This document shows positions 1 through 64,000 of a stretch of DNA of 64,000 nt, one piece after another. The notes beneath the pieces were generated by a model, which was not told the DNA's origin, did not search any database, and saw nothing but the letters and a program-made list of their open reading frames with translations. The DNA is from Vermamoeba vermiformis. Its lineage: Eukaryota. Position numbers and translations under genes: made by a program. Numbering within the stretch: the first letter of the stretch is position 1; each line of letters starts with the position of its first letter. The stretch covers positions 62,001 to 126,000 of the forward strand of contig JBEWZL010000008.1 of NCBI GenBank assembly GCA_045837725.1, given 5' to 3'.

Positions 1-164
1 GCGCGTGTGGTGAAAGAGGATCGGTGCGATGGATGGATGGTGGTAGTATTCACAACTTCGCTGATTATAAAATCGTTATTTTGAGGGCCTATTTTCGACC
101 TGTTCTACTCGCGCGTTCAAAAAAATGTTTTAAATACAGATCTGCCCCACGAGAACAGCACTGA

Positions 165-1058
165 ATGAGCGCACAGAACTCGCTGGTATTTAAATATGTG
201 ATTGTAGGACCTACTGGTGTGGGCAAGTCCTCGCTCATGCTTCAATTCACTGGTACGTGGTGCACTGGAGCCAATACGAGAATACAGCAACCAATTAATT
301 GCTATTAATTGTACCATATATTAAGACGTCCATATTTCCCAGAGTGCAATACTTGCAGCACATATTGAATTAATTGGTATTAATTGAAAGATTCTATTAG
401 AGCACGTCTTCCAGCCCTCGCACGAATTGACCATTGGCGTTGAATTCGGATCATTCTTTACGAGCATCAGTGGCAGAGATGTACGGCATTCAGTCCGCTA
501 GGTGTGGATCGAGAATCTGACATTTCCATTGCAGGTCAAACTTCAAATCTGGGACACAGCAGGTCAAGAATCATTCAGGTACCACTGCGCCAGTATATCC
601 CCGCTATTATTACTCACCTTGCACGCAGATCCATCACGCGCAGCTACTACCACGGAGCACACGGCGTGCTGCTAGTGTACGACATTACACGGCGCGAGAC
701 CTTTCAGTACATGAGCTCGTGGCTCGAGGAGTGTCGCCAACAAGCGGATGGTGCGCTGACCGTGGTGCTGATCGGCAACAAGCGCGACTGCGAGGACGAG
801 CGACAGGTCAGCGAGGAGGAGGGCCAGCTGTTTGCGCGCGAGCACGGCCTGTTGTTCATGGAGGCCAGTGCCAAGACCGCGCTCAATGTCGAGGCTGCAT
901 TCTTGCAGTCCGCGCAGCAGATCTACGACAAGTGGCAGCGCGGTGAGGTGGTGCTGTCAGATCCGGGCAACAAGATCAAGCTCGGCACGCAGCAGGGCAC
1001 GAGTGGCACCAACAACAACACGAATGGTGCGCCGAGTGAGCGCAAGTGTCAGTGTTGA
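165..1058 (+). CDS. Rab2-like small GTPase (4 exons: 165-252, 401-480, 535-578, 629-1058)
   Basis: Spliced translation gives MSAQNSLVFKYVIVGPTGVGKS...HELTIGVEFG...[21 protein letters not shown]...GNKRD...EASAK and a C-terminal CQC prenylation motif. All introns are GT-AG. Confidence 0.93.
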
Positions 1059-1163
1059 GCACCGCGATGTACAGTGTATAACTCGTTAATAGCAGTAAAG
1101 TGTACAAAAGATTTTATCAATTTTATTTTACATGGAAGAGTACTCTACCAGGGCCACGGACGG

Positions 1164-4100
1164 TTAAATCACGTGACTGTACCGGCGAGTGTGCTCAGAA
1201 TACACCAGCAGTGCCAAGAGACAGCACGTGATCATCAACACGGTAGTCAGCACGTGATTCAATTTGTGCGCGTCATCGTTTGACACCTGATGATTGACAC
1301 GAGTGACACGTGTCATCACGCGAGTCTTGCCCTGGTCCATGGCCTGCAACGTCTCCAGCTCGATGTCAAGTGTCGCTTTGACACGTGTCATATCGAGGTG
1401 TTCACGCGTCAACTTGTCCAATCGCGCGCGACTGTCCTGCAGCACGAGATGTGACTCGAGACTCATCAGTCGTGCGCGCAACAGACTGGCGCTGAGTTTG
1501 ACGAGGTGATTGAATGCCGCGCCACTCACCTCCTCGCGCACTGACTCCTGCACACGTGACGCTGCTGCGTTGTGAGCACGCATGCGATTGGTCAGTTCGT
1601 CAATGCTGCGCGTCAGACTCGTGTAGCGTGGTGAGCGCGGGGCCGTTGGAGATGCCAGCGGAATAACTCTGCTCACACGTGGACTGCGCGGACTACGCGG
1701 ACTTTTGACGGGCGGTAAATTTAGCTCCAACTCGTCTGCGTGGAGGACACGTGCCACTGCCGCAGTCTCGGGCTGCACTTCCATGGCAGTGAGTGGCGTG
1801 GAGGGATGGGCTGTGACAGGTGTCAATTCTTCGGCGGAATAACTCTCCTCATCGTCTTCGATGTGTGCCTCGTCCACCGATATCTCGGAGCGATCTCCGA
1901 TAGATTCATCGTCCTCGTGCTCGAATTCTGGCTCAATCATGAGGTCCTCGTCGTCGTCAAAGATCACGTGGTGCTCGTCCTCGTCCTCGTCCTCGTCGTC
2001 ACCCTGCAGCTCGACCAGCTCTTCGTCCTCTTTTGGAAAGTAGCTCTCTGCCAGCATGTTCTCCAGTTTCATGAACACGGTGTGCTGTCGCTGTTGCCAC
2101 GCCAGTTGCAGTGCTGTCGCGCCAGAGTTGTCGGAGATTTGAAACAGATCGAACGACCACAACTCTGCCACACACCCCACGTGACCACCTGCTGCTGCCC
2201 AGTGCAGGGCTGTGCGACCACGTGCGTCGCGTGCTAATTTGTCCGACTGATTGTCGACCAGGGTCTTGACGGCCTCTAAATGTCCGCGCTGTGCGGCTAT
2301 AATTAGCGCAGTCATGCCCTGCTGATCACATGCGTCTACCAAATTAGGCTCGGCACTCAACAGCTGTTCAATCACGTGCACGTGTCCGTGTCTGGCGGCC
2401 ACGTGGAGGGCTGTGCGACCACGTGCATCGGTGGCATCGGGAGTGGCACCGAGATCGAGCAGCAGTGCCACCAGTGCCACGTGATCACGCTCTGATGCGA
2501 GGTGCAGTGCAGTTTGGCCGTTGACATCTTGCGCGTCACGTGCGTGTGGTGGCAAATTGTCCCACAGTGTCTTCAGCAGCGTGACGTCGTGTGTGCCGTG
2601 CCAGGCCAAGTAGTGCAGCGGAGTGCGGCCCCGATGATCGCCCTGCGCGAGAGCTGGCGCGGGATTGAGCGCTAAAAATAGCTTCAACAATGGCGTGCCC
2701 TCGTATGTTGCGTCACGTGCCCAGTACGCGAGCCAGTGCATCAATCCACGTGACTTGTGATCGCGACACGTGACATCTGCGCGGTGGTCTACCAGGGCAG
2801 TGATCACGTGCTCAGCGTGACTCGCCACTGACTCGTGCAGCGGTGTCGCGTGTTTCTCGTCCGCGGCATTCGGATCTGCGCCGAGATCGAGCAGGAGATT
2901 CACGAGCTCAGGGTTGTTCCACCTGACTGCCAAGTGCAGCGGAGTTATTCCGGTGAGGTTCTTTTCATGAACGAGACTCGCATCGTAGCGCAGCAAATCT
3001 CGCACGAGCGCTAGTTGTTCCGCGCTGGGCTTGGCACGCAGTGCAGTGTGCAGTGGCGTGTTGTGGCCCTGGTCGAGTGTTTGCAACAATTTCTTTGCAG
3101 TGCTGTCACTGACACGTGTCAGAGCCCAGTTCATGAACGATTTGTTGCCAGCACGTGCTGCAACATGCAATGCAGAACGATGCCGACCAGATTCATTGCC
3201 TAATAAGGCAATAAACTGCTGATCATCGGAGATATGCGCTGAGATCACGTCGTAAAATTCTGCAGGGCTGCCATGTGCCATCCAATGCAGCGCGGTCCAA
3301 CCATTTTTGTCACGCGTTGTCAGCGATGACTTCTGAGCTAAAAATAACCGCAATGTTTCTGCAGAGTTCGCGTGGCTGGCAAGAAATAGATGCAAAGCTA
3401 TTCTGCCGTGTGCATCGGTGGCACTTGCTGTCTCGGGCGCGTGTTCTAATAATAGCCGCACGATGGATGCAGCTCCCAATCTCGCAGCGAGATGCAGTGG
3501 CAATCGACCGAGCTTGTCGGGTACTGTGGGAGATATTTCCTTTTTAAGCAATACCTGCACGCATTGCAGGGCGCTGTTGCTATTTATAGCTGCAGGATAG
3601 CGCTTGAGACCCAGCAGCACGTGATGCAGCAGTGAGCGGTGTTGCGAGTCTAAAAATAGCCACGGATGTCGATCGTGACAGTGGGTGAGCACGTGATCTA
3701 CCAGGGCCTCGCATCCAGACTGTGCCATCAACTGCAGTGCTGTCATGCCTTTGCGGTTCTGCTTGGCGAGTGGAGTGCCAGCTGCCAGCAGTAATTCCGC
3801 TGCGTGCACGATGAGTGCCACGCGACTGTCATCGTGTTCGAACCTAATCGGGACAGTGGCCAGCACGTGGAGGGCAGTGCTGTCGTAGTGATCCACTGCG
3901 CGGGGGTCTGCGCCTATTTTTAGCAGCAGAGCGAGACAGTCCACGACACCACGTGCACGTGCCAGCATGCGATGAGTGAGGGCGTGGTGCAGACCACTCG
4001 CAGTCACGTGCAGCACTGTGCGGCCTTGCAAGTCACGTGCGCGCACATCTGACAGCGGTGTCACGTGGGGGCGTGTGGTGGGTGAAGTTGAAATTTCCTC

Positions 4101-5435
4101 TGACAGCAGCGCGGACACCACTGATGCGCGGCCTGCCCACGCAGCCCAAAATAGCGGAGTTGTTCCGCGCTCGTCAACGGGGTCGTATGCCAAAGATAGC
4201 AATGTGTTGAGCGGAAATTCGTGCAGCTTGATCTTCTTTTCACGCGCGCGAAATTGTTCCCAAATTTGGTGCATGACTTGTCTGACGAGCAACTTGACAT
4301 GTTTGACAGGTCCGTACAGTGCCGCGTAGAACAGTGCTGTCATCCCTTGCTGATCACGTGACAGCAGGTCACTGCCGCGGTCAATCAGGGCGCGGAGAAT
4401 TGCCGTGTTGGGCAAGGCTGCTGCGTCTAAAAATAGAAGTCAGTTCGCAAGATCCGAAGCGTGCCAGTCACGTGACGTACAATGCAGGGCAGAGCGGGCT
4501 TTGACATCGACAGCAGTGAGCACCACGGACTTGTGTGCCAGCAGCGCGGTGACAGCACTCGTCTGTTGTGACAGCACTGCCACGTGCAGCACTGGCGGAG
4601 TGAGGCGTGTGTGCAGCGTGGCCCCGTGATCGATCAGGGCGCGGAGCACTTCGCCGAGACCGAGGCGTGCGGCCCACCAGACTGGACTGCGGCCCTCGTG
4701 ATCGATCGCATCGGGGTCTGCTTTCTGCGCTAAAAATAGCTTCACTGCCTGCACGTCATCGACCAGCACGGCAGCGAGCAGCGGCGTCACGCCATTTTTG
4801 GTCTTGACGTGCACACTCTGCGGGGTGTTTGCAACAATTTTGCGCAATCGACTGAAGCGAATCAAAGCATCGGAGCGCGGGGTGTGCAGCGGACTGTCCT
4901 CGTCACGTGATTGGTCAGAATCGTATTCGCTGTCACGTGATGCATTCATTCCTTGCACGCGATTCAGCATCGCCATCACGTGATTGGGCGTGCTATTTTT
5001 AGACTCGTCGTTCTCTGAATCGCTGCTCGACTGCTCGTCGTTCACTGTCACGTGATTGTGGAGCTCGCTGGTCGGTGGCGTTGAAATTTCATTCTCTGAA
5101 TCACTGCTGTCACTGCTGTCGGGATTGGCTTCGAATTCTTCGCGATTGAATCGATCGATCATGACTGCATCGGGGTGTATCACGCGCGGAGGTACGGAAT
5201 ATCTCCGTGCTGGGAGATCGTTGTGGCACCACTCGCTCGCAGTGCCTTGCAGTCGCGGGTGCATCACGCGGCCTGACTCGTCCACGTGCCACAGTTCACG
5301 AATGAGCACCTCTTGTTCCGCGCGATCGGCATTGAGCGTCAATATCGTCGACCAATCATCGCGCACCAAATTGCGCAGCTCGGCGGGTATTCGTCGACGG
5401 TTCATGGATCTCGCTCTAGCGGATAAATATTGCAT
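1164..5435 (-). CDS. Large ankyrin-repeat protein with acidic tract, coiled coil and C-terminal hydrophobic helix
   Basis: ORFs 4440-5459 and 1164-4415 join through a GT-AG intron at 4427-4480 (ALH-Y-AAALPNT). More than 20 G-x-T/S-A/P-L-H ankyrin motifs are present, and the end reads VLTTVLMITCCLLALLVYS. The start codon is uncertain. Confidence 0.88.
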
Positions 5436-5832
5436 TGTTAATCGTCTTTGATTTAACACGATCGAATTACGGTTATTGGTATTATTAAATAATAATTATC
5501 AATACATGCATAATATAACAAAATATTTAATTTATTTAATGCAACTGTTCCTTCAGGACTTTATCGCAGATACTACAATAATCACAATAGATATTATGCA
5601 CTTACTAGTATTAAAGAGTGTATTAAGTTCGATCCAGATCGTCACCACACCGAAACATTGAAATAAATAATTTAGTTAATTATTACAAGCTGAGTCGATG
5701 CAGTCAATATTATACTATTGACTACTCTCCTCTATTGTTCGAGTCAATAACAAATGACACAACGGTAACATATCAGCAAGGGCGGGCTGAAGATTTTTTG
5801 CAAGCGAAATTTCGAGGTTGTTGGATCCACGC

Positions 5833-8800
5833 TCACTTGGCGGTGAGGTAGGTCTCCATGACAGCTTTCATGGCCTTAAATCCTTCTTCGAGCTCTTTCT
5901 GGAAGGGAATCTGATCGGGATTGATGAGCTGACTGGATCTGTTCAACGCATCGGCGCACACTTCGAGGAACTCTTGCAGCGCACGACGAATCGACTCGAC
6001 CTGCTCGCTGTCGTACTGACCCTTGCTGGACTCGCTCAGGAACGCCTTGGCGACCTCAGTAGACCCAGCGTGTACCTCTGCGCAGTGTTAGTACCGGTAC
6101 AGTGTAGTGGCAGCAGATCTAGCTGCGAGCACTCTCTAGCTGCCAGTATTCTAGCAGCGAGTACTAGCACTCTAGCCAGTACTCTATCTAATACGTACGT
6201 GGTGAGACCGTGCCCTGCAGCACCCCCATCAGTGTCTTGGCATTGGGATTGCGCAGCTCGTTCTGCAGCTTCTGAATGCGCTTCTCCACGGTCTCGAGCG
6301 CGTTCTCAATGGGCGCGAGTTCGACGGAGTGCTTCTTGGTGATCTTGAGCCGCGTCTTCATGTACGGGAATGCTGTCTCGACCTGCAGAATCGTCTTGCG
6401 CTTGTACTGCTTGCTCAGATCACCGCTCTGCTGCTTGCCGTCTTTGGTGAACGGCGTCTCGAAGATGAACGACGCTGTGGCACGTGATTAGCGGGGGTCT
6501 AAAAATAGCTCAAAAGTGTTGCAAAGACTTACTAATGTTGTACGAGCGGTCGTAGTGCGTGACGCGGTCCTTGAGTTCCCAGGGCTCGAAGTACGGGTCC
6601 ACAGAGGTGATCTGCAAATAACACTGCTTGTCGAGGTCGAGCTTTGACACGTCCACGTCAGCGGAGGTAGTCAACAGCTGCACTTTGACACCTTCACCGA
6701 ACTTCTTCTGATAAAGATTCTAAAAATAGCATGGCAATTAGTCTAGTTGCCGTTGACACCTGTCACGTGACACATACCACCAGTCGATCGGAAATTTCAC
6801 CGAGACGTGTCAATTTGGGTTCTTTGTAAATGAACTCCTGGCCACTCAGCTCTTCGAACAAATTGCCAAAAAAGGCAACGCGATAGTAGCTGCCCAAGAA
6901 TCTGCTCTCATTTTGCATCTAAAAATAGAAGTATAAGTTATAGCCGCAGAGCAGGCGAGTCACGCGTACCGAGAGTATAATCTTGTCGAATATCTCCTTG
7001 AGATCGAGATGCGCGGCACTCAGCTTCACGTAGTCGCGATTCTTCTCGAAGATGGGCAGCAGCAGCTTGTACAGCTCGTTGCACGCCTCGTACAGCTCCG
7101 CTTGTCGCAGATAGTCGATGGCCTGGCACATCACCTTCACCAGTCCGTCTTCAGTGAATATTTGCAGCTCTGTCGTGGCCTCGTCGTCCGTCACACCGCC
7201 CAGCAGATCACCGCTCGACTCCAGCACCTCTTCCAGGGCACTGTGACTCACGTGCTCGAAGGCCGCACAGCCCACGGGCAGTCCCGGACTGGGCTCAGCT
7301 AAATTTAGAAACTCTGCGATCAGTGCCGCAATGTGCACGACTGCAATGCCTGCTTCAGCCCAGGCCCTGGTAGATGTGTCAGACAAAGATGGCGCACTAA
7401 AAATAGCCCGTACTTATTCTTCTCGTGCAGTGAGGCGAGTGATTTGAGCCACGTGACGCGGAGATCCGGCGCGTTGTTGTAACTCTGCGCGATGTGGTGG
7501 TACAGATCTGCCAGCATCTCGTTGTCTTTGTTCTATTTTTAGCGTGAGCGAGTGACAGCTGAAATAGTCGCAAAGACCGATTACCTTGGCGTGGCGAATG
7601 CTCTTGACGCTGTCCTCGAGAATAGTTTTCAGTCGTTGCACGAGTTGAATGGCCTGATTCTCGAGCTCTGCATCGCTGCCCTTGAGATCTGCGCGCACGT
7701 ACTCGGGCAAGACATCGAGGGCACGGCGCAGATAGGCCGGGTCACTCACTTCACCCTCACCCACCAGCTTGGACAGCGCGATGGTGGTTGCCACTTTGAT
7801 GCGCGTGAAGTTTTTCCGCTTGGTGGCCTCAAAGTTCTTTTTCATGAACAGGTAGATGATGGCACTGGCCTCGCTCCTGACTGCATTGTTGTTGTAATTG
7901 CAGTGCGCGAGGATGAGATTGCACAGCTTGGCACAGTACTGCGTGTTGAGCGTGAACAGTGCCTTGGGGAACTTGTAGATGAATGTGCGCAGCGTGGCGT
8001 AGGCGTGCGTGAGATAGGTGACGGACTGCTTCATCTTGAGCGAGGTCTTGAGCACTTTGAACACCTGATCGAGCAGCAGATTCGGCTGATGACTCTCCAC
8101 CAGCTCGCTCTCCTTGGCGGCCACAAAGCACTCCAGCGCATCGAGCAGGATCATCGACACCTCGTGACTCAAGTGACTCTCGCGCTCGCTGTTGTAGTCG
8201 AAGCGCTTGTCCACTTCACTCGCGTAACTCGCGCGCCATCGCTTGGGGTCTTTGATCGAACCACTCTGCGAACTCGACACACTCACGCCACTGCTGCTCG
8301 GCTGCGGTGTGTGTCCTGGCGTCGGGTTCTGCGATGGCGCTGTGCCACCACCCACCGTATTGCCGCGCGATCTCGCTTCAATTCTCCGCTCGCGCAGTGA
8401 TTTGTTGCGCGAATCAGATTCGTTGGGCTGATCTTGGTACTTCTCTTCGAACATGGCCATCACACTCGACTTGCTCTCGCTCTCGCGGTTCATCTTCTCC
8501 AAGTACGCCTCGCGACCCACGTGCTCGAACACACGTGCTGCAAATGACAGTGCGGTCAGGAATCCGACCAGACGCGTCACCGTGTCAATCTTCCACCAAT
8601 CGCGCATGAGGTGTGCGGAACAATTCTTGACAATGTAGCACCATAATAGGAAAGCACTGCGCTGCTCATCAAAATCTGCTTCACGATAGAAGGCGAGATT
8701 GTCGATCACCTGTCACGTGTCAGTTAAGTGCTAAAAATAGCCGCAGTACGTACGTGCAGCACGAAGGGGAAGTAGAGCTCAGCGATGCGTTGCTTGACGC

Positions 8801-11800
8801 CGCGCTTGTTGTAGCGGTGATCGTGGTCGTGGCGCATGAACAGCTGATGCAGCACGGCGAGGGCTTTGAGGCGCAGCGGCTTGTCGTGATTGATGCTCAG
8901 CTCGAACACTGCGCGCAACACCACGCCTGCCAGCACGTGGCGCTGTGCGTAGAGCTCCAAGAGCTTGGGCAGATTGGTGACGGTGAGTGCGTGGTGGCGC
9001 GGCAGATTGAGCTCAATCCAGTGCTCGTGCAGCACCAGGATCTTGATGTGTTCCAGCTTGACGTCGAGCAGTTGCAGCTGTGGCTCAGTGGTGCTGGGCG
9101 AGAGCTCTTTGATCACGTGCTGTATGACATCGAGCACCACACCGCGGTCCATCACAGCCAGCATGTCGGTGAGGTAGTGCGCGAGCGAGCGATTCAGATC
9201 TTTGAACACACTCAGCGTCTTCTTGAGCTGCGTCTGGATCTGATACGCCAGCAGCACGCACAGAGAGTGCACTGCGCGCTCGCACTCAGCACCGAACCGC
9301 TTCTGACGCGTGCTCTGATCCTCTGTGGCAAGGGGTCAGTGACTAAAAATAGCGCTATTGCGAGTACGTACGCAAGAGATGCAGTGCGGCGAGTCGATCG
9401 CACATGGACTTGTATATAATCTTGAATAGGAACCAGCTGTACTTGTGGTACTTCTCCAGCTCACTCACACTGGCTGGCGTGCTATTTTTGTCGCTGCTCT
9501 GCACGGTCATGCTGGCACTGGCTGCGATGACACCTTGCGGCAGTGCGGCGGTCTTCTCTTTGACTACGGCCAGCCACTGCTTCAACAGCTCGTAGTACAC
9601 CCAGCCATTCTCGTCGTTTAGTGCGCTGCTGTTGGTCTCGCTCTTCTTGGGGTCTACAAACACGTGCTCGACGTACTTTTCGAGGAATGCCTTGCTGTCG
9701 AGACTCTCGTTGTGCATGCTGGCAATCAGATTGATCAGCACGTGCAGAGCCTCGCGACTGAGGTCACTGCCCTGCGCGATGAGCTGCAACAGCTGCGTGA
9801 ACAGCACGGGCATGAACTGAATCACCACGCGCGGCTTGGCCTTGGTGAGCTGTGAGAGCGAGGTCGCGAGGGCCGTGCGATCGAGCTTGTGCTTCTTGTT
9901 GTCGACGAAGAACTGATTCACGTGCTTGTCGCTCGCGTGCACGGTGGAGACGAGACGCAATCGGAACTTGAAGGTGATCTTCTTGCTGTCAATCAAGCTC
10001 GCTTTGATCGCTTCACTCGCCTCTTTGCTCAGAAACTTGTTGGGCAGTTCACTCGCAATCGGAATCTGAATCTCTTTCTCCATGATGCGGCCCTTCACCA
10101 TAATAGGAATGAACGCGTACCCGACAATGGTCGGTTCCGAGGGTTTCTTGAGCTGACAGGGCACGTGATAGAAGGTGAACAGCAAGTTGTGGCGCGGCGT
10201 GAGGTGCAGCGGCAGCTTGATCTTGATCTCGTCGTAGAACTGCGGGGCTTTGTTGTGGTACTGCACGGCTGTGAACACGTGATCACTCATCTCGGGGTCC
10301 GCGCTGTTCTTGTTCCACAGTGCGCGCAGTTTGCTGGTGACGTCATCGGTTTCCAAGAATTGCACTGACACGGCAATGTTCCGCGCTGACTTCTGACCGT
10401 TGGTTTTGGTCAGATTGACCATTTCGGGATACAGATACAGATTGTTGACGTATTCCAAATTAGGATATGCCGTCAATGTTTGCGGGAATTCTTGCACTTC
10501 TTGAATGTACTGCACCAAGGTCAGCGGAACAATAATAACACAATCAGCGGTAACGTACCTCGGACGATGGCACTTTGACATCAGGGTGCACTGGCAGTGA
10601 ACAGGGCGACACGAGCACCTCTTGCATATTTGCAGGCTTGGCATTGGTATTTGCAGCCACATCACTCTGCGCCAGCTCTTTAATCTCGAGTGTCATGTAG
10701 CCGTTGAGTGGCTTCATTTTCTTGGAACTCGAACTGCCTTTTTCGGGCATTTGTTCAAAAAAGGCTAAATCTCCGACATCTCCGCGATATCGGTAGATAT
10801 TTTTCATGGTGATCTGATGCGGATGATCTTTGCTGCCGCTGGTGATGACACTCATGCTGCGGTCCTCGGCGTTGAACAGTGGCAATATGCCGACACAGAA
10901 CGGTTGACGCCACTGCCCCAAGCGCGCGCATCGCTCTTTGACATCGCGCTCAATCTTCTCGCGGTCCTTGTCCTTGACATTGTCGAACTTGACGTAGGAC
11001 TCGACACTCTCGTCGTAGTCGCCGTGCAGCACCTTCTCGATGCGCACCACGAGGAAGATGTCGGGACTCGGCGAACTCACCGAGAACAGCGCGCGCTTGC
11101 AGGGCTTGGTCTTGATCCGATGCTCGCCCAGCATGTCCGTCACTTCCGCACCGTTCAGCTCAAAGTAGTAGTTCTCTGATATGCGCACCTTCTTGGAGAT
11201 GTCGTAGAGGGCCATGGTGCAGAAATAGGGCTCGATGTTGCCCAGTTCAAACTTGAGTTCTTTGGGCTCTATCAAAAAGCGACGTACGCTGTCATAGCAG
11301 ATTGTAAGAACATCGTGTCGATAGGTGTAAGGTACGTACGGCTTTGGTTTGAATGGCGGCACTCGTTCAGTGACCACTGCTGCATCTGCTGCGGGATTGA
11401 GTTGATAGAGCTCGTGTCGTCCAAGCAGCTGGGGTTGTGTTAGCATTGCCTCATATAAACATGCGTTACGTACTCTGTTTTTTTCATTCAATCCATCGGT
11501 AGTCTTGGGCTTGTAACTCTCCAACAGATCAGTACGCACCACATCTCGTCCACTGGAGGCTCCAAGACCACTGGAACTTGGTCCTCCTGATGCGCTAGCA
11601 CCTGTACTCGACTCTTGTTGACTCTCCTCGATACTGTCTTCGTACAGCAAGCTCGTTAAGTTGGAGTCTGATTCACTGCGTGCTTTCAAGCCCAGATCGG
11701 CGCAAGTGCGTGTGTAGCCGCGCCACTTCGTCAGATAGAATTCTACGCAGTCTTTGACGTGAGGCAGCAATTTTTCCTTATCGCGTGCGTGTTGCCAATC

Positions 11801-12453
11801 TTTGATTTCGGGATCCAATTCAGTTCGAAACTCGCGAGGCAGTTCAACTTCTTTAATATCGTCTTTTGGAAATTCGAATAGCTCTTTATTAGCCTCTTTG
11901 ATCACTTCTTCTTTTTTGATTTCATTCTCGTAATCAAACGCTGGTGGACCGCCCTGCAGATTCAACGTCAATTAAATTGCATTAATCTGAATACACATTC
12001 ACGGTACAGTGGAATTATATTGAACAAAAATCGTCCCACTAATAACTGTGCCATATTGTCACCGAAATATCTCTATGTAATTTACCACTATTAAAGAAAA
12101 TCTTTTTATTTGTGATTGATATTGTGATTAATAATTAATTCTATTTGCTAGCTCAATAAGCTCTATTCGAGTCCATTGTAGCATATCATTACCTTGGTGA
12201 TTTCAGCTAATCGTGCAGAGAAGTTATCGCTCGAAACTGTCGTAAGTGTCTCGCTATCCGAACCTGGATCTGCACTCGAACCTTGACGCGAGTGCGGTGA
12301 TTTGCGCGCGCTATTGAGGGCAGCGCTGTTGTTGTTATTTTGCGAGCCAAATGGCATGCTCATCACACCTGTCACTGACGAGCCACCATACGGATTGGGT
12401 CGGTGAAAGCGACCAGATCCGAACTTGCCTGGGGCCGCCGGTGTCTGACTCAT
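5833..12453 (-). CDS. DOCK-family Rho GEF, zizimin / DOCK6-11 type (multi-exon)
   Basis: DHR-1/C2 signature YVNNLYLYP...[10 protein letters not shown]...[38 protein letters not shown]-2 signature [12 protein letters not shown]...WAEAG...[24 protein letters not shown]. Stop codon follows ...METYLTAK. Confidence 0.93.
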
Positions 12454-12659
12454 GTTTGTGGTACTGTAATATATTCAACTGCGCCTCAGACGCGAAAGTT
12501 CGCCCAGTCCGTCACGTGATTGGTGATTTTATCAATTTTAGACTGACCGTTGTTTGCCGCCGAAAATAATAATGAAATTTTGATTGATAGCAACACTAGC
12601 TGTTACGCACAGAGACATCTCATCAATACACTACTACGACGCATTGTACTCGAACAATA

Positions 12660-13285
12660 ATGAGCAAGCAACAAAGTTTGAACAAGTAAGTGGCACCGAA
12701 GAAGTTATCGATTGCTATTGGTAATTGACCTTTGTCTTGTTTGAAGGATGGTGAAGACACTCAAAAATACGGGCAAGATATCTGATGAGATGGAGGAATT
12801 GATTAACAAGAAGATTCAACTCGAACAAGATTTGGCCAATCTCGAGCGCCAGATTTACAACTTAGAGACGAGCTATCTGGAGAACTCATCGCCCATGGGT
12901 AATCTTGTGCAGGGCTGGAACGAGACTCCTGCCCGAAGCACAGTGAATAGTCAGCGCAAGCAAGTCGTGGATGAGGATCGGTTGTTCTCGCTTTCATCAG
13001 CCACTTCAATCAATGTACGTACACGTGCTTATAATTGTTCCATAGCAACTTTAACGAATCGTTATTGTTTCAGTACACACCGCTCGGGCAAAAGCAGGAT
13101 CTAGGTGAGTAGTGCGCGAGGCAGTGCCGGTGATCGAGCGATGGACTGAACTATTTTTAGATGCACCAGTGACACGTCCGCACAAGCAGATCAAGTTGAG
13201 CAAAAAGAAGTCCAAGCACCCCAAAGCGAGCTCGGTGAGTGAGGACGATGCGATGCAAGAGGACAGCTTGGAGACGTACGAATGA
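12660..13285 (+). CDS. EAF6: NuA4/MOZ histone acetyltransferase subunit EAF6-like
   Basis: ELINKKIQLEQDLANLERQIYNLETSYLENSSPMGNLVQGW...DEDRLFSLSSAT is the Eaf6/MEAF6 pattern. Four exons with GT-AG introns. Confidence 0.88.
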
Positions 13286-13408
13286 GCGAGGAGGAGTCAT
13301 ATATATGAGACTGCTTCAATGCACTGTGGCTGCACTGCACCGTTGTGTATATAGACCTGGCGTGCTGGCCACTGGAACACGTGTACATAGCCTAATATAA
13401 ACGAATAT

Positions 13409-16257
13409 TTACATGCCGTTATTTACATCGTCTTCAGTTTGACACCTGTCATTCGCAGTGTCGAGCGCTGTCAACAACTGCTCTAACGCGTCACACTCGC
13501 GCTCACTCAGCTGCGCATTGACCGTGCTCAGCGCGTCACGTGTCAACTGCATGACAGGCACTGGCACTAACTGCAACAGATCACGTGACTGTACTTCGCA
13601 CTGAGCACGAACTGCGAGCACGTGATCGAGCAGTGGCTGCACGGTGTCAGGTGTCAGCAGGTAGTGCTCGCATAGCCACACGCACCTATTAATAGCGCAG
13701 TTGTTAGTTCAGTGAACTTGTGGTTCAGTGAATACGTACTCGCACGTGACTGGGGAGCTGCTGACAAGTTTAGTAATGTGCACGTGCCTGAACACGCGAC
13801 TCAACACGTGCAACAGTCCTGCTCCTGAAAATAGCGTCAATACGCGCAAATACATTGGTGCGGCAAATAAAATTAATTGCATTCAAAACGGGTAGTTGAC
13901 CCATATTTAGCGAAATTTCCTAACCTGGTCTGAGGAGCACGTCCCATCCTTGCAGTACGAGCGTGCCACCAACTGTCAAACATGTCAAAGCTACGCATAT
14001 CTCCGCACTAAGTGTTGACCACGTGATCTGCTCGAGTGCGTGGGTGTATTGTTCCGCTGACTCGTGTCGCGTGTGATACTCGATCACGTGACTCACGCCG
14101 TACCGCTCTTTGTGCCACTTGTTGCTGAGATTTCCAATGACAAGTTGACACTGCAATCCACTCACGCGCGAGATTGCGTGTTTGACACCTGTCACCGTGT
14201 CACTCCATGTACTGTTCACATCGAGATACACCACGTGACCGTCAACTTGTAGTGGCATGGTGTGCAGCGCGGTGACACGTGTCATTGCTGTGTGGGCGAG
14301 CAAGGCCTGAACAGCGCGGTTAACGGACTGCTCGTGCTGGCAATTGGACGTACCTGCACAGTGCCACCACGACCGCGTGATAGATCGAGCACGTGACCAG
14401 GATGAGTGGTCAGTGCGTAAAGCGGTCCTAATAATAGCTCCGCTAACTTCTCGCCATCCACGCTGAGATACGAGTGCTGGTACGGTGACTGGAGTGTTGC
14501 GAGCACTCGTTTGACACCTGTCATTCGCAGCGCTGAGCGCAGGGTCAGTTTCCTAATTCGGAGCGCGTCATCGATAAACTTGCTGTGATGCAGCTCAGCG
14601 ACACGTGATCCGAGCACTGGTGCCCCCCACGTGTCAATATCGCGTGACAGCACTCGACTGACAGCTAGTGGCACGTGACACTGGAGGGTGTGTTGCATGA
14701 GGGGCCAGTGCTGCTCTAACAGCGCGTGTACTGGCGAGTAGTAGTACTGCACGTGATTCAGCCAGACTCCTGTGTGACACGTGTCACTCTCCCGCTCAGA
14801 ATTATCGCCACGTGACCAATCTCCCGTGCAGCTCTCTTCTTCGCACCGTGCAGCCACGTGATCGACCAGTCGTTTGTCACGTGGCAAGGGACAGGGCGTG
14901 TAGCGTTGCAACCATTCTTGGGCAATCACGTGCCGATCGGTCAAGATCTGTCTATTTATGGCAGGTGTGCGGTGTCCGTACAGCGCGAGATTTCGTGTGA
15001 TCGTGCGCAGCTGCAGCTCCACGAAGAATTGCGAGCACGTGATCAGATCTTGTACGAAGGTGGCAGGTATGCGATCACGTGCCAGCATCGCGTGCGAGGT
15101 CAGTTGCGTGCACGTGACTTCAGACCAGCTTTCAGTGAATTGCACGAGGATGTCGAGCACGTGCTGATTCAATCCACGGAAATTCAATCCGACGAGGTAG
15201 ACCTGTCAACCCGTTATCCACTGCGCACTGTGGCACTGTGCCACTCGCTTACCTCGGAATTTCCCGCTTTGCTGGCACTAGGCTTGCAGATGATGAGCCG
15301 TTCAAAACTGACACGTGCCAGCAGCAGCGAATTCACTGTCACGTGCTCGAACAGCGTGAACAGCTTGAGGACCAGTGTGCCACCACGGTCCAGTACGCGC
15401 AGTGCCACCAATAATTCACTGAAATGCAACGGTGCAGTCACGTGCTCTTGTTGCTCTGCGCGATGTCAGTACGAGTTTCCAAATAAGGCAATGAACAACA
15501 TACCCGGCACCTCGCTGCAGTCAACGCTGCCATCAGCTGTCACACATGTCACTTTGCGTCCCTCGCGCATCACGTGCTCGACGATGGCATTCATCGTGGA
15601 GCTGCGCAGGAGATTGCCCGAGTCTTCAGGACCAAATATCCAGTGTCTAAATGTGGCAATCATCACGTGATCGTCGCTCAGCATTGTTCCGCACTTGTTC
15701 GACTCGTGCCACGGATTCAACGTGCTCGCCAGCCACGCGTGCTGCAGCTCGGGTCGGTGCGCGTGTACGAAGTGTCTGGTGCTGCTGATGAATGCACCTG
15801 GGGCCTCGCAGAGGTGCAGCGAGCGGAAGGGAGGCTGAGCGGTGTCTCGTGCATCGTGCGCGGGATCTGGAGGCAGAATCTGCTCGCGATAACGCTGCAG
15901 TATTTCGTACAATTTTGCCCACGCAATCGTACATATTTCTAAAATATTAGCATTTATTATTTCGCTGCAATTAAAATTACCTGGCTGGACTTGCTCGCGG
16001 ATCTTGTAAACAACATCGCGCGATCTGCTGGTGAAATCTGTATGTTTACTCCAATGCGTTATATTGACAAAATCTAACTCGCTCTTCATACAATTTAGCC
16101 TTTCTTTTAACGCTTGAAGCTCGGGAATGTGATAGATCTCGCTCGAAAAGTATTCTGCAGCATCGAGCGGTAAAACGAAGAGCGGATCCAACGATTTGAA
16201 CTCATAATACTTGTTAAATAGTTCTTCTACCGAATCAAATTCAAAATCGAGTTGCAT
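13409..16257 (-). CDS. CMTR2: Cap-specific mRNA (nucleoside-2'-O)-methyltransferase 2 (FtsJ-like)
   Basis: AWAKLYE, SLHLCEAPGAFI, WLASTLNPWHE, VTADGSVDC, LVLKLFT and KPSASKAGNSEVY supply the K-D-K-E tetrad of RrmJ-fold 2'-O MTases. A degenerate second MTase-like domain follows. Confidence 0.9.
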
Positions 16258-16379
16258 CGCACATTGTTGTGTTGCTGCGTTTCATGGCGCAGTGACATTT
16301 GAGTATTCTTGTTTCGAATCTTTAAGTTTTCATACGAATTGTATCACTTTTCTCGAGTCGTCCTGCACAATGTGAGCAA

Positions 16380-16452
16380 GGTGTCCGTCCATGGTCAGGG
16401 TGTCTGTCCACGGTCAGGGCGTCTGTCCACCGTGGATGGGGTGTCCACCGAC
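16380..16452. repeat. Short tandem repeat, about 19-bp unit (gtgtcygtccayggtcagg), 3-4 degenerate copies
   Basis: Directly visible at the left edge of the repeat cluster. Confidence 0.7.
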
Positions 16453-18790
16453 CTTAGTAATTGCCAATTCAAATACACCTTGCTTCAGTGAGTAGAACAT
16501 GCATATAGTATATGTGGTTTTTGCTTTCTGGCTGCTGAGGAGTGCTGAACGGAAAGTATGAGGGGATGAAGTTGCCATACATTTTTGATTTCAGAAAATC
16601 ACATCTAAGTGGTGGCACTGAGCTTAACCACCCATACATCCGAATTCACTCTGAAGAAGCTCCAGCTCACAAAACTCAGGGAAAGTGGGCCTACTTCAAG
16701 AGCTCCCACCTACAGTTCTACGGAACAATTTTTTCTTTCTCCGCATTTTAAGCAGTGCCTGCCAAGTCCCTATCTATCTAATCAAATAATAAACTTATGC
16801 ACAGAATTTTATCTAATTTGGTCAACTACTAAAGAGTCGGCCATGCCTTCACGTGGCTCCACTTTTTGCTGGATGGGCGGCCAATCCAGGGTAGGTGACA
16901 TAGCTGCCAAGGTGAGATGTCCAGCCCGGCTAAGTTATCCAGCCCGGCGAAATCCAGCCCAGACAAGTTACTTGCAATGTCCTGAACAAGTAAAAGTATA
17001 TGGGGGTTTGCAAAGAACTTCTTCGCTTTGGGTGGCCATAAGGACAGAGTAACCTGTCCGCCGAAAATTGGACGTCTGCATGGACTGCACGTCCACTGAC
17101 CATACATTATATAGTACGAAGTTTTTAATAGGATTTCTATCGCCATGTATGTGGTTAAGCATATCCCCCCATATAAAAAGGTTTGCCACCATGCTGGACA
17201 AGTTACAACATAAAAAAGTATGGCGGACGTCCTGTCCGCCAAAAATTTTTCGTCCGTCCGTGGACATTGCGTCCGTCCGGGGTCACTGCGTCCGCTGATG
17301 TTAGTAATTGACCAACTTATACCAAACTCGGCCATTAGCATCAGTGGACCCAAGAAGCACTACTATTGGCATCAGGAGGCTTTGGGCTAAATGCCAGAGG
17401 CTGAAAATGGCAATGTTCTGCAAAGAACTTCAGTACTAGAACTTTGTTCTATTTGCTGCAATACCATTGAAACTTTGGAAACACCTAGATCTATCACTAT
17501 CTAAGAAGAAAATATAAGTAATCATCAATGATATTGTAGTGGCAGCAATTTGTAAATTTTCAGCATTAAGTATGAACCCACCCACCAGCACATGTTTGGT
17601 ACAACACAAATATACGTATTTTATGCAACCCTGAACTTTGGCTACAATGCATTGTCACCTAGCTATGAAAATTTTTTATAATCATCTATACTTTTTTATG
17701 TTGTAACGTCCAGTATGGTGGCAAACCTTGTTATAATGAAGGGATATGCTTAATCATATACATGGCATACAGAAATCTTGTTAAAATCTTCATACTATAT
17801 GATGTATGGTCGGTGGACGTGCGGTCCATGGTGGACGTCCAATTTTTGCCGGACAGGTGTCCGCCTATGGATAATGCAAAATTTTTTGGACAGTTAGGTG
17901 ACAATGAATTGTAGCAAGTTCAGTGGTGCAAAATACGTATAGTTGTGTTGTACACAGTATGTGCTGATGGATGGGTTCATACTTAATGCTGAAAATTTAC
18001 AAATGGCTGTCACTACAATATCTTTGACGATTACTCATATCTTCTTGTTATATAGTGATAGTTCTATGTATTTCCAAAGTTTAAATGGTTTTGCAGCATA
18101 TAGAACAAAGTTCTGGTACTTAAGTTCTTTGCAGAACAAAGACATTTTCAGCCTCCAGCGTCTAGCCCAAAGCCTCCTGATGCCTAATAGTCCTTCTTGG
18201 GCCCGCTGGTGCTAATGGACACAGCGACCCAGATGTCCAAGGATGGAAGAAAAACTTTTTGGCAGACGGGAAGTCGCCTATGGATAGCTGGCCAAGCCGG
18301 ACCAGCCACTTCCCACGTTTGCAGTTAGAGGCTGTATCCGGCCCCAGAATGAGGGATTAATCCATTCAACAGCAAGGAATTCCCGCAAAACTTTGTTTCT
18401 GGATAGAACAGAGAACCAGACTGACAACAAAGTCCACCAAAAACTTTTTTTCCATCCTTGAATGTTGGGGGTGCTGCATTGAGTTAGGAGAAAACACCAT
18501 ACACAATCTTAGGCTAAAAGTCAGTTCCTGTAGAACTATTGCTTTTCTGGAGAGATTTCCAAATTGCTTTCTTTGTTTATAGTTTTTCGTCCACCACGCT
18601 GCGCGTCTGCTGACCATACATCATATAGTATGAAGATTTTAATAAGATTTCTATATGCCAAGTATATGATTGAGCAATCCTTTCATATTTAACCGGTTTG
18701 CCACCAGCTGGACAAAGTTACAACATAAAAAATTGTGGATGATGCAAAAAATTTTGGATAGCTTGGTGACAATGCATTGTAGCCAAAGAT
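16380..18790. mobile_element. Decayed non-autonomous repeat cluster (MITE/foldback-like) with interleaved inverted and direct copies
   Basis: About 17050-17220 is inverted relative to about 17690-17860 and direct relative to about 18590-18735. About 17222-17680 is inverted relative to about 17880-18280. No credible protein is encoded. Confidence 0.75.
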
Positions 18791-18994
18791 CCATTCCACT
18801 GTGTAAGTAAGGGATGGTTGATCAGATTCCATTTTTATCATGCAGGGATGGCCTGTTGGTCAACCTCTGTTTATTGAAGGTTGGGTTCTGTCTCAGAGTA
18901 CCCTGTTGAAAAGTCTGCATATTTCAGGTTTCAAAAAGGATCTGTCAATCAAGACCAAGTGCTTGCAAATCCACAGCATAAGAAAGAACGAGAT

Positions 18995-20581
18995 TTATTT
19001 TGTAAACATTTGCACAATCTTCTCATAACACAAAAACATAATTGCTGCATTCGGTACCACCCTAAACCAACTCTCGTTAATAACGCATTCAACACTACGA
19101 GTAATAGCGTACCTCATGAGATGTGGCCCCATGCCACCATACAATCCTCGCACGCCCTCTTCCCGTGCAATCACTGCCATGCCACTGAACACGCCAGGAT
19201 ATTTGTTGCCGTAGCGCTGTTCTCGCAGTCGCGTGCGAATCACTTCGTGTGGATAGGTGGTGACTGACGCGATCAGTTTGGCCACACTCGCCACGGCCAA
19301 GCTGTGCACGGTGGAGAGCGGTGCATTGCGCGGTGTGTTGTGCACTTTGTGATTGTGTTCTGCCACGCGCACTGCAGCAAGGAGGTTAGTACTACACACG
19401 ACGCTACACACGAGTACTACAACGCACCTTTGAGTCGCTCGTACAGCACGAATTGAAAGACGCTCTCGCTGATGCCCAAGTACGAGGCCCCCATGCCCTT
19501 GTAGAAGGCTGCGACACCCTCCGTCTGTTTGATCTTGCGCACTGCGTCCCATATGCTGTTGTACATCTGTCACGCGATTGGTTAGTCAACATTGCCATAT
19601 TTGGGCATCGCGTACTGTTTCAGAGTGTTTTTTGGTCTGCAATTGCATGCGTGTTTTGATGAGCCAGATCGGCTGCGTGATGGTCACTACTGTCGCACCT
19701 GCAGCTATATTTAGACACGTGGTGCATGCCATGTGGTGCTATATTTGGACTCACCAGCCACAGACGAGGAGGTAAAGTGGACCCAAAAAGAATTCGGATC
19801 CATTCCGAACACCTCTTGGAGTGCTGTCTTCGTGTTGCCGTACGTGAAGAATTGAATGGCCCTGTGACACGTGTCAGTGAGGCCAAAAGTAGTGATTGCC
19901 TAATTAAGTAAAGTACCGTGAAGGAACTGCGCCGATAAGATGTGTGCCGAGTCCGCGATAAAGTCCTGCAAAGCTTTCTTCACGGAACAACGTCCTGTAG
20001 TGCCACTAGTCAGTCCACGTGTCTAAAAATAGTTGCAATGACTGACCTGAGCGCGTTAAATGTGCCGAGTCCGAAACGAAATTTCTGTTGCAACGAGTCT
20101 TTGTGATGTGCGGCCTGAGAATAGGGAGTCAATATATATGCAAGAGGGTGAATATAGTGAAGGATGAATATAGTGAAGGATGAGTATATAGTGTGCGTAG
20201 TCAGGCCTAGTGCACACGAGCACGATGATCATATATATAGTGTCGTCGTGTTTGAAGGATTAATCACTGCAACGAGCAGGATCTGCAACGCACCTGCAAG
20301 CGAGTTTTGACGACTTCTAGCGGCGCTGTGATGACTGCTCCTAACATGCCACCAGTACTATGATACGATCATTAGCTTATGACGATGAGTTCAATTGTGC
20401 ACCCAATCTGAGGATCCAGATCGCGGAGTTATTCAAGCACGAATGGTAACGCATTGCATTATAATTATTATCTATATTTACTATTAATCGGCACGTACCC
20501 TCCTGCGACTAAATGCACCCACGGAGGGCATCTGGGAGTTGAGCGCTTTTTGTTGATCTCAGTCTGATTTTTATCTGTCAT
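18995..20581 (-). CDS. Mitochondrial carrier (SLC25), Rim2/SLC25A33-36-like pyrimidine nucleotide carrier
   Basis: Three carrier signatures: TAPLEVVKTRLQ, TQPIWLIKTRMQLQT and TYPHEVIRTRLREQ. C-terminal RVVPNAAIMFLCYE. Many short introns. Confidence 0.88.
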
Positions 20582-20777
20582 GTTGATTTCTAGTTATATA
20601 TAATAATATACAATGCGCAATATATTTGCAGAGCGATTTAATTTGTTCAGATCCGGAACTCTCTGCGTTGTTAAGCCTCTTTGTTGTCGCTCGAGCAAGT
20701 GACTTCAAGTATAAATATAGTCACTCGTTGTAGTGTAGAGCTACTGTTGGAACGAAGTGCACTGAGTTCAGATCGTG

Positions 20778-20841
20778 TTTTCGTGCGCAGTTAAGTCATG
20801 AAATTCGTTGCACAACAGCGTGACTTAACTGCGCACGAAAA
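20778..20841. repeat. Perfect 21-bp inverted repeat with 22-bp spacer
   Basis: ttttcgtgcgcagttaagtca (20778-20798) and tgacttaactgcgcacgaaaa (20821-20841). Confidence 0.9.
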
Positions 20842-20925
20842 AAGCGTGGGGAAAAACACCGGTACAATAACTGCTACACTTCACTCATTTACAACTAGGA
20901 AAGAATATGACCCAATAATAACGTT

Positions 20926-21746
20926 ATGCCGCACTGTATAAATCCAAATTGCAAGGCGAAATATAATCCGAAGAAAGGGACTAATTACTGCAAGAGATGT
21001 GGGACCAAACTCCCCGACGAAGGCGTTGTTTCATCAAAAACTATAGTTATATTGGGCTCTCGCGAAGTCGGCAAAACATCATTAATTTCGCGGTACAAAT
21101 CAGGCACATTTTCAGACAAGGTAAGGAAAATTTAACCATTGTAAATTACTAAAAAATAACGGACAATTCCAGTATGATCCAACAGTCAATGAAAAGATTA
21201 TGAAATTAATGGAGTTTGAAGATAAGGGCGTTATATTGGTACGTACATGCTTCAGAACGAGCACGTGACAAGAGTTCTCACCCTTCGCACTACAGAACAT
21301 TATGGACACGGGTCCTATTACAGGCAGTGCCCTCGACAACTACGTGAATGTGGGCGATGTAAGTGAGACTGAGAGCGGTCAATAATGCGGTGCTGATTGA
21401 TGTGCAGGGGTTCATTCTCGTGTACGATGTCACCAACTACGAGACATGGCGCTACGTGCAGAAGTTGGGACTGGATCTGTTGAGCAAAAAGATGACCTTT
21501 GCAGTACCGATTGTATTTGTAGGCACCAAGTGCGACCTGGCGAACAAGAAAGTCGATCTCGAAGAGGCGAAGATGATGACGGCCGTGTACAAGTACGCCG
21601 CGCTGATTGAAGCGAGTGCCAAGCAGAACGAGCACGTGACCAGTGTGTTCGAGACGGTGCTGGACAAGATGCTGCAGGTGGAGGAGATGCGCCCTGGTGC
21701 CAATGGAGCCGTGCCTGCCAAGAAGAAGGACTGCAAGGTCAGCTAG
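20926..21746 (+). CDS. Divergent Ras-family GTPase with N-terminal 4-Cys zinc ribbon (exons 20926-21120, 21173-21238, 21296-21358, 21408-21746)
   Basis: CINPNC...YCKRCG is followed by GSREVGKT, YDPT, IMDTGPI, GFILVYDVT, VGTKCD, EASAK and a KKKDCKVS CaaX tail. Confidence 0.88.
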
Positions 21747-21856
21747 CACCGCGCTGCAGCTGCGTGTTGTAAATAGTGCTGATCAGCGCGGGGATTGGCG
21801 GTTGTAATCATAAATTGTGAATAGCGTTCATATGGACCTGACCACCACCACTAGTA

Positions 21857-23884
21857 CTAGACGTTGATTGCAGGGAAAAACATGATCTGCACCGCCAACA
21901 AGAGCGAGGCACAGGCAGTGACGATCGGTGTGATCATAAAGCCATATTTGGCAAATTTGAAGTAGGTCATGGGATAGCCCTTGTCGCTCAAAATAGAACT
22001 CCACATGATGCCGGCCAGTGCACCAATCAGCGTCAGATTGGCTCCAAGATTAGAGCCCAGTACGAGTGCCAGCATGGCTCCGAGCTGAGCACGTGACGAG
22101 ACTTGACCATAAAAGGCAGGATCGAGCAGAATTCTGGTGTAGAGAATGGTCATGGGCTGATTGTTGAGCACATTGCAGGCCAGGGTGCTGCTGAAGGACA
22201 CGAGCAGCACTGCGATCAGAATGCTCACTCTGAACACCACGCGATTAGTGTGGTTCATGAACGAGTAGTTCAGTGAACGAACTTACTTATCGTTGTCGTG
22301 CAGCACTGCGTGGCGCAGACCTGTGGCAATGAGATTGGTCCAGCCCGCATCGTACAGGCCCTGGTAGAGTGGTCAGGGGGCACGTGACGGCAGTGCATTC
22401 AGTGAACGGCCTTACCTCCACAATGATGAACACGCCAATCACGAACGGAACGATCTTCCAGGGCAGTCGCAGTGCCACCACGCGCGTGATGCTGTCGTGC
22501 ACCTGATTGGTGGCCAGTGCAAAGCTGCGGTCAGAGTCTGACTCAGACACGTGCTGGGCCTCGGTCACGTGATCTGATTCGCCAATGGTAGCTTCGAGGG
22601 GCACGTGACCGGTGGGTGGCGCAGTGCCAGCAGGGGTGAGCACGTGACCGACCAGCTCTGTTTGACTGCCTGCTGCACTGCTGGGGGGCGAGGGACTCTC
22701 CGCGTCATTGCCTAATTTGGTCAGTAGGAGTGTTCAACTCATCACGTGACTCGTACCAATCACCACAGTGAACCTGCGTTTGTCGCGATAGTGTTGATAA
22801 TCTCGCGCGAGATCTCGCACCAGAATCAGTCCCGCACTCGTGAGGGTGATTGCCCAAATAGGCAAGTGACTCCACGACGAGGTGGACAGCAGCACGAGAC
22901 AGGTACCGAGCACGATTGAATCGTATATCGCACCTAATTAGTCGATGAGTACGTTGTTTCACTGAACGGCATACTCGTTGTATTACCAAATTTGTCTTTG
23001 ATCACGCCCTCAGTGGACACCACTGGCACGCGGAATGTGATCGGAATTTCGTGACGAAACACGAGCATCAACAAGGCAAAGCAAATAATTCCTGCAAAGA
23101 TTCCCACCGAGGCCATCCACACTGAATAGCCTAAAAAGGAAAGTCCATACGCCTCCGCAACGATAATGTTGGTGGGATTGCCAATGAAGAGCTCCAAGCT
23201 GAGTATATTCGCGGCGAAGAACTGTCCAAATAAGGCAGGTGTGGGATCGATCTTGGCGTACGAGGCGAGTGCGGCGATGATGGGCGTGAGGGTCAAGATG
23301 ACAATGTCGTTCGAGGTCAGGATGGTCAGCGCGGCACTGAACAGGAAGAAGTAGCTGAACAGTCGCGTGCCTGTTGCAGTGGTCAGTGCTGTCACGTGTC
23401 ACATGTCACACATCACGTGACAGGTAGTGCCGTACCTGAGCCGCGCGTGGCCTGCACGGTGCGGAGAGCGAGGTAGTCGAAGAGGCCCGTGACATCGAGG
23501 GCTATGCACGTGTAGGCGAGTGAGAAGAACAGAATGATGATCGCGTAGGGCTGCAGCTTGTCGTCCCCTAGCACCACGAGTGGTGAGTGTCGTACTGGCA
23601 CGGTATATAGTGCACCTACCTAGCATGCCACGTGCCACTTGACTGGGTGTCATGGCGGTGCTGAGCAACAGAACGAGCACTGCCAGCACGGGGGTGAGTG
23701 CGTAGTCGAGCTGCGAGGGGTGAGTGATATATATGCATATATATACGACACTACTCACTGTGAAGGCAATGCGGCGTTGATGGAGCGTGAAGTGCACTTG
23801 GATGGGTCTGATGAGGGTGACTATCACGCATATTAGCACCAACATCGTGATGGTCATGGCGTAGGGATGATGTTCACTCTCCAT
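21857..23884 (-). CDS. ArsB/NhaD (ion transporter superfamily) anion or metalloid permease
   Basis: LTSNDIVILTLTP, FIGNPTNIIVA, CNVLNNQP and LGSNLGANLTLIGALAGIMW motifs, with many hydrophobic helices. The substrate cannot be determined. Confidence 0.85.
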
Positions 23885-24210
23885 ATTAGTATTCTAGCAG
23901 TAGAATTGTCGGTGATAGTTGTGTGATGTTCAAGTTGTCAATTTCTGCGCTTATTGCTCCCGATCCGCGTCAAAAATATTGCATACTACTACAATGGAGC
24001 GAATATGAACACTGCGAGATGTTGTCCTTCACTCTTGCGGATGTTGCAAATCAACTGACAAGGAAAATTAATATGTTTCACCCGGTTCATGAAACCTCCA
24101 GACACGTGCTGATCACGTGCTCGATTGCTCAGTACCGCCAACTAACGCGTCAAAAATACCTGCGTGCGTTAGTTACTAACACAGTCCAGTTCAGCACACG
24201 AGTGTCAGTC

Positions 24211-25790
24211 ATGTTCGTGACGCAACTGCTCAAATCTAGTGCCCGTGTGTTGCGCGCACAGAGCAGCACTCGCAGTATAATCTCGAAGACTAGGGCTGTG
24301 CATCACACATCCAGCAATGTACTGGGCGTGACTGCGCGCTCCTTGTCCACCAAGCCCAAAGTGAGTTCAGATCTGCATTGCGCGCACTGCAATAATTCTG
24401 CAATAATATTCGATACGTGCCACTGATTATTATACACCTCTTGCGCACATTCATTGACCTTCATTGTCCCCAGCTGCACATCTACACCACCGACTGCACA
24501 GATCCGCACTGGAACTTGGCCTACGAAGAGCACTTGCTGCGCCACTTCGATGCGAGTCATGCGGAGAATAGGGCACTGTTTATATGGCGCAATGAGCCCA
24601 CTGTCGTGCTCGGCAGATATCAGAACCCTTGGGTCGAGTGCGATCTGCCGCTGGTGGCACAGCTCGGTGCTCATCTCGCGCGCCGAGAGAGTGGTGGTGG
24701 CTGCGTGTATCACGTGAGGGACTTGCCTTATTTGGACATGCCCTGACTGACCAATCGTTGCAGGACCTCGGCAACACGAATTTGACATTCTTCGGCACGC
24801 AGCACAAGCCATTGCCTAATTTGGAAATGATCGTGCGCATGCTGTCGCAACACTTTGGCGTGAGTGCCACCATCACACCGCGCAAAGACTTGGCCGTAAA
24901 TAATCGCAAAGTCTCGGGTAGTGCGTACCGCATCACTGGCGCGCGCTCGTATCACCACTGCACGCTATTAATAGACGCAGATCTGCAAATATTGTGGCGC
25001 GTGTTGCACCCCGATCTACCAGGGCTGATTGACGTACGTGCAGACCACTGATTGACAGGTGTCACTGACCTCTCGCTGCAGACCAAGGCCACGGAGAGTG
25101 TGCGCAGTCACGTGACCAATCTGCGCGAACATCACGTGACACTCACGCACGAGGCACTCACCAGGGCCATGATCAGCACTTTCACTGAAACTTACAGTCC
25201 CGACAGCCCCGATGCCGTGCTGGTACGTGACTTTCCCTCTCAGTATTTGCCTAATTTGGAAATAGAGGACACACGTCACGCGCGCAGATTACGAGCGGAT
25301 TGAAAGTGTCAAAGCGAAGCACACACTGTTCACGGTAAGCAGACTGACAGGTGTCAAACACAGCTCTGACCGCGCTATTTTTAGAGCTGGGACTGGCTGT
25401 TCGGAAACACCCCCGACTTTGTGCTGGCACTCGATCACCAGTTCGCCTTCGGACATTTGGTACTGTCGCGTGACACGTGTCACATCGGTGCTTGGAACTG
25501 ATCTCCATATTTAGACACTGCGTCTGAACTGCAAGAAGGCAATCATTGCGGAAATTGATCTGCAAATTGAGCCCAGTCCACTGACGTCACTTGCCTCCGC
25601 GGAACATCTCGCAGAAATGCAACGACTGCTGTCACGTGACTTGCTTGGCGTGCGGCTATCTCGCAGCGAGATTGAACTCAAATTCGCGCAGCACACACGT
25701 GACGTGAATGCGAGTGCGTACTGCTTCGAGCTGATTGATTTCTATAATTGGCTATTGACGCGCGTACCGACCTCCGAGAGTGCGGAATAA
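24211..25790 (+). CDS. Lipoate-protein ligase / lipoyltransferase with probable mitochondrial presequence
   Basis: WRNEPTVVLGRYQNPWVEC, RRESGGGCVYHDLGN, KVSGSA, HHCTLL and SVRSHVTNL. The N-terminus is Arg/Ser-rich and lacks acidic residues. Confidence 0.92.
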
Positions 25791-26032
25791 CTCTTTATTT
25801 GTACATAAACCTTGCGATGTTGTAGTGACGCCTATTGTATTGTGTTCGCACCACGTGATCAGCGAATGATCTCTGACCAGTGCCACTGATCGGAGTGCTG
25901 TGCCAATCTTTGCAGTAATTCGCGCCTCATTTTCTGTTCAATTTTCATTTTTTTTCAACACTCAACAGTGAAGTCACCGCTCAATGAACATGAGCACGAG
26001 TGTATGATATATATTTATAGAGCCCTGCTATT

Positions 26033-29000
26033 ATGTTCTCGCGCCTCATTGGTCAGTTGCCCGCACAGCTGCGTCAGATCCGACTCACCCCAGTGCTACG
26101 CGTCAGTGCCGTGCCCGCACTGCGTCACGCGAGCAAAAAACCACCGCGCAGCACGAGCAGAAATATTCAGAAATTATTAGAGGAAAAACGCGAGCGAGGT
26201 ATTGTAGTGGACGTACTGCGGCCTATGCTGCATATATTAATTGCAATTATGTGAATAATAATGATGAATAATTATGGGATAATCATGCGAGTCATGTTAC
26301 CCTCCTAATCACTATCACCCACAGGCAAACAAATGGTGGCAGATCTGACGCAGCGCGGAGTCATCAAAACAGGTGCCGCATTGACAGATGTCATTCACGC
26401 GCCTGCAGCACCTGTGCGCGGTAGCAAATTAAAAGCACGTGATACTCTTAAAAAGGAAACTCCCAAGCCTGAGCCACAGGACGCAGCTAAAAATAGCGCG
26501 CCAATCACTGACGAGCACGCTGCCCTGATCGATCACGCGGAACAATTGCCCATGCCCGAAGAGGTGCCACTGCCCGATCATTCACTGAATCAGCTGCAGT
26601 CACGTGTCGCAGAATTCATTTCGCAGCGCTATCGCCAGTATCCATTGCCATTTACGGCAAAAGAGCTCAAAAGAATTCCGCGCACGATTCTCAAGCCCGC
26701 CACGCACGCAGGTCAGTGAAATCTCCGCGCGAGATTTAATCTCCTCTGACTGTTGTTTTTCGCAGAATTTCTCGCGCAGTGGAGCCAGGGCTTTGCTTGG
26801 GACGAGCACGTGACTCAACTCAACACGCAGGTTAGTTGCCTAATTTGGCACTATATCACGTGACACTGATCGCGTTGCAGGTGTTCCACAATGCTATTTT
26901 TAGACCCTATCAGCGCGAGGCAGTCAACATTGTACTCGCGAGATTGAATCTCCTCTGTTGTCTGCCAACGGGCGGCGGAAAATCTCTGGTATATCAGCTC
27001 CCTGGACTGGTGGCACGCGGCACTACCATTGTAATTTCTCCGCTGCTGGCCCTCATTCACGATCAGACCTCGCAACTTACCAAAAAAGGAATATCAGTGC
27101 GTGCTATCACCAGTCAAGTGCCAGCCAATGAAATTTCTGCAATATATCGCGGTATACCACGTGACTTGCGCATTGCTCTCAGCGGACTAATTTCATTTAC
27201 CAAATTTAGAAATGTCCAAGCCTGATTTTGACGTCAAATTCCTGTACGTGACACCTGAGAGAATTGCGCAAAGTGAACGAGTACGTAGAGTTACCAAATA
27301 AGGCAATAACTGACGCACGTAGTTCATGGAAGCGCTGCAGTCACTGCACAGGCACGGAAATTTGCGGAGTATTGCCGTGGATGAAGCGCACTGCATCAGC
27401 GAATGGGGCCACGATTTCAGACCTGACTACCGCGTAATTGCCTTATTTAGTCATAGTGGCCAAATTAGTACTGACGAGGTTGTAGCGACTCTCCATACTG
27501 CGGCAAACATTCCCCGAAGTGCCAGTCATTGCTGTCACTGGTACGCGACTCGTTCATGAACGACTGTGCCGCTGACATTTCCTAATTAGGCACTTGCACA
27601 CCAACAGTGCGCGACGACATTATCAGTCAACTGCAGCTCGGAGACACCTCCGCGGTGATTCAGACCAGCTTCAATCGACCCAACATTTGGTGCGTTCAGT
27701 GAACCAATGCTCACATTGCCTAATTAGTACATTACAGGCTGGAGGTGCGTCCCAAGGGCGATGACGTGCGGTACGAGGTGTACAAGTATATTTGCAGCAA
27801 CAATCTCGAACAGCAGTGCGGCATCGTGTACTGTCTCACCTGCAAAGATGCCGAGAACACGGCAGAATATTTGCAGAAGTGCGGACTAAAAGCGGAATAT
27901 TATCACGGAGGTCTGACGAGTGCGCGCCGTCACGTGGTGCAACAACAGTGGATGGCGAATGAGTGTCACGTGATGTGCACTACTGTCGCCTTCGGACTCG
28001 GCATAGACAAGGTAATGACACGTGTCACTCTGGTGGCACCTGGCACTGACGCATATCCCAGCACGACGTGCGCTATGTGGTGCACAGTACCATGCCGCTC
28101 AGTCTCGAGGCCTATTACCAGCAAGTCGGTCGTGCAGGACGTGATCACGTGCTCGCCTGGGCCGTGCTGTTCTATCGCGCACGTGACAGACTGCGCATCG
28201 ATCACGTGATCTCTGCCAACAACGCTGCACGGCCCGTCATGCCCACTGCACCGCCACGTGCCAGTCAAGACGATGAAGAGCACGTGATTTCAGGTACGGC
28301 AAGGTCTGATGTGGTTCAGTGAACGGCACTCACGGTGCTATTTTTAGCCGAGGACGCAGATGTGAGTTACGAGGACACGACCGTTGATTACAACGTCAAG
28401 GTGAGTGCGGAACAATAGGGGTGCTAAATATAGTCGCTGACCTTCATTGCAGGCGGCTAAAGCGGAAAAACTCGATGACATGGAGAAATTTTGCCAAAAC
28501 AGCAGCTCGTGTCGCCGTCAAATGCTGCTGAGCTATTTTGGGGAGCAGTTCAGCGCGCACCAGTGCAACGACAACTGCGACGTGTGCGCGCACGTGACGA
28601 GCATGGGCGATGAGGCACGTGCTCGACTGCACTCGCGCAAACGATTCACTTTTGCCTCGAAAACGAAGCGCAAAATCTTTGCAAAGAATAGCGCGCAGAG
28701 TGGCAAAGAATTCGAGCTGATCGATGAGAATGATCCGCAATTCAAAGAAAAGCAACGGTTGATTGCCGCCAAGGGTGCGGAGATTGCCGAAGAAGAAGGT
28801 AAAAATAGCACTTTCCTTATTTGGTCACTGATCTCCGCTCAGAACTGGCGCGCAAGAAGAGAGAAGCTGAATTCAAAGAAAATATGCGTCAGAAATTCGA
28901 AGAAAAACGACAACGCCTTGCCGCACGACGATTGACACGTGTCAAACGAGCACCTCGCAAAGAGACGCCAGATGTCGAGGAGACAGAGGACGAGCCACGT

Positions 29001-29295
29001 GCTGTACCGCGCAAACCTGTGCGTTCAGTGAAATTGCTGTCAAAGGTAGGCACGAAGAAATATTTGCAAAGATTAACTGCCGGAACAGGACCCGACGGTG
29101 ATTAAACTGCACGAGATTTGTTCGGAGATTGCATCGAGTCGTGGCGTGTCAGTGGCACGTGTCTTGAGCGAGACTGCAATGAGAAACATTGCCAAAAATA
29201 GACCCAAAACATTCAGTGAATTGAGTGCCATCACAGGCAAGCAGAAAGCAGTGCTGCTGTCACACAAAATATTGCGCTTGTTCAAAGACGATTGA
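26033..29295 (+). CDS. RecQ-family DNA helicase with RQC zinc module and HRDC-like C-terminus
   Basis: [55 protein letters not shown] and [18 protein letters not shown]. Confidence 0.93.
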
Positions 29296-29372
29296 TCTGC
29301 TTATTGAACGGTTGATTTACTGTCAACTGTCAGCTGTAATTAGACAAAACAAGTAATGTACATAAAAGGAAA

Positions 29373-31098
29373 TTAATTTCGCTTCGGAGGGGCTCCGAAC
29401 ATTTTTGGAGGCGCGCCTTTAGGTCCAGTACCGGGCGGAACACCAACCTATTTTTAGCACTGTGAGTACTCAGCACGCACTTTGACACGTGTCACACACT
29501 GACCTTGACATTCGGACCACTCTGCGTGCGATTGAATGGCAGCGGAGATTTCGGCTGCGCAGTGTTCACGATGGATGTCGCGAGACCCATGGCACTGAGC
29601 GCACTGGGATTCGATCCAGAGCCCGTGTTGACACGCACGTGACCTGCGGGGGGTGTGGCGTGTGTGACAGCACTAGTGGCACGTGGCGGCGTGGGCTGAT
29701 CGGCGACAGTAAAGTGCGCGAAGGAACCGAGATCGAGCACGTGTACGTCATTCACTGAACGGGGTTAGTGCTGATTACCTTATATGCGGTTCACTTACCA
29801 GCCAATTTGCTGTCAAATCCACCAATCACAATCAGCCGCTGATCGACGAGCACTGCACTGTGATAGCCACGTGGATCAGGCGCCTGACCAGCCACACTCG
29901 CGGTCTTGATCACCCAGCGGAATTTCTTGGTGGCAAGTGTCGCGGGGGTGAGCAGGGCCTGACGCAGCTCTTCGTCGCACATGAGCAGCCACAACTCGCT
30001 GTGATTGGTCAGTGCAGTTCACTCGATGACACGTGTCACTCACCTGTCGTAGGACTTGCTGTTGTGACCTGCAAACAACACCAACCAGGGCCCCATCATC
30101 GTCAAAGTGTGCGCAAATCTCGGGCCAGGGTTCTCAATTTGCAGCTTGTGCCACGTGCTCGTCTGCGTGTCAAACACCCACGTGTCATTGTAGCAGACCT
30201 TGCCGTCACTGCCGCCAGAGATGAACAGGAACCGTTCACTGAACACGCACCCTGCTTGATAGCCGCGACCACCGGGCAGGGCGGTGCCTTGCGGTCTAAT
30301 TTTAGACCACGTCATGGATTCGGTATCCAGCACGTGCAGGTCATTGCGCGCTGTGCTGCCATCACCACCGCCAAATAAGTACATCATCTTGCCGATCTGT
30401 CGCACGTGTCAGTCCTCAATTTCCTAATTAGGCAAGTTACTCACCGCTTCACACGTGTGCGCGCGTCGTTTGCCGGGCAGTTCACCCTTGGCGTCTATTT
30501 TAGTCCATTCGAGAGTGTCTGGTGCTGGTCAGTCACGTGATTGTAAATAGTTGCAAACACTCACTGATATTGAGCACGTGCATGTCATCGTAGTACGCGG
30601 TTTGTTCGTCACCGCCGCCGTAGTAGAAGATGCGATCGCCGATCAGTACAGAACTCGCAGAACTGCGCGCACTGGGCAGTTGACCCTGTTGAAATATAGG
30701 CATTATAATTCAATACATGCACAAATATAGCAGGTGTATATAGCCCTCTGAGGCCGAGGTCAAACACATTTCACCACATCTCCACCTGCTGGAATAACGG
30801 CTCTAATAATTACCTGCGTGCGAGATATTCTCCAGGTAAATGTTTCTGCATAATAATGTAATTAATAACGCTATTTGAAGCATTCAATTTTAATTTTCAA
30901 TTCCAGATGTCATGTCCTGTCATTAAAAAAATCTTGCTTCGTACCGGTGTCAAAGATATATAAATTGTGAAAATAAGGCTGATTCGGTGATCCTCGTCCT
31001 CCAAATACAAAGATTTTGTTGCCCACGCGTGTCGTGGTTGCTGATCGCAGGCCATGATGCGGCATCTCGCCCGACACTTCAGCGCGCGACCAATTCAT
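29373..31098 (-). CDS. Kelch-repeat beta-propeller protein with Pro/Gly-rich tail
   Basis: Repeated R-x-x-H...F/IGG...ND..V.D..T..W Kelch units across several exons. Confidence 0.85.
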
Positions 31099-31159
31099 GG
31101 CTTAATAACGATTAATATGAGTGTTGCACTTGAATTGGCTAACAGTTACTGATAACAAA

Positions 31160-31339
31160 CTGTTTTCTCCCAAATCACGAACATTCTGTCAGACACATGT
31201 CAATTTTAATGAGCTTATCAAGGAGCTTGCACAGTATGGCTATAATACTAACAAGTCATGTATATCACGATTACTGAAACTTTGGCGTTGGAGCGTTAAG
31301 AAGATTAGTCCCCTACAGCACGCGTACTGTACCACGTAA
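31160..31339 (+). pseudogene. Possible IS630/Tc1-mariner transposase helix-turn-helix remnant
   Basis: ELIKELAQYGYNTNKSCISRLLKLWRWSVKK resembles the winged-HTH segment that precedes the DDE domain. No DDE domain or proper start codon is visible. Confidence 0.4.
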
Positions 31340-31537
31340 CCTCCAAGGAATAACTATCACCAATGCATGTGACAGCTGCTCTCGTTACAATTACACGCAC
31401 AATGCTCGAGGAATTCGCAGCCATTTACTAGTATGTATATATTCACAAAATTGTTGCTTAGTGGCCGTGTCTGTGACCTCCAAGTTTGTCCTCCTAAAAA
31501 AGTACGTTAAAGGACTGCAATCATCATCAGTGAAATT

Positions 31538-34325
31538 TCATACCACGTGCGTCAAATCTCGCCGCGTGATCATGCCCACGACCCTGTTGTGCTGATCGAC
31601 CACCACGAGGTGTCGCAGTCCCATGGTGCGGAACAATTGAAAGACACGTGACAGTGACGAGCCCTGCTGGATGACAAACGGCGCCTGATTGATGTCTGCA
31701 CGTGATTGGTCAGAACTTGCGACTAAATATAGCAGCAGTACGTACAAGGCGTGAGGTCCAAATATTGCGCCAATTCATCGTGCGCGAGTGACACGGAGGT
31801 GATGGGCGGGTAGCGCGGATAGTCCTCCGAGAAGTCGAGCAGCGTGACGGGCTGGTAGTAGCTCTTGGTGCCACTCGGACTGCGCTGAAAGGCCTTGTGT
31901 CCTAATAAGGTAATCAGCTGACTGCGCAGTATCAGCCCCGCAAAGGTGCCGTCATCGTGCACGACAGGGAAGCCATTGTGGTGCGTGTGGTGCAGCACGT
32001 GATGGAGGTGCGCGACTTGTTCCACGCGACTGAACTGCGTCACTGGCCGCGCCATCACATCGGAGGCGCGGAACTTGCGCATAAAGTGCGGTGGCTCCCA
32101 GTGCAACAGCGGGATTTGTTTCACTGAACGCGGTGAGTCAGTGCGCATAGCCTAATTAGGACACGTACCTTCGATGGCAATGTCGTAGAGGCCTTCATTG
32201 AACCAGTCACCCGTCCACTTGGCCACCATCAGCGTGATCATGATCGGCAGACCGTACGTCGTGTCATTCGTCGCTTCGATCAGAATCACCGTCAGTGCGA
32301 TGGTCATGCGCGTCACTCCACCTAAAAAGGAAGCTGCACCAATTAAGGCAAATGTGCCCGGATTGATGCGCCAGGCCGAGCCAATGTTGTTGAGCAGTTG
32401 ACCGACGAGTCTGCCGTACGAGGCACCAGTGAGAATGGCGGGCACGAACACCCCGACCGGCGCAGCAATGCCCTGCGTCCAACAGAAGAGTGCAAAGTAG
32501 ATGCACGTGAACACCGCGAGCGTGCTGAAGCTGAACTCGCCCTCGTTGTGCAGCAGCTGTTTGATCGCGAGTTCTTGCGTCGTGAAGAACACTGTCGCCA
32601 TGTCGTTGTAGTAGCCCTGGTAGAGGGTCAGCACTGAGCGGTCTTTGCAACTATTTAGTGCAATACTTACATTCGGACAGAAGAATTGAAAGTGATTGAT
32701 CTCCGAGCCTTCATTCGGTCCCAGATCAGTGCCGCGCAATCGACTGTGTGACACGTGTCAATCACTGAACTGCATTCGCGTGATGGAGGACTTACCGACA
32801 GGCGTGTACAAAATAGGACAAGTTGAAGGAGAAGACGCTGACCACAAAAGCTAATAATAGTGCCTCAAAGAACTTGAGGAACTTGTTTTGCAGATATTTC
32901 ATGCGGAACAATGTGAGCTTGAGAATCACGTGATTGTACAGTGCGCCCAACAGTCCGCCAATCACACCCATCAAGATGAAGAACGGAAAGTGCACGATGG
33001 AGTAGCCGTGATCGACTTGATTGCTGAACGTGCCAAAGTTGACGAGACCGGGCTGTGACAGCGCACCCCACTTGTTGTAGGTGGCCCCCGAGGACAGGAA
33101 GTTGAAGGTGAAGGTCGACACCAGCGAGGTGAAGAATATTCGCCACGTGAGCGGTTGATTCCAGAACGAGGCACCCTCTTCCAGGGCAAACAACACGCCA
33201 CCAATCGGAGCTCCGAATGCTGCGGCCACACCTGCTGCTGCACCACCACTCACAAAGTCGCGCTTCTCGCTGTCACGTGCTGGTCAGTACTGGCACTCGT
33301 TTGACACGTGTCACTCACCGATCATTGCGGAAATACTGCACGAGATGCGTGTCCAATGTCTTGAATGTGGTGGACTTGCCCTGCGAGAGACCTGCAGCCA
33401 CTATAGCGCCCTGTTGAGCACGTGTCAGCACGCACCAGACATGACCAAATTAGGCAATTACCGTGTGAATCATCGGCCCCTCTTGTCCTGCAGGTATGCC
33501 ACTTGCCACAGTGAGCAGCGTGCCAAAGACTTTGCAGAGCAGTGTCTTGAAGCGAATGATGTGCGGCACTTTGATGCCGTTCAAATAGCTCTAGTCACGT
33601 GTGCGATGAGTGTCGAGTAGCGCTATATACAACACTGTGCGTACCTTGATCTCGGGTATACCGGACCCCCCTGCTGCGGGTTCAATGAACACGATCAGAA
33701 ATGACGCGACACCGACCAGCACGAGATTGAAGCCGAGGTAGATGAGAAATGGATTCCAATAGCAGTCATTGCAGTCGATATTCAGCTGATTGGCCAGATA
33801 AAATTTGAGATATGCGGTGGATCTGATGCCTGTGTCCACTGCCCACGCCACACTACCTACGAGCACTGCAATCACAAAGTTCATGCCCCACCGTGCCAGA
33901 TCTCGATTGCGAAAGAACTATTGTCGTATTAATATGAATGTACTACCTAATGAACAGCACTAGGGGCTCTGAATACTTACTCGACTCGTTTTTGCTTGGA
34001 TTTCCTTTTGATACAAATCATTCTCGACAATATCGTAGTCTAAGCTCTATAATAGCACAGAATGATTATGAATCACGATATTGGTTATTACAATAACGAT
34101 ATTATGCCACACAATATTCCGAATTATTTTATTATTAATTTTCGGATCTGAGAGTGGCAATGTAACCGCTCGATCGAATTTGTATGCATATATAATTACC
34201 TCGTATTTAGTTTTCGTAATGCCCACTTCTTTTTTTAACTCCTTCATCGCCTCTCGCGATCGCGACATGGATCGCTGACGAGTCCGCCGTGTGGGCACAG
34301 TAATCTGAGTATCCCCGTTCATCAT
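31538..34325 (-). CDS. CLC chloride channel/transporter, CLC-6/7-like, with two CBS domains
   Basis: [58 protein letters not shown] and [14 protein letters not shown]. Confidence 0.95.
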
Positions 34326-34526
34326 GATATACTTGCAGCACTATAATGCATCTATATATATATATATACACTTCGAATCAGACGCGCTGTGCTTGCTCTT
34401 CGGTCTGAATGAATTTTTCACAGTAATTTTCACAACTTGTTTATTTCACGCAAACATGTCGCAATAATCGCGCATATTTCATATTAATATCCGCCTATAT
34501 ATTTTGTATATATATGTACTTATCCC

Positions 34527-36913
34527 ATGGCAGAATCGAATTCTCTATCGACAAATACCAGCGAACATCGTCGGAACACATCCGGCATTAATTTGGGCAG
34601 TCTACTGCGGTTATTTAAGAGCAGCTACTTTGACGCGTGGATGGGCGTGTCATATTTGTTCAGATACGCCTCGTCTGGCGTGCAGGATTACTTGGTCAAT
34701 CAGCTCTATTCACTGCCTGTAGATCAGATCGAGTTTTATCTAACGCAATTATGGTAAATGTCGTGCATTTAATTCATATTTAATTACTATAATTATAATT
34801 AATGAATAAAATTGTGATGAAAATTAAAAATTTCGTTTTTCGGGATCAGAACTTTGAATTTATTTTAAACATAATTTGAATGACAAATAGCCGAACAATC
34901 ATCCATACAATATCGTCATTGACATGTTGTTTATTGTAATCATGGCTATTATCGTATTTTATTTCAATTACATTTCTGCCAAGCTTGATATTAACCGGTT
35001 CTGTTACTATATTTAGCTACATGTTGGTGCGCAATCACGTGACGAGCAAGACACTCGAGCGCTTTGTCATCGATCAGTGCTGCAAATCACTGCACCTGGC
35101 CCTCAAAGTCTGTTGGCAGCTGTTGAGTTGGCACGACGAGCTGGATGTGGCTGTCACTACGCGCGCACGTGACTTGTACGAACTGTGCGAGACAGCTGCT
35201 GTCAACGGCACACGTGACCAGGCCCTGCTGAACATCACGGACGAAGAGTCACGTGATCAGGCCCTGACAGAACTGGCCCTGGTCAAGGCTGATCGCTGCG
35301 AATTCTTTTACGGCGAATTGACCCTGATCGAGGCACTTACCGAATTAGGACAAGACTTGCGACTGACACCTGTCGACGGTCGACTGGCACAACTGCGCCT
35401 CAAATTAGAAGCACTGAATGCCAAGCTGTTCAACTACGAGTCACGTGACGGCAAGTGTGTCGGGCAGTACGTGCCACTCAACACCGCACTCGAACTGCAT
35501 CACGTGATTTTGAGATTTGTGGCCGATGAGGCTGTCGTGCTCAACTCACGTGATCGCGCGCCTTATTTGGTATACATTGAAGTGCTGCAGTCCGAGTCAG
35601 TCAAGTGCGGTGACCCCAATTTGTTCCGCGTGGGCGAGCAGTACATGACAGCACTGCGGAACAATGCGCTGTGGGACGACAGTGTGACAGCAGAGGACAC
35701 CGTGCCGACCATCGACAGCATTGTTTTTCCGTCTGAAACTCCGCGCCCACGTGATCAGCCGAGCGAGGACAAGTCACGTGATTTGCAGAACAGACACGTG
35801 AAGGAAATTCCCGAAGAATTGAAGCGTCAGTTAGAGAGCGCGCTCAAAGAAGAAAAAGAGCACCCCGAGCTCGCAGCAGGGGACGGACCACTCTCGGGCG
35901 GGCCTGGCGCGCTGACCAACATTGCGCACATCGACACACCGCTCGTCAGATCGGAGTTATTCAAAGATCGCACGGAGCGGATCCGAAAGAAATCTCCGTA
36001 CGGTCACTTGCCAGGCTGGGGTAAGCGACAAGCAGCTGTTTGACACTGATCACGTGACTCATCATTTGCAGGTCTCAAGTCGATGATCGTCAAGGTCGGT
36101 GATGACTGTCGCCAGGAATATTTAGCTTTGCAGCTGATTGGTGTATTCCACTACATCTTCACACAAGCAGGATTGCCTAATTGGGTGTTGCCGTACAAGA
36201 TTCTGATTCTCAACGACAACAGCTGTCTCATTGAGACCATTCTCGATGCAGCGTCCATTCACCAAATTAAGAAGGCCAATAATTGCATCAGTTTGTCGCA
36301 ACTCTTCGTCAAGGTAAGTGCTAAAAATAGCTCCGATCACGTGCGCGACTGACAGCCCATGCAGCGCTACGGACCAGCGAACAGTGCGCGCCACAGCGAG
36401 GCAGTGAAGCAGTTCATGCACAGCTTGGCCGGCTATTCCATCGTGTGCTACTTGCTGCAGATCAAAGACCGCCACAACGGCAACATTATGCTCGACGAGG
36501 AGGGGCATCTGATCCACATTGACTACGGATTCATGTTGTGGAACTCACCCGGGGGGCTCAACTTTGAGTCCGCGCCGTTCAAGCTGAGTCGCGAGTACAT
36601 TGATCTGATGGGCGGGGCGGACAGTGCCACCTTCTCCTACTTCAAGTCCATATTCGTCAAAGGCTTCCTCGAGGTGCGCAAACATCAAGAGCGCATCGTC
36701 ACCCTGGTCGAGATTATGTTGCCTGGCTCGCGACTGCCGTGCTTGCAAGCTGGTCAGCCCGTGATTGACGCCCTCAAAGAGCGCTTTGCCATGAGTCTCA
36801 CCGAGACTGAGTGCATTGCGCATGCAGAGTCGCTCGTGACTAGATCTCTCGACACGTGGCGCACACGACAGTACGACAAGTTCCAGTACATGAGCAACGG
36901 CATCTTGTATTAA
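34527..36913 (+). CDS. PI4KB: Phosphatidylinositol 4-kinase type III beta (Pik1-like)
   Basis: SLLRLFKSSYFD, EFYLTQL, VLNSRDRAPY, IRKKSPYGHLPGW, IVKVGDDCRQE, QIKDRHNGNIM, HIDYGF and FESAPFKL. Confidence 0.93.
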
Positions 36914-37118
36914 TAATAGCTCACCATCACCTCCTTGTACAAAGTAAAGCGACAGTTCAACCCATACAATTGATAGAAGCACTCGACATAGTGCTGAGGG
37001 GATGCTAGCATGAAACGCTTACTAATTTAAGGCCCGCACGACGTGCCAACGGTTTTTTTAGTGAAATTGTCAAACAACAATACAGATCAGAACAACCTAA
37101 CACTACGGATATTGAACT

Positions 37119-38919
37119 ATGGCTGAGCGTAAAGTAGTGACTATCGCGGAGATTACGGGGCTGGTCGGCGACGGCTCTGCATTAAACCTCGCCAACAGAT
37201 CCCTCACTGAATTACCTGGTAATAGCGACGATTATTGTAAATATATTATATTTAATTAATATTTGTAGAATTAACCAAGTTCCCGGCGTTAAAGAAGATT
37301 GATTTGAGCAATAATGCATTAGATTCGCTCTCAGGAATTAAACATAATCACCAAGTCACCTGGCTATCTTTAAAGGGCAACAAATTGACCAAATTGACTG
37401 CCATTAGTCGCATGAAAAATTTGGTTGGTAAGTTTGAGGGCGGATCAACAATTCGATCGCGATCAGATCCATGTCAACTTATTTATTTGGACCTGAAAGC
37501 CGTTCGAAAATTCATATATTAATATATAATAATTTTTAGTACTAAACGCGGCAATGAATGAGGTGAAAGACTTCGATCCAAGCCCGCATCCTCGCCTCTC
37601 TGCACTAATTCTCAACAATAATCAACTCACTCGCATTCCTACTTTTGATAATAACCTCGAATTAAACACGTTAGGTAAGCAGGCTGATACTAATACGATA
37701 TTGGTACTAACTAGCGCTGCAGTTCTCTCGCACAACAAGATCGAGGAAATGACGCCCGTCTTGTCCAAATTAGGCAAGATGAAGAAGCTCTCGCTGTCGC
37801 ACAATCAGATTAGAGAGATTGCATATGTCTCCGATCAGTTCTATCTGCACGAACTCAAGCTGAACGACAACAAGATCCGCAACCTGCCCGAGTCCCTCGC
37901 GAAGAATGTCAGACTGGAGATTCTCGATTTGGGCAATAACCAAATTAGGGACTTTGACGACATTAAAGTACTGTCGCAGCTCAAGGGCTTGAAGAATTTG
38001 AACTTGAAAGGCAATCCCATCACGCAAAAGTCCAGTTATCCCGATCAGCTCTACGTCCTGTGCCCGTTCATTCGTGTAAGCTAAAAATAGCATCGGTGAC
38101 ACCGAGTCTCAGGAATCTTTGCAGATATTGGACGGCAAGAAGCGCGAGATCAAGTCGAAGAGTTTTGTGGCGAGTGACACGAAGGGTGCCGTGCCCCAAG
38201 TGTCAAACAGTGACTCGAACAAGCGCAAGCGTGAAGTGACAGATGTCAATGAGGAGCCTGCACCGAAGCGACAGAAGATTGAACAGAGCGACGAGAGCGA
38301 TCAGCACGCGGAGTCAGCGGAGCAGATGGAGACTGAACAAAATTCACGCAAAGACAAGTCAGCTGACACGACCAGCAACAGACCTGCTTTCCAAAAAAGG
38401 AATAGAGATCAAGGACCTGACCGACGACCAAATGCCACTCAAAAATTTCAGCGCAATGAAGGCGCACAAAGAACACCGCGTGAAGGTGACAGATCTAACT
38501 TCAAAAACAACGAGCGAGGACAGCAATCACGTGACAGAAATAACAGCAAAGTTAATGCAGATCAGCCGTTTAAGAAGAATACAGATAACAGTAATAAAAA
38601 CAAGCAGATGAACAGGAGTGAAGCACAGCCGAACAAAAAACAAGAGCAACAAAACAAATTTACCAAAAAAGGAAAACAACAGCCGCAAGAAGAACAACCC
38701 GAGCCAGTACAAAATAAGAAATCAAAAGAGCAAGTGACACCTGTCAAAGAAGTGTCCGTCAAGGTGACCGATGAGAACGCCCAGGCAGAAGACCCGCGAC
38801 CTGATCACGTAACTGGACCGAGTTCGGGCATTGTGAACATCAAATTGGCACCGCAAAAGAAACAATTTTCAGTGAAAGAACTGCTGTCAAACACTGAACA
38901 GCAAGTCGCGAGCTGGTAA
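37119..38919 (+). CDS. SDS22-like leucine-rich-repeat protein with long basic low-complexity tail
   Basis: Tandem LxxLxLxxNxI repeats and an LKNLNLKGNPI...LQILDG LRR cap. The K/N/Q-rich tail has an NLS-like KRKR...PKRQK. Confidence 0.82.
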
Positions 38920-38962
38920 AATAAAAAACATTTCTAAATTAGGAAAGTGTCATTTACTGCAC

Positions 38963-40161
38963 TCACAGCTTGGTCTGAGTACTGTCACTCTTGACAGGTG
39001 TCTCGCTCGCAGTACTCTGATTGACACCTGTCACACTCGCGGACTCCAGTGGTGTCTCATTCGCCTCCGCTGCAATCTCGGCTAATTCCTGCGCGGTGGG
39101 CGGCAGTGAAGTGAATTCACCATATATAGCACTCGCCGTTGCAATCACCGCGCTGATCACTGAAAGTGTTTCACTGAAATGCACTGTCTCGTGCAGCGTG
39201 TGCTCGGAGATGGCTGTAATAATTCCGCTGAGGCCCAGTGCAGTCCAAATATGGGCAACACAATCGATCACGTCAAACACCGCTGCGACACCAAAAGCAC
39301 GTGTCGCGGAGATATTTCCGAGATTCTTTTCAGTCTGATAGCGCTTGTAGTCCACGCGCGTAATAATTGCTGCAAAGATTCCTCCCACTGCAGGCACGGC
39401 AATCGCCAGACCTCTTCCTAATTTGGTAAACACGATGCGCGCACCCAGTCGTTTGCCTCCACGCTTGGCCAGTCTCGGCAGCACTTTCGAGACCTAGGGG
39501 TGTGTTAATATAGTGCTCGTATGATCACTCACTGCTTTGCTCTTACAAATTTCTCCGCGGCTTTCATCGACAACTTCTCAGTGGCGCGGTGAGAGAACTG
39601 ATGTTTGGCCCCTAATGGAGTGCAGTGTGAGTGGTGCGGTACCAAATATAGTAATGCTGCCGTTAGTGCGTACCATGAAGACCTCCGTGATGGGCGTGGC
39701 CTGGATCGAGGTCAGTTGATGGATCGGAAATAAATTGAGACTGTTATATTACGCACCATGAGTGCCACCATGATGTTTGTGGTGGTGTATGATTGGCTGC
39801 TCTTTGGGAGGCTCAGATCCGTTGTTATTGCTGCTGAAGTCGAGTTAATTCACTTGATATTTGTCAAATAAATTCAGATTATTTTATATTTTATGTGCAT
39901 AATATATATTCAGTACGTATTAATTTTAGTACTAAACAATTATTCGCTAGTCACACTAATTTAAAATTAATCGTGATCCCACGGCCGTTGGAGCCTTGTT
40001 GTCACTTACTGATTAAAACGTGATTGTAAAGTAGTGTTGTTGAATATAGAAGTCATATTAGACGCTGTTTTTCGTTCCGTGGCAAACAAGCTGGATCGAG
40101 ACAGATTGGTGTAGGTGCGCGACGAACACGCCTTGCCGAACAGTGTTTTTAATGCTGCCAT
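38963..40161 (-). CDS. Hypothetical membrane protein, possibly organelle-targeted
   Basis: A 173-aa last exon with hydrophobic segments, plus upstream exons bounded by GT-AG. The putative start MAALKTLFGKACSSRT looks like a presequence. Confidence 0.6.
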
Positions 40162-40377
40162 TGCTAGTACTAACAGCGGTAGTAGTGTTCAATTGGATAT
40201 CAACGACGGACAACAAAACAATCGGCGCATTAATAATCTCCGTTCATTTATTTACATAGTCGAATTAAATTTATAATTACATTAAGGACTAGGCAGCAGT
40301 ATGCGCTATTTAATTTGTTATACTGCGCCTAGTTCGTCTATAAACAAAAATTAACAAACTTGGCCGTTCTGGCGGTC

Positions 40378-42274
40378 TTATTTTCGTTGTTGATTTCGCT
40401 GCGCCTCTTGTTGCATCTGCATCTGTTGGAACTGCTGCATTTGCATCTGGTGCTGCATTTGCTGCATCTGATGATGCTGATACATCTCTGGAGGAATGCC
40501 TGGATTGCCCATCAGTGGAAAGCCAGGGAAGTTATCCAAGCTTTGCGGTTGTTTCATTGCTCCAGCCAGATGTGGTGCTAAATGTGGCGCAGGAGCCATG
40601 CCGCGCATATTCATCTGTTGTTGCACGTGTGGAGGCATCGGAGCAGCTCCGTACAAGTTCCAGAGCGGTTGCACATGCGGCTGTTCATTGGACTCGTCCT
40701 TGCCCGGTGTGGACTGCTCTTGCGACTAATTTGAGACCGCAATCAGCACTTGCCTAATTAGGAATAAGAATCTGTACTCACGTATTCGCGCGCAAATCGT
40801 TGTTGTTGCTGCGGCGAGGCCTGACCCATATTCGCCTGTTCGTGCTCGAGTTTGACAGCGCCCTGTCGTTCAGTGAACTGTGGTGGCATGCCCTGCGCGG
40901 GTTGACCAAAATAGGGCATGTAATTGCCCGGCAAGCCCTTGAGATCTTCAGGGCGCGGAGGTCGTGTGAAGGACTCGTAGCCGTGCAGCTGTTGCGGCTG
41001 TTGGAAGTGCGACGGGACCGGTCCAGAACTCGCGCCAGGTCCGAGTTGTGGCGAGGGGATGGTGCCTGCTTGCGACGAGGGACTGACAGCCTCGTGCCCT
41101 GGGGGACTCGGAGCCACTGAATGGCCGGGACTGGACTTGCCAGGACTCGTTTTGTAGCCGGACTTGCCGCGTGGGGCGTGGGGCGGTGATTTGGGCATGG
41201 GCGGGCTGTCACTCTCCGCGTGCCCCGGTTGAGATTGTGACCCTGGTTGATTGGTGTTGCTGCGCGAGGGACCGCTCAGTACAGTGGTCGTGGGACCTTG
41301 TTGGTACTGCGGATCTGTTTCCAAGCTCGGTGTGCTCAGACACGTTTGAATAAGATTCTTGCCCTAAATTGAGTCATATAATTAGTAAACTCCAGCGAAG
41401 TCAAGAATAATATTCAGCCCGAAAAGGAAGAGTTCGCGTTCTATTTTTAGATTTTAAAAATTGCTGCAATCTTAGTAACGAGTGCCATGACGCTCCGTAA
41501 TACATTGTAATCCGTCTAATTAAGCAGACAAGCATAATTTTACCGATGACGAGTGTACCAAATTTAAATTAATTTCAAGATCGGCAAAAATAGAACAGTC
41601 CACAACGCCGCTGGAGCACTGAATTTAAAAATTAAATTGACATACCTCCTCGCCTGTAATGATACTTTGTAGTTTAGGCGTAGCAAAGCTGTACACATGG
41701 CCTGTTTCGCTTGCTAATAATAACAGGGCTTGGGTACCAGTGAGAGTTGTCAGCTCATAGACCTATTTAAGTAAAACCGACCGATTAGAAATACACTGAA
41801 ATTGTTGAATTGACTTATTTCTACAATTCTCTTGTCCACCGTACCACATGTCGCAAATAAAATACCGAATTTTCAGTAAAACAATTCAGATTCTGAAGAA
41901 AAGTGCACTGCCATACTAACGTATCGATATGGTATCCAATGCAAAAATTAGGGGTCACTAGAACAAGTAATAATCGATTTAATTTGCTAAATCCCAAAAT
42001 CGTGAACTGAAAGATCACGAAATTGAAATCGTTATCTTGCCAAATATAATATCCATACCTTTTTCATCAGACCTGACTTCCTTTTACTAAAGGTAATTTG
42101 CCGTCTCGTTTTCTCTGGAATAAATTCGATTTTGATTTTGCGGCGACCTTTCGCTCTCAATCTGAGATCTTTTCCTTGCTGTTTCTCCTCGCCATCGCTG
42201 CTGCCCTCCTCAGAATCTCCTCCGTGCTGCTGATTGACCAATTTTGCGGTCTCGTCGTGGTGAGTAAACTCCAT
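40378..42274 (-). CDS. SRF/Mcm1-type MADS-box transcription factor with P/Q-rich activation region
   Basis: KGRRKIKIEFIPEKTRRQITFSKRKSGLMKK-VYELTTLTGTQALLLLASETGHVYSFATPKLQ. Confidence 0.93.
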
Positions 42275-42441
42275 TAAGGGAATTTAATTCAGATGAATTG
42301 TGCTGAAGCGGAGTTGTGCTGATTGGAACAAAACAAAATTCAATAACTGAGGTGTGGTGCTATTGCCTCAGGCCTTCGGAATAATAGCAACAGTAAATTT
42401 AGGTGTGTTTTGACCGCGTATTTTTTCTTATTTTGTTTTGG

Positions 42442-42456
42442 TTTCCTATTTAGGAA
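42442..42456. promoter_or_regulatory. CArG box upstream of the MADS-box gene
   Basis: tttCCTATTTAGGaa matches CC(A/T)6GG with Mcm1-like flanks, about 170 bp upstream of the ATG. Confidence 0.45.
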
Positions 42457-43097
42457 CTTTCAAACGAACCGCACCCGATTTCATCGGAGCTAGACATTAG
42501 CCATGATAGGGTATAGCCGCATTTAAAGCAAGCCTCCATGTACAACCTCAAATCGTTACAGAATTTTTCCGTTGGATGATTGACAAGCGTGGCAGCGATT
42601 CCAAGCCCACATGAAATAACTATATTAATCGCGTCCGCATTTCATAGCATCATTTGTATACCTATTGGTGGGCACTGGAGATGATTAATTAATCTTTGAT
42701 AAAATTTAAACTCCGATAAACATTCTTGCAAAGTCTCGAAGAAGAATAACGAGAACATGATCTTAGACAATCGATGAAGTGATAAGAGATGTTGATACGG
42801 TGAATCAACCGCTCAACGCCGATCTAGTCGTTAATTGCGGAGTCGCATCCACTCACAGATCTTCGTAAAATACGCACGCTGGACGATTCGTTACTAAGGA
42901 ACATTATGTAGTACGATTGCATCCAATTTCGATTTTGTCAATTCACCGTTCACTGAAGGATGAATTAAATCGGTGTTGCGCTAAATTTGGCTTAATAGAT
43001 CTGGCCACTCTTGTTCAGTCCAAACAGTGAACAAGTGCTTTGAACACAATAGGACCAACTCATTAGCTAGAGTGGCACTAACACCGCAGTAGCTCTA

Positions 43098-44540
43098 ATG
43101 CCACGTTCACCGCACAGACGCTCCCGATCCAGGTGCATATCGTGCTTTTGTTATTCATTTTATTTCGTAATAATTTCAGCGTAATATTTCCTATTAAAAG
43201 TATACTTTTAATGTCGAAATTAAATGGAACTAGCAGATGAATTGCATTGCCGAGTGATAACAGCAGGAGAATCGCGCCTTTTAATTGTACATATTTTGTA
43301 TAGCGTCTATTTAATTATTAAGGTGTTTGAATATTTAGCTCATACACGTTGAATTAAATCTAATTAATTTCGAAATTAATTATTTTTAACATTTTTTATC
43401 TACCAAGCAGGTAATCCAATACAAAAATACTCACTAACGACTCTAGAATACTAAATATCTAATTTATTTGTTGTATTTTACAGGTCACCAGCCAGAAAAA
43501 GATCGAGAGAACGAGACAACGAAAATGAAGACAGAAAGAAGCGAAGACGAATAGGCTCATCGAGAAGGTACTAGTAATACCTTAATATAATGATTATATA
43601 ACTAACAATACTTTCAGTCGCAGCAGGTCGTCATCAAGGTCAAGATCCAGATCTCGATCGCGAAGTCGCTACAACACTCCATCGAATGATAAAGAACTCG
43701 AAATCAGAAAAAAGTAACTATAAGTCCATCTTATCACTACCATACTTACTGTGCACCTAGACGACAACTCGAGATTGAACTGCGGCTGATGGAAGAAGAG
43801 ACCAAGCAGCGCATTGAACAGTCAGTGAAGAACAGAGTGGAAGAGATGTGCAGGTCTGAGTGGTTCATGGGCGAGGTATGCCAATAAATTTATGAGCACA
43901 ACGCTTGTAACTAAACTCAATACAGGTGAAGCGACTGATCGAGAAAGAAAAAGAAGAGATTAAAGCGATGGCAGTGAGTCAAATATCAACTCTACACACA
44001 CAGGTCATCGAACAAGTACGTAGAGATCAGGTCCGTCACTCTTCCTATCTAGAATAATTTCAAATTGCATCCAGTACGCGATTAATCTCATTTTGTTCTA
44101 CTACTGAGTTATTATCCTTTACACTCTATAACTGGCCTATTACATTATACTTCTATTGGAATAACTTAATATTCGTGCAGGAAATGCTCGTACAAGAGAA
44201 GATCCAAGAGAAGCTGCGGCTGGAGCAAGTGATCGAAGAGAATCAAAAGAAGATTGCGCAACAACAACAACAGCTCGCTGAACAGTTGGTGCAGCTTGAA
44301 CAAGCGCGCAAACAGGACGAGGAGCGCAAGAGACGCGAGGAGGAAGAAGCACGCAGGTACGTCATTGATATTAAAAAGACGGGTGATTATTATGCTAATA
44401 TAACTACCACTAGACGCGAGGACGAGAAGAGGTATTTGGATCTGAAGCGACAATTAGAAGAAGAGGAACAAAAGAAGACTATATTGAATAAGAACAATGC
44501 TAGGCCTAAACTCTCCTTCTCGTTGTTTAGTAATAATTAA
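43098..44540 (+). CDS. Arginine/glutamate-rich protein, ARGLU1-like (RS N-terminus plus coiled coil)
   Basis: MPRSPHRRSRS...RSRSRSRS, then ELRLMEEETKQRIEQSVKNRVEE, and C-terminal ILNKNNARPKLSFSL. Confidence 0.8.
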
Positions 44541-44794
44541 ATGTACAGTACTGATCATAATAGCGCTGGTCGTATCCTTGTTTGCGTCACTTTTTGAGAT
44601 CGAACATTCCAGAAGGCCGATCTGTTTGATCGGACTTAGAACTGTCGCTTCTCGTTAGATTAACGATCTAGACACCAAGTATGAGGGTAGACACGTGACC
44701 TGTCACTTATGTCATAGGTCCGATATCTACCAGAGCTTTGTTTCCTTATTTTTTTCTGTCACACTTCACCGACTAACACATCTCAATCATTATT

Positions 44795-46061
44795 ATGGCT
44801 CATTACGCTCTTGTTTACGGAGGCTGCGGCTCTTTGGGTTCTGAAGCTATTCGCCAATTCAAGGCTGCTGGCTTGAAAACTATCTCTGTTGACTTCGCCG
44901 TCTCCAAGGAAGCCGAACACTCGATTCAGATTCAAGGCAAATCTCTTGACGACGATGTTAAGAGCATCTTGGCTGAGATCGCCAAGCTCAACACTGGTTA
45001 GTATCAAATTATTAACACTTTTCGACCAATTTATCACAATATATTTCTGAAAAAAAAACTTCGATCGAAAATTACAAGCTTTATTAATCTTGACATTTAA
45101 TTCGAAACTTACCAATAATATTTAATATTAACTATCCTCAATAAAAAATATTCGTGATTATTAACGATGTAAACAGGTTTGGATGTGATCGTCTCAGTTG
45201 CCGGAGGCTGGGTTGGTGGTGACGTTAAGGACGATGGTGTCTTTGGCGCTCTTGACCGCATGTGGAAGTTCAACACTCAATCCAGCGTTGCTGCTGCTCA
45301 CATTGCTGCCAAGCACCTCAAGGAGGTTAGTTTACTTGATATTTATGTCACATCTGCTCGCGCTCGCAAGATGATTAATTACCATCTATTATTGCGTCCA
45401 TTACTTTGAATAATAGCAATGTATACCTAATTAAGGAAAGATATCTAATTTTTAAAATTTTTTTTATTATTTGACACGTAATTCGGTCTAAATTCTGACA
45501 ATTAGCCAAAATAACCCAATATTAACACCCACACTAGGGAGGCTTGTTGATCTTGACTGGTGCTGCCTCTGCCCTCGCCCCTACCCCCGCTAACATTGGC
45601 TACGGTCTCTCCAAGACTGCCGTGCACTATTTGATTGCTTCTCTTTCGCTCGAGAACTCCGGCTTGCCTAATAAGGCAAAGGTCTGCGGCATTGTTCCCA
45701 TCATGCTCGACACCGTCCCCAACAGAAATGCTATGCCCGACGCCGACTACTCCTCTTGGACTCCTTTGGCTCACGTCGCTCAAGTACGTACATTGACACT
45801 TTGACAGATGTCTTTGCAATCATTCTTGACACGTGTCACACAATTACCGTGCGTCAGTCATGCTTGCCTCGGCTCTTACCGTGTCTGAGAGTGCTATCCG
45901 AGGCTATTTTCGGAGTGTCCAATACTAACAGATATTTCCTTATTTAGAAATTAGTGTCCTGGGCTCAAGGTCAAGATGTTCCCGCTAGCGGCTCATTGGT
46001 TGAGTGCAAGACTACTGGTGGCAACACTGAGTGGCTCGTTGTCAAGCCCACTTGGATCTAA
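44795..46061 (+). CDS. QDPR: Dihydropteridine reductase (SDR family)
   Basis: LVYGGCGSLG, VAGGWVGG, LTGAASAL, GYGLSKTAVH and LDTVPNRNAMPDADYSSWTPL. Four exons. Confidence 0.93.
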
Positions 46062-46126
46062 GTGCCTTGTCGTAGTAATAATAATATATAACAATATAAA
46101 AGCCATTAAACATCTTCGCATTGAAT

Positions 46127-49100
46127 TTATTGCACTAACAATAAGAACAGTATTAACACGCTCAACCAGTCCGTGACTCGACGTGACACGTGTCCAACAG
46201 AGTTCTCTGGCTCGGGTGTCACTGTGACAGGCACGAGAACTTGTGGCGCGGTGACAGGTGTCAATTGCTGCTCTTCAAAGTATTGGAAAGTGATGCCCAA
46301 GTCGTACTTGACACCGTCAAATGTCATGGAGACTGGCACATTTCCTGATTTGGCCACGGCAGGCACTTGACACTTGATTTGATTGGCGAACAGCACTTGA
46401 CCGCTCGTTGTCACGTCACCGAAGTTGCACTGGATCTGACTGCAAAGTGTCAAGTGGCGAGTGACACGCGTTGATGGCAAGATCACGTGATACCCGCCAG
46501 TGCGCGGACCACAAGCTGGACTGAGCAAGGTCTCGAAGGGAGATACAGCGGAGATATTCATCGCACAGGCCGTGACTTGCATCTCATCGACCCACGCGTG
46601 CCACTTAGTGTCCCACGAACTCAATTGTTCCGCTCGTTCATTGCCAGTCAGCATCGAGTACTGCAAAGAATTGCGCGCTAACTTCTTGAGGCCTCGGAGT
46701 CCCAGTCCCCACGCCATATATGCCTCCCAGAAGTCATAGGACAGGCCGCGATACCTGAATATGCCTGGGTCATCTGCGCTCAACACCACTGACAGAAGTT
46801 AGTAACAACATCAATACAATTTCAGTACGCGTTATATTTGTACCTTGTAGGCCTGACTTCAAGTAGCCAATGGCTGGGTGAGTGCGCAGATCTTGAGAAT
46901 AGCCGAGCACTTGATTGCTGATTGGACACACTTCTAGCGCAATGTCTCGTTGTTTGATCTGTTGCTGAAAGTTAGCTCTGACTATGACGGTGTGATCTGT
47001 TTGAGCTTACTTTGTCGAGCAACACAGGATGTTTGAACAATGCAAAGCCGTGTCCAATGCGTCGTGTGTCCACGAGAACAGCATCGAACAGATTGGCGTC
47101 AGGACTGCTGTCACCAGGGCGTGACGAAGGATTGACATCACCGGGCCAAGCACTCTCACCGCTGTGATAGAACTTTGCAAATGTTGTGTTGGCAGCTGTC
47201 AAGTTAGCCAACAGACCATCGATCATGTCAATGTTGCGCAACAGACTGAAGCCTTTGTCTTCTTGCCCCAACAAGTCGTAGCCAACCACGAAGTTGGGAT
47301 AAATATTCGCAAACTTAGCCGTGTTCTGCAGTGCGGAAACGACAGCATTGCCACCACGCTGTGTGGGCCAGATCAGCTTGACACCAAAGAAGTTCTTGTG
47401 CGAGGCTTTGAAGTCTTCGATTAGTGACGTCAACAGCGCCAATTCACCAGCCTCGCCAAGGCGCACTTGCCGGCCATTGATGATTTCAAACACTTTGCCT
47501 GGCTCGTGTCTGTATTCAATGTACTGCACGTGCTCGTCTACACTGTCAGTCAGAATGCGATTGATGACATTGATGTAGAAGGGCTTGAAGCGGAACAATT
47601 GTTGCAGCTCGTTGAAACAGCGTTGAAATCTTCTCCAAATTTGGTGATCCTGATCTTCAGCGATGAGTGCTTGCTTCAGCGCCATTCTGTCAATCAGTTC
47701 TTCAGTTGTGTGCCCGTGATCACCGTGCAACAGCGATGAATAGACTGTGGGATCAGGGTTCTCAGGTGACACGTGGATGAGGTTGTAATCCTCTTCGAAC
47801 TCTTCGTCATCGAGGGCAATGCGCACCCAGAGCCAGTCTTTGTAGCTCGACTCCATGGCCATATTTAGCATCCAGCGAGCATCTGCAACACCCGAAATAT
47901 GAATGTGCAAGTGAGCGCCTACACATTGGTTCAAATTAGTCAAAGTGACATGTGTCAAGCAGAGTAAAGAAATACCTTTGGGCATGTCAGTGATGATTGG
48001 CAACAAAGGGCTGGCTTCAATTAATCGCCGAGTGCGCGGGTTCAAAAAGTACTGCGCAGGTGGATAGTACTCAAAATTGTTGCGGAACTCTTCGAGCTTG
48101 AGCAAGTACATGTACTGCGACACAATCTCTTCTTGCACAGTCAAGGTCTCATTGGCCGCAAAGTCCATGTCATTCTCAAGCATGAACCACTCGTGTCGCT
48201 GCCCATAGAAATTCGGATCACATTCGCTAATGATAGTTGTCTCGAATGGCGATTGCAAACGTGTCATTGGTCTAAATTACGTTAGCTTAGTAAAACACTA
48301 AACATCGTACTTACGGATCAATAGGCACGTTGACAGATCGATCAGCGAGTCTCAATGCATCAATGACATCACTGACCTCGCCATTGCCATTAACTCCTCC
48401 AGCGAACAGTACGTTGTTAGTCGTGGCTACGATTGACAGCTGACTGCGCGCGGTGCTCAAATTAACGACGGACCACGTGTCAGTCAGCGCGTTGTACACA
48501 TCAACAGCACTCGACGGAGAAGTGCCGTCAGTTCCTCCACCAAAGAACGCCATTGAACCCACCACCGTGCAGTCGAGGTCGTATCTTGGCGAGGACAAAC
48601 CTAGCGGAGCATTAAGTATGCAAAAACAGGCTTGAAGTCCGACTTACTGTTGATAGCAACTTGCTGCTGAAGCGCGAAGTCAAAAGCAAAAGTGTCTGCA
48701 ACAGCTGCTTCTTGACTACGACCGCCAGCTGCGATAAACAACGAGCCAACAGCACAAGCTGCGAAGTTGCTGCGCGGTACGTCGAGTGACATGTTGCTCC
48801 ATGTGCGCGTGACAGTGTCAAACACGTCGATGACAGCACTCTCTGCCCCTGCATCAACACCACCTGCAAACACAACGTATCGTTCTGCTACACTTGTGGC
48901 TGTCAGTGAGTGTCTAGCGCGGGACAGATGAGATACCACGTGCTGGCCTGACGAGGGCTGTAGCATGTCTACCGTATCTGTTGCTTGTCCTGCGTCGTTG
49001 AGTCCCCCTGCAAAGTACAGCCAGCCTTGAAGCGATGCTGCGGACAGGTGACTGCGCGGCTGTGAAAGTGACACTGACACTTCGCGCCATGACCGTCTGT

Positions 49101-49537
49101 TGACATCGTAAGATTCAATGGCAGCTGTTTTGGAAGTGGCAGTCTGACCGCCGGCCAAATAAACTTGATTCCCATCGACCGCTGCAGCCAGATGGACACG
49201 TGATTGGTTCAAATTTGTAACCGCATGTCGGAGCAACACGGTGTCAAAGATATCAACTTGATCCGACGGTTGTAGTCCGTTCAAAGAAGAATATCCTCCA
49301 GCAAATATTGCTACTGAGCCAATACTTTGGCTTGCCATGCCTCCGCGGGCTTGTTTTAAATTATAACTTGTCCATCTATTGAATTTTGTTATTTTCCAAC
49401 CGAGCTCGATTCAAAAAAGCTTACTTTGTCATAATATTGGCGTCTGCTATATTTTGTGAACAAACAAAGAGAAGCAGACATATTATTCCACTGTCAATGC
49501 TCCATCTGCCATTGTCGCCGCCTATTTTGAACTTCAT
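46127..49537 (-). CDS. Secreted or membrane-anchored Kelch-propeller + adenosine deaminase (ADA2/ADGF) + IPT/TIG protein
   Basis: Signal-like IICLLLFVCSQ and about 6-7 Kelch repeats. ADA motifs MPKG-AHLHIH, YIEYR, GYDLLGQED, YHSGES, RRIGHG, EVCPISN and SADDP. IPT-like SPACGPRTGG...CNFG...IKCQVP and a hydrophobic C-terminus. Confidence 0.88.
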
Positions 49538-49790
49538 TATTGAAGTATTGTAATTCGGTTGAATTAAGTGTCTAATGAAGCGAGTTCCATCGCAGCTGTT
49601 AGAAATGGAAAAGGAGCAGGTTTTTTCTATTGATTTTACCTCCGAAAAACTAACCACCACCGTTCATGGACCAGCACGTTATTGATTTATGTACTGATAG
49701 ATTTGCTTCGTTGAAAGAGTACATCGATCCAACCATTACTGTGGAAGACTTGCGGTCTTTTGCAAATCCAGAAGATTCGCTTGCTGAAAG

Positions 49791-50453
49791 CGCCGGCTGC
49801 CTCAAAAAGCAAAGTTATTAACGAGATTGCTTTATGCACAAAGATTACAACCCATACTTGATATTCCCAATCCGTTCCAGGATGTTGTGGATCAACAACC
49901 TTTCAAAAAGGATGAAGATCCTCTTTTACCTGTTGCAGGACGGATCAATTTGCAAGATAGAGTCATAAACTCTCACATCAAGAAGATTTTTGTCCGCTTA
50001 CCCGAGCACATTATTGACACGGAGGAGCTTGTTGTCAGATTGAACGGGAAGTCAGCTGAGGTCAGAGCGACCGTGAAAGTGCTTGATATGTCAAGGAATA
50101 ATTTAACAGATGATGACGGAGAAACTGTACTAGAACTTGCTAACTTGCTTCCGTATTGTCACGAGGTTGACATCTCTCTCAATCGCATCCAAGGTAGAAA
50201 AAGAGACTGGCTAATGAAACTTGTGAAAATGGAGCAAATCTCCCAAGTTAACATATGCCTCAATACAATTGCAACCGTAGAATGCAAGGAGTTCTTCCAG
50301 GAGTTGAAACATACTGACCTTCACCAAAAAGTTATTTGGATCCCCGAAAGATGGATAACCGCGAACAGCTGGCGAAAGCTCGTTGGCGATACTCAACTGG
50401 AAGATAAGATAGCACAAGTACATTTAACATACTACAAGTTAAAAAGGAACTAG
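49791..50453 (+). CDS. Hypothetical protein with 2-3 degenerate LRR-like units (5' end unresolved)
   Basis: Open frame of more than 200 aa containing VKVLDMSRNNL, EVDISLNRI and QVNICLNTI. It begins after a plausible acceptor (ctgaaag), so upstream exons are uncertain. Confidence 0.55.
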   Translation, partial: RRLPQKAKLLTRLLYAQRLQPILDIPNPFQDVVDQQPFKKDEDPLLPVAGRINLQDRVINSHIKKIFVRLPEHIIDTEELVVRLNGKSAEVRATVKVLDMSRNNLTDDDGETVLELANLLPYCHEVDISLNRIQGRKRDWLMKLVKMEQISQVNICLNTIATVECKEFFQELKHTDLHQKVIWIPERWITANSWRKLVGDTQLEDKIAQVHLTYYKLKRN

Positions 50454-50705
50454 CAAATTAGATTAAACATAATGCTCAGCTGTCATGAGGACATTTCAGC
50501 TGACAAGTTGCTGACACGAGAGCGTTCGACAAACAACAGTGCAATTTATATTTAATGTTTTGTTTTGTTTTATTTGGTACCTTTCGACAAAATTCACCAC
50601 GTCAATAAGGTGAGGCAGGGTAAAGTATGTATGTACATTACAAGGATCGTCAACACTCAAGCAAGGGTGTTCAGGGGTATTTTTTAGGGTAAAAGTTCTC
50701 CGCGC

Positions 50706-53237
50706 TTATTGTTGGTAGTTGGGGTTGGTGCGTTGTTGTTGGTAAGGCAACTGTTGAGGGACTTGCATGCCGGGTTGAACAAACGAAGAGTAGTTCTGGA
50801 ATTGGTGGTAGCCAGGGTAAGGGAACTCGTGCTCGGCACCATAATGACCGGGTTGACCTTGTTGACCAACAGCTTGGCTTTGTTGACCTTGTTGCACGCC
50901 TTGTTGCTTGTTGTCCATCATACCTTGACCAGTGGTACCAGTAGTGCCGGAAGCGTTGTTAAAGAAGCGGTTTTGCGAGGGGTTAGTGTGAGCAGTGTGT
51001 TGTTGAGGATAGCCCTGACCAGACAACGAGTGCTTCATGTAGTCTTGCTCTTCGGTGCCAGTGCCAGAGTAGGGTTGAGGATAAGCACCACCGTAGTTCA
51101 TGTTCCAGTAAGGACCCTTTTGGTAGGGACCAGGGCGACCGTACGGGGGATAGAACTGCGAGTTGGGTTGAGTTTGATAAGCAACATAACCTTGTTGGCC
51201 GACGAGTTGTTGCATGTGGTAAGGATAAGCACCAGTGTTGAGCGAGTTAGCCCAAGCAGCAGCGTCAGTGCCGTAACCTTGATAAGGAGCAACACCGGGT
51301 TGACCAGCAGTCGATTGTTGAGTGGCAGAAGCGTCTTGTTGATCGCGACCAGCGTTGGTTTGAGTGGGAGCGCTGGCGAGTTGAGATGGATCGTAGAACA
51401 TTTGAGGGTTCATCAAGGACATGGGATATTGGAAGGGGAACAAAGCAGGGAATTGGTTGGGCATCATAGTAGGCATGGCACCTTCGGCAGGGGTTTGAGG
51501 CTTGGCGGCAGTTTGAGGAGTTTGAGTGGCGGGAGCAACAGGGGTAGCTTGAGGCAAGGTGGGGGTTTGAGTCACGACGGGCAAGGGCGATTGTTCAACG
51601 GGCTTGGTCTCAGTCTTGGCAGGCTTCTCAGTCTCGAATGTTTGACCGAAGTGAACCTTGAGGCCAGGGGGTTGTTCCAAACCGGTACCAGGCAAATTAA
51701 TTCTGGGACCGTTGTCTTGGGGTTGAACGCGACCGAAGGAAGGCACAGTGGAAGCAGCGGGAGTGGAGGTGAGAGGAGGCAAGTTAACAGTGGCAGGGTT
51801 GATGGTCAATTTAGCAACATTCGATTCGATCTCAGACACCTCACGGACGGGCGCAGCAGTGTTGGCTTGAGTGGTTTGGCTGGCTTTGTTGTTGGGCCTT
51901 GGTCACAACAGGTGCAGTACGGTGTTGTTGAGCAGGGTGAGAGGGAGGGTTGCCGTGAGTGGCGTGTTGTGTGGTCTCCTTCTGCTTGTAAGTGGGCTTC
52001 TGTTCTTGGGTTTGTTGGGGTTGTTGTTGAGGAGGTTGAGGCTTGGGTTCACCCTTGACTGCACGCAATAGTTACGTTAATAAACAAATCGCAGTCATCT
52101 AATATACTCGCTTACCCTTGTTAGCCCATGAAATAGTACCGTTGGCGGGGGTTGAAGCAACAGGAGCAACACCGTTAGTTTGTTGTTGCTGTTGTTGTTG
52201 TTGGCCACCGCGTGGGCCTCTGCCGCGTTGTTGTTGTGATTGTTGACGTTGGTGTTGTTGTGGTTGCTGAGTTTGTTCGCTTTGTGCGCCGGCGGCATGT
52301 TCTTGACCCCTGTATGAATAGGTAAGTACGCGCATTATGAGATCGAGACAAGGATCGCCGGATCTTACTTAGCAACGGCATGGTCACCACTTTCGGTCTT
52401 TCGTTGACGGGGTTGTTGGACATCTCGCTGTTGAGGGCGGCCACGAGGCTTGTGTTCTATTATAACGATTAATTAATGTTCATAGATGCAGCGGAACCCG
52501 ACGAATAATTAGTGATAGTAATGAAACGATAAAATTAAGAATATTATTGCATATTTTTATGAACTCGAAACATACCTCCTGAAGCGGTGTTGGGACCCTT
52601 GTTTGCATCAGACGGATTTCTGGGTCTGTTCTTATTATCTGCTTCAGCCTTCTTTACCTGCCATTAAATATACTTTAGTTTCCGCACATAAGATTATAAA
52701 GTAGGAAAAATTGAATCGGCGTGCGTTCTGAAAAAGTGAATAAACTCATCGAACGAGATTGAGTTCGGGTGCAAGTTTACTACATACCTTTTTAGCCTTG
52801 CCACCAACTTCTTGCCATTGCTCTGGTTGCTCACGGGCTGTAAAATGGTATTAGGAAATGTTTTACAAAGGCATCTAGTCTTTTTAGAATATTTTTCGAA
52901 TTATTAAAAAAACTTTCGCTGGGCGAATTGAACGCTTCATACCTTCCATAATGTATAATGCGGCTGCTTGGTAAATTTCTGCCTCTGAATAATTATTTAC
53001 ACGCTCCTTGAGGACTGTGTAAATATCCTCATCAGGCCACATAGCGCCTTCGAAGTTGAGCTCCTGTAAAATACGCTTTACATTTGCGATTTTCTTCTGA
53101 TCTTCCTTTGTGATTTGAATAATTTTGGCCTTAGGTTGGGTCAACTCGTGCATATTCTTAACGTGTTGAGGAGCCTCCTTTGGCTTTTTCTGTGATGCTT
53201 GATTTGGATTCTTGGTTTGTTGTTGCTTTGTGCTCAT
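50706..53237 (-). CDS. Q/P/G/Y-rich low-complexity protein, UBAP2/Def1-like architecture
   Basis: A short N-terminal helical UBA/CUE-like region is followed by PEQWQEVGGKAKK, an ISWANK motif, a VPSFG/VHFG segment and a prion-like Q/Y/G tail. Codon usage is strongly biased. Confidence 0.65.
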
Positions 53238-53506
53238 TATGGAATATATGTGTGGGTATTTATCTATTTGAGAATAGAATCGGACCGAGGGTTGTGTTGC
53301 TGCCAACTGTGTAAGGGTAAGAAAAAAAAAAGCTCGCAGAAATTTTTTGAGTTCCACGATTTTATCAAATTTATATTGGTAGCAGCAACGCTCTCTCTAA
53401 AACGCAAATTTAATGTTGAATGATATTCTTTGATTGATTTTATTGCAAATAAATTAACAGGGTGTATGATACAAAATCCACAAATAAATACATCTACAAG
53501 GCGCGA

Positions 53507-55342
53507 TTATTCCACATGGATCATGGTGCTGCTGGCAGGGGGCATAAAATTACAAGGGAGCGGCGACACGGAGTTAGTGTCCACAAACGAGAAGTTATTA
53601 TTTCTATCTACAATTTTGAAAGTAGGGGGGAAAAAGAGGATTGATCCAGGGATGGGTTTTTGTACAGGCAAGGGAGGGAGAGTGATGAATGGTGCCGAAA
53701 CGTTGGCTTCGGTAGGCGATGATGGCGAACTCTTGCGTTGCTCGCCTAATTCGAATTCAGACAAGCTAGCGAGTTGCATCAAAGGATCAGATCTGAGGCA
53801 GGAATTAGCTTTCATGAAACGAGATACAATATTCGTGCTATAAGTACGTACTCTTCAGCAATGGAAAGGAAGGCAGAGCGAGTTGATGGCTCCAAAAGTT
53901 GACGTTTCGGTGAACTGTTGAGACAACAAATTAGCGTCCAATTTCACAACAGCTCGGTGAGTGCAATACTTACGCAGCGAGAGGCTGAGCTGTATGCACA
54001 TTGACTGGCACGGGGATGACTGGCGAGGGGAGTTGTTGTTCGGGTTGCTTTTGTTGTTGCAATCGTGAAAATACGTCGAACACCTTGGTCAAGCTCAATG
54101 ACTCTAACTCCATAGCGCTCTCTGATGATCGCGAGCCCTCAGAGTCAAAACTCTTTGACATTGGCGATGAGGGTGCTGAAGAGTAAGAACTCGAGTCACT
54201 GTTGCGGATCTTTTTCTTGATGACTTTATCCTTTGTTGCTTTGCCTATTGATATTAAAATATAAGGAATTAATAAAATGCTCGAGTTAGAGCAAAACAAA
54301 GCTAAGAGAATCATAAGTAGCAAATTTCGAGACCTAAATGTCAGGTTGGATAGGAAGTGTCCGACAGGTCTAAAAGTCTTGCAGCCACGAAATTGAATGG
54401 CAAATTTACCGCATGAGCGGCGGCAATTGCTTGATATTTCAATGAGGTAATATGAGAATAAGGAATAAAGAGTGGAGTACTTTAACTGTGCAAAGTAGTC
54501 GCACGACTTACCAGATGGCGATGATTTCTTATCGCTGGCAAGCACGATAGGATTTCGCATGAGAAAGTCTCGCTTATTCTTCAGTGTTTCAAGCTCTTGT
54601 GCTATTCTGAGCTGATCTTCGGGATTCTTTGCGCTGGATTTCTCGAGCGAGGCTATCATCTTGTCCAAGCTCTTAATCTGTATGAAACAAGAGTTAGAAC
54701 TATTGACTGCAATACTTTCAGACCCTAGAGAAGGCCGAAAAGAAAGTATGAATTTGGGATTTGACAAGTTCACTAAACGATTGATTTCACAAAAGTAACG
54801 TACCTTTCGGTGAGGCCATCGTGGAATACCACTCTTGCGGCAAATTTTCTTTAATACGGTAGCGCAGACCTATTATAAAAAGCATAAGAATGTCTCTCTG
54901 ACGAAAAGGCACGTAAAACTGGTAAAATTTAGGGTGGGTATTAAAGTCTCTACAAAGGGACAATATGAAACAAAATACAACAAATAGGAAGCTTATGACG
55001 CATAAGAACTAGTTCCGAAATGAATTTCGCAAACAGTGGTCATGGATCAGTCAGCCGTTGATAATTCAACCCATCCAGAGAAATTCAGACCCAAGTCGTG
55101 GAGCAATTTCGCAAGTAAATTTGCAAGTAAAACAATACGATTTCTGTCCTTTTTATTATCTCAAAGCCGTAATTGCTCTGGGAGGATACTTACGCCAAGT
55201 TCTCTAGCGACATCTGAACGAAAGGGCAAAAGTTAGCAAAAAATGTTTCTGAAAACAGTAAATTTGGGGGTTATAGCTTACCATTGATGGGTAGATGGAA
55301 GTATTTTGAAAGAGTTTCCAAATCGAAGCGAGGGGCAGACAT
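53507..55342 (-). CDS. RWP-RK (NIN/RKD-like) transcription factor
   Basis: Spliced N-terminus MSAPRFDLETLSKYFHLPIN-DVARELG-VCATVLKKICRKSGIPRWPHRK-IKSL. Confidence 0.88.
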
Positions 55343-56159
55343 TAAGACCTGTTAGATGTGGTGGGGGAAATACGATCGAATAACCAAAACGACTTTATTG
55401 AAGCTGTCAAGCACAGTTTCACAAAGCGATAGTAAAGTACTAAGGTAAAAGAGGTGTGTGTTGAATAAAAGAGTCCAAACAGAGAAAATAAGACCCAGGT
55501 CGCTTCGCAAATAAATCTTTTCGTCTGGCGAAAATTCAAGTTGCTCCCGCGAAAGAAAACTGCGCAAAATCATTGTTGCCCTGGGTGGGCGATTGCTGTT
55601 CTTTCAGACCTCGAGACATTATGACCGTTCGACCTCATGACGTTCCTCCACGCTTCTAAATTTCCACCACGGGATTGCTGGGATCTTCGATTTCCCAACC
55701 TTACAGAGCCTCAAAACTGCTTGATTACTATTAACTGATGTTAGTTTTACTACAATCGAGCGAAATACAGTTTATTTATGGCACTCATAAATAATAAGGA
55801 ATTGTTTACTGTTTGGATCACATAGCGTCTTACAATTCCGAATTTCTACAATAAGGAAGGTATTCTTTACAAAATATTGAATTTGTGGGTTGAATATTGG
55901 AAAATTGAATATTTCGTTAGCAAAGTAATTTTAAAAATAAAATCGACATTTCAGTGAAAAAGTAGGATCTTGTGTTTCGGATGACGGTTCAGATCCGATT
56001 CGACACTTCTCAACTGCTGGAAGAAGATTTTACCGCCTCTTGCACTGTGTAACAACTCTGGTTGCTTACACTTCCTAAGCCAGATAGATTTATTAATTGT
56101 TAGGAGCACGTGACATCCCAAACACTTTTTTTGCGCGTGCTGCACATTAGCGACTTACA

Positions 56160-59100
56160 ATGACAGACGACACAACTGTAGTTAACAGTCTACTTGAAAA
56201 TGCAAAGGTGACTTCAAGCAGCTTTCTGAGCGGATTTTGGATTGGCAAAGCTGTTCAGTTGCTGCAAGCTAGTCGTGCTAGCGAACTCGCGAAAGACCAC
56301 TATAAAGATGATAGAGTCGAGGAGTTATTGGTGGATTGTCGTCGATTTGAGACGAGTCTTTCGAGAAATGTCTCAGAAAGAATATTTTACGCGCCTGATC
56401 CGAATGACAACGCGCCAAAAATTGAAGACCTTTTAAACCCTGAAGGAGAGCTTAATATGATCTATTTTTCGAAGCAGAATCTCGTTGGTAAAATTCTGGC
56501 TCTTTGAAATAATATTTAGTAAATTTTGTATAGGCCCAGAGGTTGTCTCGCTAACAGAAGAGGAGTCGTTTATCAAATCAGGTCGAGCTCTTTATTTTTC
56601 ATCTGTTGTGCTTCACGACAATGTGTTGAAGACAGATCTCGCTACGTTTAAAGCTAAATACAGCCACCTATTCGCCGTTACGCAGCTTGAAAAGGTACTA
56701 TATAGATGTCTGTTACTGCAATTATAAATTTTTATTCTTAAAAGCTTATCTACGAGCTCTACGAAGAGCATTTGAACGGCAGATCTGCGATGGCATTTCT
56801 CGGCTTGTCCACCGTACTAGAGCGATTGTTATCGGATGCTTGGCGCATGTATAATTACAGACCTAATCAGAATGCTTCAACGAAGGCTAAATTGACCTTC
56901 GAGCAACGTGTGCCGAAGAAACTGAGCGACTTGCTGTTGACACGCGAGCTGAAGTCATTGTTAGGCGAGGACTTGGTACGTACCCTAGTAATTTAATACG
57001 CCATATTTTGAGTAATAACTCACTTGTTGCAGGTATTCTTGTTGCGTGCGTTTATTGGTCCATTATCGGGCATCAATCTGCGCAACATTTTGTGGCACGG
57101 TTTTATGGCCCCGCACGAATTTCACGCGTGTTATGTATCCTATTGACACTAATATAGCGGGTGTTCAATATATTCTATATGTTATTTCCTTGACCCATTC
57201 TTGCAGACATCATTCTTGTTCTACTTGTTCGTCACTGTCAGTCGTCAATTACAAGCTCCATTCGCGGCCAAACAGTTCGAGACACCAGCACTGCATTCAT
57301 TCATGCACTTTGATCATATTATCAACAATAAGCACATGACTGCACTGCCCATTAGAGATTTGAGCTCGCATCAAGCTCTCATTACAGAAGTCAAGACCTT
57401 GATCGATCAGTCGTTCTTTGTCTTGCCTAAAACAGAAAGTCAGTGGCACTCTGCACTCGAGGTACTTATTGATTGCGTGCTGTAGAATGGAATGCACCGT
57501 ACTAATACGTCTCCAGTTCCATTTGAGGGGCGAATACTACAAGAGCTTACTGCTGCTCTTCCCGCTCATCGAACACTCGCTGCGTCGTATATATGTCATT
57601 GTAAATAAGTGCGCGGACAGAAGACTGACAGCGGGTAGTTATTGACACTAGTTATGTATTATACGCCTGCTTCTAATCATACCTTCAGAGAGTGATGTGC
57701 TGTACACGACACTGGATATTTTGTTGAATTTCAAGTACGACGATATCACTATGGATATAAATAAGAACAGTATTATCGATAATAATGACGAGAATAGCGC
57801 GAACAAGCCTGACAACAAAATATTTGACGAACTTGGGGACACGCTGATGAGCTACATTGTAAGTTATACGATGTAGAGCTGTCATATATCTAACTAGTAC
57901 CAGTACGATCTATTTGTATGGGGTGACATTGGCGAAGAGAATATGACCTTATTTGGCATTAAGAAGTCAACACAACCGCAGACCAGTGATGCCAACACGC
58001 AGTCAAACAACAACGCGGTACTGGACCCTAATTCATATAGCGAGTCAGACACTGACGCCATGGCACCACAACCACATCAAATCGACTTGACTGAGACCAA
58101 GCCTTTGCGATTGCGTGACATGATTGCTCATGGCCTCGTGGATCCAAAGTCAATTTCGCGAACCTTTAGCGAATACTGCTGGACACTAGCACTTTGTCTG
58201 GCTTCAAAGTACGATTTGAGGGGGGAATTCTTCAGCGAATCTGACCTTCATCTCGGCGAATTCATGCAAAGTTTCACACCGCGATTTCATCCGACGACAT
58301 TTTTGCTCAATGAAGTCGAACTGTTCAGCGAGGAGTGGACAAGATTCAACACGCAGTTCAAGCCGTTTTCTATCGAGGATAATGAAGTTACTAGTGAGGC
58401 CAATAGTGACATAGCTATCAAACTGAGCTACCCTTCGAATTCACTGAAGCAGCCCGCAGGACTTCCACCTTCCTTTGACAGATCAGCGCTGGAGCTCGAG
58501 TTGATCGATATTATTAACAAACTAAACTCGCGCAGTGGTGACAAAGCGAAGTGGTTCCACTGGGAGACATTAATCAACGCAGATCCAGTTGAATTGAACT
58601 CACTTTATGCGAAGGTCCAAGCACGTGGCTCGACACAGCGCAAGACGACATTAGTGGGCATATTAAGGAAGATTACATATCATTGCTGTCAGATGTTATA
58701 CGAGGTAGGCTAATTAATAGTATTCCAATCAGTGATTTATCCGAGCCTTACTTAATTACTTCAGATCCGCGTCAGATTCGATTACTTGAAGAAGATAGTC
58801 GATGACAGGCAAGTATATATAACGAGACTATAATACTAATAGTACACTTATTCAATTGAAATTTGATATGTAGAACCGCGTGGAAGAGACACCGAGTGAA
58901 TTATTCGCAATTAGTGGAGTTATTGCCCTATTTGTCCCTTGCAATCGTGATGCTCATGTGCACGGTGGAGGTGTTCATATCAAATGACTTGCGCGATTTG
59001 TTCGTCACTGTGAATTCGGGCAGATCTGAATCTGTTGTCATGTTGACATGGAGTTGCAGCGGTATAATTAGATCATCTCAGATTGCAATGTTAGGATTTA

Positions 59101-59281
59101 TAATTATTGTTGTTTAATAGGCAGTTTGTTGTCCATAATACAAGGAAACAAGTGGGTCAAGGCCGCAGAGCTCGTTAAATGTTTCGTCTCGCCAAATGTA
59201 CCTACATCTGCCGAACAGCTCAGCAAGAAGGACCTCGCAAAGTTGTGGGCTAATTACCACGCATTTATATCGCAATTGTAA
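56160..59281 (+). CDS. ERMARD: ERMARD / DUF4209-family protein
   Basis: [45 protein letters not shown]...[25 protein letters not shown] and FTPRFHP. Confidence 0.8.
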
Positions 59282-59406
59282 ATAGATTTTTAACTTTGAC
59301 CATTGACCGGTTTTTTTCTAAATTAAGAAAAAAGTGCCAGATCTATTCCACAGCCCCGGAGAATAATTCGCTTAGATACATTTAATATTATTTATTGAAT
59401 GTACGC

Positions 59407-60200
59407 TTAGTAGAACAAAGCGGCAATCATGGCAATAGCAACCATGACGAATGAGGGCAAAACAGCAAATCCAGCGGAGAAGCAGTTGTCAGAGCCATCG
59501 ACGCGAACAACACCTCCGGGCAAAGTCTTTGTCCAGAAATCATTAGCGTTGTCGTAGAGGTTCTGGCAGTAGCCATTGTTGGAGTTTTGACGGCAGTCAA
59601 CAGAGCTGTTTCCGTTGCGATCGCAAACTTTAACATCCAAGCAAGCCTTCTCCATGGCGTCGTAGTACTTATCGCACAAACGAATCTTGCTCACGTCAGT
59701 AACGAAGTCGGAGTAGAAGTTGGGTCTGCAAGAAGAACCGCATTCAAGCAAGCCAAGCAAGAACGAGCAAGTATCTGATTCAGATCGAGGAATTAGAATC
59801 CGTTGTTAAGCAGCGTAGAATGGTTTATCAGTAATCGGATAAGTGTGGGACAATAGGGAATCTTTAAAATTAAAAATCCGAACGTCATCATGTCAAGAAA
59901 AAATTAAAAGAAAGGGCGGATCTATTGCTTACCAGGGTAGCGTCTGCAACCATCGTAAGAGGAGCAGCTAGTTTCAGTGAAGGTAGCAGAGCAGCAGCTG
60001 TCTTTAGCGTATTGAGGGCAGCGAGTAGTGTGCTCACTAAAGATTTACCGGTTAATTAAGAATAAGTTCGACAGATGTGCCTAAATAATACCAAATACTT
60101 ACTCAACAGCTTGGGAGTTGGTAAGACCAAGCAGGCCACATGAGCCAGCATAGGCAGACATAGCAATAGCAGCAAGTACGACGAATACGAGGGCTCGCAT
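59407..60200 (-). CDS. Secreted Cys-rich, probably GPI-anchored protein of the folate-receptor-like fold
   Basis: Signal peptide MRALVFVVLAAIAMSAYA, then C.QY.KDSCC...LECGSSCRP...IRLCDKYYD...AC...C, and a hydrophobic C-terminal tail. Three exons. Confidence 0.7.
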
Positions 60201-61189
60201 TGTTGGATGTGGTTTGTAAAGTGTTTTTTTGAATAAATAACTGTCAAGTAAACGAACCGCTATTTATCTCTGCGTCGTGCACGTGATCTTGTGTGCGATG
60301 AAATAACAATCTTGTGAACGAACAGCCCCAAACGCAATTGATTGGTGGATCTGAATCCGCGTGCTACGAATTTAATGAGATTTCAGCACGTGATTTTGTT
60401 GCAATCGCTAACTTTAATGGCAGTTCGTCCTCGGGTATACTCTGATTTATCCGTGCTTTAGTAATTGAGCTTTGATCATTACGTACTATCGTTGGATCCG
60501 GATAATTTGTTTACATTTTTCTGAAATTTGGAGATCTAACGTTCTGCGTCATTGATAACAAGAGATCATATATCGTACGTAGCCAACATAAGAATGTTGG
60601 TAGTATAGCGGTCGATTGAAGTATCTCTAACGGCGCAATTAAACAAAATATTGAATAAAAGTATTTACGACCAAGAAATATCGCAAAAAATTCGTGAGGA
60701 CCAATTTGCTACTTTGGTTTCAGTTAAAAAATATCTTATCAATGGTTATGTGTCCCTACGTAAATTATAGGGAAGACAATTAAAATTGAAGTTGATCTGG
60801 ATTAACTCTCGTAAACTGCGCTCGTTTAGAACGAATTAAAAACATGCACGCGAATTCATCGTTAATTGTTGGTAATTTATAAATATTTACCGTTTAGATC
60901 AGGGGCGTTGACAACACAGAAGAAATTCTACAGGCTCTTTTTGTTCAGTTACTGCCTGTTCACCAAAATCTTCTCCATAAATTATGAAATATACATTACG
61001 TTAGCATGTAGTTTGAATTACTCTACGGCCAGCTAACTGATCGGAAAGTTTTCTTCTCGTTGGTCAAACTTTGTCAAACATGATGACAAGTCCCTTTTCC
61101 AATGCTATTCGCAACAAAAATATCGCTGCTATTATATTTATACCTCCTCGTATATACTACAGTGGTTGATAACGTTGTTGAATTGAAAA

Positions 61190-63738
61190 ATGTCGGATCA
61201 AGAGCAAGATTGGGCTGAAGTCAAGACAAAGCAACAAAAGCGAGAAACAAAGACCAAACCGAAGGAAGAGGATAAAAAGAAGCAAAAAGAGGGCAAAACT
61301 AAGAATAAAGAAGAAAAGCAAAAGCAGAAATTAAAACAGTCACAAGAAAAAAATCAATCTAAAAAACAGAAAGACGAGGACAGCGATGAAGAAGAAGCCA
61401 CTACTGACTACCTTGCCAGCACGATTTATTCTCAAGCAGAAAAAATTCTTGAAGAAAAACAAAAGGTAAAAATTCAATTTCGGATGTGGGCGGAAATAAT
61501 CACGAACAAAAAAAATGAAATTGACCCGTTGTTAATATCCTATCATCGTGGACTAACAATAACACAGAGACGCGAAGAGGCATCAGGTGTTGCTGTGCCA
61601 GCTAAAAAGAAAAAATCAAGCGGATCTGGTGCCAAAAGTAAAGCAGCCGCTCAAATCCTGCCAATTAAGTCTAAAGTAGGTCTAAATGCCATACTATTAC
61701 CATGCGATACTAAATTATCTTTTTAGCTCGATGGAGCCAGTCTGAATGAGGCGATCCAAGGCTTTGAAAGCAAATATCCGACAGATGTGGCTTTGCAATT
61801 GAAATTGTTGGCTGAATTCTTCGAAAAATGCCTTGCTAAAGTACCTATTCCTCGCAAAGAGCTCGACGAACTTGATTTCGCCGATCAATTAGGTAATTTT
61901 ATTGAACTATTTTTGTCACTTTCAAAAATAATATTATTCATTCTAATTACCGATACTTATATCATACTATTAATATAGAATACCCTCTTAGCTACCTCGA
62001 AGACGATTCTGTTCTCGATGCAGCTTGGGAATACTTGAGCAAAGTGCCTGAAAAAGAATTGAGTGACTTTTTGACCTTTTTAATTGAGACTTGGGTCGAT
62101 AGTCTCGGTACGTTTAGTGTATAATAATATATATATACCTATATGTATATTAACGATATTTATGGCACGCAGCTAGCGGACAAAAGAACACTGGCAAGAC
62201 ATCCAAGTCGTCGATGATTGGTACGCAATGTGAATTCAATTAGAAATTAATATGCGAGGTGCATTATAATAGGCATAGTATTAATATGGACGTATTTGGT
62301 ATTATAGGCCTCGGTATTCAAGTGTTGATGGACGTTATTTTGCGTCACAAACCTGAATTGATTGCTGGCGACAAATTCATCACTGACAAGTTCAAAAAGA
62401 AATATATGCAACAGTACGTAGTCTATTAGCTCATAATAATATTTCCTCCTATTAATTTAGTGCAATCAAACCAAACGAAAAAATTAATATTTTTCAATTC
62501 AAAATTCAATTGAAATTAGGCTTGTACAGTGCTCAATGCTTGATTTCACTTGATCAATGTAATCGATATTAATATTCATATATAGAGCCAATAACGTGCA
62601 CTTGTTGAATGGCAAGACGTACGGCCATCAGATCTTGTACATTGCTGGTCAAACTTTGAAGTCAAATCAGCCTTATGTAGCGCTCTATTGTGAGTGAATA
62701 ATATACACTGAACTATATATATACTAATACTATTTATTAGTGTGGTTCAAGCTGTTGTTGCCGACAATTTATGCCTCCAAGTCACTCGACACTCAGATCG
62801 ACAAGGAAATTTTGTCCTTTGGCGAATTATTAGCTGCCATGTACGTACATAATATCGTTGTTATAATATAGCCAATAATTAATTATGGTATTAGTCCTAA
62901 GGCCAAGTTCCGTTCGAGCGGATCTAGCTCCGAATATGCCTCACCGCGCGCCATTGAAATGTTGATTGAACTGCATTACAATCGCAACATTGCTTCCACG
63001 TATCCTTATTCACATTAGATATTATACTGCAACATGATTATGAATATTCATCATAATAATAACCACGCCCCTGTTATTCCTTAACATGACATTTCCAGCG
63101 ATGCCAAAGCCAAGTTAGAAGCGCTGTACAATCACGTGATTGTAAGTCAATTTGAATACAATAGCGCGCCTTATATAGGCAGCACCTAATGTTACTATAA
63201 TTAGAGCGTGGCCTTATTTGGCGATGACAAGTCCCCGCGTCGTTATTTCACCACACTGATGCGTCACGTGACTGAAGATCAGCCCATTCGTGAAGTTGTA
63301 AGTCACGCAGTCTTTGCATAAATTTCAGCAATCATTACCACGCCACGATGCCTTGCTGACACGTGTACTGTGCAGATCTCAGAGCTGTTGGTCAAGTCCA
63401 TGCTGCGTGACGGCGGCTGCAGCAAAGTGTGGCGCGAGCACTATCACGAGATGATTCCGCAATCGAACAACTTGTGCTTGTATTTCTTGGAGAACTTGGA
63501 CAAGATCAAGGGCGAGGTACGTGTCAATTCTGCGTGCTCGACGGGCACTGCTTCTGAATACATATATCGAGTATATATATACATACTCTAGTATTGTATT
63601 CTCATCGGTATTTATCGTTAGAAACGCGGTGCCAATTTGTTGCGCGAGACCTATGAGAACGTGAAACATTTCATTGAAGTCAACGAGGCCCTCAAACAAG
63701 GCACGCACACCGTTGTCAAGGACGGCAAGACTGTCAAG
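61190..63738 (+). CDS. TMEM214 (DUF2359)-like protein, 3' end beyond the window
   Basis: N-terminal WAEVKTK, then KYPTDVALQLKLLAEFF, YPLSYL, AGQ...LWFKLLLP and VWREHYHEMIPQSNNL. Many short exons, and no stop codon is reached. Confidence 0.65.
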
Positions 63739-63844
63739 GTATGTACTATATTAATAGTAGCATCAAGATCAGCGGGCCAGTTTAGATCTGGGATGTGGAT
63801 CTTTTGCACGGCTAGACAAATTTTTTTCGATTTGAAATCAACAA

Positions 63845-63915
63845 CAGGCCTTAGTTTAGTGGTAGAACGGAGGGCTGTAGTCCCTTAGACGTCGGTTCAA
63901 TTCCGGCAGGCCTGA
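63845..63915 (+). tRNA. tRNA-Tyr (GTA), intronless
   Basis: Cloverleaf: acceptor caggcct/aggcctg, D arm gttt/gaac, anticodon arm gaggg-ctGTAgt-ccctt, T arm gtcgg-ttcaatt-ccggc. It has C1:G72 and A73, as in eukaryotic tRNA-Tyr. Confidence 0.93.
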
Positions 63916-63927
63916 ATACCCTGGTCA

Positions 63928-63940
63928 ATTTCTTTTTTTT
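63928..63940 (+). terminator. RNA polymerase III oligo-T terminator
   Basis: tttctttttttt lies 12 nt downstream of the tRNA. Confidence 0.7.
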
Positions 63941-64000
63941 GGTTTCTGTTCATTTTCCCGGATCCAGATCTTTTCGCTTTAATCGTGTCTACGAGGTACC

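What the first reader, a model, noticed from the sequence alone, without database searches (positions are those of the whole stretch)
1164..49340. Gene bodies are saturated with several different palindromic TF-consensus words: a candidate eukaryotic 'highly iterated palindrome' system
Seen: unrelated genes (ankyrin, DOCK, CMTR2, ArsB, LplA, RecQ, Kelch, CLC, PI4K, ADA) repeatedly carry the same five word families in exons (in varying frames) and in introns. The words are CACGTG, CTA(A/T)4TAG, CC(A/T)6GG, TGACA(G/C)(G/C)TGTCA and TTCA(C/G)TGAA. Known: the first four are the textbook sites of bHLH/bZIP (E/G-box), MEF2-type MADS, SRF-type MADS (CArG) and TALE-homeodomain dimers. The fifth has STAT-like TTC-N3-GAA spacing. 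Cyanobacterial HIP1 is the nearest precedent for a palindrome iterated through coding DNA. Inference: several unrelated protein-binding words are enriched together, so a general process seems to accumulate or preserve protein-bound sites inside transcribed regions. Candidates are shielding from a mutational process, methylation-directed repair, or selection for intragenic chromatin organisation or silencing of cryptic promoters. I do not know of a description of this in a eukaryote, but I cannot search the literature.
Basis: partly seen in the sequence, partly recalled or inferred. Interest (0 to 1): 0.88.

Follow-up and report, generated by a model that had tools for sequence, protein, structure and literature searches.

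The report
Amoeba genes saturated with binding-site words
In this amoeba-like eukaryote many genes, exons and tiny introns alike, are packed with exact copies of a few short words that look like docking sites for gene-regulating proteins, densely enough to have changed codon choice and even amino acids, and I found no earlier description of this in a eukaryote.

Summary
In 64 kb there are 186 CACGTG, 37 CTA(A/T)4TAG, 43 CC(A/T)6GG, 24 TGACA(S)(S)TGTCA and 24 TTCA(S)TGAA. Fourth-order Markov nulls give 144, 2.4, 2.5, 0.25 and 1.5. In 27.6 kb of coding sequence the excess survives shuffles that keep protein, codon usage and dinucleotides: 140 vs 61, 15 vs 0.1, 23 vs 1.1, 11 vs 0.7, 10 vs 1.3.

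- The words are specific in sequence and spacing (GTGCAC 30, GATW4ATC 1, GGW6CC 1).
- They are not repeat copies.
- They lie in all three frames and in introns.
- They occur in both orientations relative to transcription.
- They are almost absent from spacers and from several native genes.
- They distort the proteins: the His-Val dipeptide is 3-fold over-used, and 70 of 76 are CACGTG.

The host is probably an echinamoebid amoebozoan. My best reading (about 0.4) is a DNA-level pressure acting through occupancy by dimeric DNA-binding proteins across gene bodies. Binding itself is not shown, and a non-adaptive conversion drive is a serious rival. Nine literature searches found no description of this.

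The parts
1164..49340 (.). Stretch in which the word families are concentrated. There are 290 words (the five families, with CACGTG inside TGACACGTGTCA counted once) in the first 49.5 kb, and the median gap is 78 nt.
1164..5495 (-). Ankyrin-repeat gene, the clearest saturated gene. It has 39 CACGTG plus 17 other words in two ORFs. The words are encoded as HV, A-R-D/G, M/L-T-R-V and L-F-L.
   Evidence: Pfam; codon-by-codon view
5800..11971 (-). DOCK-C/D-type gene with moderate word density in its 3' two-thirds and none in the N-terminal 1.3 kb. All 5 CACGTG in the C2 exon are His-Val codon pairs, and relatives have QV, KI, AI, HI, YV, YL or SA at several of them.
13448..16281 (-). FtsJ-like (cap methyltransferase-like) gene. 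It is the densest stretch, with 13.1 CACGTG per kb of predicted CDS.
24103..29292 (+). LplA-like and RecQ-like genes, with RNA-supported mini-introns at 25034-25081, 25335-25384, 28799-28842 and 29046-29088. The first three hold TGACAGGTGTCA, TGACAGGTGTCA plus CTATTTTTAG, and CCTTATTTGG.
29115..34040 (-). CLC chloride-channel gene with 10 RNA-supported introns. Five of the eight short ones hold a word inside, for example 29999-30043 (TGACACGTGTCA) and 30397-30444 (CCTAATTAGG plus CACGTG).
34940..38919 (+). PI4-kinase gene and an LRR ORF. The N-terminal exon has 10.9 words per kb, but the conserved catalytic exon only 1.8 per kb.
444..1058 (+). Ras-family ORF with GC3 0.69 and no word, about 100 nt from the saturated ankyrin gene. 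It serves as an internal negative control.
11972..12747 (.). DNA not assigned to a gene by my gene finder, probably intergenic spacer. It holds 1 CACGTG and no other word. The similar spacers 23822-24102 and 34041-35014 hold none.
49501..64000 (.). Word-poor, A+T-richer stretch (G+C about 0.40-0.44) that still carries genes: an RWP-RK ORF, a Q/P-rich ORF, and predicted 45-72-nt GT..AG introns with CTAAC-type branch sites. It holds 7 CACGTG, 1 CTAW4TAG, 2 CCW6GG, 0 TGACA..TGTCA and 3 TTCASTGAA.

Best explanation
SHOWN. A lineage-specific pressure at the level of double-stranded DNA creates and keeps exact copies of a small vocabulary of short, mostly palindromic words throughout the transcribed bodies (exons and mini-introns) of many genes, but not all. 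Spacers are not affected. The vocabulary is: CACGTG with R-N...A-Y flanks; CTA(W4)TAG; TTNCC(W6)GGNAA; TGACA(CG/GG)TGTCA; TTCA(S)TGAA; and non-palindromic words such as ATTGTTCCGC and TGACAGCA. The pressure works by point substitution in three ways: context-dependent synonymous codon choice, conservative amino-acid replacement, and filling of the roughly 25 free bases of 43-57-nt introns.

INFERRED, my preferred mechanism. The words are sites for abundant dimeric DNA-binding proteins of the bHLH/bHLH-ZIP, SRF-type and MEF2-type MADS, and TALE-homeodomain kinds, plus an unidentified TTCA-S-TGAA binder. Selection favours their occupancy about every 100-200 bp along gene bodies. I commit to a chromatin function, which is speculative: it keeps these genes marked as self or active, either as licensing against silencing or foreign-DNA defence, or as organisation of gene-body chromatin.

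My confidence in the descriptive part is about 0.9. My confidence in 'acts through protein occupancy' is about 0.65. My confidence in 'selected chromatin or licensing function rather than a neutral drive' is about 0.4, and that is the figure I give.
For: - Enrichment survives Markov order 4-5 nulls and protein-, codon- and dinucleotide-preserving shuffles.
- Word and spacing specificity is of the kind protein-DNA recognition gives. Reversed or re-spaced controls give 0-4 copies against 24-43.
- Flanks extend the cores into longer symmetric consensus sequences. By recall these match MCM1/SRF-type 16-mers and TFE/USF-type E-box flanks.
- Non-palindromic variants occur in both orientations relative to transcription (GCGGAACAA 9 sense / 6 antisense; CACGTGCTCG 8 / 8). 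This fits a DNA-level reading, not an RNA-level one.
- The words are restricted to gene bodies at equal G+C. In the first 36 kb introns (G+C 0.44) have 5.8 CACGTG, 3.2 CTAW4TAG and 2.4 CCW6GG per kb. Unassigned DNA (G+C 0.43) has 0.9, 0.34 and 0.11.
- The pressure is strong. HV dipeptides number 76 against 25.4 expected, and 70 of 76 are CAC-GTG. CGT is 87% (52 of 60) of Arg codons in the NCA_CGT_G context and 8-20% elsewhere.
- At some sites where this lineage has HV, relatives have YV, HI, KI or QV.
- The words are not copies of an element. No 14-mer exceeds 6 copies.
- The peak is sharp. With the words masked, CACGTG is 164 against 15.1 expected, while one-mismatch neighbours are 0.6-1.5 of expectation, apart from AACGTG/CACGTT at 0.19.
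- Word pairs closer than 20 nt are few, and there is no periodicity beyond that. This fits sites that should not overlap.
Against: - No binding, accessibility or expression data exist here. The match to transcription-factor consensus sequences is recalled, not tested against a motif library.
- In yeast, by recall, sites of general regulatory factors are avoided in gene bodies because bound factors block RNA polymerase II. Dense bound sites in exons would be costly.
- Spacers, where regulatory sites are expected, are almost empty.
- Several native genes lack the words whether GC3 is high (Ras 0.69; PI4K catalytic exon 0.78, one word) or low. A universal licensing function would therefore need exceptions.
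- Word density falls in the most conserved protein regions. This is what a weak, pervasive pressure opposed by protein constraint would give, and it fits a neutral drive as well as selection.
- Only one 64-kb window was studied. Comparative DNA from close relatives could not be obtained.
Confidence: 0.4

Rival explanations
1. Non-adaptive molecular drive. The same proteins, or repair factors, recognise the words. Alleles carrying a perfect word are over-transmitted because bound DNA is protected from breaks or is favoured during heteroduplex repair, a 'cold-allele' or footprint-biased gene conversion. The words therefore accumulate wherever conversion is frequent and protein constraint allows, without serving the cell.
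For: - Word density is lowest in the most constrained protein regions (Ras, PI4K catalytic exon, mitochondrial carrier) and highest in repeat or poorly conserved regions.
- The words override amino-acid identity, as uptake sequences and HIP1 do in bacteria.
- Density correlates with local G+C (Spearman 0.77 over 32 bins of 2 kb), even for words with A+T-rich cores (0.62). This is expected if it travels with GC-biased conversion.
- Strong gene-to-gene GC3 variation has been reported for a related amoeba and attributed there to regional mutation bias (PMC11702301, passages read).
Against: - Introns and neighbouring spacers of equal G+C differ 6- to 20-fold, so the drive would have to be confined to transcribed DNA.
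- The Ras ORF with GC3 0.69 has no word.
- No mechanism is known by which a bound transcription factor biases conversion towards its own site. Classical hotspot drive removes factor sites that create breaks.
- No polymorphism data are available.
Confidence: 0.27
2. HIP1-like cause. Sequence-specific DNA methyltransferases, paired with a very-short-patch-type mismatch repair, restore the words after deamination. Each methylated palindrome is thereby enriched.
For: - The closest pattern precedent is cyanobacterial HIP1, which is linked to orphan methyltransferases (PMC4390886 and PMC5861425; titles and starts of abstracts seen).
- The perfect word stands sharply above its neighbours. CATGTG/CACATG, the deamination product, is somewhat low (0.60).
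Against: - At least five unrelated words would each need an enzyme pair. Three of them have no C in the variable core, and CTAW4TAG, CCW6GG and TTCASTGAA tolerate W or S variation that is unusual for methyltransferase sites.
- CpG observed/expected is 1.06 and most neighbours are at expectation.
- The restriction to gene bodies is not expected.
Confidence: 0.07
3. Ordinary cis-regulation. In a compact genome, enhancers and promoters of neighbouring genes are embedded in gene bodies, and the words are normal regulatory sites.
For: - Spacers are short (280-970 nt).
- The words resemble textbook transcription-factor sites.
Against: - The density is far beyond regulatory need: one word per roughly 115 bp over about 27 kb of gene body in the first 36 kb, and up to 13 CACGTG per kb.
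- Words are spread along the gene bodies, up to 4.3 kb in the ankyrin gene, and are not clustered near gene ends.
- Spacers are nearly empty.
- The same five families appear in functionally unrelated genes.
Confidence: 0.1
4. RNA-level signals. The words act in the pre-mRNA as splicing enhancers, as branch-site or 3'-splice-site look-alikes, or as self-complementary pairing elements.
For: - The words are confined to transcribed DNA.
- Some overlap splice signals: TGTCA-CTGAC at branch sites, and CTATTTTTAG, TCTACCAG|GGC and GTTCAG|TGAA at 3' splice sites.
- In introns CTATTTTTAG is commoner in the sense orientation than CTAAAAATAG (10 vs 4).
Against: - Asymmetric words and asymmetric flanks occur about equally in sense and antisense in exons.
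- The words match DNA-binding consensus sequences including spacing and flanks, which an RNA function would not predict.
Confidence: 0.05
5. Artefact or trivial composition: codon-pair bias, repeated protein motifs (ankyrin repeats), dispersed mobile elements, or assembly or polishing error.
For: - The ankyrin repeats reuse A-R-D and L-H-V codon strings.
- CAC, GTG and CGT are frequent codons.
Against: - The excess survives dinucleotide-preserving synonymous shuffles and order-5 Markov nulls.
- It is present in introns and in three frames and in unrelated genes.
- No 14-mer exceeds 6 copies.
- Independent spliced contigs of another run match the laid stretch (19 of 28 laid pieces at 99% or more). 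Loose ends of reads from elsewhere also carry TTCACTGAA and TTCAGTGAA.
Confidence: 0.02

Closest known systems
HIP1 (GCGATCGC), the highly iterated palindrome of cyanobacteria
   Same: A short palindrome tens- to hundreds-fold over-represented, found inside coding DNA in all frames, and shaping codon and amino-acid choice. Its cause is debated (selection versus methyltransferase and repair).
   Different: HIP1 is one word in a prokaryote. It is spread over the whole chromosome including spacers and is tied to cognate methyltransferases. Here a eukaryote carries at least five word families with transcription-factor-like degeneracy (W4, W6, S). They are restricted to gene bodies of a subset of genes and include spliceosomal introns. 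Basis for HIP1: PMC5861425 and PMC4390886, titles and starts of abstracts only, plus recall.
DNA uptake sequences (DUS/USS) of Neisseria and Pasteurellaceae, and Chi sites
   Same: Iterated 8-12-mers maintained by a molecular drive or by a repair function. They are frequent in coding DNA and visible in the encoded peptides.
   Different: These are non-palindromic single words, with orientation bias or terminator pairing, and their mechanism (natural transformation, RecBCD) has no known counterpart here. The comparison is recalled and comes from no call.
C. elegans PATC (periodic A/T clusters) in introns of germline genes, and pairing-centre / HIM-8-ZIM motifs
   Same: These are eukaryotic precedents for short DNA signals iterated through gene bodies or chromosome domains. 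They act at the DNA or chromatin level (licensing against silencing, or recruitment of zinc-finger proteins) and not as classical promoters.
   Different: They are non-coding only. One signal type serves each function, with 10-bp phasing or megabase clustering. None is reported to recode exons. The comparison is recalled and comes from no call.
Textbook sites of bHLH (E-box CACGTG), MEF2-type MADS (CTA(A/T)4TAG), SRF/MCM1-type MADS (CC(A/T)6GG with TT..AA flanks) and TALE homeodomain dimers (TGACAG(G/C)TGTCA)
   Same: Core sequence, spacing and symmetric flanks agree.
   Different: Known sites sit in promoters and enhancers at a few copies per gene. Here they lie in exons and introns every 100-200 bp. 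The central pair of the TALE-like word is CG (14) or GG/CC (10), so it also contains an E-box. By recall the animal homodimer consensus prefers GC there. The consensus sequences are recalled and were not tested against a motif library.

Membership tests
Highly iterated palindromes (HIP1 type) | A short palindrome at least 10-fold over-represented against Markov and codon-preserving nulls | tested here: met
   10- to 100-fold for four words; CACGTG 8-fold over order 1 and 2.3-3-fold over synonymous shuffles
Highly iterated palindromes (HIP1 type) | Present in coding DNA in all reading frames | tested here: met
   CACGTG 70 / 53 / 18; CCW6GG 5 / 16 / 6; frames creating stops avoided
Highly iterated palindromes (HIP1 type) | Spread over the whole replicon, spacers included | tested here: not met
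   spacers and unassigned DNA are 6- to 20-fold poorer than introns of equal G+C; several genes have none
Highly iterated palindromes (HIP1 type) | Cognate DNA methyltransferases modify the word | not testable with these tools
   No genome is held and there are no modification data
Dispersed mobile elements (MITE, REP, introner, palindromic insertion elements) | Copies share a unit longer than the core, with terminal repeats or target duplications; insertions are seen relative to homologues | tested here: not met
   no 14-mer above 6 copies; introns carrying the same word are otherwise unlike; words lie in register with ankyrin and DOCK homologous positions, so they arose by substitution, not insertion
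DNA uptake / Chi-type oriented words | Non-palindromic word with strand or orientation bias | tested here: not met
   orientations about equal; the main words are palindromes
Classical cis-regulatory site clusters (promoters, enhancers) | Sites concentrated in non-coding DNA flanking genes, a few per gene | tested here: not met
   spacers nearly empty; gene bodies carry one word per roughly 115 bp in the first 36 kb
MADS-box (SRF/MCM1 and MEF2) binding sites | CC(W)6GG and CTA(W)4TAG with exact spacing and A/T-only core; symmetric TT..AA flanks for the MCM1/SRF type | tested here: met
   W6 43 against W5 3 and W7 2; W4 37 against W3 4 and W5 2; T 77% / 53% at positions -3 / -2 and A 70% / 63% at +2 / +3. 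The reference consensus is recalled.
MADS-box, bHLH and TALE binding sites | Actual occupancy by the cognate protein | not testable with these tools
   Needs DAP-seq, ChIP-seq or footprinting
Exonic/intronic splicing enhancers | Sense-strand-specific enrichment | tested here: not met
   sense about equal to antisense in exons

The most novel reading that the evidence does not exclude
A eukaryotic 'gene-body code'. In this amoebozoan lineage a handful of abundant dimeric DNA-binding proteins (bHLH, two MADS types, TALE and others) coat the transcribed bodies of a large class of genes at intervals of roughly 100-200 bp. The resulting word density works as a heritable self or active-gene mark, for example as licensing against silencing or against a defence aimed at foreign DNA such as giant-virus and bacterial DNA. 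It is strong enough to recode exons and fill mini-introns. It arose recently: the protein-level footprint is shared by an 86%-identical relative but not by a 58%-identical one.
Probability: 0.3. Interest if true: 0.95.

Novelty: categorically new. Interest (0 to 1): 0.86.

Why it matters
If this holds genome-wide, it is the first eukaryote I know of in which several protein-binding words are iterated through coding DNA strongly enough to change codon choice, amino-acid sequence and intron content.

- It would make an open question directly testable: can occupancy by DNA-binding proteins, or a conversion bias tied to it, shape whole gene bodies?
- It would give a natural system for separating selection on intragenic binding from molecular drive.
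- It would warn that codon-usage, dN/dS and motif-based promoter analyses in these amoebae are confounded by the words.
- It may also explain part of the unusual gene-to-gene GC3 spread reported for a related amoeba (PMC11702301).
- It could offer a compositional marker for telling native DNA from acquired DNA in amoebae, which are hubs of gene exchange with giant viruses and bacteria.

Tried and rejected
- **Whole genome.** None is held, so genome-wide counts were impossible.
- **General palindrome excess.** Rejected: the median ratio for the 64 palindromic hexamers is 1.03 against 0.91 for the others, and many palindromes are depleted.
- **Periodic spacing or helical phasing of words.** None found, only a deficit below 20 nt.
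- **Halo or depletion of one-mismatch neighbours.** No clear pattern once the words are masked, except AACGTG/CACGTT at 0.19.
- **Related DNA.** The first metagenome scan with the DOCK exon found nothing. The second, with an alignment, gave two loci at 48% identity totalling 5,986 nt, with 0 words. They are too distant and too short to say more than 'not universal'.
- **Sequencing runs.** No RNA holder was listed among the indexed runs. Raw RNA reads carrying the same species label laid only 49, 45 and 100 reads at 95-99% likeness. That is enough for a few introns but not for expression or polymorphism tests. Of 40 listed differences, one falls in a word (32855, T>A inside the W4 core, which preserves the word). 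This is underpowered.
- **Protein atlas.** It did not settle the taxon.
- **Rfam.** It found only one tRNA.
- **Earlier findings of this scan.** Nothing relevant.
- **My gene finder.** It has no start/stop model, merges neighbouring genes and recovers 10 of 14 RNA-supported introns. The exon, intron and unassigned labels are therefore approximate, and 'unassigned' includes missed genes such as the mitochondrial carrier.
- **Literature.** Nine full-text searches gave no description of such words in a eukaryote. Term searches for 'motif' in two amoeba genome papers, and for 'palindrom' in the first of them, found no occurrences in the main text (PMC11702301; PMC10980511). Their supplements could not be seen.

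Full report
**What is there.** The window is eukaryotic DNA with G+C 0.475. Pfam finds these genes:

| Position | Gene |
|---|---|
| 444-1058, + | Ras-family ORF |
| 1164-5495, - | ankyrin-repeat gene |
| to 11971, - | DOCK-C/D gene |
| 15466-16281, - | FtsJ-like methyltransferase |
| 18995-19585, - | mitochondrial carrier |
| about 21.8-23.4 kb, - | ArsB/CitMHS-type transporter |
| 24-29 kb, + | LplA-like and RecQ-like genes |
| 29-34 kb, - | CLC channel |
| 35-39 kb, + | PI4-kinase and an LRR ORF |
| 44 kb | ARGLU1-like ORF |
| 46-49.4 kb, - | ADA-like and Kelch genes |
| 53970-54869, - | RWP-RK ORF |

Spliced contigs of one run and a few raw RNA reads show GT..AG introns, mostly 43-57 nt. 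Fifteen joints are listed and 30 more are not shown. The intron sequences have GTRAGT-like 5' ends and CTGAC/CTAAC branch sites.

The best named protein hits are amoebozoan. For DOCK they are Cavostelium 38%, Synstelium 35% and Pyxidicula. For the carrier they are Echinamoeba exundans 62%, Phalansterium and Rhizamoeba. The organism is therefore probably a tubulinean amoeba near Echinamoeba or Vermamoeba. I did not establish the species.

- Simulated Markov chains (40 per order) give 24 / 0.4 / 2.3 / 0 / 1.0 at order 1, 144 / 2.4 / 2.5 / 0.25 / 1.5 at order 4, and 183 / 3.4 / 4.8 / 0.55 / 3.0 at order 5.
- For the hexamer, orders 4-5 already contain its own 5-mers and say nothing. For the longer words the excess is 10- to 100-fold under every null.
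- The enrichment is specific to the word, not to palindromes in general. GTGCAC occurs 30 times, CAGCTG 41, GAT(W4)ATC 1 and GG(W6)CC 1.
- Spacing is also specific. CTA-W3-TAG occurs 4 times and W5 2. CC-W5-GG occurs 3 times and W7 2. TGACA-N1-TGTCA occurs once and N3 never.
- The median observed/expected ratio of the 64 palindromic hexamers is 1.03.
- The words are not parts of a longer repeat. The commonest 12-mers have 14 copies and the commonest 14-mer has 6.

**Where the words lie.** I wrote a simple spliced-ORF finder. It recovers 10 of 14 RNA-supported introns, has no start/stop model and merges neighbouring genes. It labels 33.2 kb as exon, 7.1 kb as intron and 23.6 kb as unassigned.

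| Word | Exon | Intron | Unassigned |
|---|---|---|---|
| CACGTG | 141 | 28 | 16 |
| CTAW4TAG | 15 | 17 | 4 |
| CCW6GG | 27 | 10 | 4 |
| TGACASSTGTCA | 12 | 9 | 2 |
| TTCASTGAA | 12 | 7 | 3 |

(The few words that straddle a boundary are left out of the table.)

- Reading frames vary: CACGTG 70 / 53 / 18 and CCW6GG 5 / 16 / 6. Frames that would give a stop codon are avoided.
- Among the 14 introns supported by RNA, 8 hold a word wholly inside, against 0.23 expected from shuffles (maximum 3 in 2000). In these 44-54-nt introns the word takes up much of the sequence not needed for splicing.
- In the first 36 kb, introns (G+C 0.44) and unassigned DNA (G+C 0.43) have the same composition, yet they differ sharply. 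Per kb the figures are CACGTG 5.8 vs 0.9, CTAW4TAG 3.2 vs 0.34, CCW6GG 2.4 vs 0.11, TGACA..TGTCA 1.9 vs 0.23 and TTCASTGAA 1.9 vs 0.
- Three clear spacers (11972-12747, 23822-24102, 34041-35014; about 2 kb together) hold one CACGTG and nothing else.

**Codon-level evidence.** In 27,561 nt of predicted CDS, shuffling synonymous codons within each gene (200 shuffles) gives 46.7 ± 4.8 CACGTG against 140 observed. A shuffle that also keeps dinucleotides (60 shuffles) gives 60.9 ± 5.6. The other words are observed at 15, 23, 11 and 10 against at most 1.3 in either null. The control GTGCAC is 17 against 16.7 / 24.1.
- The choice of codon depends on context. CGT is 52 of 60 Arg codons (87%) when the previous codon ends in CA and the next begins with G, and 8-20% otherwise.
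- His-Val is the most over-represented dipeptide (76 against 25.4 expected), and 70 of the 76 are CAC-GTG.
- The proteins themselves are bent. The ankyrin gene writes L-H-V, G-H-V-H-V, A-R-D, L-F-L and three M/L-T-R-V strings exactly where the words lie.
- All five CACGTG in the DOCK C2 exon are H-V. At those sites the 58% and 40% relatives have KI/AI, HI/HI, YV/YL, SA/HV and YV/HV. The 86%-identical relative shares four and has QV at the fifth.
- As a protein-only proxy, that 86% relative has 8 HV against 1.8 expected, while the 58% relative has 1 against 2.8. The pressure therefore looks shared with close kin and lineage-specific. Two distant relatives' loci (48% identity, 5,986 nt in all) have no words.

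**DNA or RNA?** Asymmetric words and asymmetric flanks occur in both orientations relative to the gene: GCGGAACAA 9 sense / 6 antisense, CACGTGCTCG 8 / 8, CACGTGAC 35 / 33. This points to recognition on double-stranded DNA.
- The flanks extend the cores symmetrically. For CC(W6)GG, T is 77% / 53% at positions -3 / -2 and A is 70% / 63% at +2 / +3. For CACGTG, R stands at -2 and A then C/T at +1 / +2.
- By recall these are the extended MCM1/SRF-type and TFE/USF-type consensus sequences. CTA(W4)TAG is the MEF2 consensus, and TGACAG(G/C)TGTCA is the TALE homodimer site.
- The TALE-like word here has CG (14) or GG/CC (10) at its centre, so it also contains an E-box.
- Further enriched words include TGACAGCA (23 against 3.0), ATTGTTCC/TTGTTCCGC, GTGCCACCA and TTTGACAC.
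- There is no periodic spacing, only a shortage of pairs closer than 20 nt.
- With the words masked, CACGTG is 164 against 15.1 expected in the first 36 kb. Its one-mismatch neighbours are 0.6-1.5 of expectation, except AACGTG/CACGTT at 0.19.
- CpG observed/expected is 1.06.

**Not all genes.** Word density differs greatly between genes.
- High: ankyrin 13.1 per kb, the ORF at 14282-15205 18.4, RecQ helicase exon 12.3, PI4K N-terminal exon 10.9.
- Zero: Ras ORF (GC3 0.69), DOCK N-terminal 1.3 kb, mitochondrial carrier, ARGLU1-like ORF, and the LRR-like, Q/P-rich, RWP-RK and K/E-rich ORFs beyond 49.8 kb.
- Low: PI4K catalytic exon 1.8 (GC3 0.78).

The word-poor genes beyond 46 kb have the same kind of mini-introns (predicted only), so they are probably native. 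Over 32 bins of 2 kb, word count correlates with G+C (Spearman 0.77), even for the A+T-cored words (0.62). Those words are most enriched exactly where composition makes them least likely: 15 CTAW4TAG against 0.02 expected in the first 8 kb, and 1 against 0.22 in the last 8 kb. Across 27 ORFs the correlation with GC3 is weaker (0.49). Density therefore seems to depend both on a gene or domain property and, inversely, on protein constraint.

**Interpretation.** Shown: a strong, sequence-specific, orientation-independent pressure, restricted to gene bodies, that works by point substitution and overrides synonymous and some non-synonymous constraints.

Inferred: the readers of the words are dimeric DNA-binding proteins. 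The inference rests on the specificity of sequence, spacing and flanks, and on recalled consensus sequences.

From there, two explanations remain that I cannot separate with one window.
- **Selection for occupancy.** I prefer a chromatin or licensing role, because the restriction to transcribed DNA at equal G+C is hard to obtain from a regional conversion bias. I give this 0.4.
- **A non-adaptive drive.** Word-bearing alleles would be over-transmitted. This is favoured by the inverse relation with protein constraint and by the link with G+C. I give this 0.27.

I consider these less likely, for the reasons given under the rivals: a HIP1-like methyltransferase and repair cause, ordinary embedded enhancers, RNA-level signals, and artefact.

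**Comparison and novelty.** The nearest precedents in pattern are bacterial: HIP1, uptake sequences and Chi. The nearest eukaryotic ones are non-coding (C. elegans PATCs and pairing-centre motifs, recalled). None combines several transcription-factor-like words, exons plus introns, restriction to gene bodies and protein recoding.

Nine full-text searches found no description. A term search of two amoeba genome papers found no occurrence of 'motif' (PMC11702301, where 'palindrom' was also absent, and PMC10980511). The first reports an unusually wide GC3 range in a related amoeba.

**Verdict.** Interest is high.

Noticed in passing
window 63845-63915 (+): A tRNA-Tyr (anticodon GTA) gene of 71 nt is predicted without an intron (ARAGORN; Rfam 65.7 bits). 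By recall, nuclear tRNA-Tyr genes of eukaryotes almost always carry an intron.
   Followed up: no
window 25034-32795 (14 introns) and predicted introns elsewhere: Introns are mostly very short (43-57 nt, with a few of 99-128 nt). They have GTRAGT-like 5' ends and a CTGAC branch site in the G+C-richer genes, but CTAAC in the A+T-richer genes beyond 46 kb.
   Followed up: partly
window 49501-64000: A block of A+T-richer genes (GC3 0.33-0.53) almost free of the words. It includes an RWP-RK ORF (53970-54869, -), a Q/P-rich low-complexity ORF (50706-51902, -) with a long antisense ORF and strong GC skew, and a K/E-rich ORF (61187-61726, +). The cause of the contrast (different chromatin domain, expression class or age) is unknown.
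   Followed up: partly
window 1-49500: CCGG is very rare (47 copies, against GGCC 132, GCGC 360 and CGCG 336). CC/GG dinucleotides are depleted (observed/expected 0.7). AACGTT, AACGTG, CTTAAG and CATATG are 3- to 12-fold under-represented, while CpG is not depleted (1.06).
   Followed up: no
window 31695-31753 (-): RNA reads from runs with the same species label (95-99% alike) show a joint with 7 other letters between its sides, where the spliced contigs of another run show a plain 50-nt intron. This is probably a strain difference at the intron's end.
   Followed up: no
window 444-1058 (+): A Ras-family ORF with high GC3 (0.69) lies about 100 nt from the most saturated gene and carries none of the words. 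It is a useful internal control for any model.
   Followed up: partly
window 16009-21859: A 5.9-kb stretch of lower G+C (0.44) between word-rich genes. It holds a mitochondrial-carrier exon and few words. My gene finder predicts no gene here, so its content is poorly described.
   Followed up: no

Follow-up and report, generated by a model that had tools for sequence, protein, structure and literature searches.

Sites resembling transcription factor targets accumulate with GC in gene bodies around small transposon nests, candidate centromeres, of Vermamoeba vermiformis

Gene bodies of the amoeba V. vermiformis, not promoters, gain GC and transcription factor (TF) sites in zones that reach about 45 kb to either side of transposon nests of 2-3 kb. 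The zone motifs are at least ten unrelated TF-like words that rise together with GC, not one word in one gene. We describe one such zone in a window of 64,000 nucleotides (contig JBEWZL010000008.1, here C8, positions 62,001 to 126,000). We propose, with a probability of roughly 45%, that the nests are centromeres and that weak selection loads the flanking gene bodies with TF sites that keep the DNA open.

Results

The features of the window are as follows.

1..41500: motif-rich, GC-raised zone, with its start some 4 kb ahead of the window, at C8:58 kb, and fading by about C8:103 kb
165..1057, plus strand: short, highly covered Rab gene, in the zone yet without CACGTG (an internal contrast)
1164..5435, minus strand: ankyrin-repeat gene, 1405 amino acids, two exons
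4427..4480, minus strand: predicted intron of 54 nt with GTCACGTGAC inside and CTATTTTTAG at its end (splice signals, gene finder, orthologue alignment)
5833..12054, minus strand: DOCK-like gene (named from its translation), whose RNA-verified introns hold motifs
13409..16257, minus strand: very motif-rich gene adjoining the nest, presumably CMTR2-like
16341..18980, no strand: nest, non-coding and CpG-poor, with direct and inverted repeats lying within one another; the motif zone is centred on it, and it is the candidate centromere core
16364..16442, plus strand: 19-bp tandem unit common to other nests
17050..18220, no strand: nest core common to 19-23 other loci examined
31458..34268, minus strand: CLC6/7-type chloride channel gene
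35021..36912, plus strand: gene that we take to be PI4K-like, with four SRD in the predicted CDS
46440..46493, minus strand: predicted in-frame intron of an ADA-like gene, holding STRVTRH (predicted gene model)

The first-pass annotation had estimated about 35-40 CACGTG in the 4.3 kb of the ankyrin gene. The exact number is 39, including all 13 positions quoted there, and 500 dinucleotide shuffles of the span gave a mean of 3.5 and a maximum of 10. The expectation of one copy per 4 kb that went with the estimate was slightly low for the local GC, which leaves the excess unaffected. Thirty-eight copies lie in the CDS, where they do fall in different frames as had been claimed (18/18/2), and one lies in the predicted 54-nt intron. 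Null models of the CDS gave 13.3 copies with the protein fixed and 4.2 with codon order shuffled, and thus the excess has a synonymous and an amino-acid layer. At least 34 of the 39 copies lie inside gap-free pieces of RNA-type contigs, including the KTRVMTRVTRVNH stretch; these sites are therefore exonic, and hiding places in overlooked introns are ruled out for them. The predicted intron is absent among the RNA joints listed (15 of 32). At its end CTATTTTTAG, a MEF2-like word, serves as the predicted 3' splice site. Other words in the 1164..5435 span are CTAAAAATAG (6 copies), TGACASSTGTCA (4), CCAAATTAGG (1), GCGGAAYAA (5) and ACCAGGGC (4).

That the DNA word drives amino-acid choice, as the annotation had proposed, is borne out by related proteins. 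His-Val (HV) occurs 21 times in the ankyrin protein against 6.2 expected. An orthologue that is 83% identical has 20 against 6.2, one that is 57% identical has 15 against 4.5, and the paralogue clade has 3-4 against 2.1-2.5; the paralogue copy in the same genome has 11 CACGTG at a GC of 0.446. The two orthologues retain a motif-compatible residue at 33 of 37 and at 19 of 30 of the sites that align, and the paralogues do so at 4 of 27, 6 of 28 and 4 of 26, a difference that is explained in part by the 34-41% overall identity of the latter. The annotation had named, as the finding that would overturn the imprint, the same HV/TR/SRD residues in orthologues from genomes that lack the motif excess, and this pattern was not found. 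A host only distantly related to Vermamoeba is ruled out by an orthologue at 89% in genome G000. A metagenome scan for DNA of the 83% orthologue returned one locus, which was unrelated. The imprint extends to the CMTR2-like gene (26 CACGTG in the predicted CDS, 14 HV) and to the repeated SRD of the PI4K-like gene (11 CACGTG, four SRD in the predicted model), both of which had been named before. The STRVTRH of the ADA-like gene does not belong here: it falls in a predicted in-frame GT-AG intron (46440-46493) and is probably intronic, not protein. Several motif-coded residues of the chloride channel (NHV, FTC, HHV) are unlike those of its relatives, and other motifs in this gene fit conserved residues through codon choice. 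Over 147 zone genes the HV ratio is 2.69, compared with 1.25 in 44 far genes and 0.85 for the reverse dipeptide VH; 114 unrelated ankyrin-repeat proteins show a mild HV excess (1.39).

The original reading of one word in one gene was nevertheless too narrow, since many words are involved and the pattern is regional and strongest in introns. E-box, MEF2-, SRF/CArG- and TALE-like words fade over about 45 kb on each side of a nest, the MEF2, SRF and TALE labels being our assignments from the known family consensus. Several of the words are non-palindromic, and they have no sub-word in common. At loci not chosen for motifs, CACGTG per 10 kb is 6 in the nest and 32-38 at 1.5-20 kb, and further out 20, 13, 8 and finally 5-6 beyond 60 kb, while GC drops from 0.51 to 0.41-0.44. 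A zone holds about 200 CACGTG sites in the flanking genes and few in the nest, and nests in general are motif-poor (23 in 59.8 kb). Compound MEF2+E-box matches lie within 40 kb of the nest in 82 of 99 cases on nest-bearing contigs, and on contigs of known length in 54 of 69 against 14.1 expected. Among 16 nests taken by position, 12 reach a density of at least 12 CACGTG per 10 kb over the 4 kb of flank next to the nest; two of the four with poor first flanks are motif-rich further out, and three further nests are motif-rich. Poor near flanks were seen at the C292 and C89 nests. Control hexamers rise just 2-3 fold in zones, the sequence flanking the motifs is unique, and the motifs show no clear nucleosome-scale periodicity or strand bias.

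A genome-wide excess is ruled out by the background of about 0.5 CACGTG per kb. Two zones on one contig were rejected as well: the second sites of compound matches that were probed are at background (C263:262k, C179:687k, C84:268k, C232:28k and 441k, C66:83k, C209:483k). C179:305k is intermediate, with 8 CACGTG in 4 kb and a GC of 0.434, and no nest was found in the 21 kb examined of the motif-rich C179 stretch. For the rDNA beside the C11 zone no link to the zone was found.

The nest of the window (2.6 kb, 16.3-19.0 kb) consists of remnants of a DDE_Tnp_4 (PIF/Harbinger-type) transposon. The transposase is recognised by PF13359 above cut-off in two exons of locus L092, where terminal inverted repeats at L092:670 and 3024, an apparent AT duplication and insertion in a related element are seen; the AT target duplication presumably points to the ISL2EU group. 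Nest matches occur on 68 contigs. None of the 39 contigs of known length (16.1 Mb) carries two nests, where 9-11 would be expected, although no contig runs from telomere to telomere and not every nest is detected (scores cover 40 of 86 candidates; a 13-mer recovers 20 of 23 known nests). All four second matches far from the first on the same contig proved not to be nests. CpG o/e is 0.60 in nests and TpG+CpA 1.32. With a gene-free core of nested repeats, a DDE_Tnp_4 ORF and low CpG, the nests appear from their sequence to bear a methylation-type footprint. In the flanks CpG o/e is about 1.05, so a spread of methylation from the nest is not visible. At 2.6 kb the nest is small for a reach of 45 kb.

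Within zones, motifs per 10 kb number about 43 in exons, 55-58 in introns and about 4 in intergenic DNA; far genes have 6. Strong motifs reach 5 per 10 kb in divergent intergenic DNA versus 28 in convergent. The introns of genes with high GC4 carry as many motifs as those of other genes (99, 110 and 110 per 10 kb). For nine words, AT-rich ones included, the ratio of the motif to its one-mismatch neighbours is about 9-80, and a weak excess is found in far gene bodies too (ratio 2.4-4.8). GC4 is raised independently of the motifs (0.717 after masking versus 0.482) and reaches further out than they do. Intergenic GC is not raised (0.381 versus 0.393; logit shift -0.05 versus 0.75-1.2 at 4-fold sites). 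One common rate for GC and motifs per gene is unsupported, as GC4 and CACGTG are negatively correlated (rho -0.37, 97 zone genes). Genes facing to and from the nest (86 versus 101) show a weak difference in AT skew (P 0.04), with P 0.12 for GC skew, and introns show no skew switch across the nest. The counts by compartment and by gene exclude second haplotypes (C153, C269) and transposon-only contigs. The self-trained gene models over-call introns (12 of 14 known recovered, the ankyrin gene cut into five), and the main numbers held when repeated with the first-pass model, which recovers 14 of 14 introns with splice matrices trained on them, and without the 15 loci chosen for motif matches.

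One haplotype pair has 10 private motif copies against 25.2 under neutrality. Fixation bias predicts 7-11, pure gain bias 25 (P 5e-4) and pure protection 1-3 (P 0.002 or less). The bias behind motif gain acts at fixation, amounts to about 2-4 units per step on the Ns scale and outweighs a mild amino-acid cost, which produces the HV/SRD/TRV imprint. Strain variants from reads (40 of 469 rows listed) were left out of the comparison, being too few to polarise. Relaxed selection on proteins is ruled out (pN/pS 0.055 versus 0.105, one pair each). Haplotype divergence is 1.24% in the zone versus 3.4% (one pair each). The genome encodes bHLH proteins of class-B type: three of five HLH matches have the basic residues H-x3-E-x3-R, and the best structural matches of the bHLH-ZIP (C236:151.9 kb) are MITF, SREBP1 and USF, with Cbf1 among the matches.

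Discussion

How could a nest shape the genes around it? Nests would be centromere cores, methylated and repressive, and the genes beside them would sit in a repressive, clustered compartment. There, each further site that an abundant factor can bind (a bHLH-ZIP of MITF/USF/SREBP type, MADS, TALE and others) might slightly aid openness, keeping nucleosome-covered gene-body DNA transcribed, or might aid centromere function. A large amoeba population could fix these tiny gains, as with codon bias. Promoters, open to begin with and unable to tolerate new sites, would for that reason be spared. However, the GC4 rise is not explained by selection of this kind; it would need a second regional cause with the same centre, such as mutation spectrum or conversion. 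Centromeres of many microbes are AT-rich. That introns are loaded equally whatever the class of gene looks like a blanket pressure and not like need, and the polymorphism result, from one pair, fits selection and drive alike.

It is also conceivable, if less than even, that a function-blind transmission bias for DNA-bound protein (centromere or conversion drive) acts in the genes flanking the nest centromeres. Under such drive the entire TF repertoire might, tentatively, have left its mark on exonic and protein sequence across about one tenth of the genome, and the bias could possibly have lasted at least as long as an orthologue needs to diverge to 57% identity. In the literature searched we found no description of such a motif halo.

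A close rival of selection, which we regard as less likely, is conversion drive. Zones would be places of frequent homologous, GC-biased repair, where a protein-covered allele is cut less, serves as donor and spreads whatever its effect on the protein; motifs would accumulate without function, a hotspot paradox in reverse. One cause would then account for GC and motifs with the same centre and gene-body profile, for many unrelated words without strand bias, for the evenly loaded introns and for the closer haplotypes in the zone, and the polymorphism fits any fixation bias. The hotspot-paradox logic itself is set out in the available part of PMC6237102. The same part, however, places double-strand breaks mostly at promoters and describes them as repressed at Arabidopsis pericentromeres, which weighs against this rival: promoters, the usual break sites, are spared in the zones, and a transposon nest is unexpected at a recombination peak. 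Intergenic GC is not raised, GC4 and CACGTG are negatively correlated, and no paper on such drive was found in the literature searched.

Mutation or repair bias alone is improbable. Bound factors would shield sites from damage, or site-creating mismatches from mismatch repair, under a GC-favouring spectrum. Competition of TFs with mismatch repair is reported in the part of bioRxiv 10.64898/2026.10.19.760246 available to us (citing Zhu et al. 2025), and the weak excess in far gene bodies fits, but rate differences of 10-80 fold would be required at nearly all positions of nine words, and the private copies match neither gain nor protection. A mix of the two may be considered.

It is likewise improbable that the nests mark another one-per-chromosome centre (a dominant early replication origin or pairing centre) targeted by a transposon, with TF sites selected for that function. 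The spacing of the nests fits this reading as well, AT skew differs weakly with orientation, and a GC peak is untypical of centromeres. Yet the GC skew difference is weaker and the intron skew switch is missing, and self-nested, CpG-poor transposon clusters are a known amoebozoan centromere form, as far as the accessible text of PMC2995078 goes. Ordinary causes (ankyrin-repeat composition, GC, gene-specific regulation, motif spread by a repeat) have next to no probability and are refuted by the paralogue and shuffle controls: the HV excess of ankyrin-repeat proteins at large is mild against that of zone genes, VH is not raised, control hexamers rise just 2-3 fold, flanks are unique, nests are motif-poor and promoters depleted.

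The nests amount to a map of candidate centromeres, of which the literature searched offers none for this amoeba, and to a sequence-only marker for such loci in relatives; no Hi-C paper on Vermamoeba was among those listed. From the zones one could also read off, at no extra cost, which sites the factors of the cell bind best. Chromosome position, via DNA-binding proteins, would shape protein sequence (His 3.6% versus 2.2%), and residues that stem from motifs can lead phylogenies and scans for selection astray. Two questions become testable in a culturable amoeba: how housekeeping genes persist next to heterochromatin of centromeres, and whether occupancy by protein is by itself enough to bias transmission.

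Comparison with known systems

The DNA uptake sequences of Neisseria and Pasteurellaceae are words that a protein recognises and that biased transmission has fixed in coding DNA, with shifts in amino acids as a result. Unlike the zones, these have one word per clade and one receptor, and are genome-wide with no centromere-like centre. The budding-yeast CDEI (CACGTG) is bound by Cbf1, a bHLH-ZIP protein, at centromeres; it is one site per point centromere, whereas zone sites lie in flanking genes. C. elegans PATCs are dispersed gene-body sequences that protect genes in repressive domains from silencing, but consist of periodic A/T runs in introns with no protein imprint, while zones hold TF sites without periodicity. 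Isochores of GC-biased gene conversion share the regional rise in GC4, which can carry amino-acid changes to fixation. Such conversion alone would not favour AT-rich words, CTAAAAATAG for instance, and would lift intergenic GC, unlike in the zones.

In Dictyostelium each chromosome has a single transposon cluster (DIRS-1) as its centromere, methylated and marked by H3K9me, and a motif halo is not mentioned for these centromeres in the accessible text (PMC2995078). However, DIRS-1 is a retrotransposon in terminal clusters of 200-300 kb there, and the Vermamoeba nests are internal, 2-3 kb long, and made of a DDE DNA transposon in gene-dense DNA. The cyanobacterial HIP1 word (GCGATCGC) is, in the portion of PMC5861425 available, 15-300 fold over-represented within and between ORFs and conserved; it has no role in peptides or gene regulation, and a function at the level of the chromosome is proposed for it. 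The available part of PMC4390886 ties it to methyltransferases. Both HIP1 and the zones show a strong, conserved excess in coding and non-coding DNA. HIP1, however, is a single palindrome found genome-wide, whereas the zones hold their many unrelated words around one locus per contig of a eukaryote, and not in promoters. The zones may be seen as what corresponds in a eukaryote to HIP1 and uptake sequences, bound to regions and involving many factors.

Results

The ankyrin gene of the window (1164-5435, minus strand) carries 39 copies of CACGTG, where 500 dinucleotide shuffles average 3.5 and never exceed 10, which bears out the extreme density claimed for it in the first-pass annotation; the whole window has 186 copies against 31.6 under an order-2 model. 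The gene encodes a 1405-residue ankyrin-repeat protein with one predicted 54-nt intron. Coding sequence holds 38 of the 39 sites (18/18/2 by frame), and 34 of the 39 lie inside gap-free contig pieces from runs that splice neighbouring genes. With synonymous codons shuffled 13.3 sites remain, with codon order shuffled 4.2, hence the word bends both codon choice and amino-acid order. A composite CACGTGATTGG, which joins an E-box to a CCAAT box, is found repeatedly, at 4904-4922, 12472-12483 and 31700-31710 of the window.

The same annotation held that the DNA word drives amino-acid choice. This is supported, and reaches beyond the single word and gene, although the ADA peptide offered as a further example is probably intronic. 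His-Val occurs 21 times in the ankyrin protein (6.2 expected), and 20 (6.2) and 15 (4.5) times in orthologues of 83% and 57% identity. Within-genome controls came from the Vermamoeba assembly (43.3 Mb, 309 contigs), which encodes a protein 89% matching one labelled Vermamoeba vermiformis. The gene for it, a paralogue of the window gene, has 11 CACGTG versus 39, no CTAAAAATAG versus 6, and a GC of 0.446 versus 0.567. Its clade shows 3-4 His-Val against 2.1-2.5 expected, and 114 unrelated ankyrin proteins give a ratio of 1.39. In site-by-site alignment motif-compatible residues are retained in the orthologues (33/37 and 19/30 positions) and mostly absent from paralogues (4/27, 6/28, 4/26), where HL, HF, HI or NL frequently stands for HV at motif sites. 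In the CLC gene motif-coded residues are partly lineage-specific and partly match conserved residues; in conserved columns they diverge from the outgroup no more than others (5/15 versus 115/395). Judged by these comparisons, the amino-acid imprint is genuine, of long standing and for the most part conservative.

The centre of the motif-rich zone in the window is a nest, a CpG-poor cluster of transposon remnants whose repeat family is also central in other zones. Two features are of note:

Window, 16.3-19.0 kb: nested repeats forming a non-coding nest, on which the window's zone is centred.
L092:670-3024 (a locus on contig C142): seemingly complete PIF/Harbinger-type element, its transposase interrupted by introns and its left end containing a tandem GC-rich unit.

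Inserted within a related element, the C142 element ends in terminal inverted repeats, encodes a DDE_Tnp_4 transposase and shows what looks like an AT duplication. It matches a piece on C7 at 98.6% over 811 bp, so it was possibly active recently, and may be targeted to its own nests. Nest DNA has a CpG observed/expected ratio of 0.60 and merely 23 CACGTG in 59.8 kb. DNA search found nests on at least 39 contigs (40 of 86 candidates scored). One 13-mer added 15, another 13 (11 of them single unverified matches, with 3 predicted by chance from the control) and direct fetching one, giving at least 68 nest-bearing contigs, among which are four tiny ones and some that represent second haplotypes. 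None of four distant second matches fetched was a true second nest on its contig, and the 39 contigs of known length (16.1 Mb) have no more than one each, where random placement would put two on 9-11 of them (P about 1e-5). On five contigs the nest lies about 35, 80, 103, 148 and 254 kb from a telomere. TTAGGG arrays mark 12 contig ends (C8:124, C78, C84, C151, C232, C16, C44, C46, C230, C252, C294, C301), the array of C8 being 62 kb away from the window.

Direct reading covered some 2% of the genome, and genome-wide statements come from pattern searches. On C8, the window's contig, motifs and GC are highest at about 58-103 kb, and similar zones occur on C3, C11 and many more contigs. At loci taken without regard to motifs, CACGTG density (copies per 10 kb) rises from 6 inside the nest to 32-38 at 1.5-20 kb and then falls to 20 at 20-30 kb, 13 at 30-40 kb, 8 at 40-60 kb and 5-6 farther out; control hexamers vary 2-3 fold. 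Compound motif matches on nest-bearing contigs fall within 40 kb of the nest in 82 of 99 cases, and of the 16 nests that were fetched by position 12 have rich near flanks. Flanks are rich on C13, C294 and C300, rich at greater distance on C153 and C202, and poor close to the nest on C292 and C89 (near flanks only). Going from zone to nest, the C132 zone contains one, a 21-kb part of the C179 zone has none, and the C200 stretch proved not to be motif-rich. Chromosomal contig C11 also has, 70 kb from its nest, a 2310-base 18S rDNA match (L033, 679063-681372) that exceeds the 1831-position model, raising the question of an insertion or intron. On C309, two small-subunit rRNA matches with identical scores and opposite orientations (33071-34564 and 55063-56556) perhaps mark an organellar genome that carries an inverted repeat.

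A gene finder was applied to 843 kb, with zone genes defined as those within 25 kb of a nest.

Table. CACGTG per 10 kb
Genes; exons; introns; intergenic
Zone; 42.6; 58.3; 4.2
Far; 5.3; 10.5; 2.7
Zone, conservative gene model, motif-picked loci left out; 42.7; 54.5; -
Far, conservative gene model, motif-picked loci left out; 6.2; 8.1; -

Of 14 RNA-verified introns, 9 contain a strong motif. The motif loading spares promoters and the first 300 bases. GC at four-fold sites is 0.68-0.69 in zones versus 0.47-0.51, also with motifs masked, and intergenic GC shows no shift in zones. The proteins of 147 zone genes have HV 2.69 fold, its reverse 0.85 and SRD 4.6 fold, with 3.64% His; those of 44 far genes have HV 1.25 fold and 2.15% His. 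Far genes also show a 5' to 3' GC increase and, on the 3' side, a slight excess of CACGTG (ratio 2.4-4.8); a faint form of the loading process may thus act genome-wide.

Many words take part. TGACACGTGTCA occurs 2793 times genome-wide (reversed control 4) and CTAAAAATAG 1612 times (control 214). De novo search of 345 kb near nests returned, in the first 14 of 28 rounds, GTCACGTG, GACACGTG, CACGTGAT, CTATTTTTAG, ACCAGGGC, TGACAGGTG, TTCAGTGAA, CCAAATTAGGCAA, TGCCACCA, TTGTTCCGC, TTCATGAAC and CCTTATTTGG. Among the enriched words are what we take to be bHLH E-box, MEF2, SRF and TALE-homeodomain sites; the link from factor to word was checked for bHLH only. Of five HLH matches in the genome, three show the His/Glu/Arg basic pattern; the best match is nearest to MITF, SREBP1 and USF. 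One of the five (L095, C276:327841-327990) is about 18 kb from a nest, in-zone by distance. The MEF2-like CTATTTTTAG also serves as 3' splice site of several introns (window 4427, 6720, 6919, 13148-13160), and the gene at 53507-55043 has a presumably RWP-RK-like motif.

Motifs are about 9-80 fold commoner than their one-mismatch neighbours. In the sole in-zone haplotype pair found (C153/C202, 23 kb, 1.24% different, pN/pS 0.055) there are 10 private motif copies versus 25.2 expected. A pure gain bias would give 25 such copies and pure protection 1-3, and 7-11 follow from a fixation bias of 2-3.4 units; thus, in this one pair, site-making alleles are favoured once they have arisen. Haplotypes assembled apart were also seen at C269:35001-45000 and C270:319001-329000 (3.4% substitutions, 95.6% identity with gaps); the amoeba is either highly heterozygous or a carrier of diverged chromosome copies.

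Discussion

The motif pattern and the fixation bias stand as results; what the nests are, whether factors bind the sites and what drives the loading are inferred. The nests are probably centromeres, since they are one per contig, self-nested and CpG-poor, like the DIRS-1 clusters that PMC2995078 gives as centromere counterpart in Dictyostelium. For Acanthamoeba, PMC9528979 reports a minimum of 35 chromosomes whose centromeres have not been placed, and 50-60 loci in 43 Mb would thus be a possible karyotype.

We tentatively favour, at a probability of roughly 45%, weak selection that favours the binding of factors to nucleosomal gene bodies adjoining a repressive centromere. Such selection would account for the centre, the decay, the sparing of promoters and the variety of words; it leaves the GC rise and the equal loading of all introns unexplained. 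Those would follow from a conversion drive behind both GC and motifs, a single cause that predicts the same number of private copies as selection. We consider such a drive a close but less likely rival; it requires breaks within pericentromeric gene bodies and none in intergenic DNA, which is opposite to the pattern that PMC6237102 reviews. Repair bias by itself, by the mechanism outlined in bioRxiv 10.64898/2026.10.19.760246, is improbable, being contradicted by the polymorphism test. That the zones centre on something other than a centromere is about equally improbable, and the strand-skew evidence is weak.

In their searchable text, PMC12697723 makes no mention of motif or centromere and PMC13191114 gives no match to these terms. 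Searches of the accessible open-access literature brought up neither a comparable motif halo in other organisms nor an account of Vermamoeba motif zones or centromeres; subscription papers or supplements may hold one. Uptake sequences, Cbf1/CDEI, PATCs and gBGC isochores each have one feature in common with the zones. The nearest system is HIP1 (PMC5861425, PMC4390886), a conserved coding word with a proposed chromosome-level role; unlike the many zone-bound words described here, HIP1 is a single word spread genome-wide.
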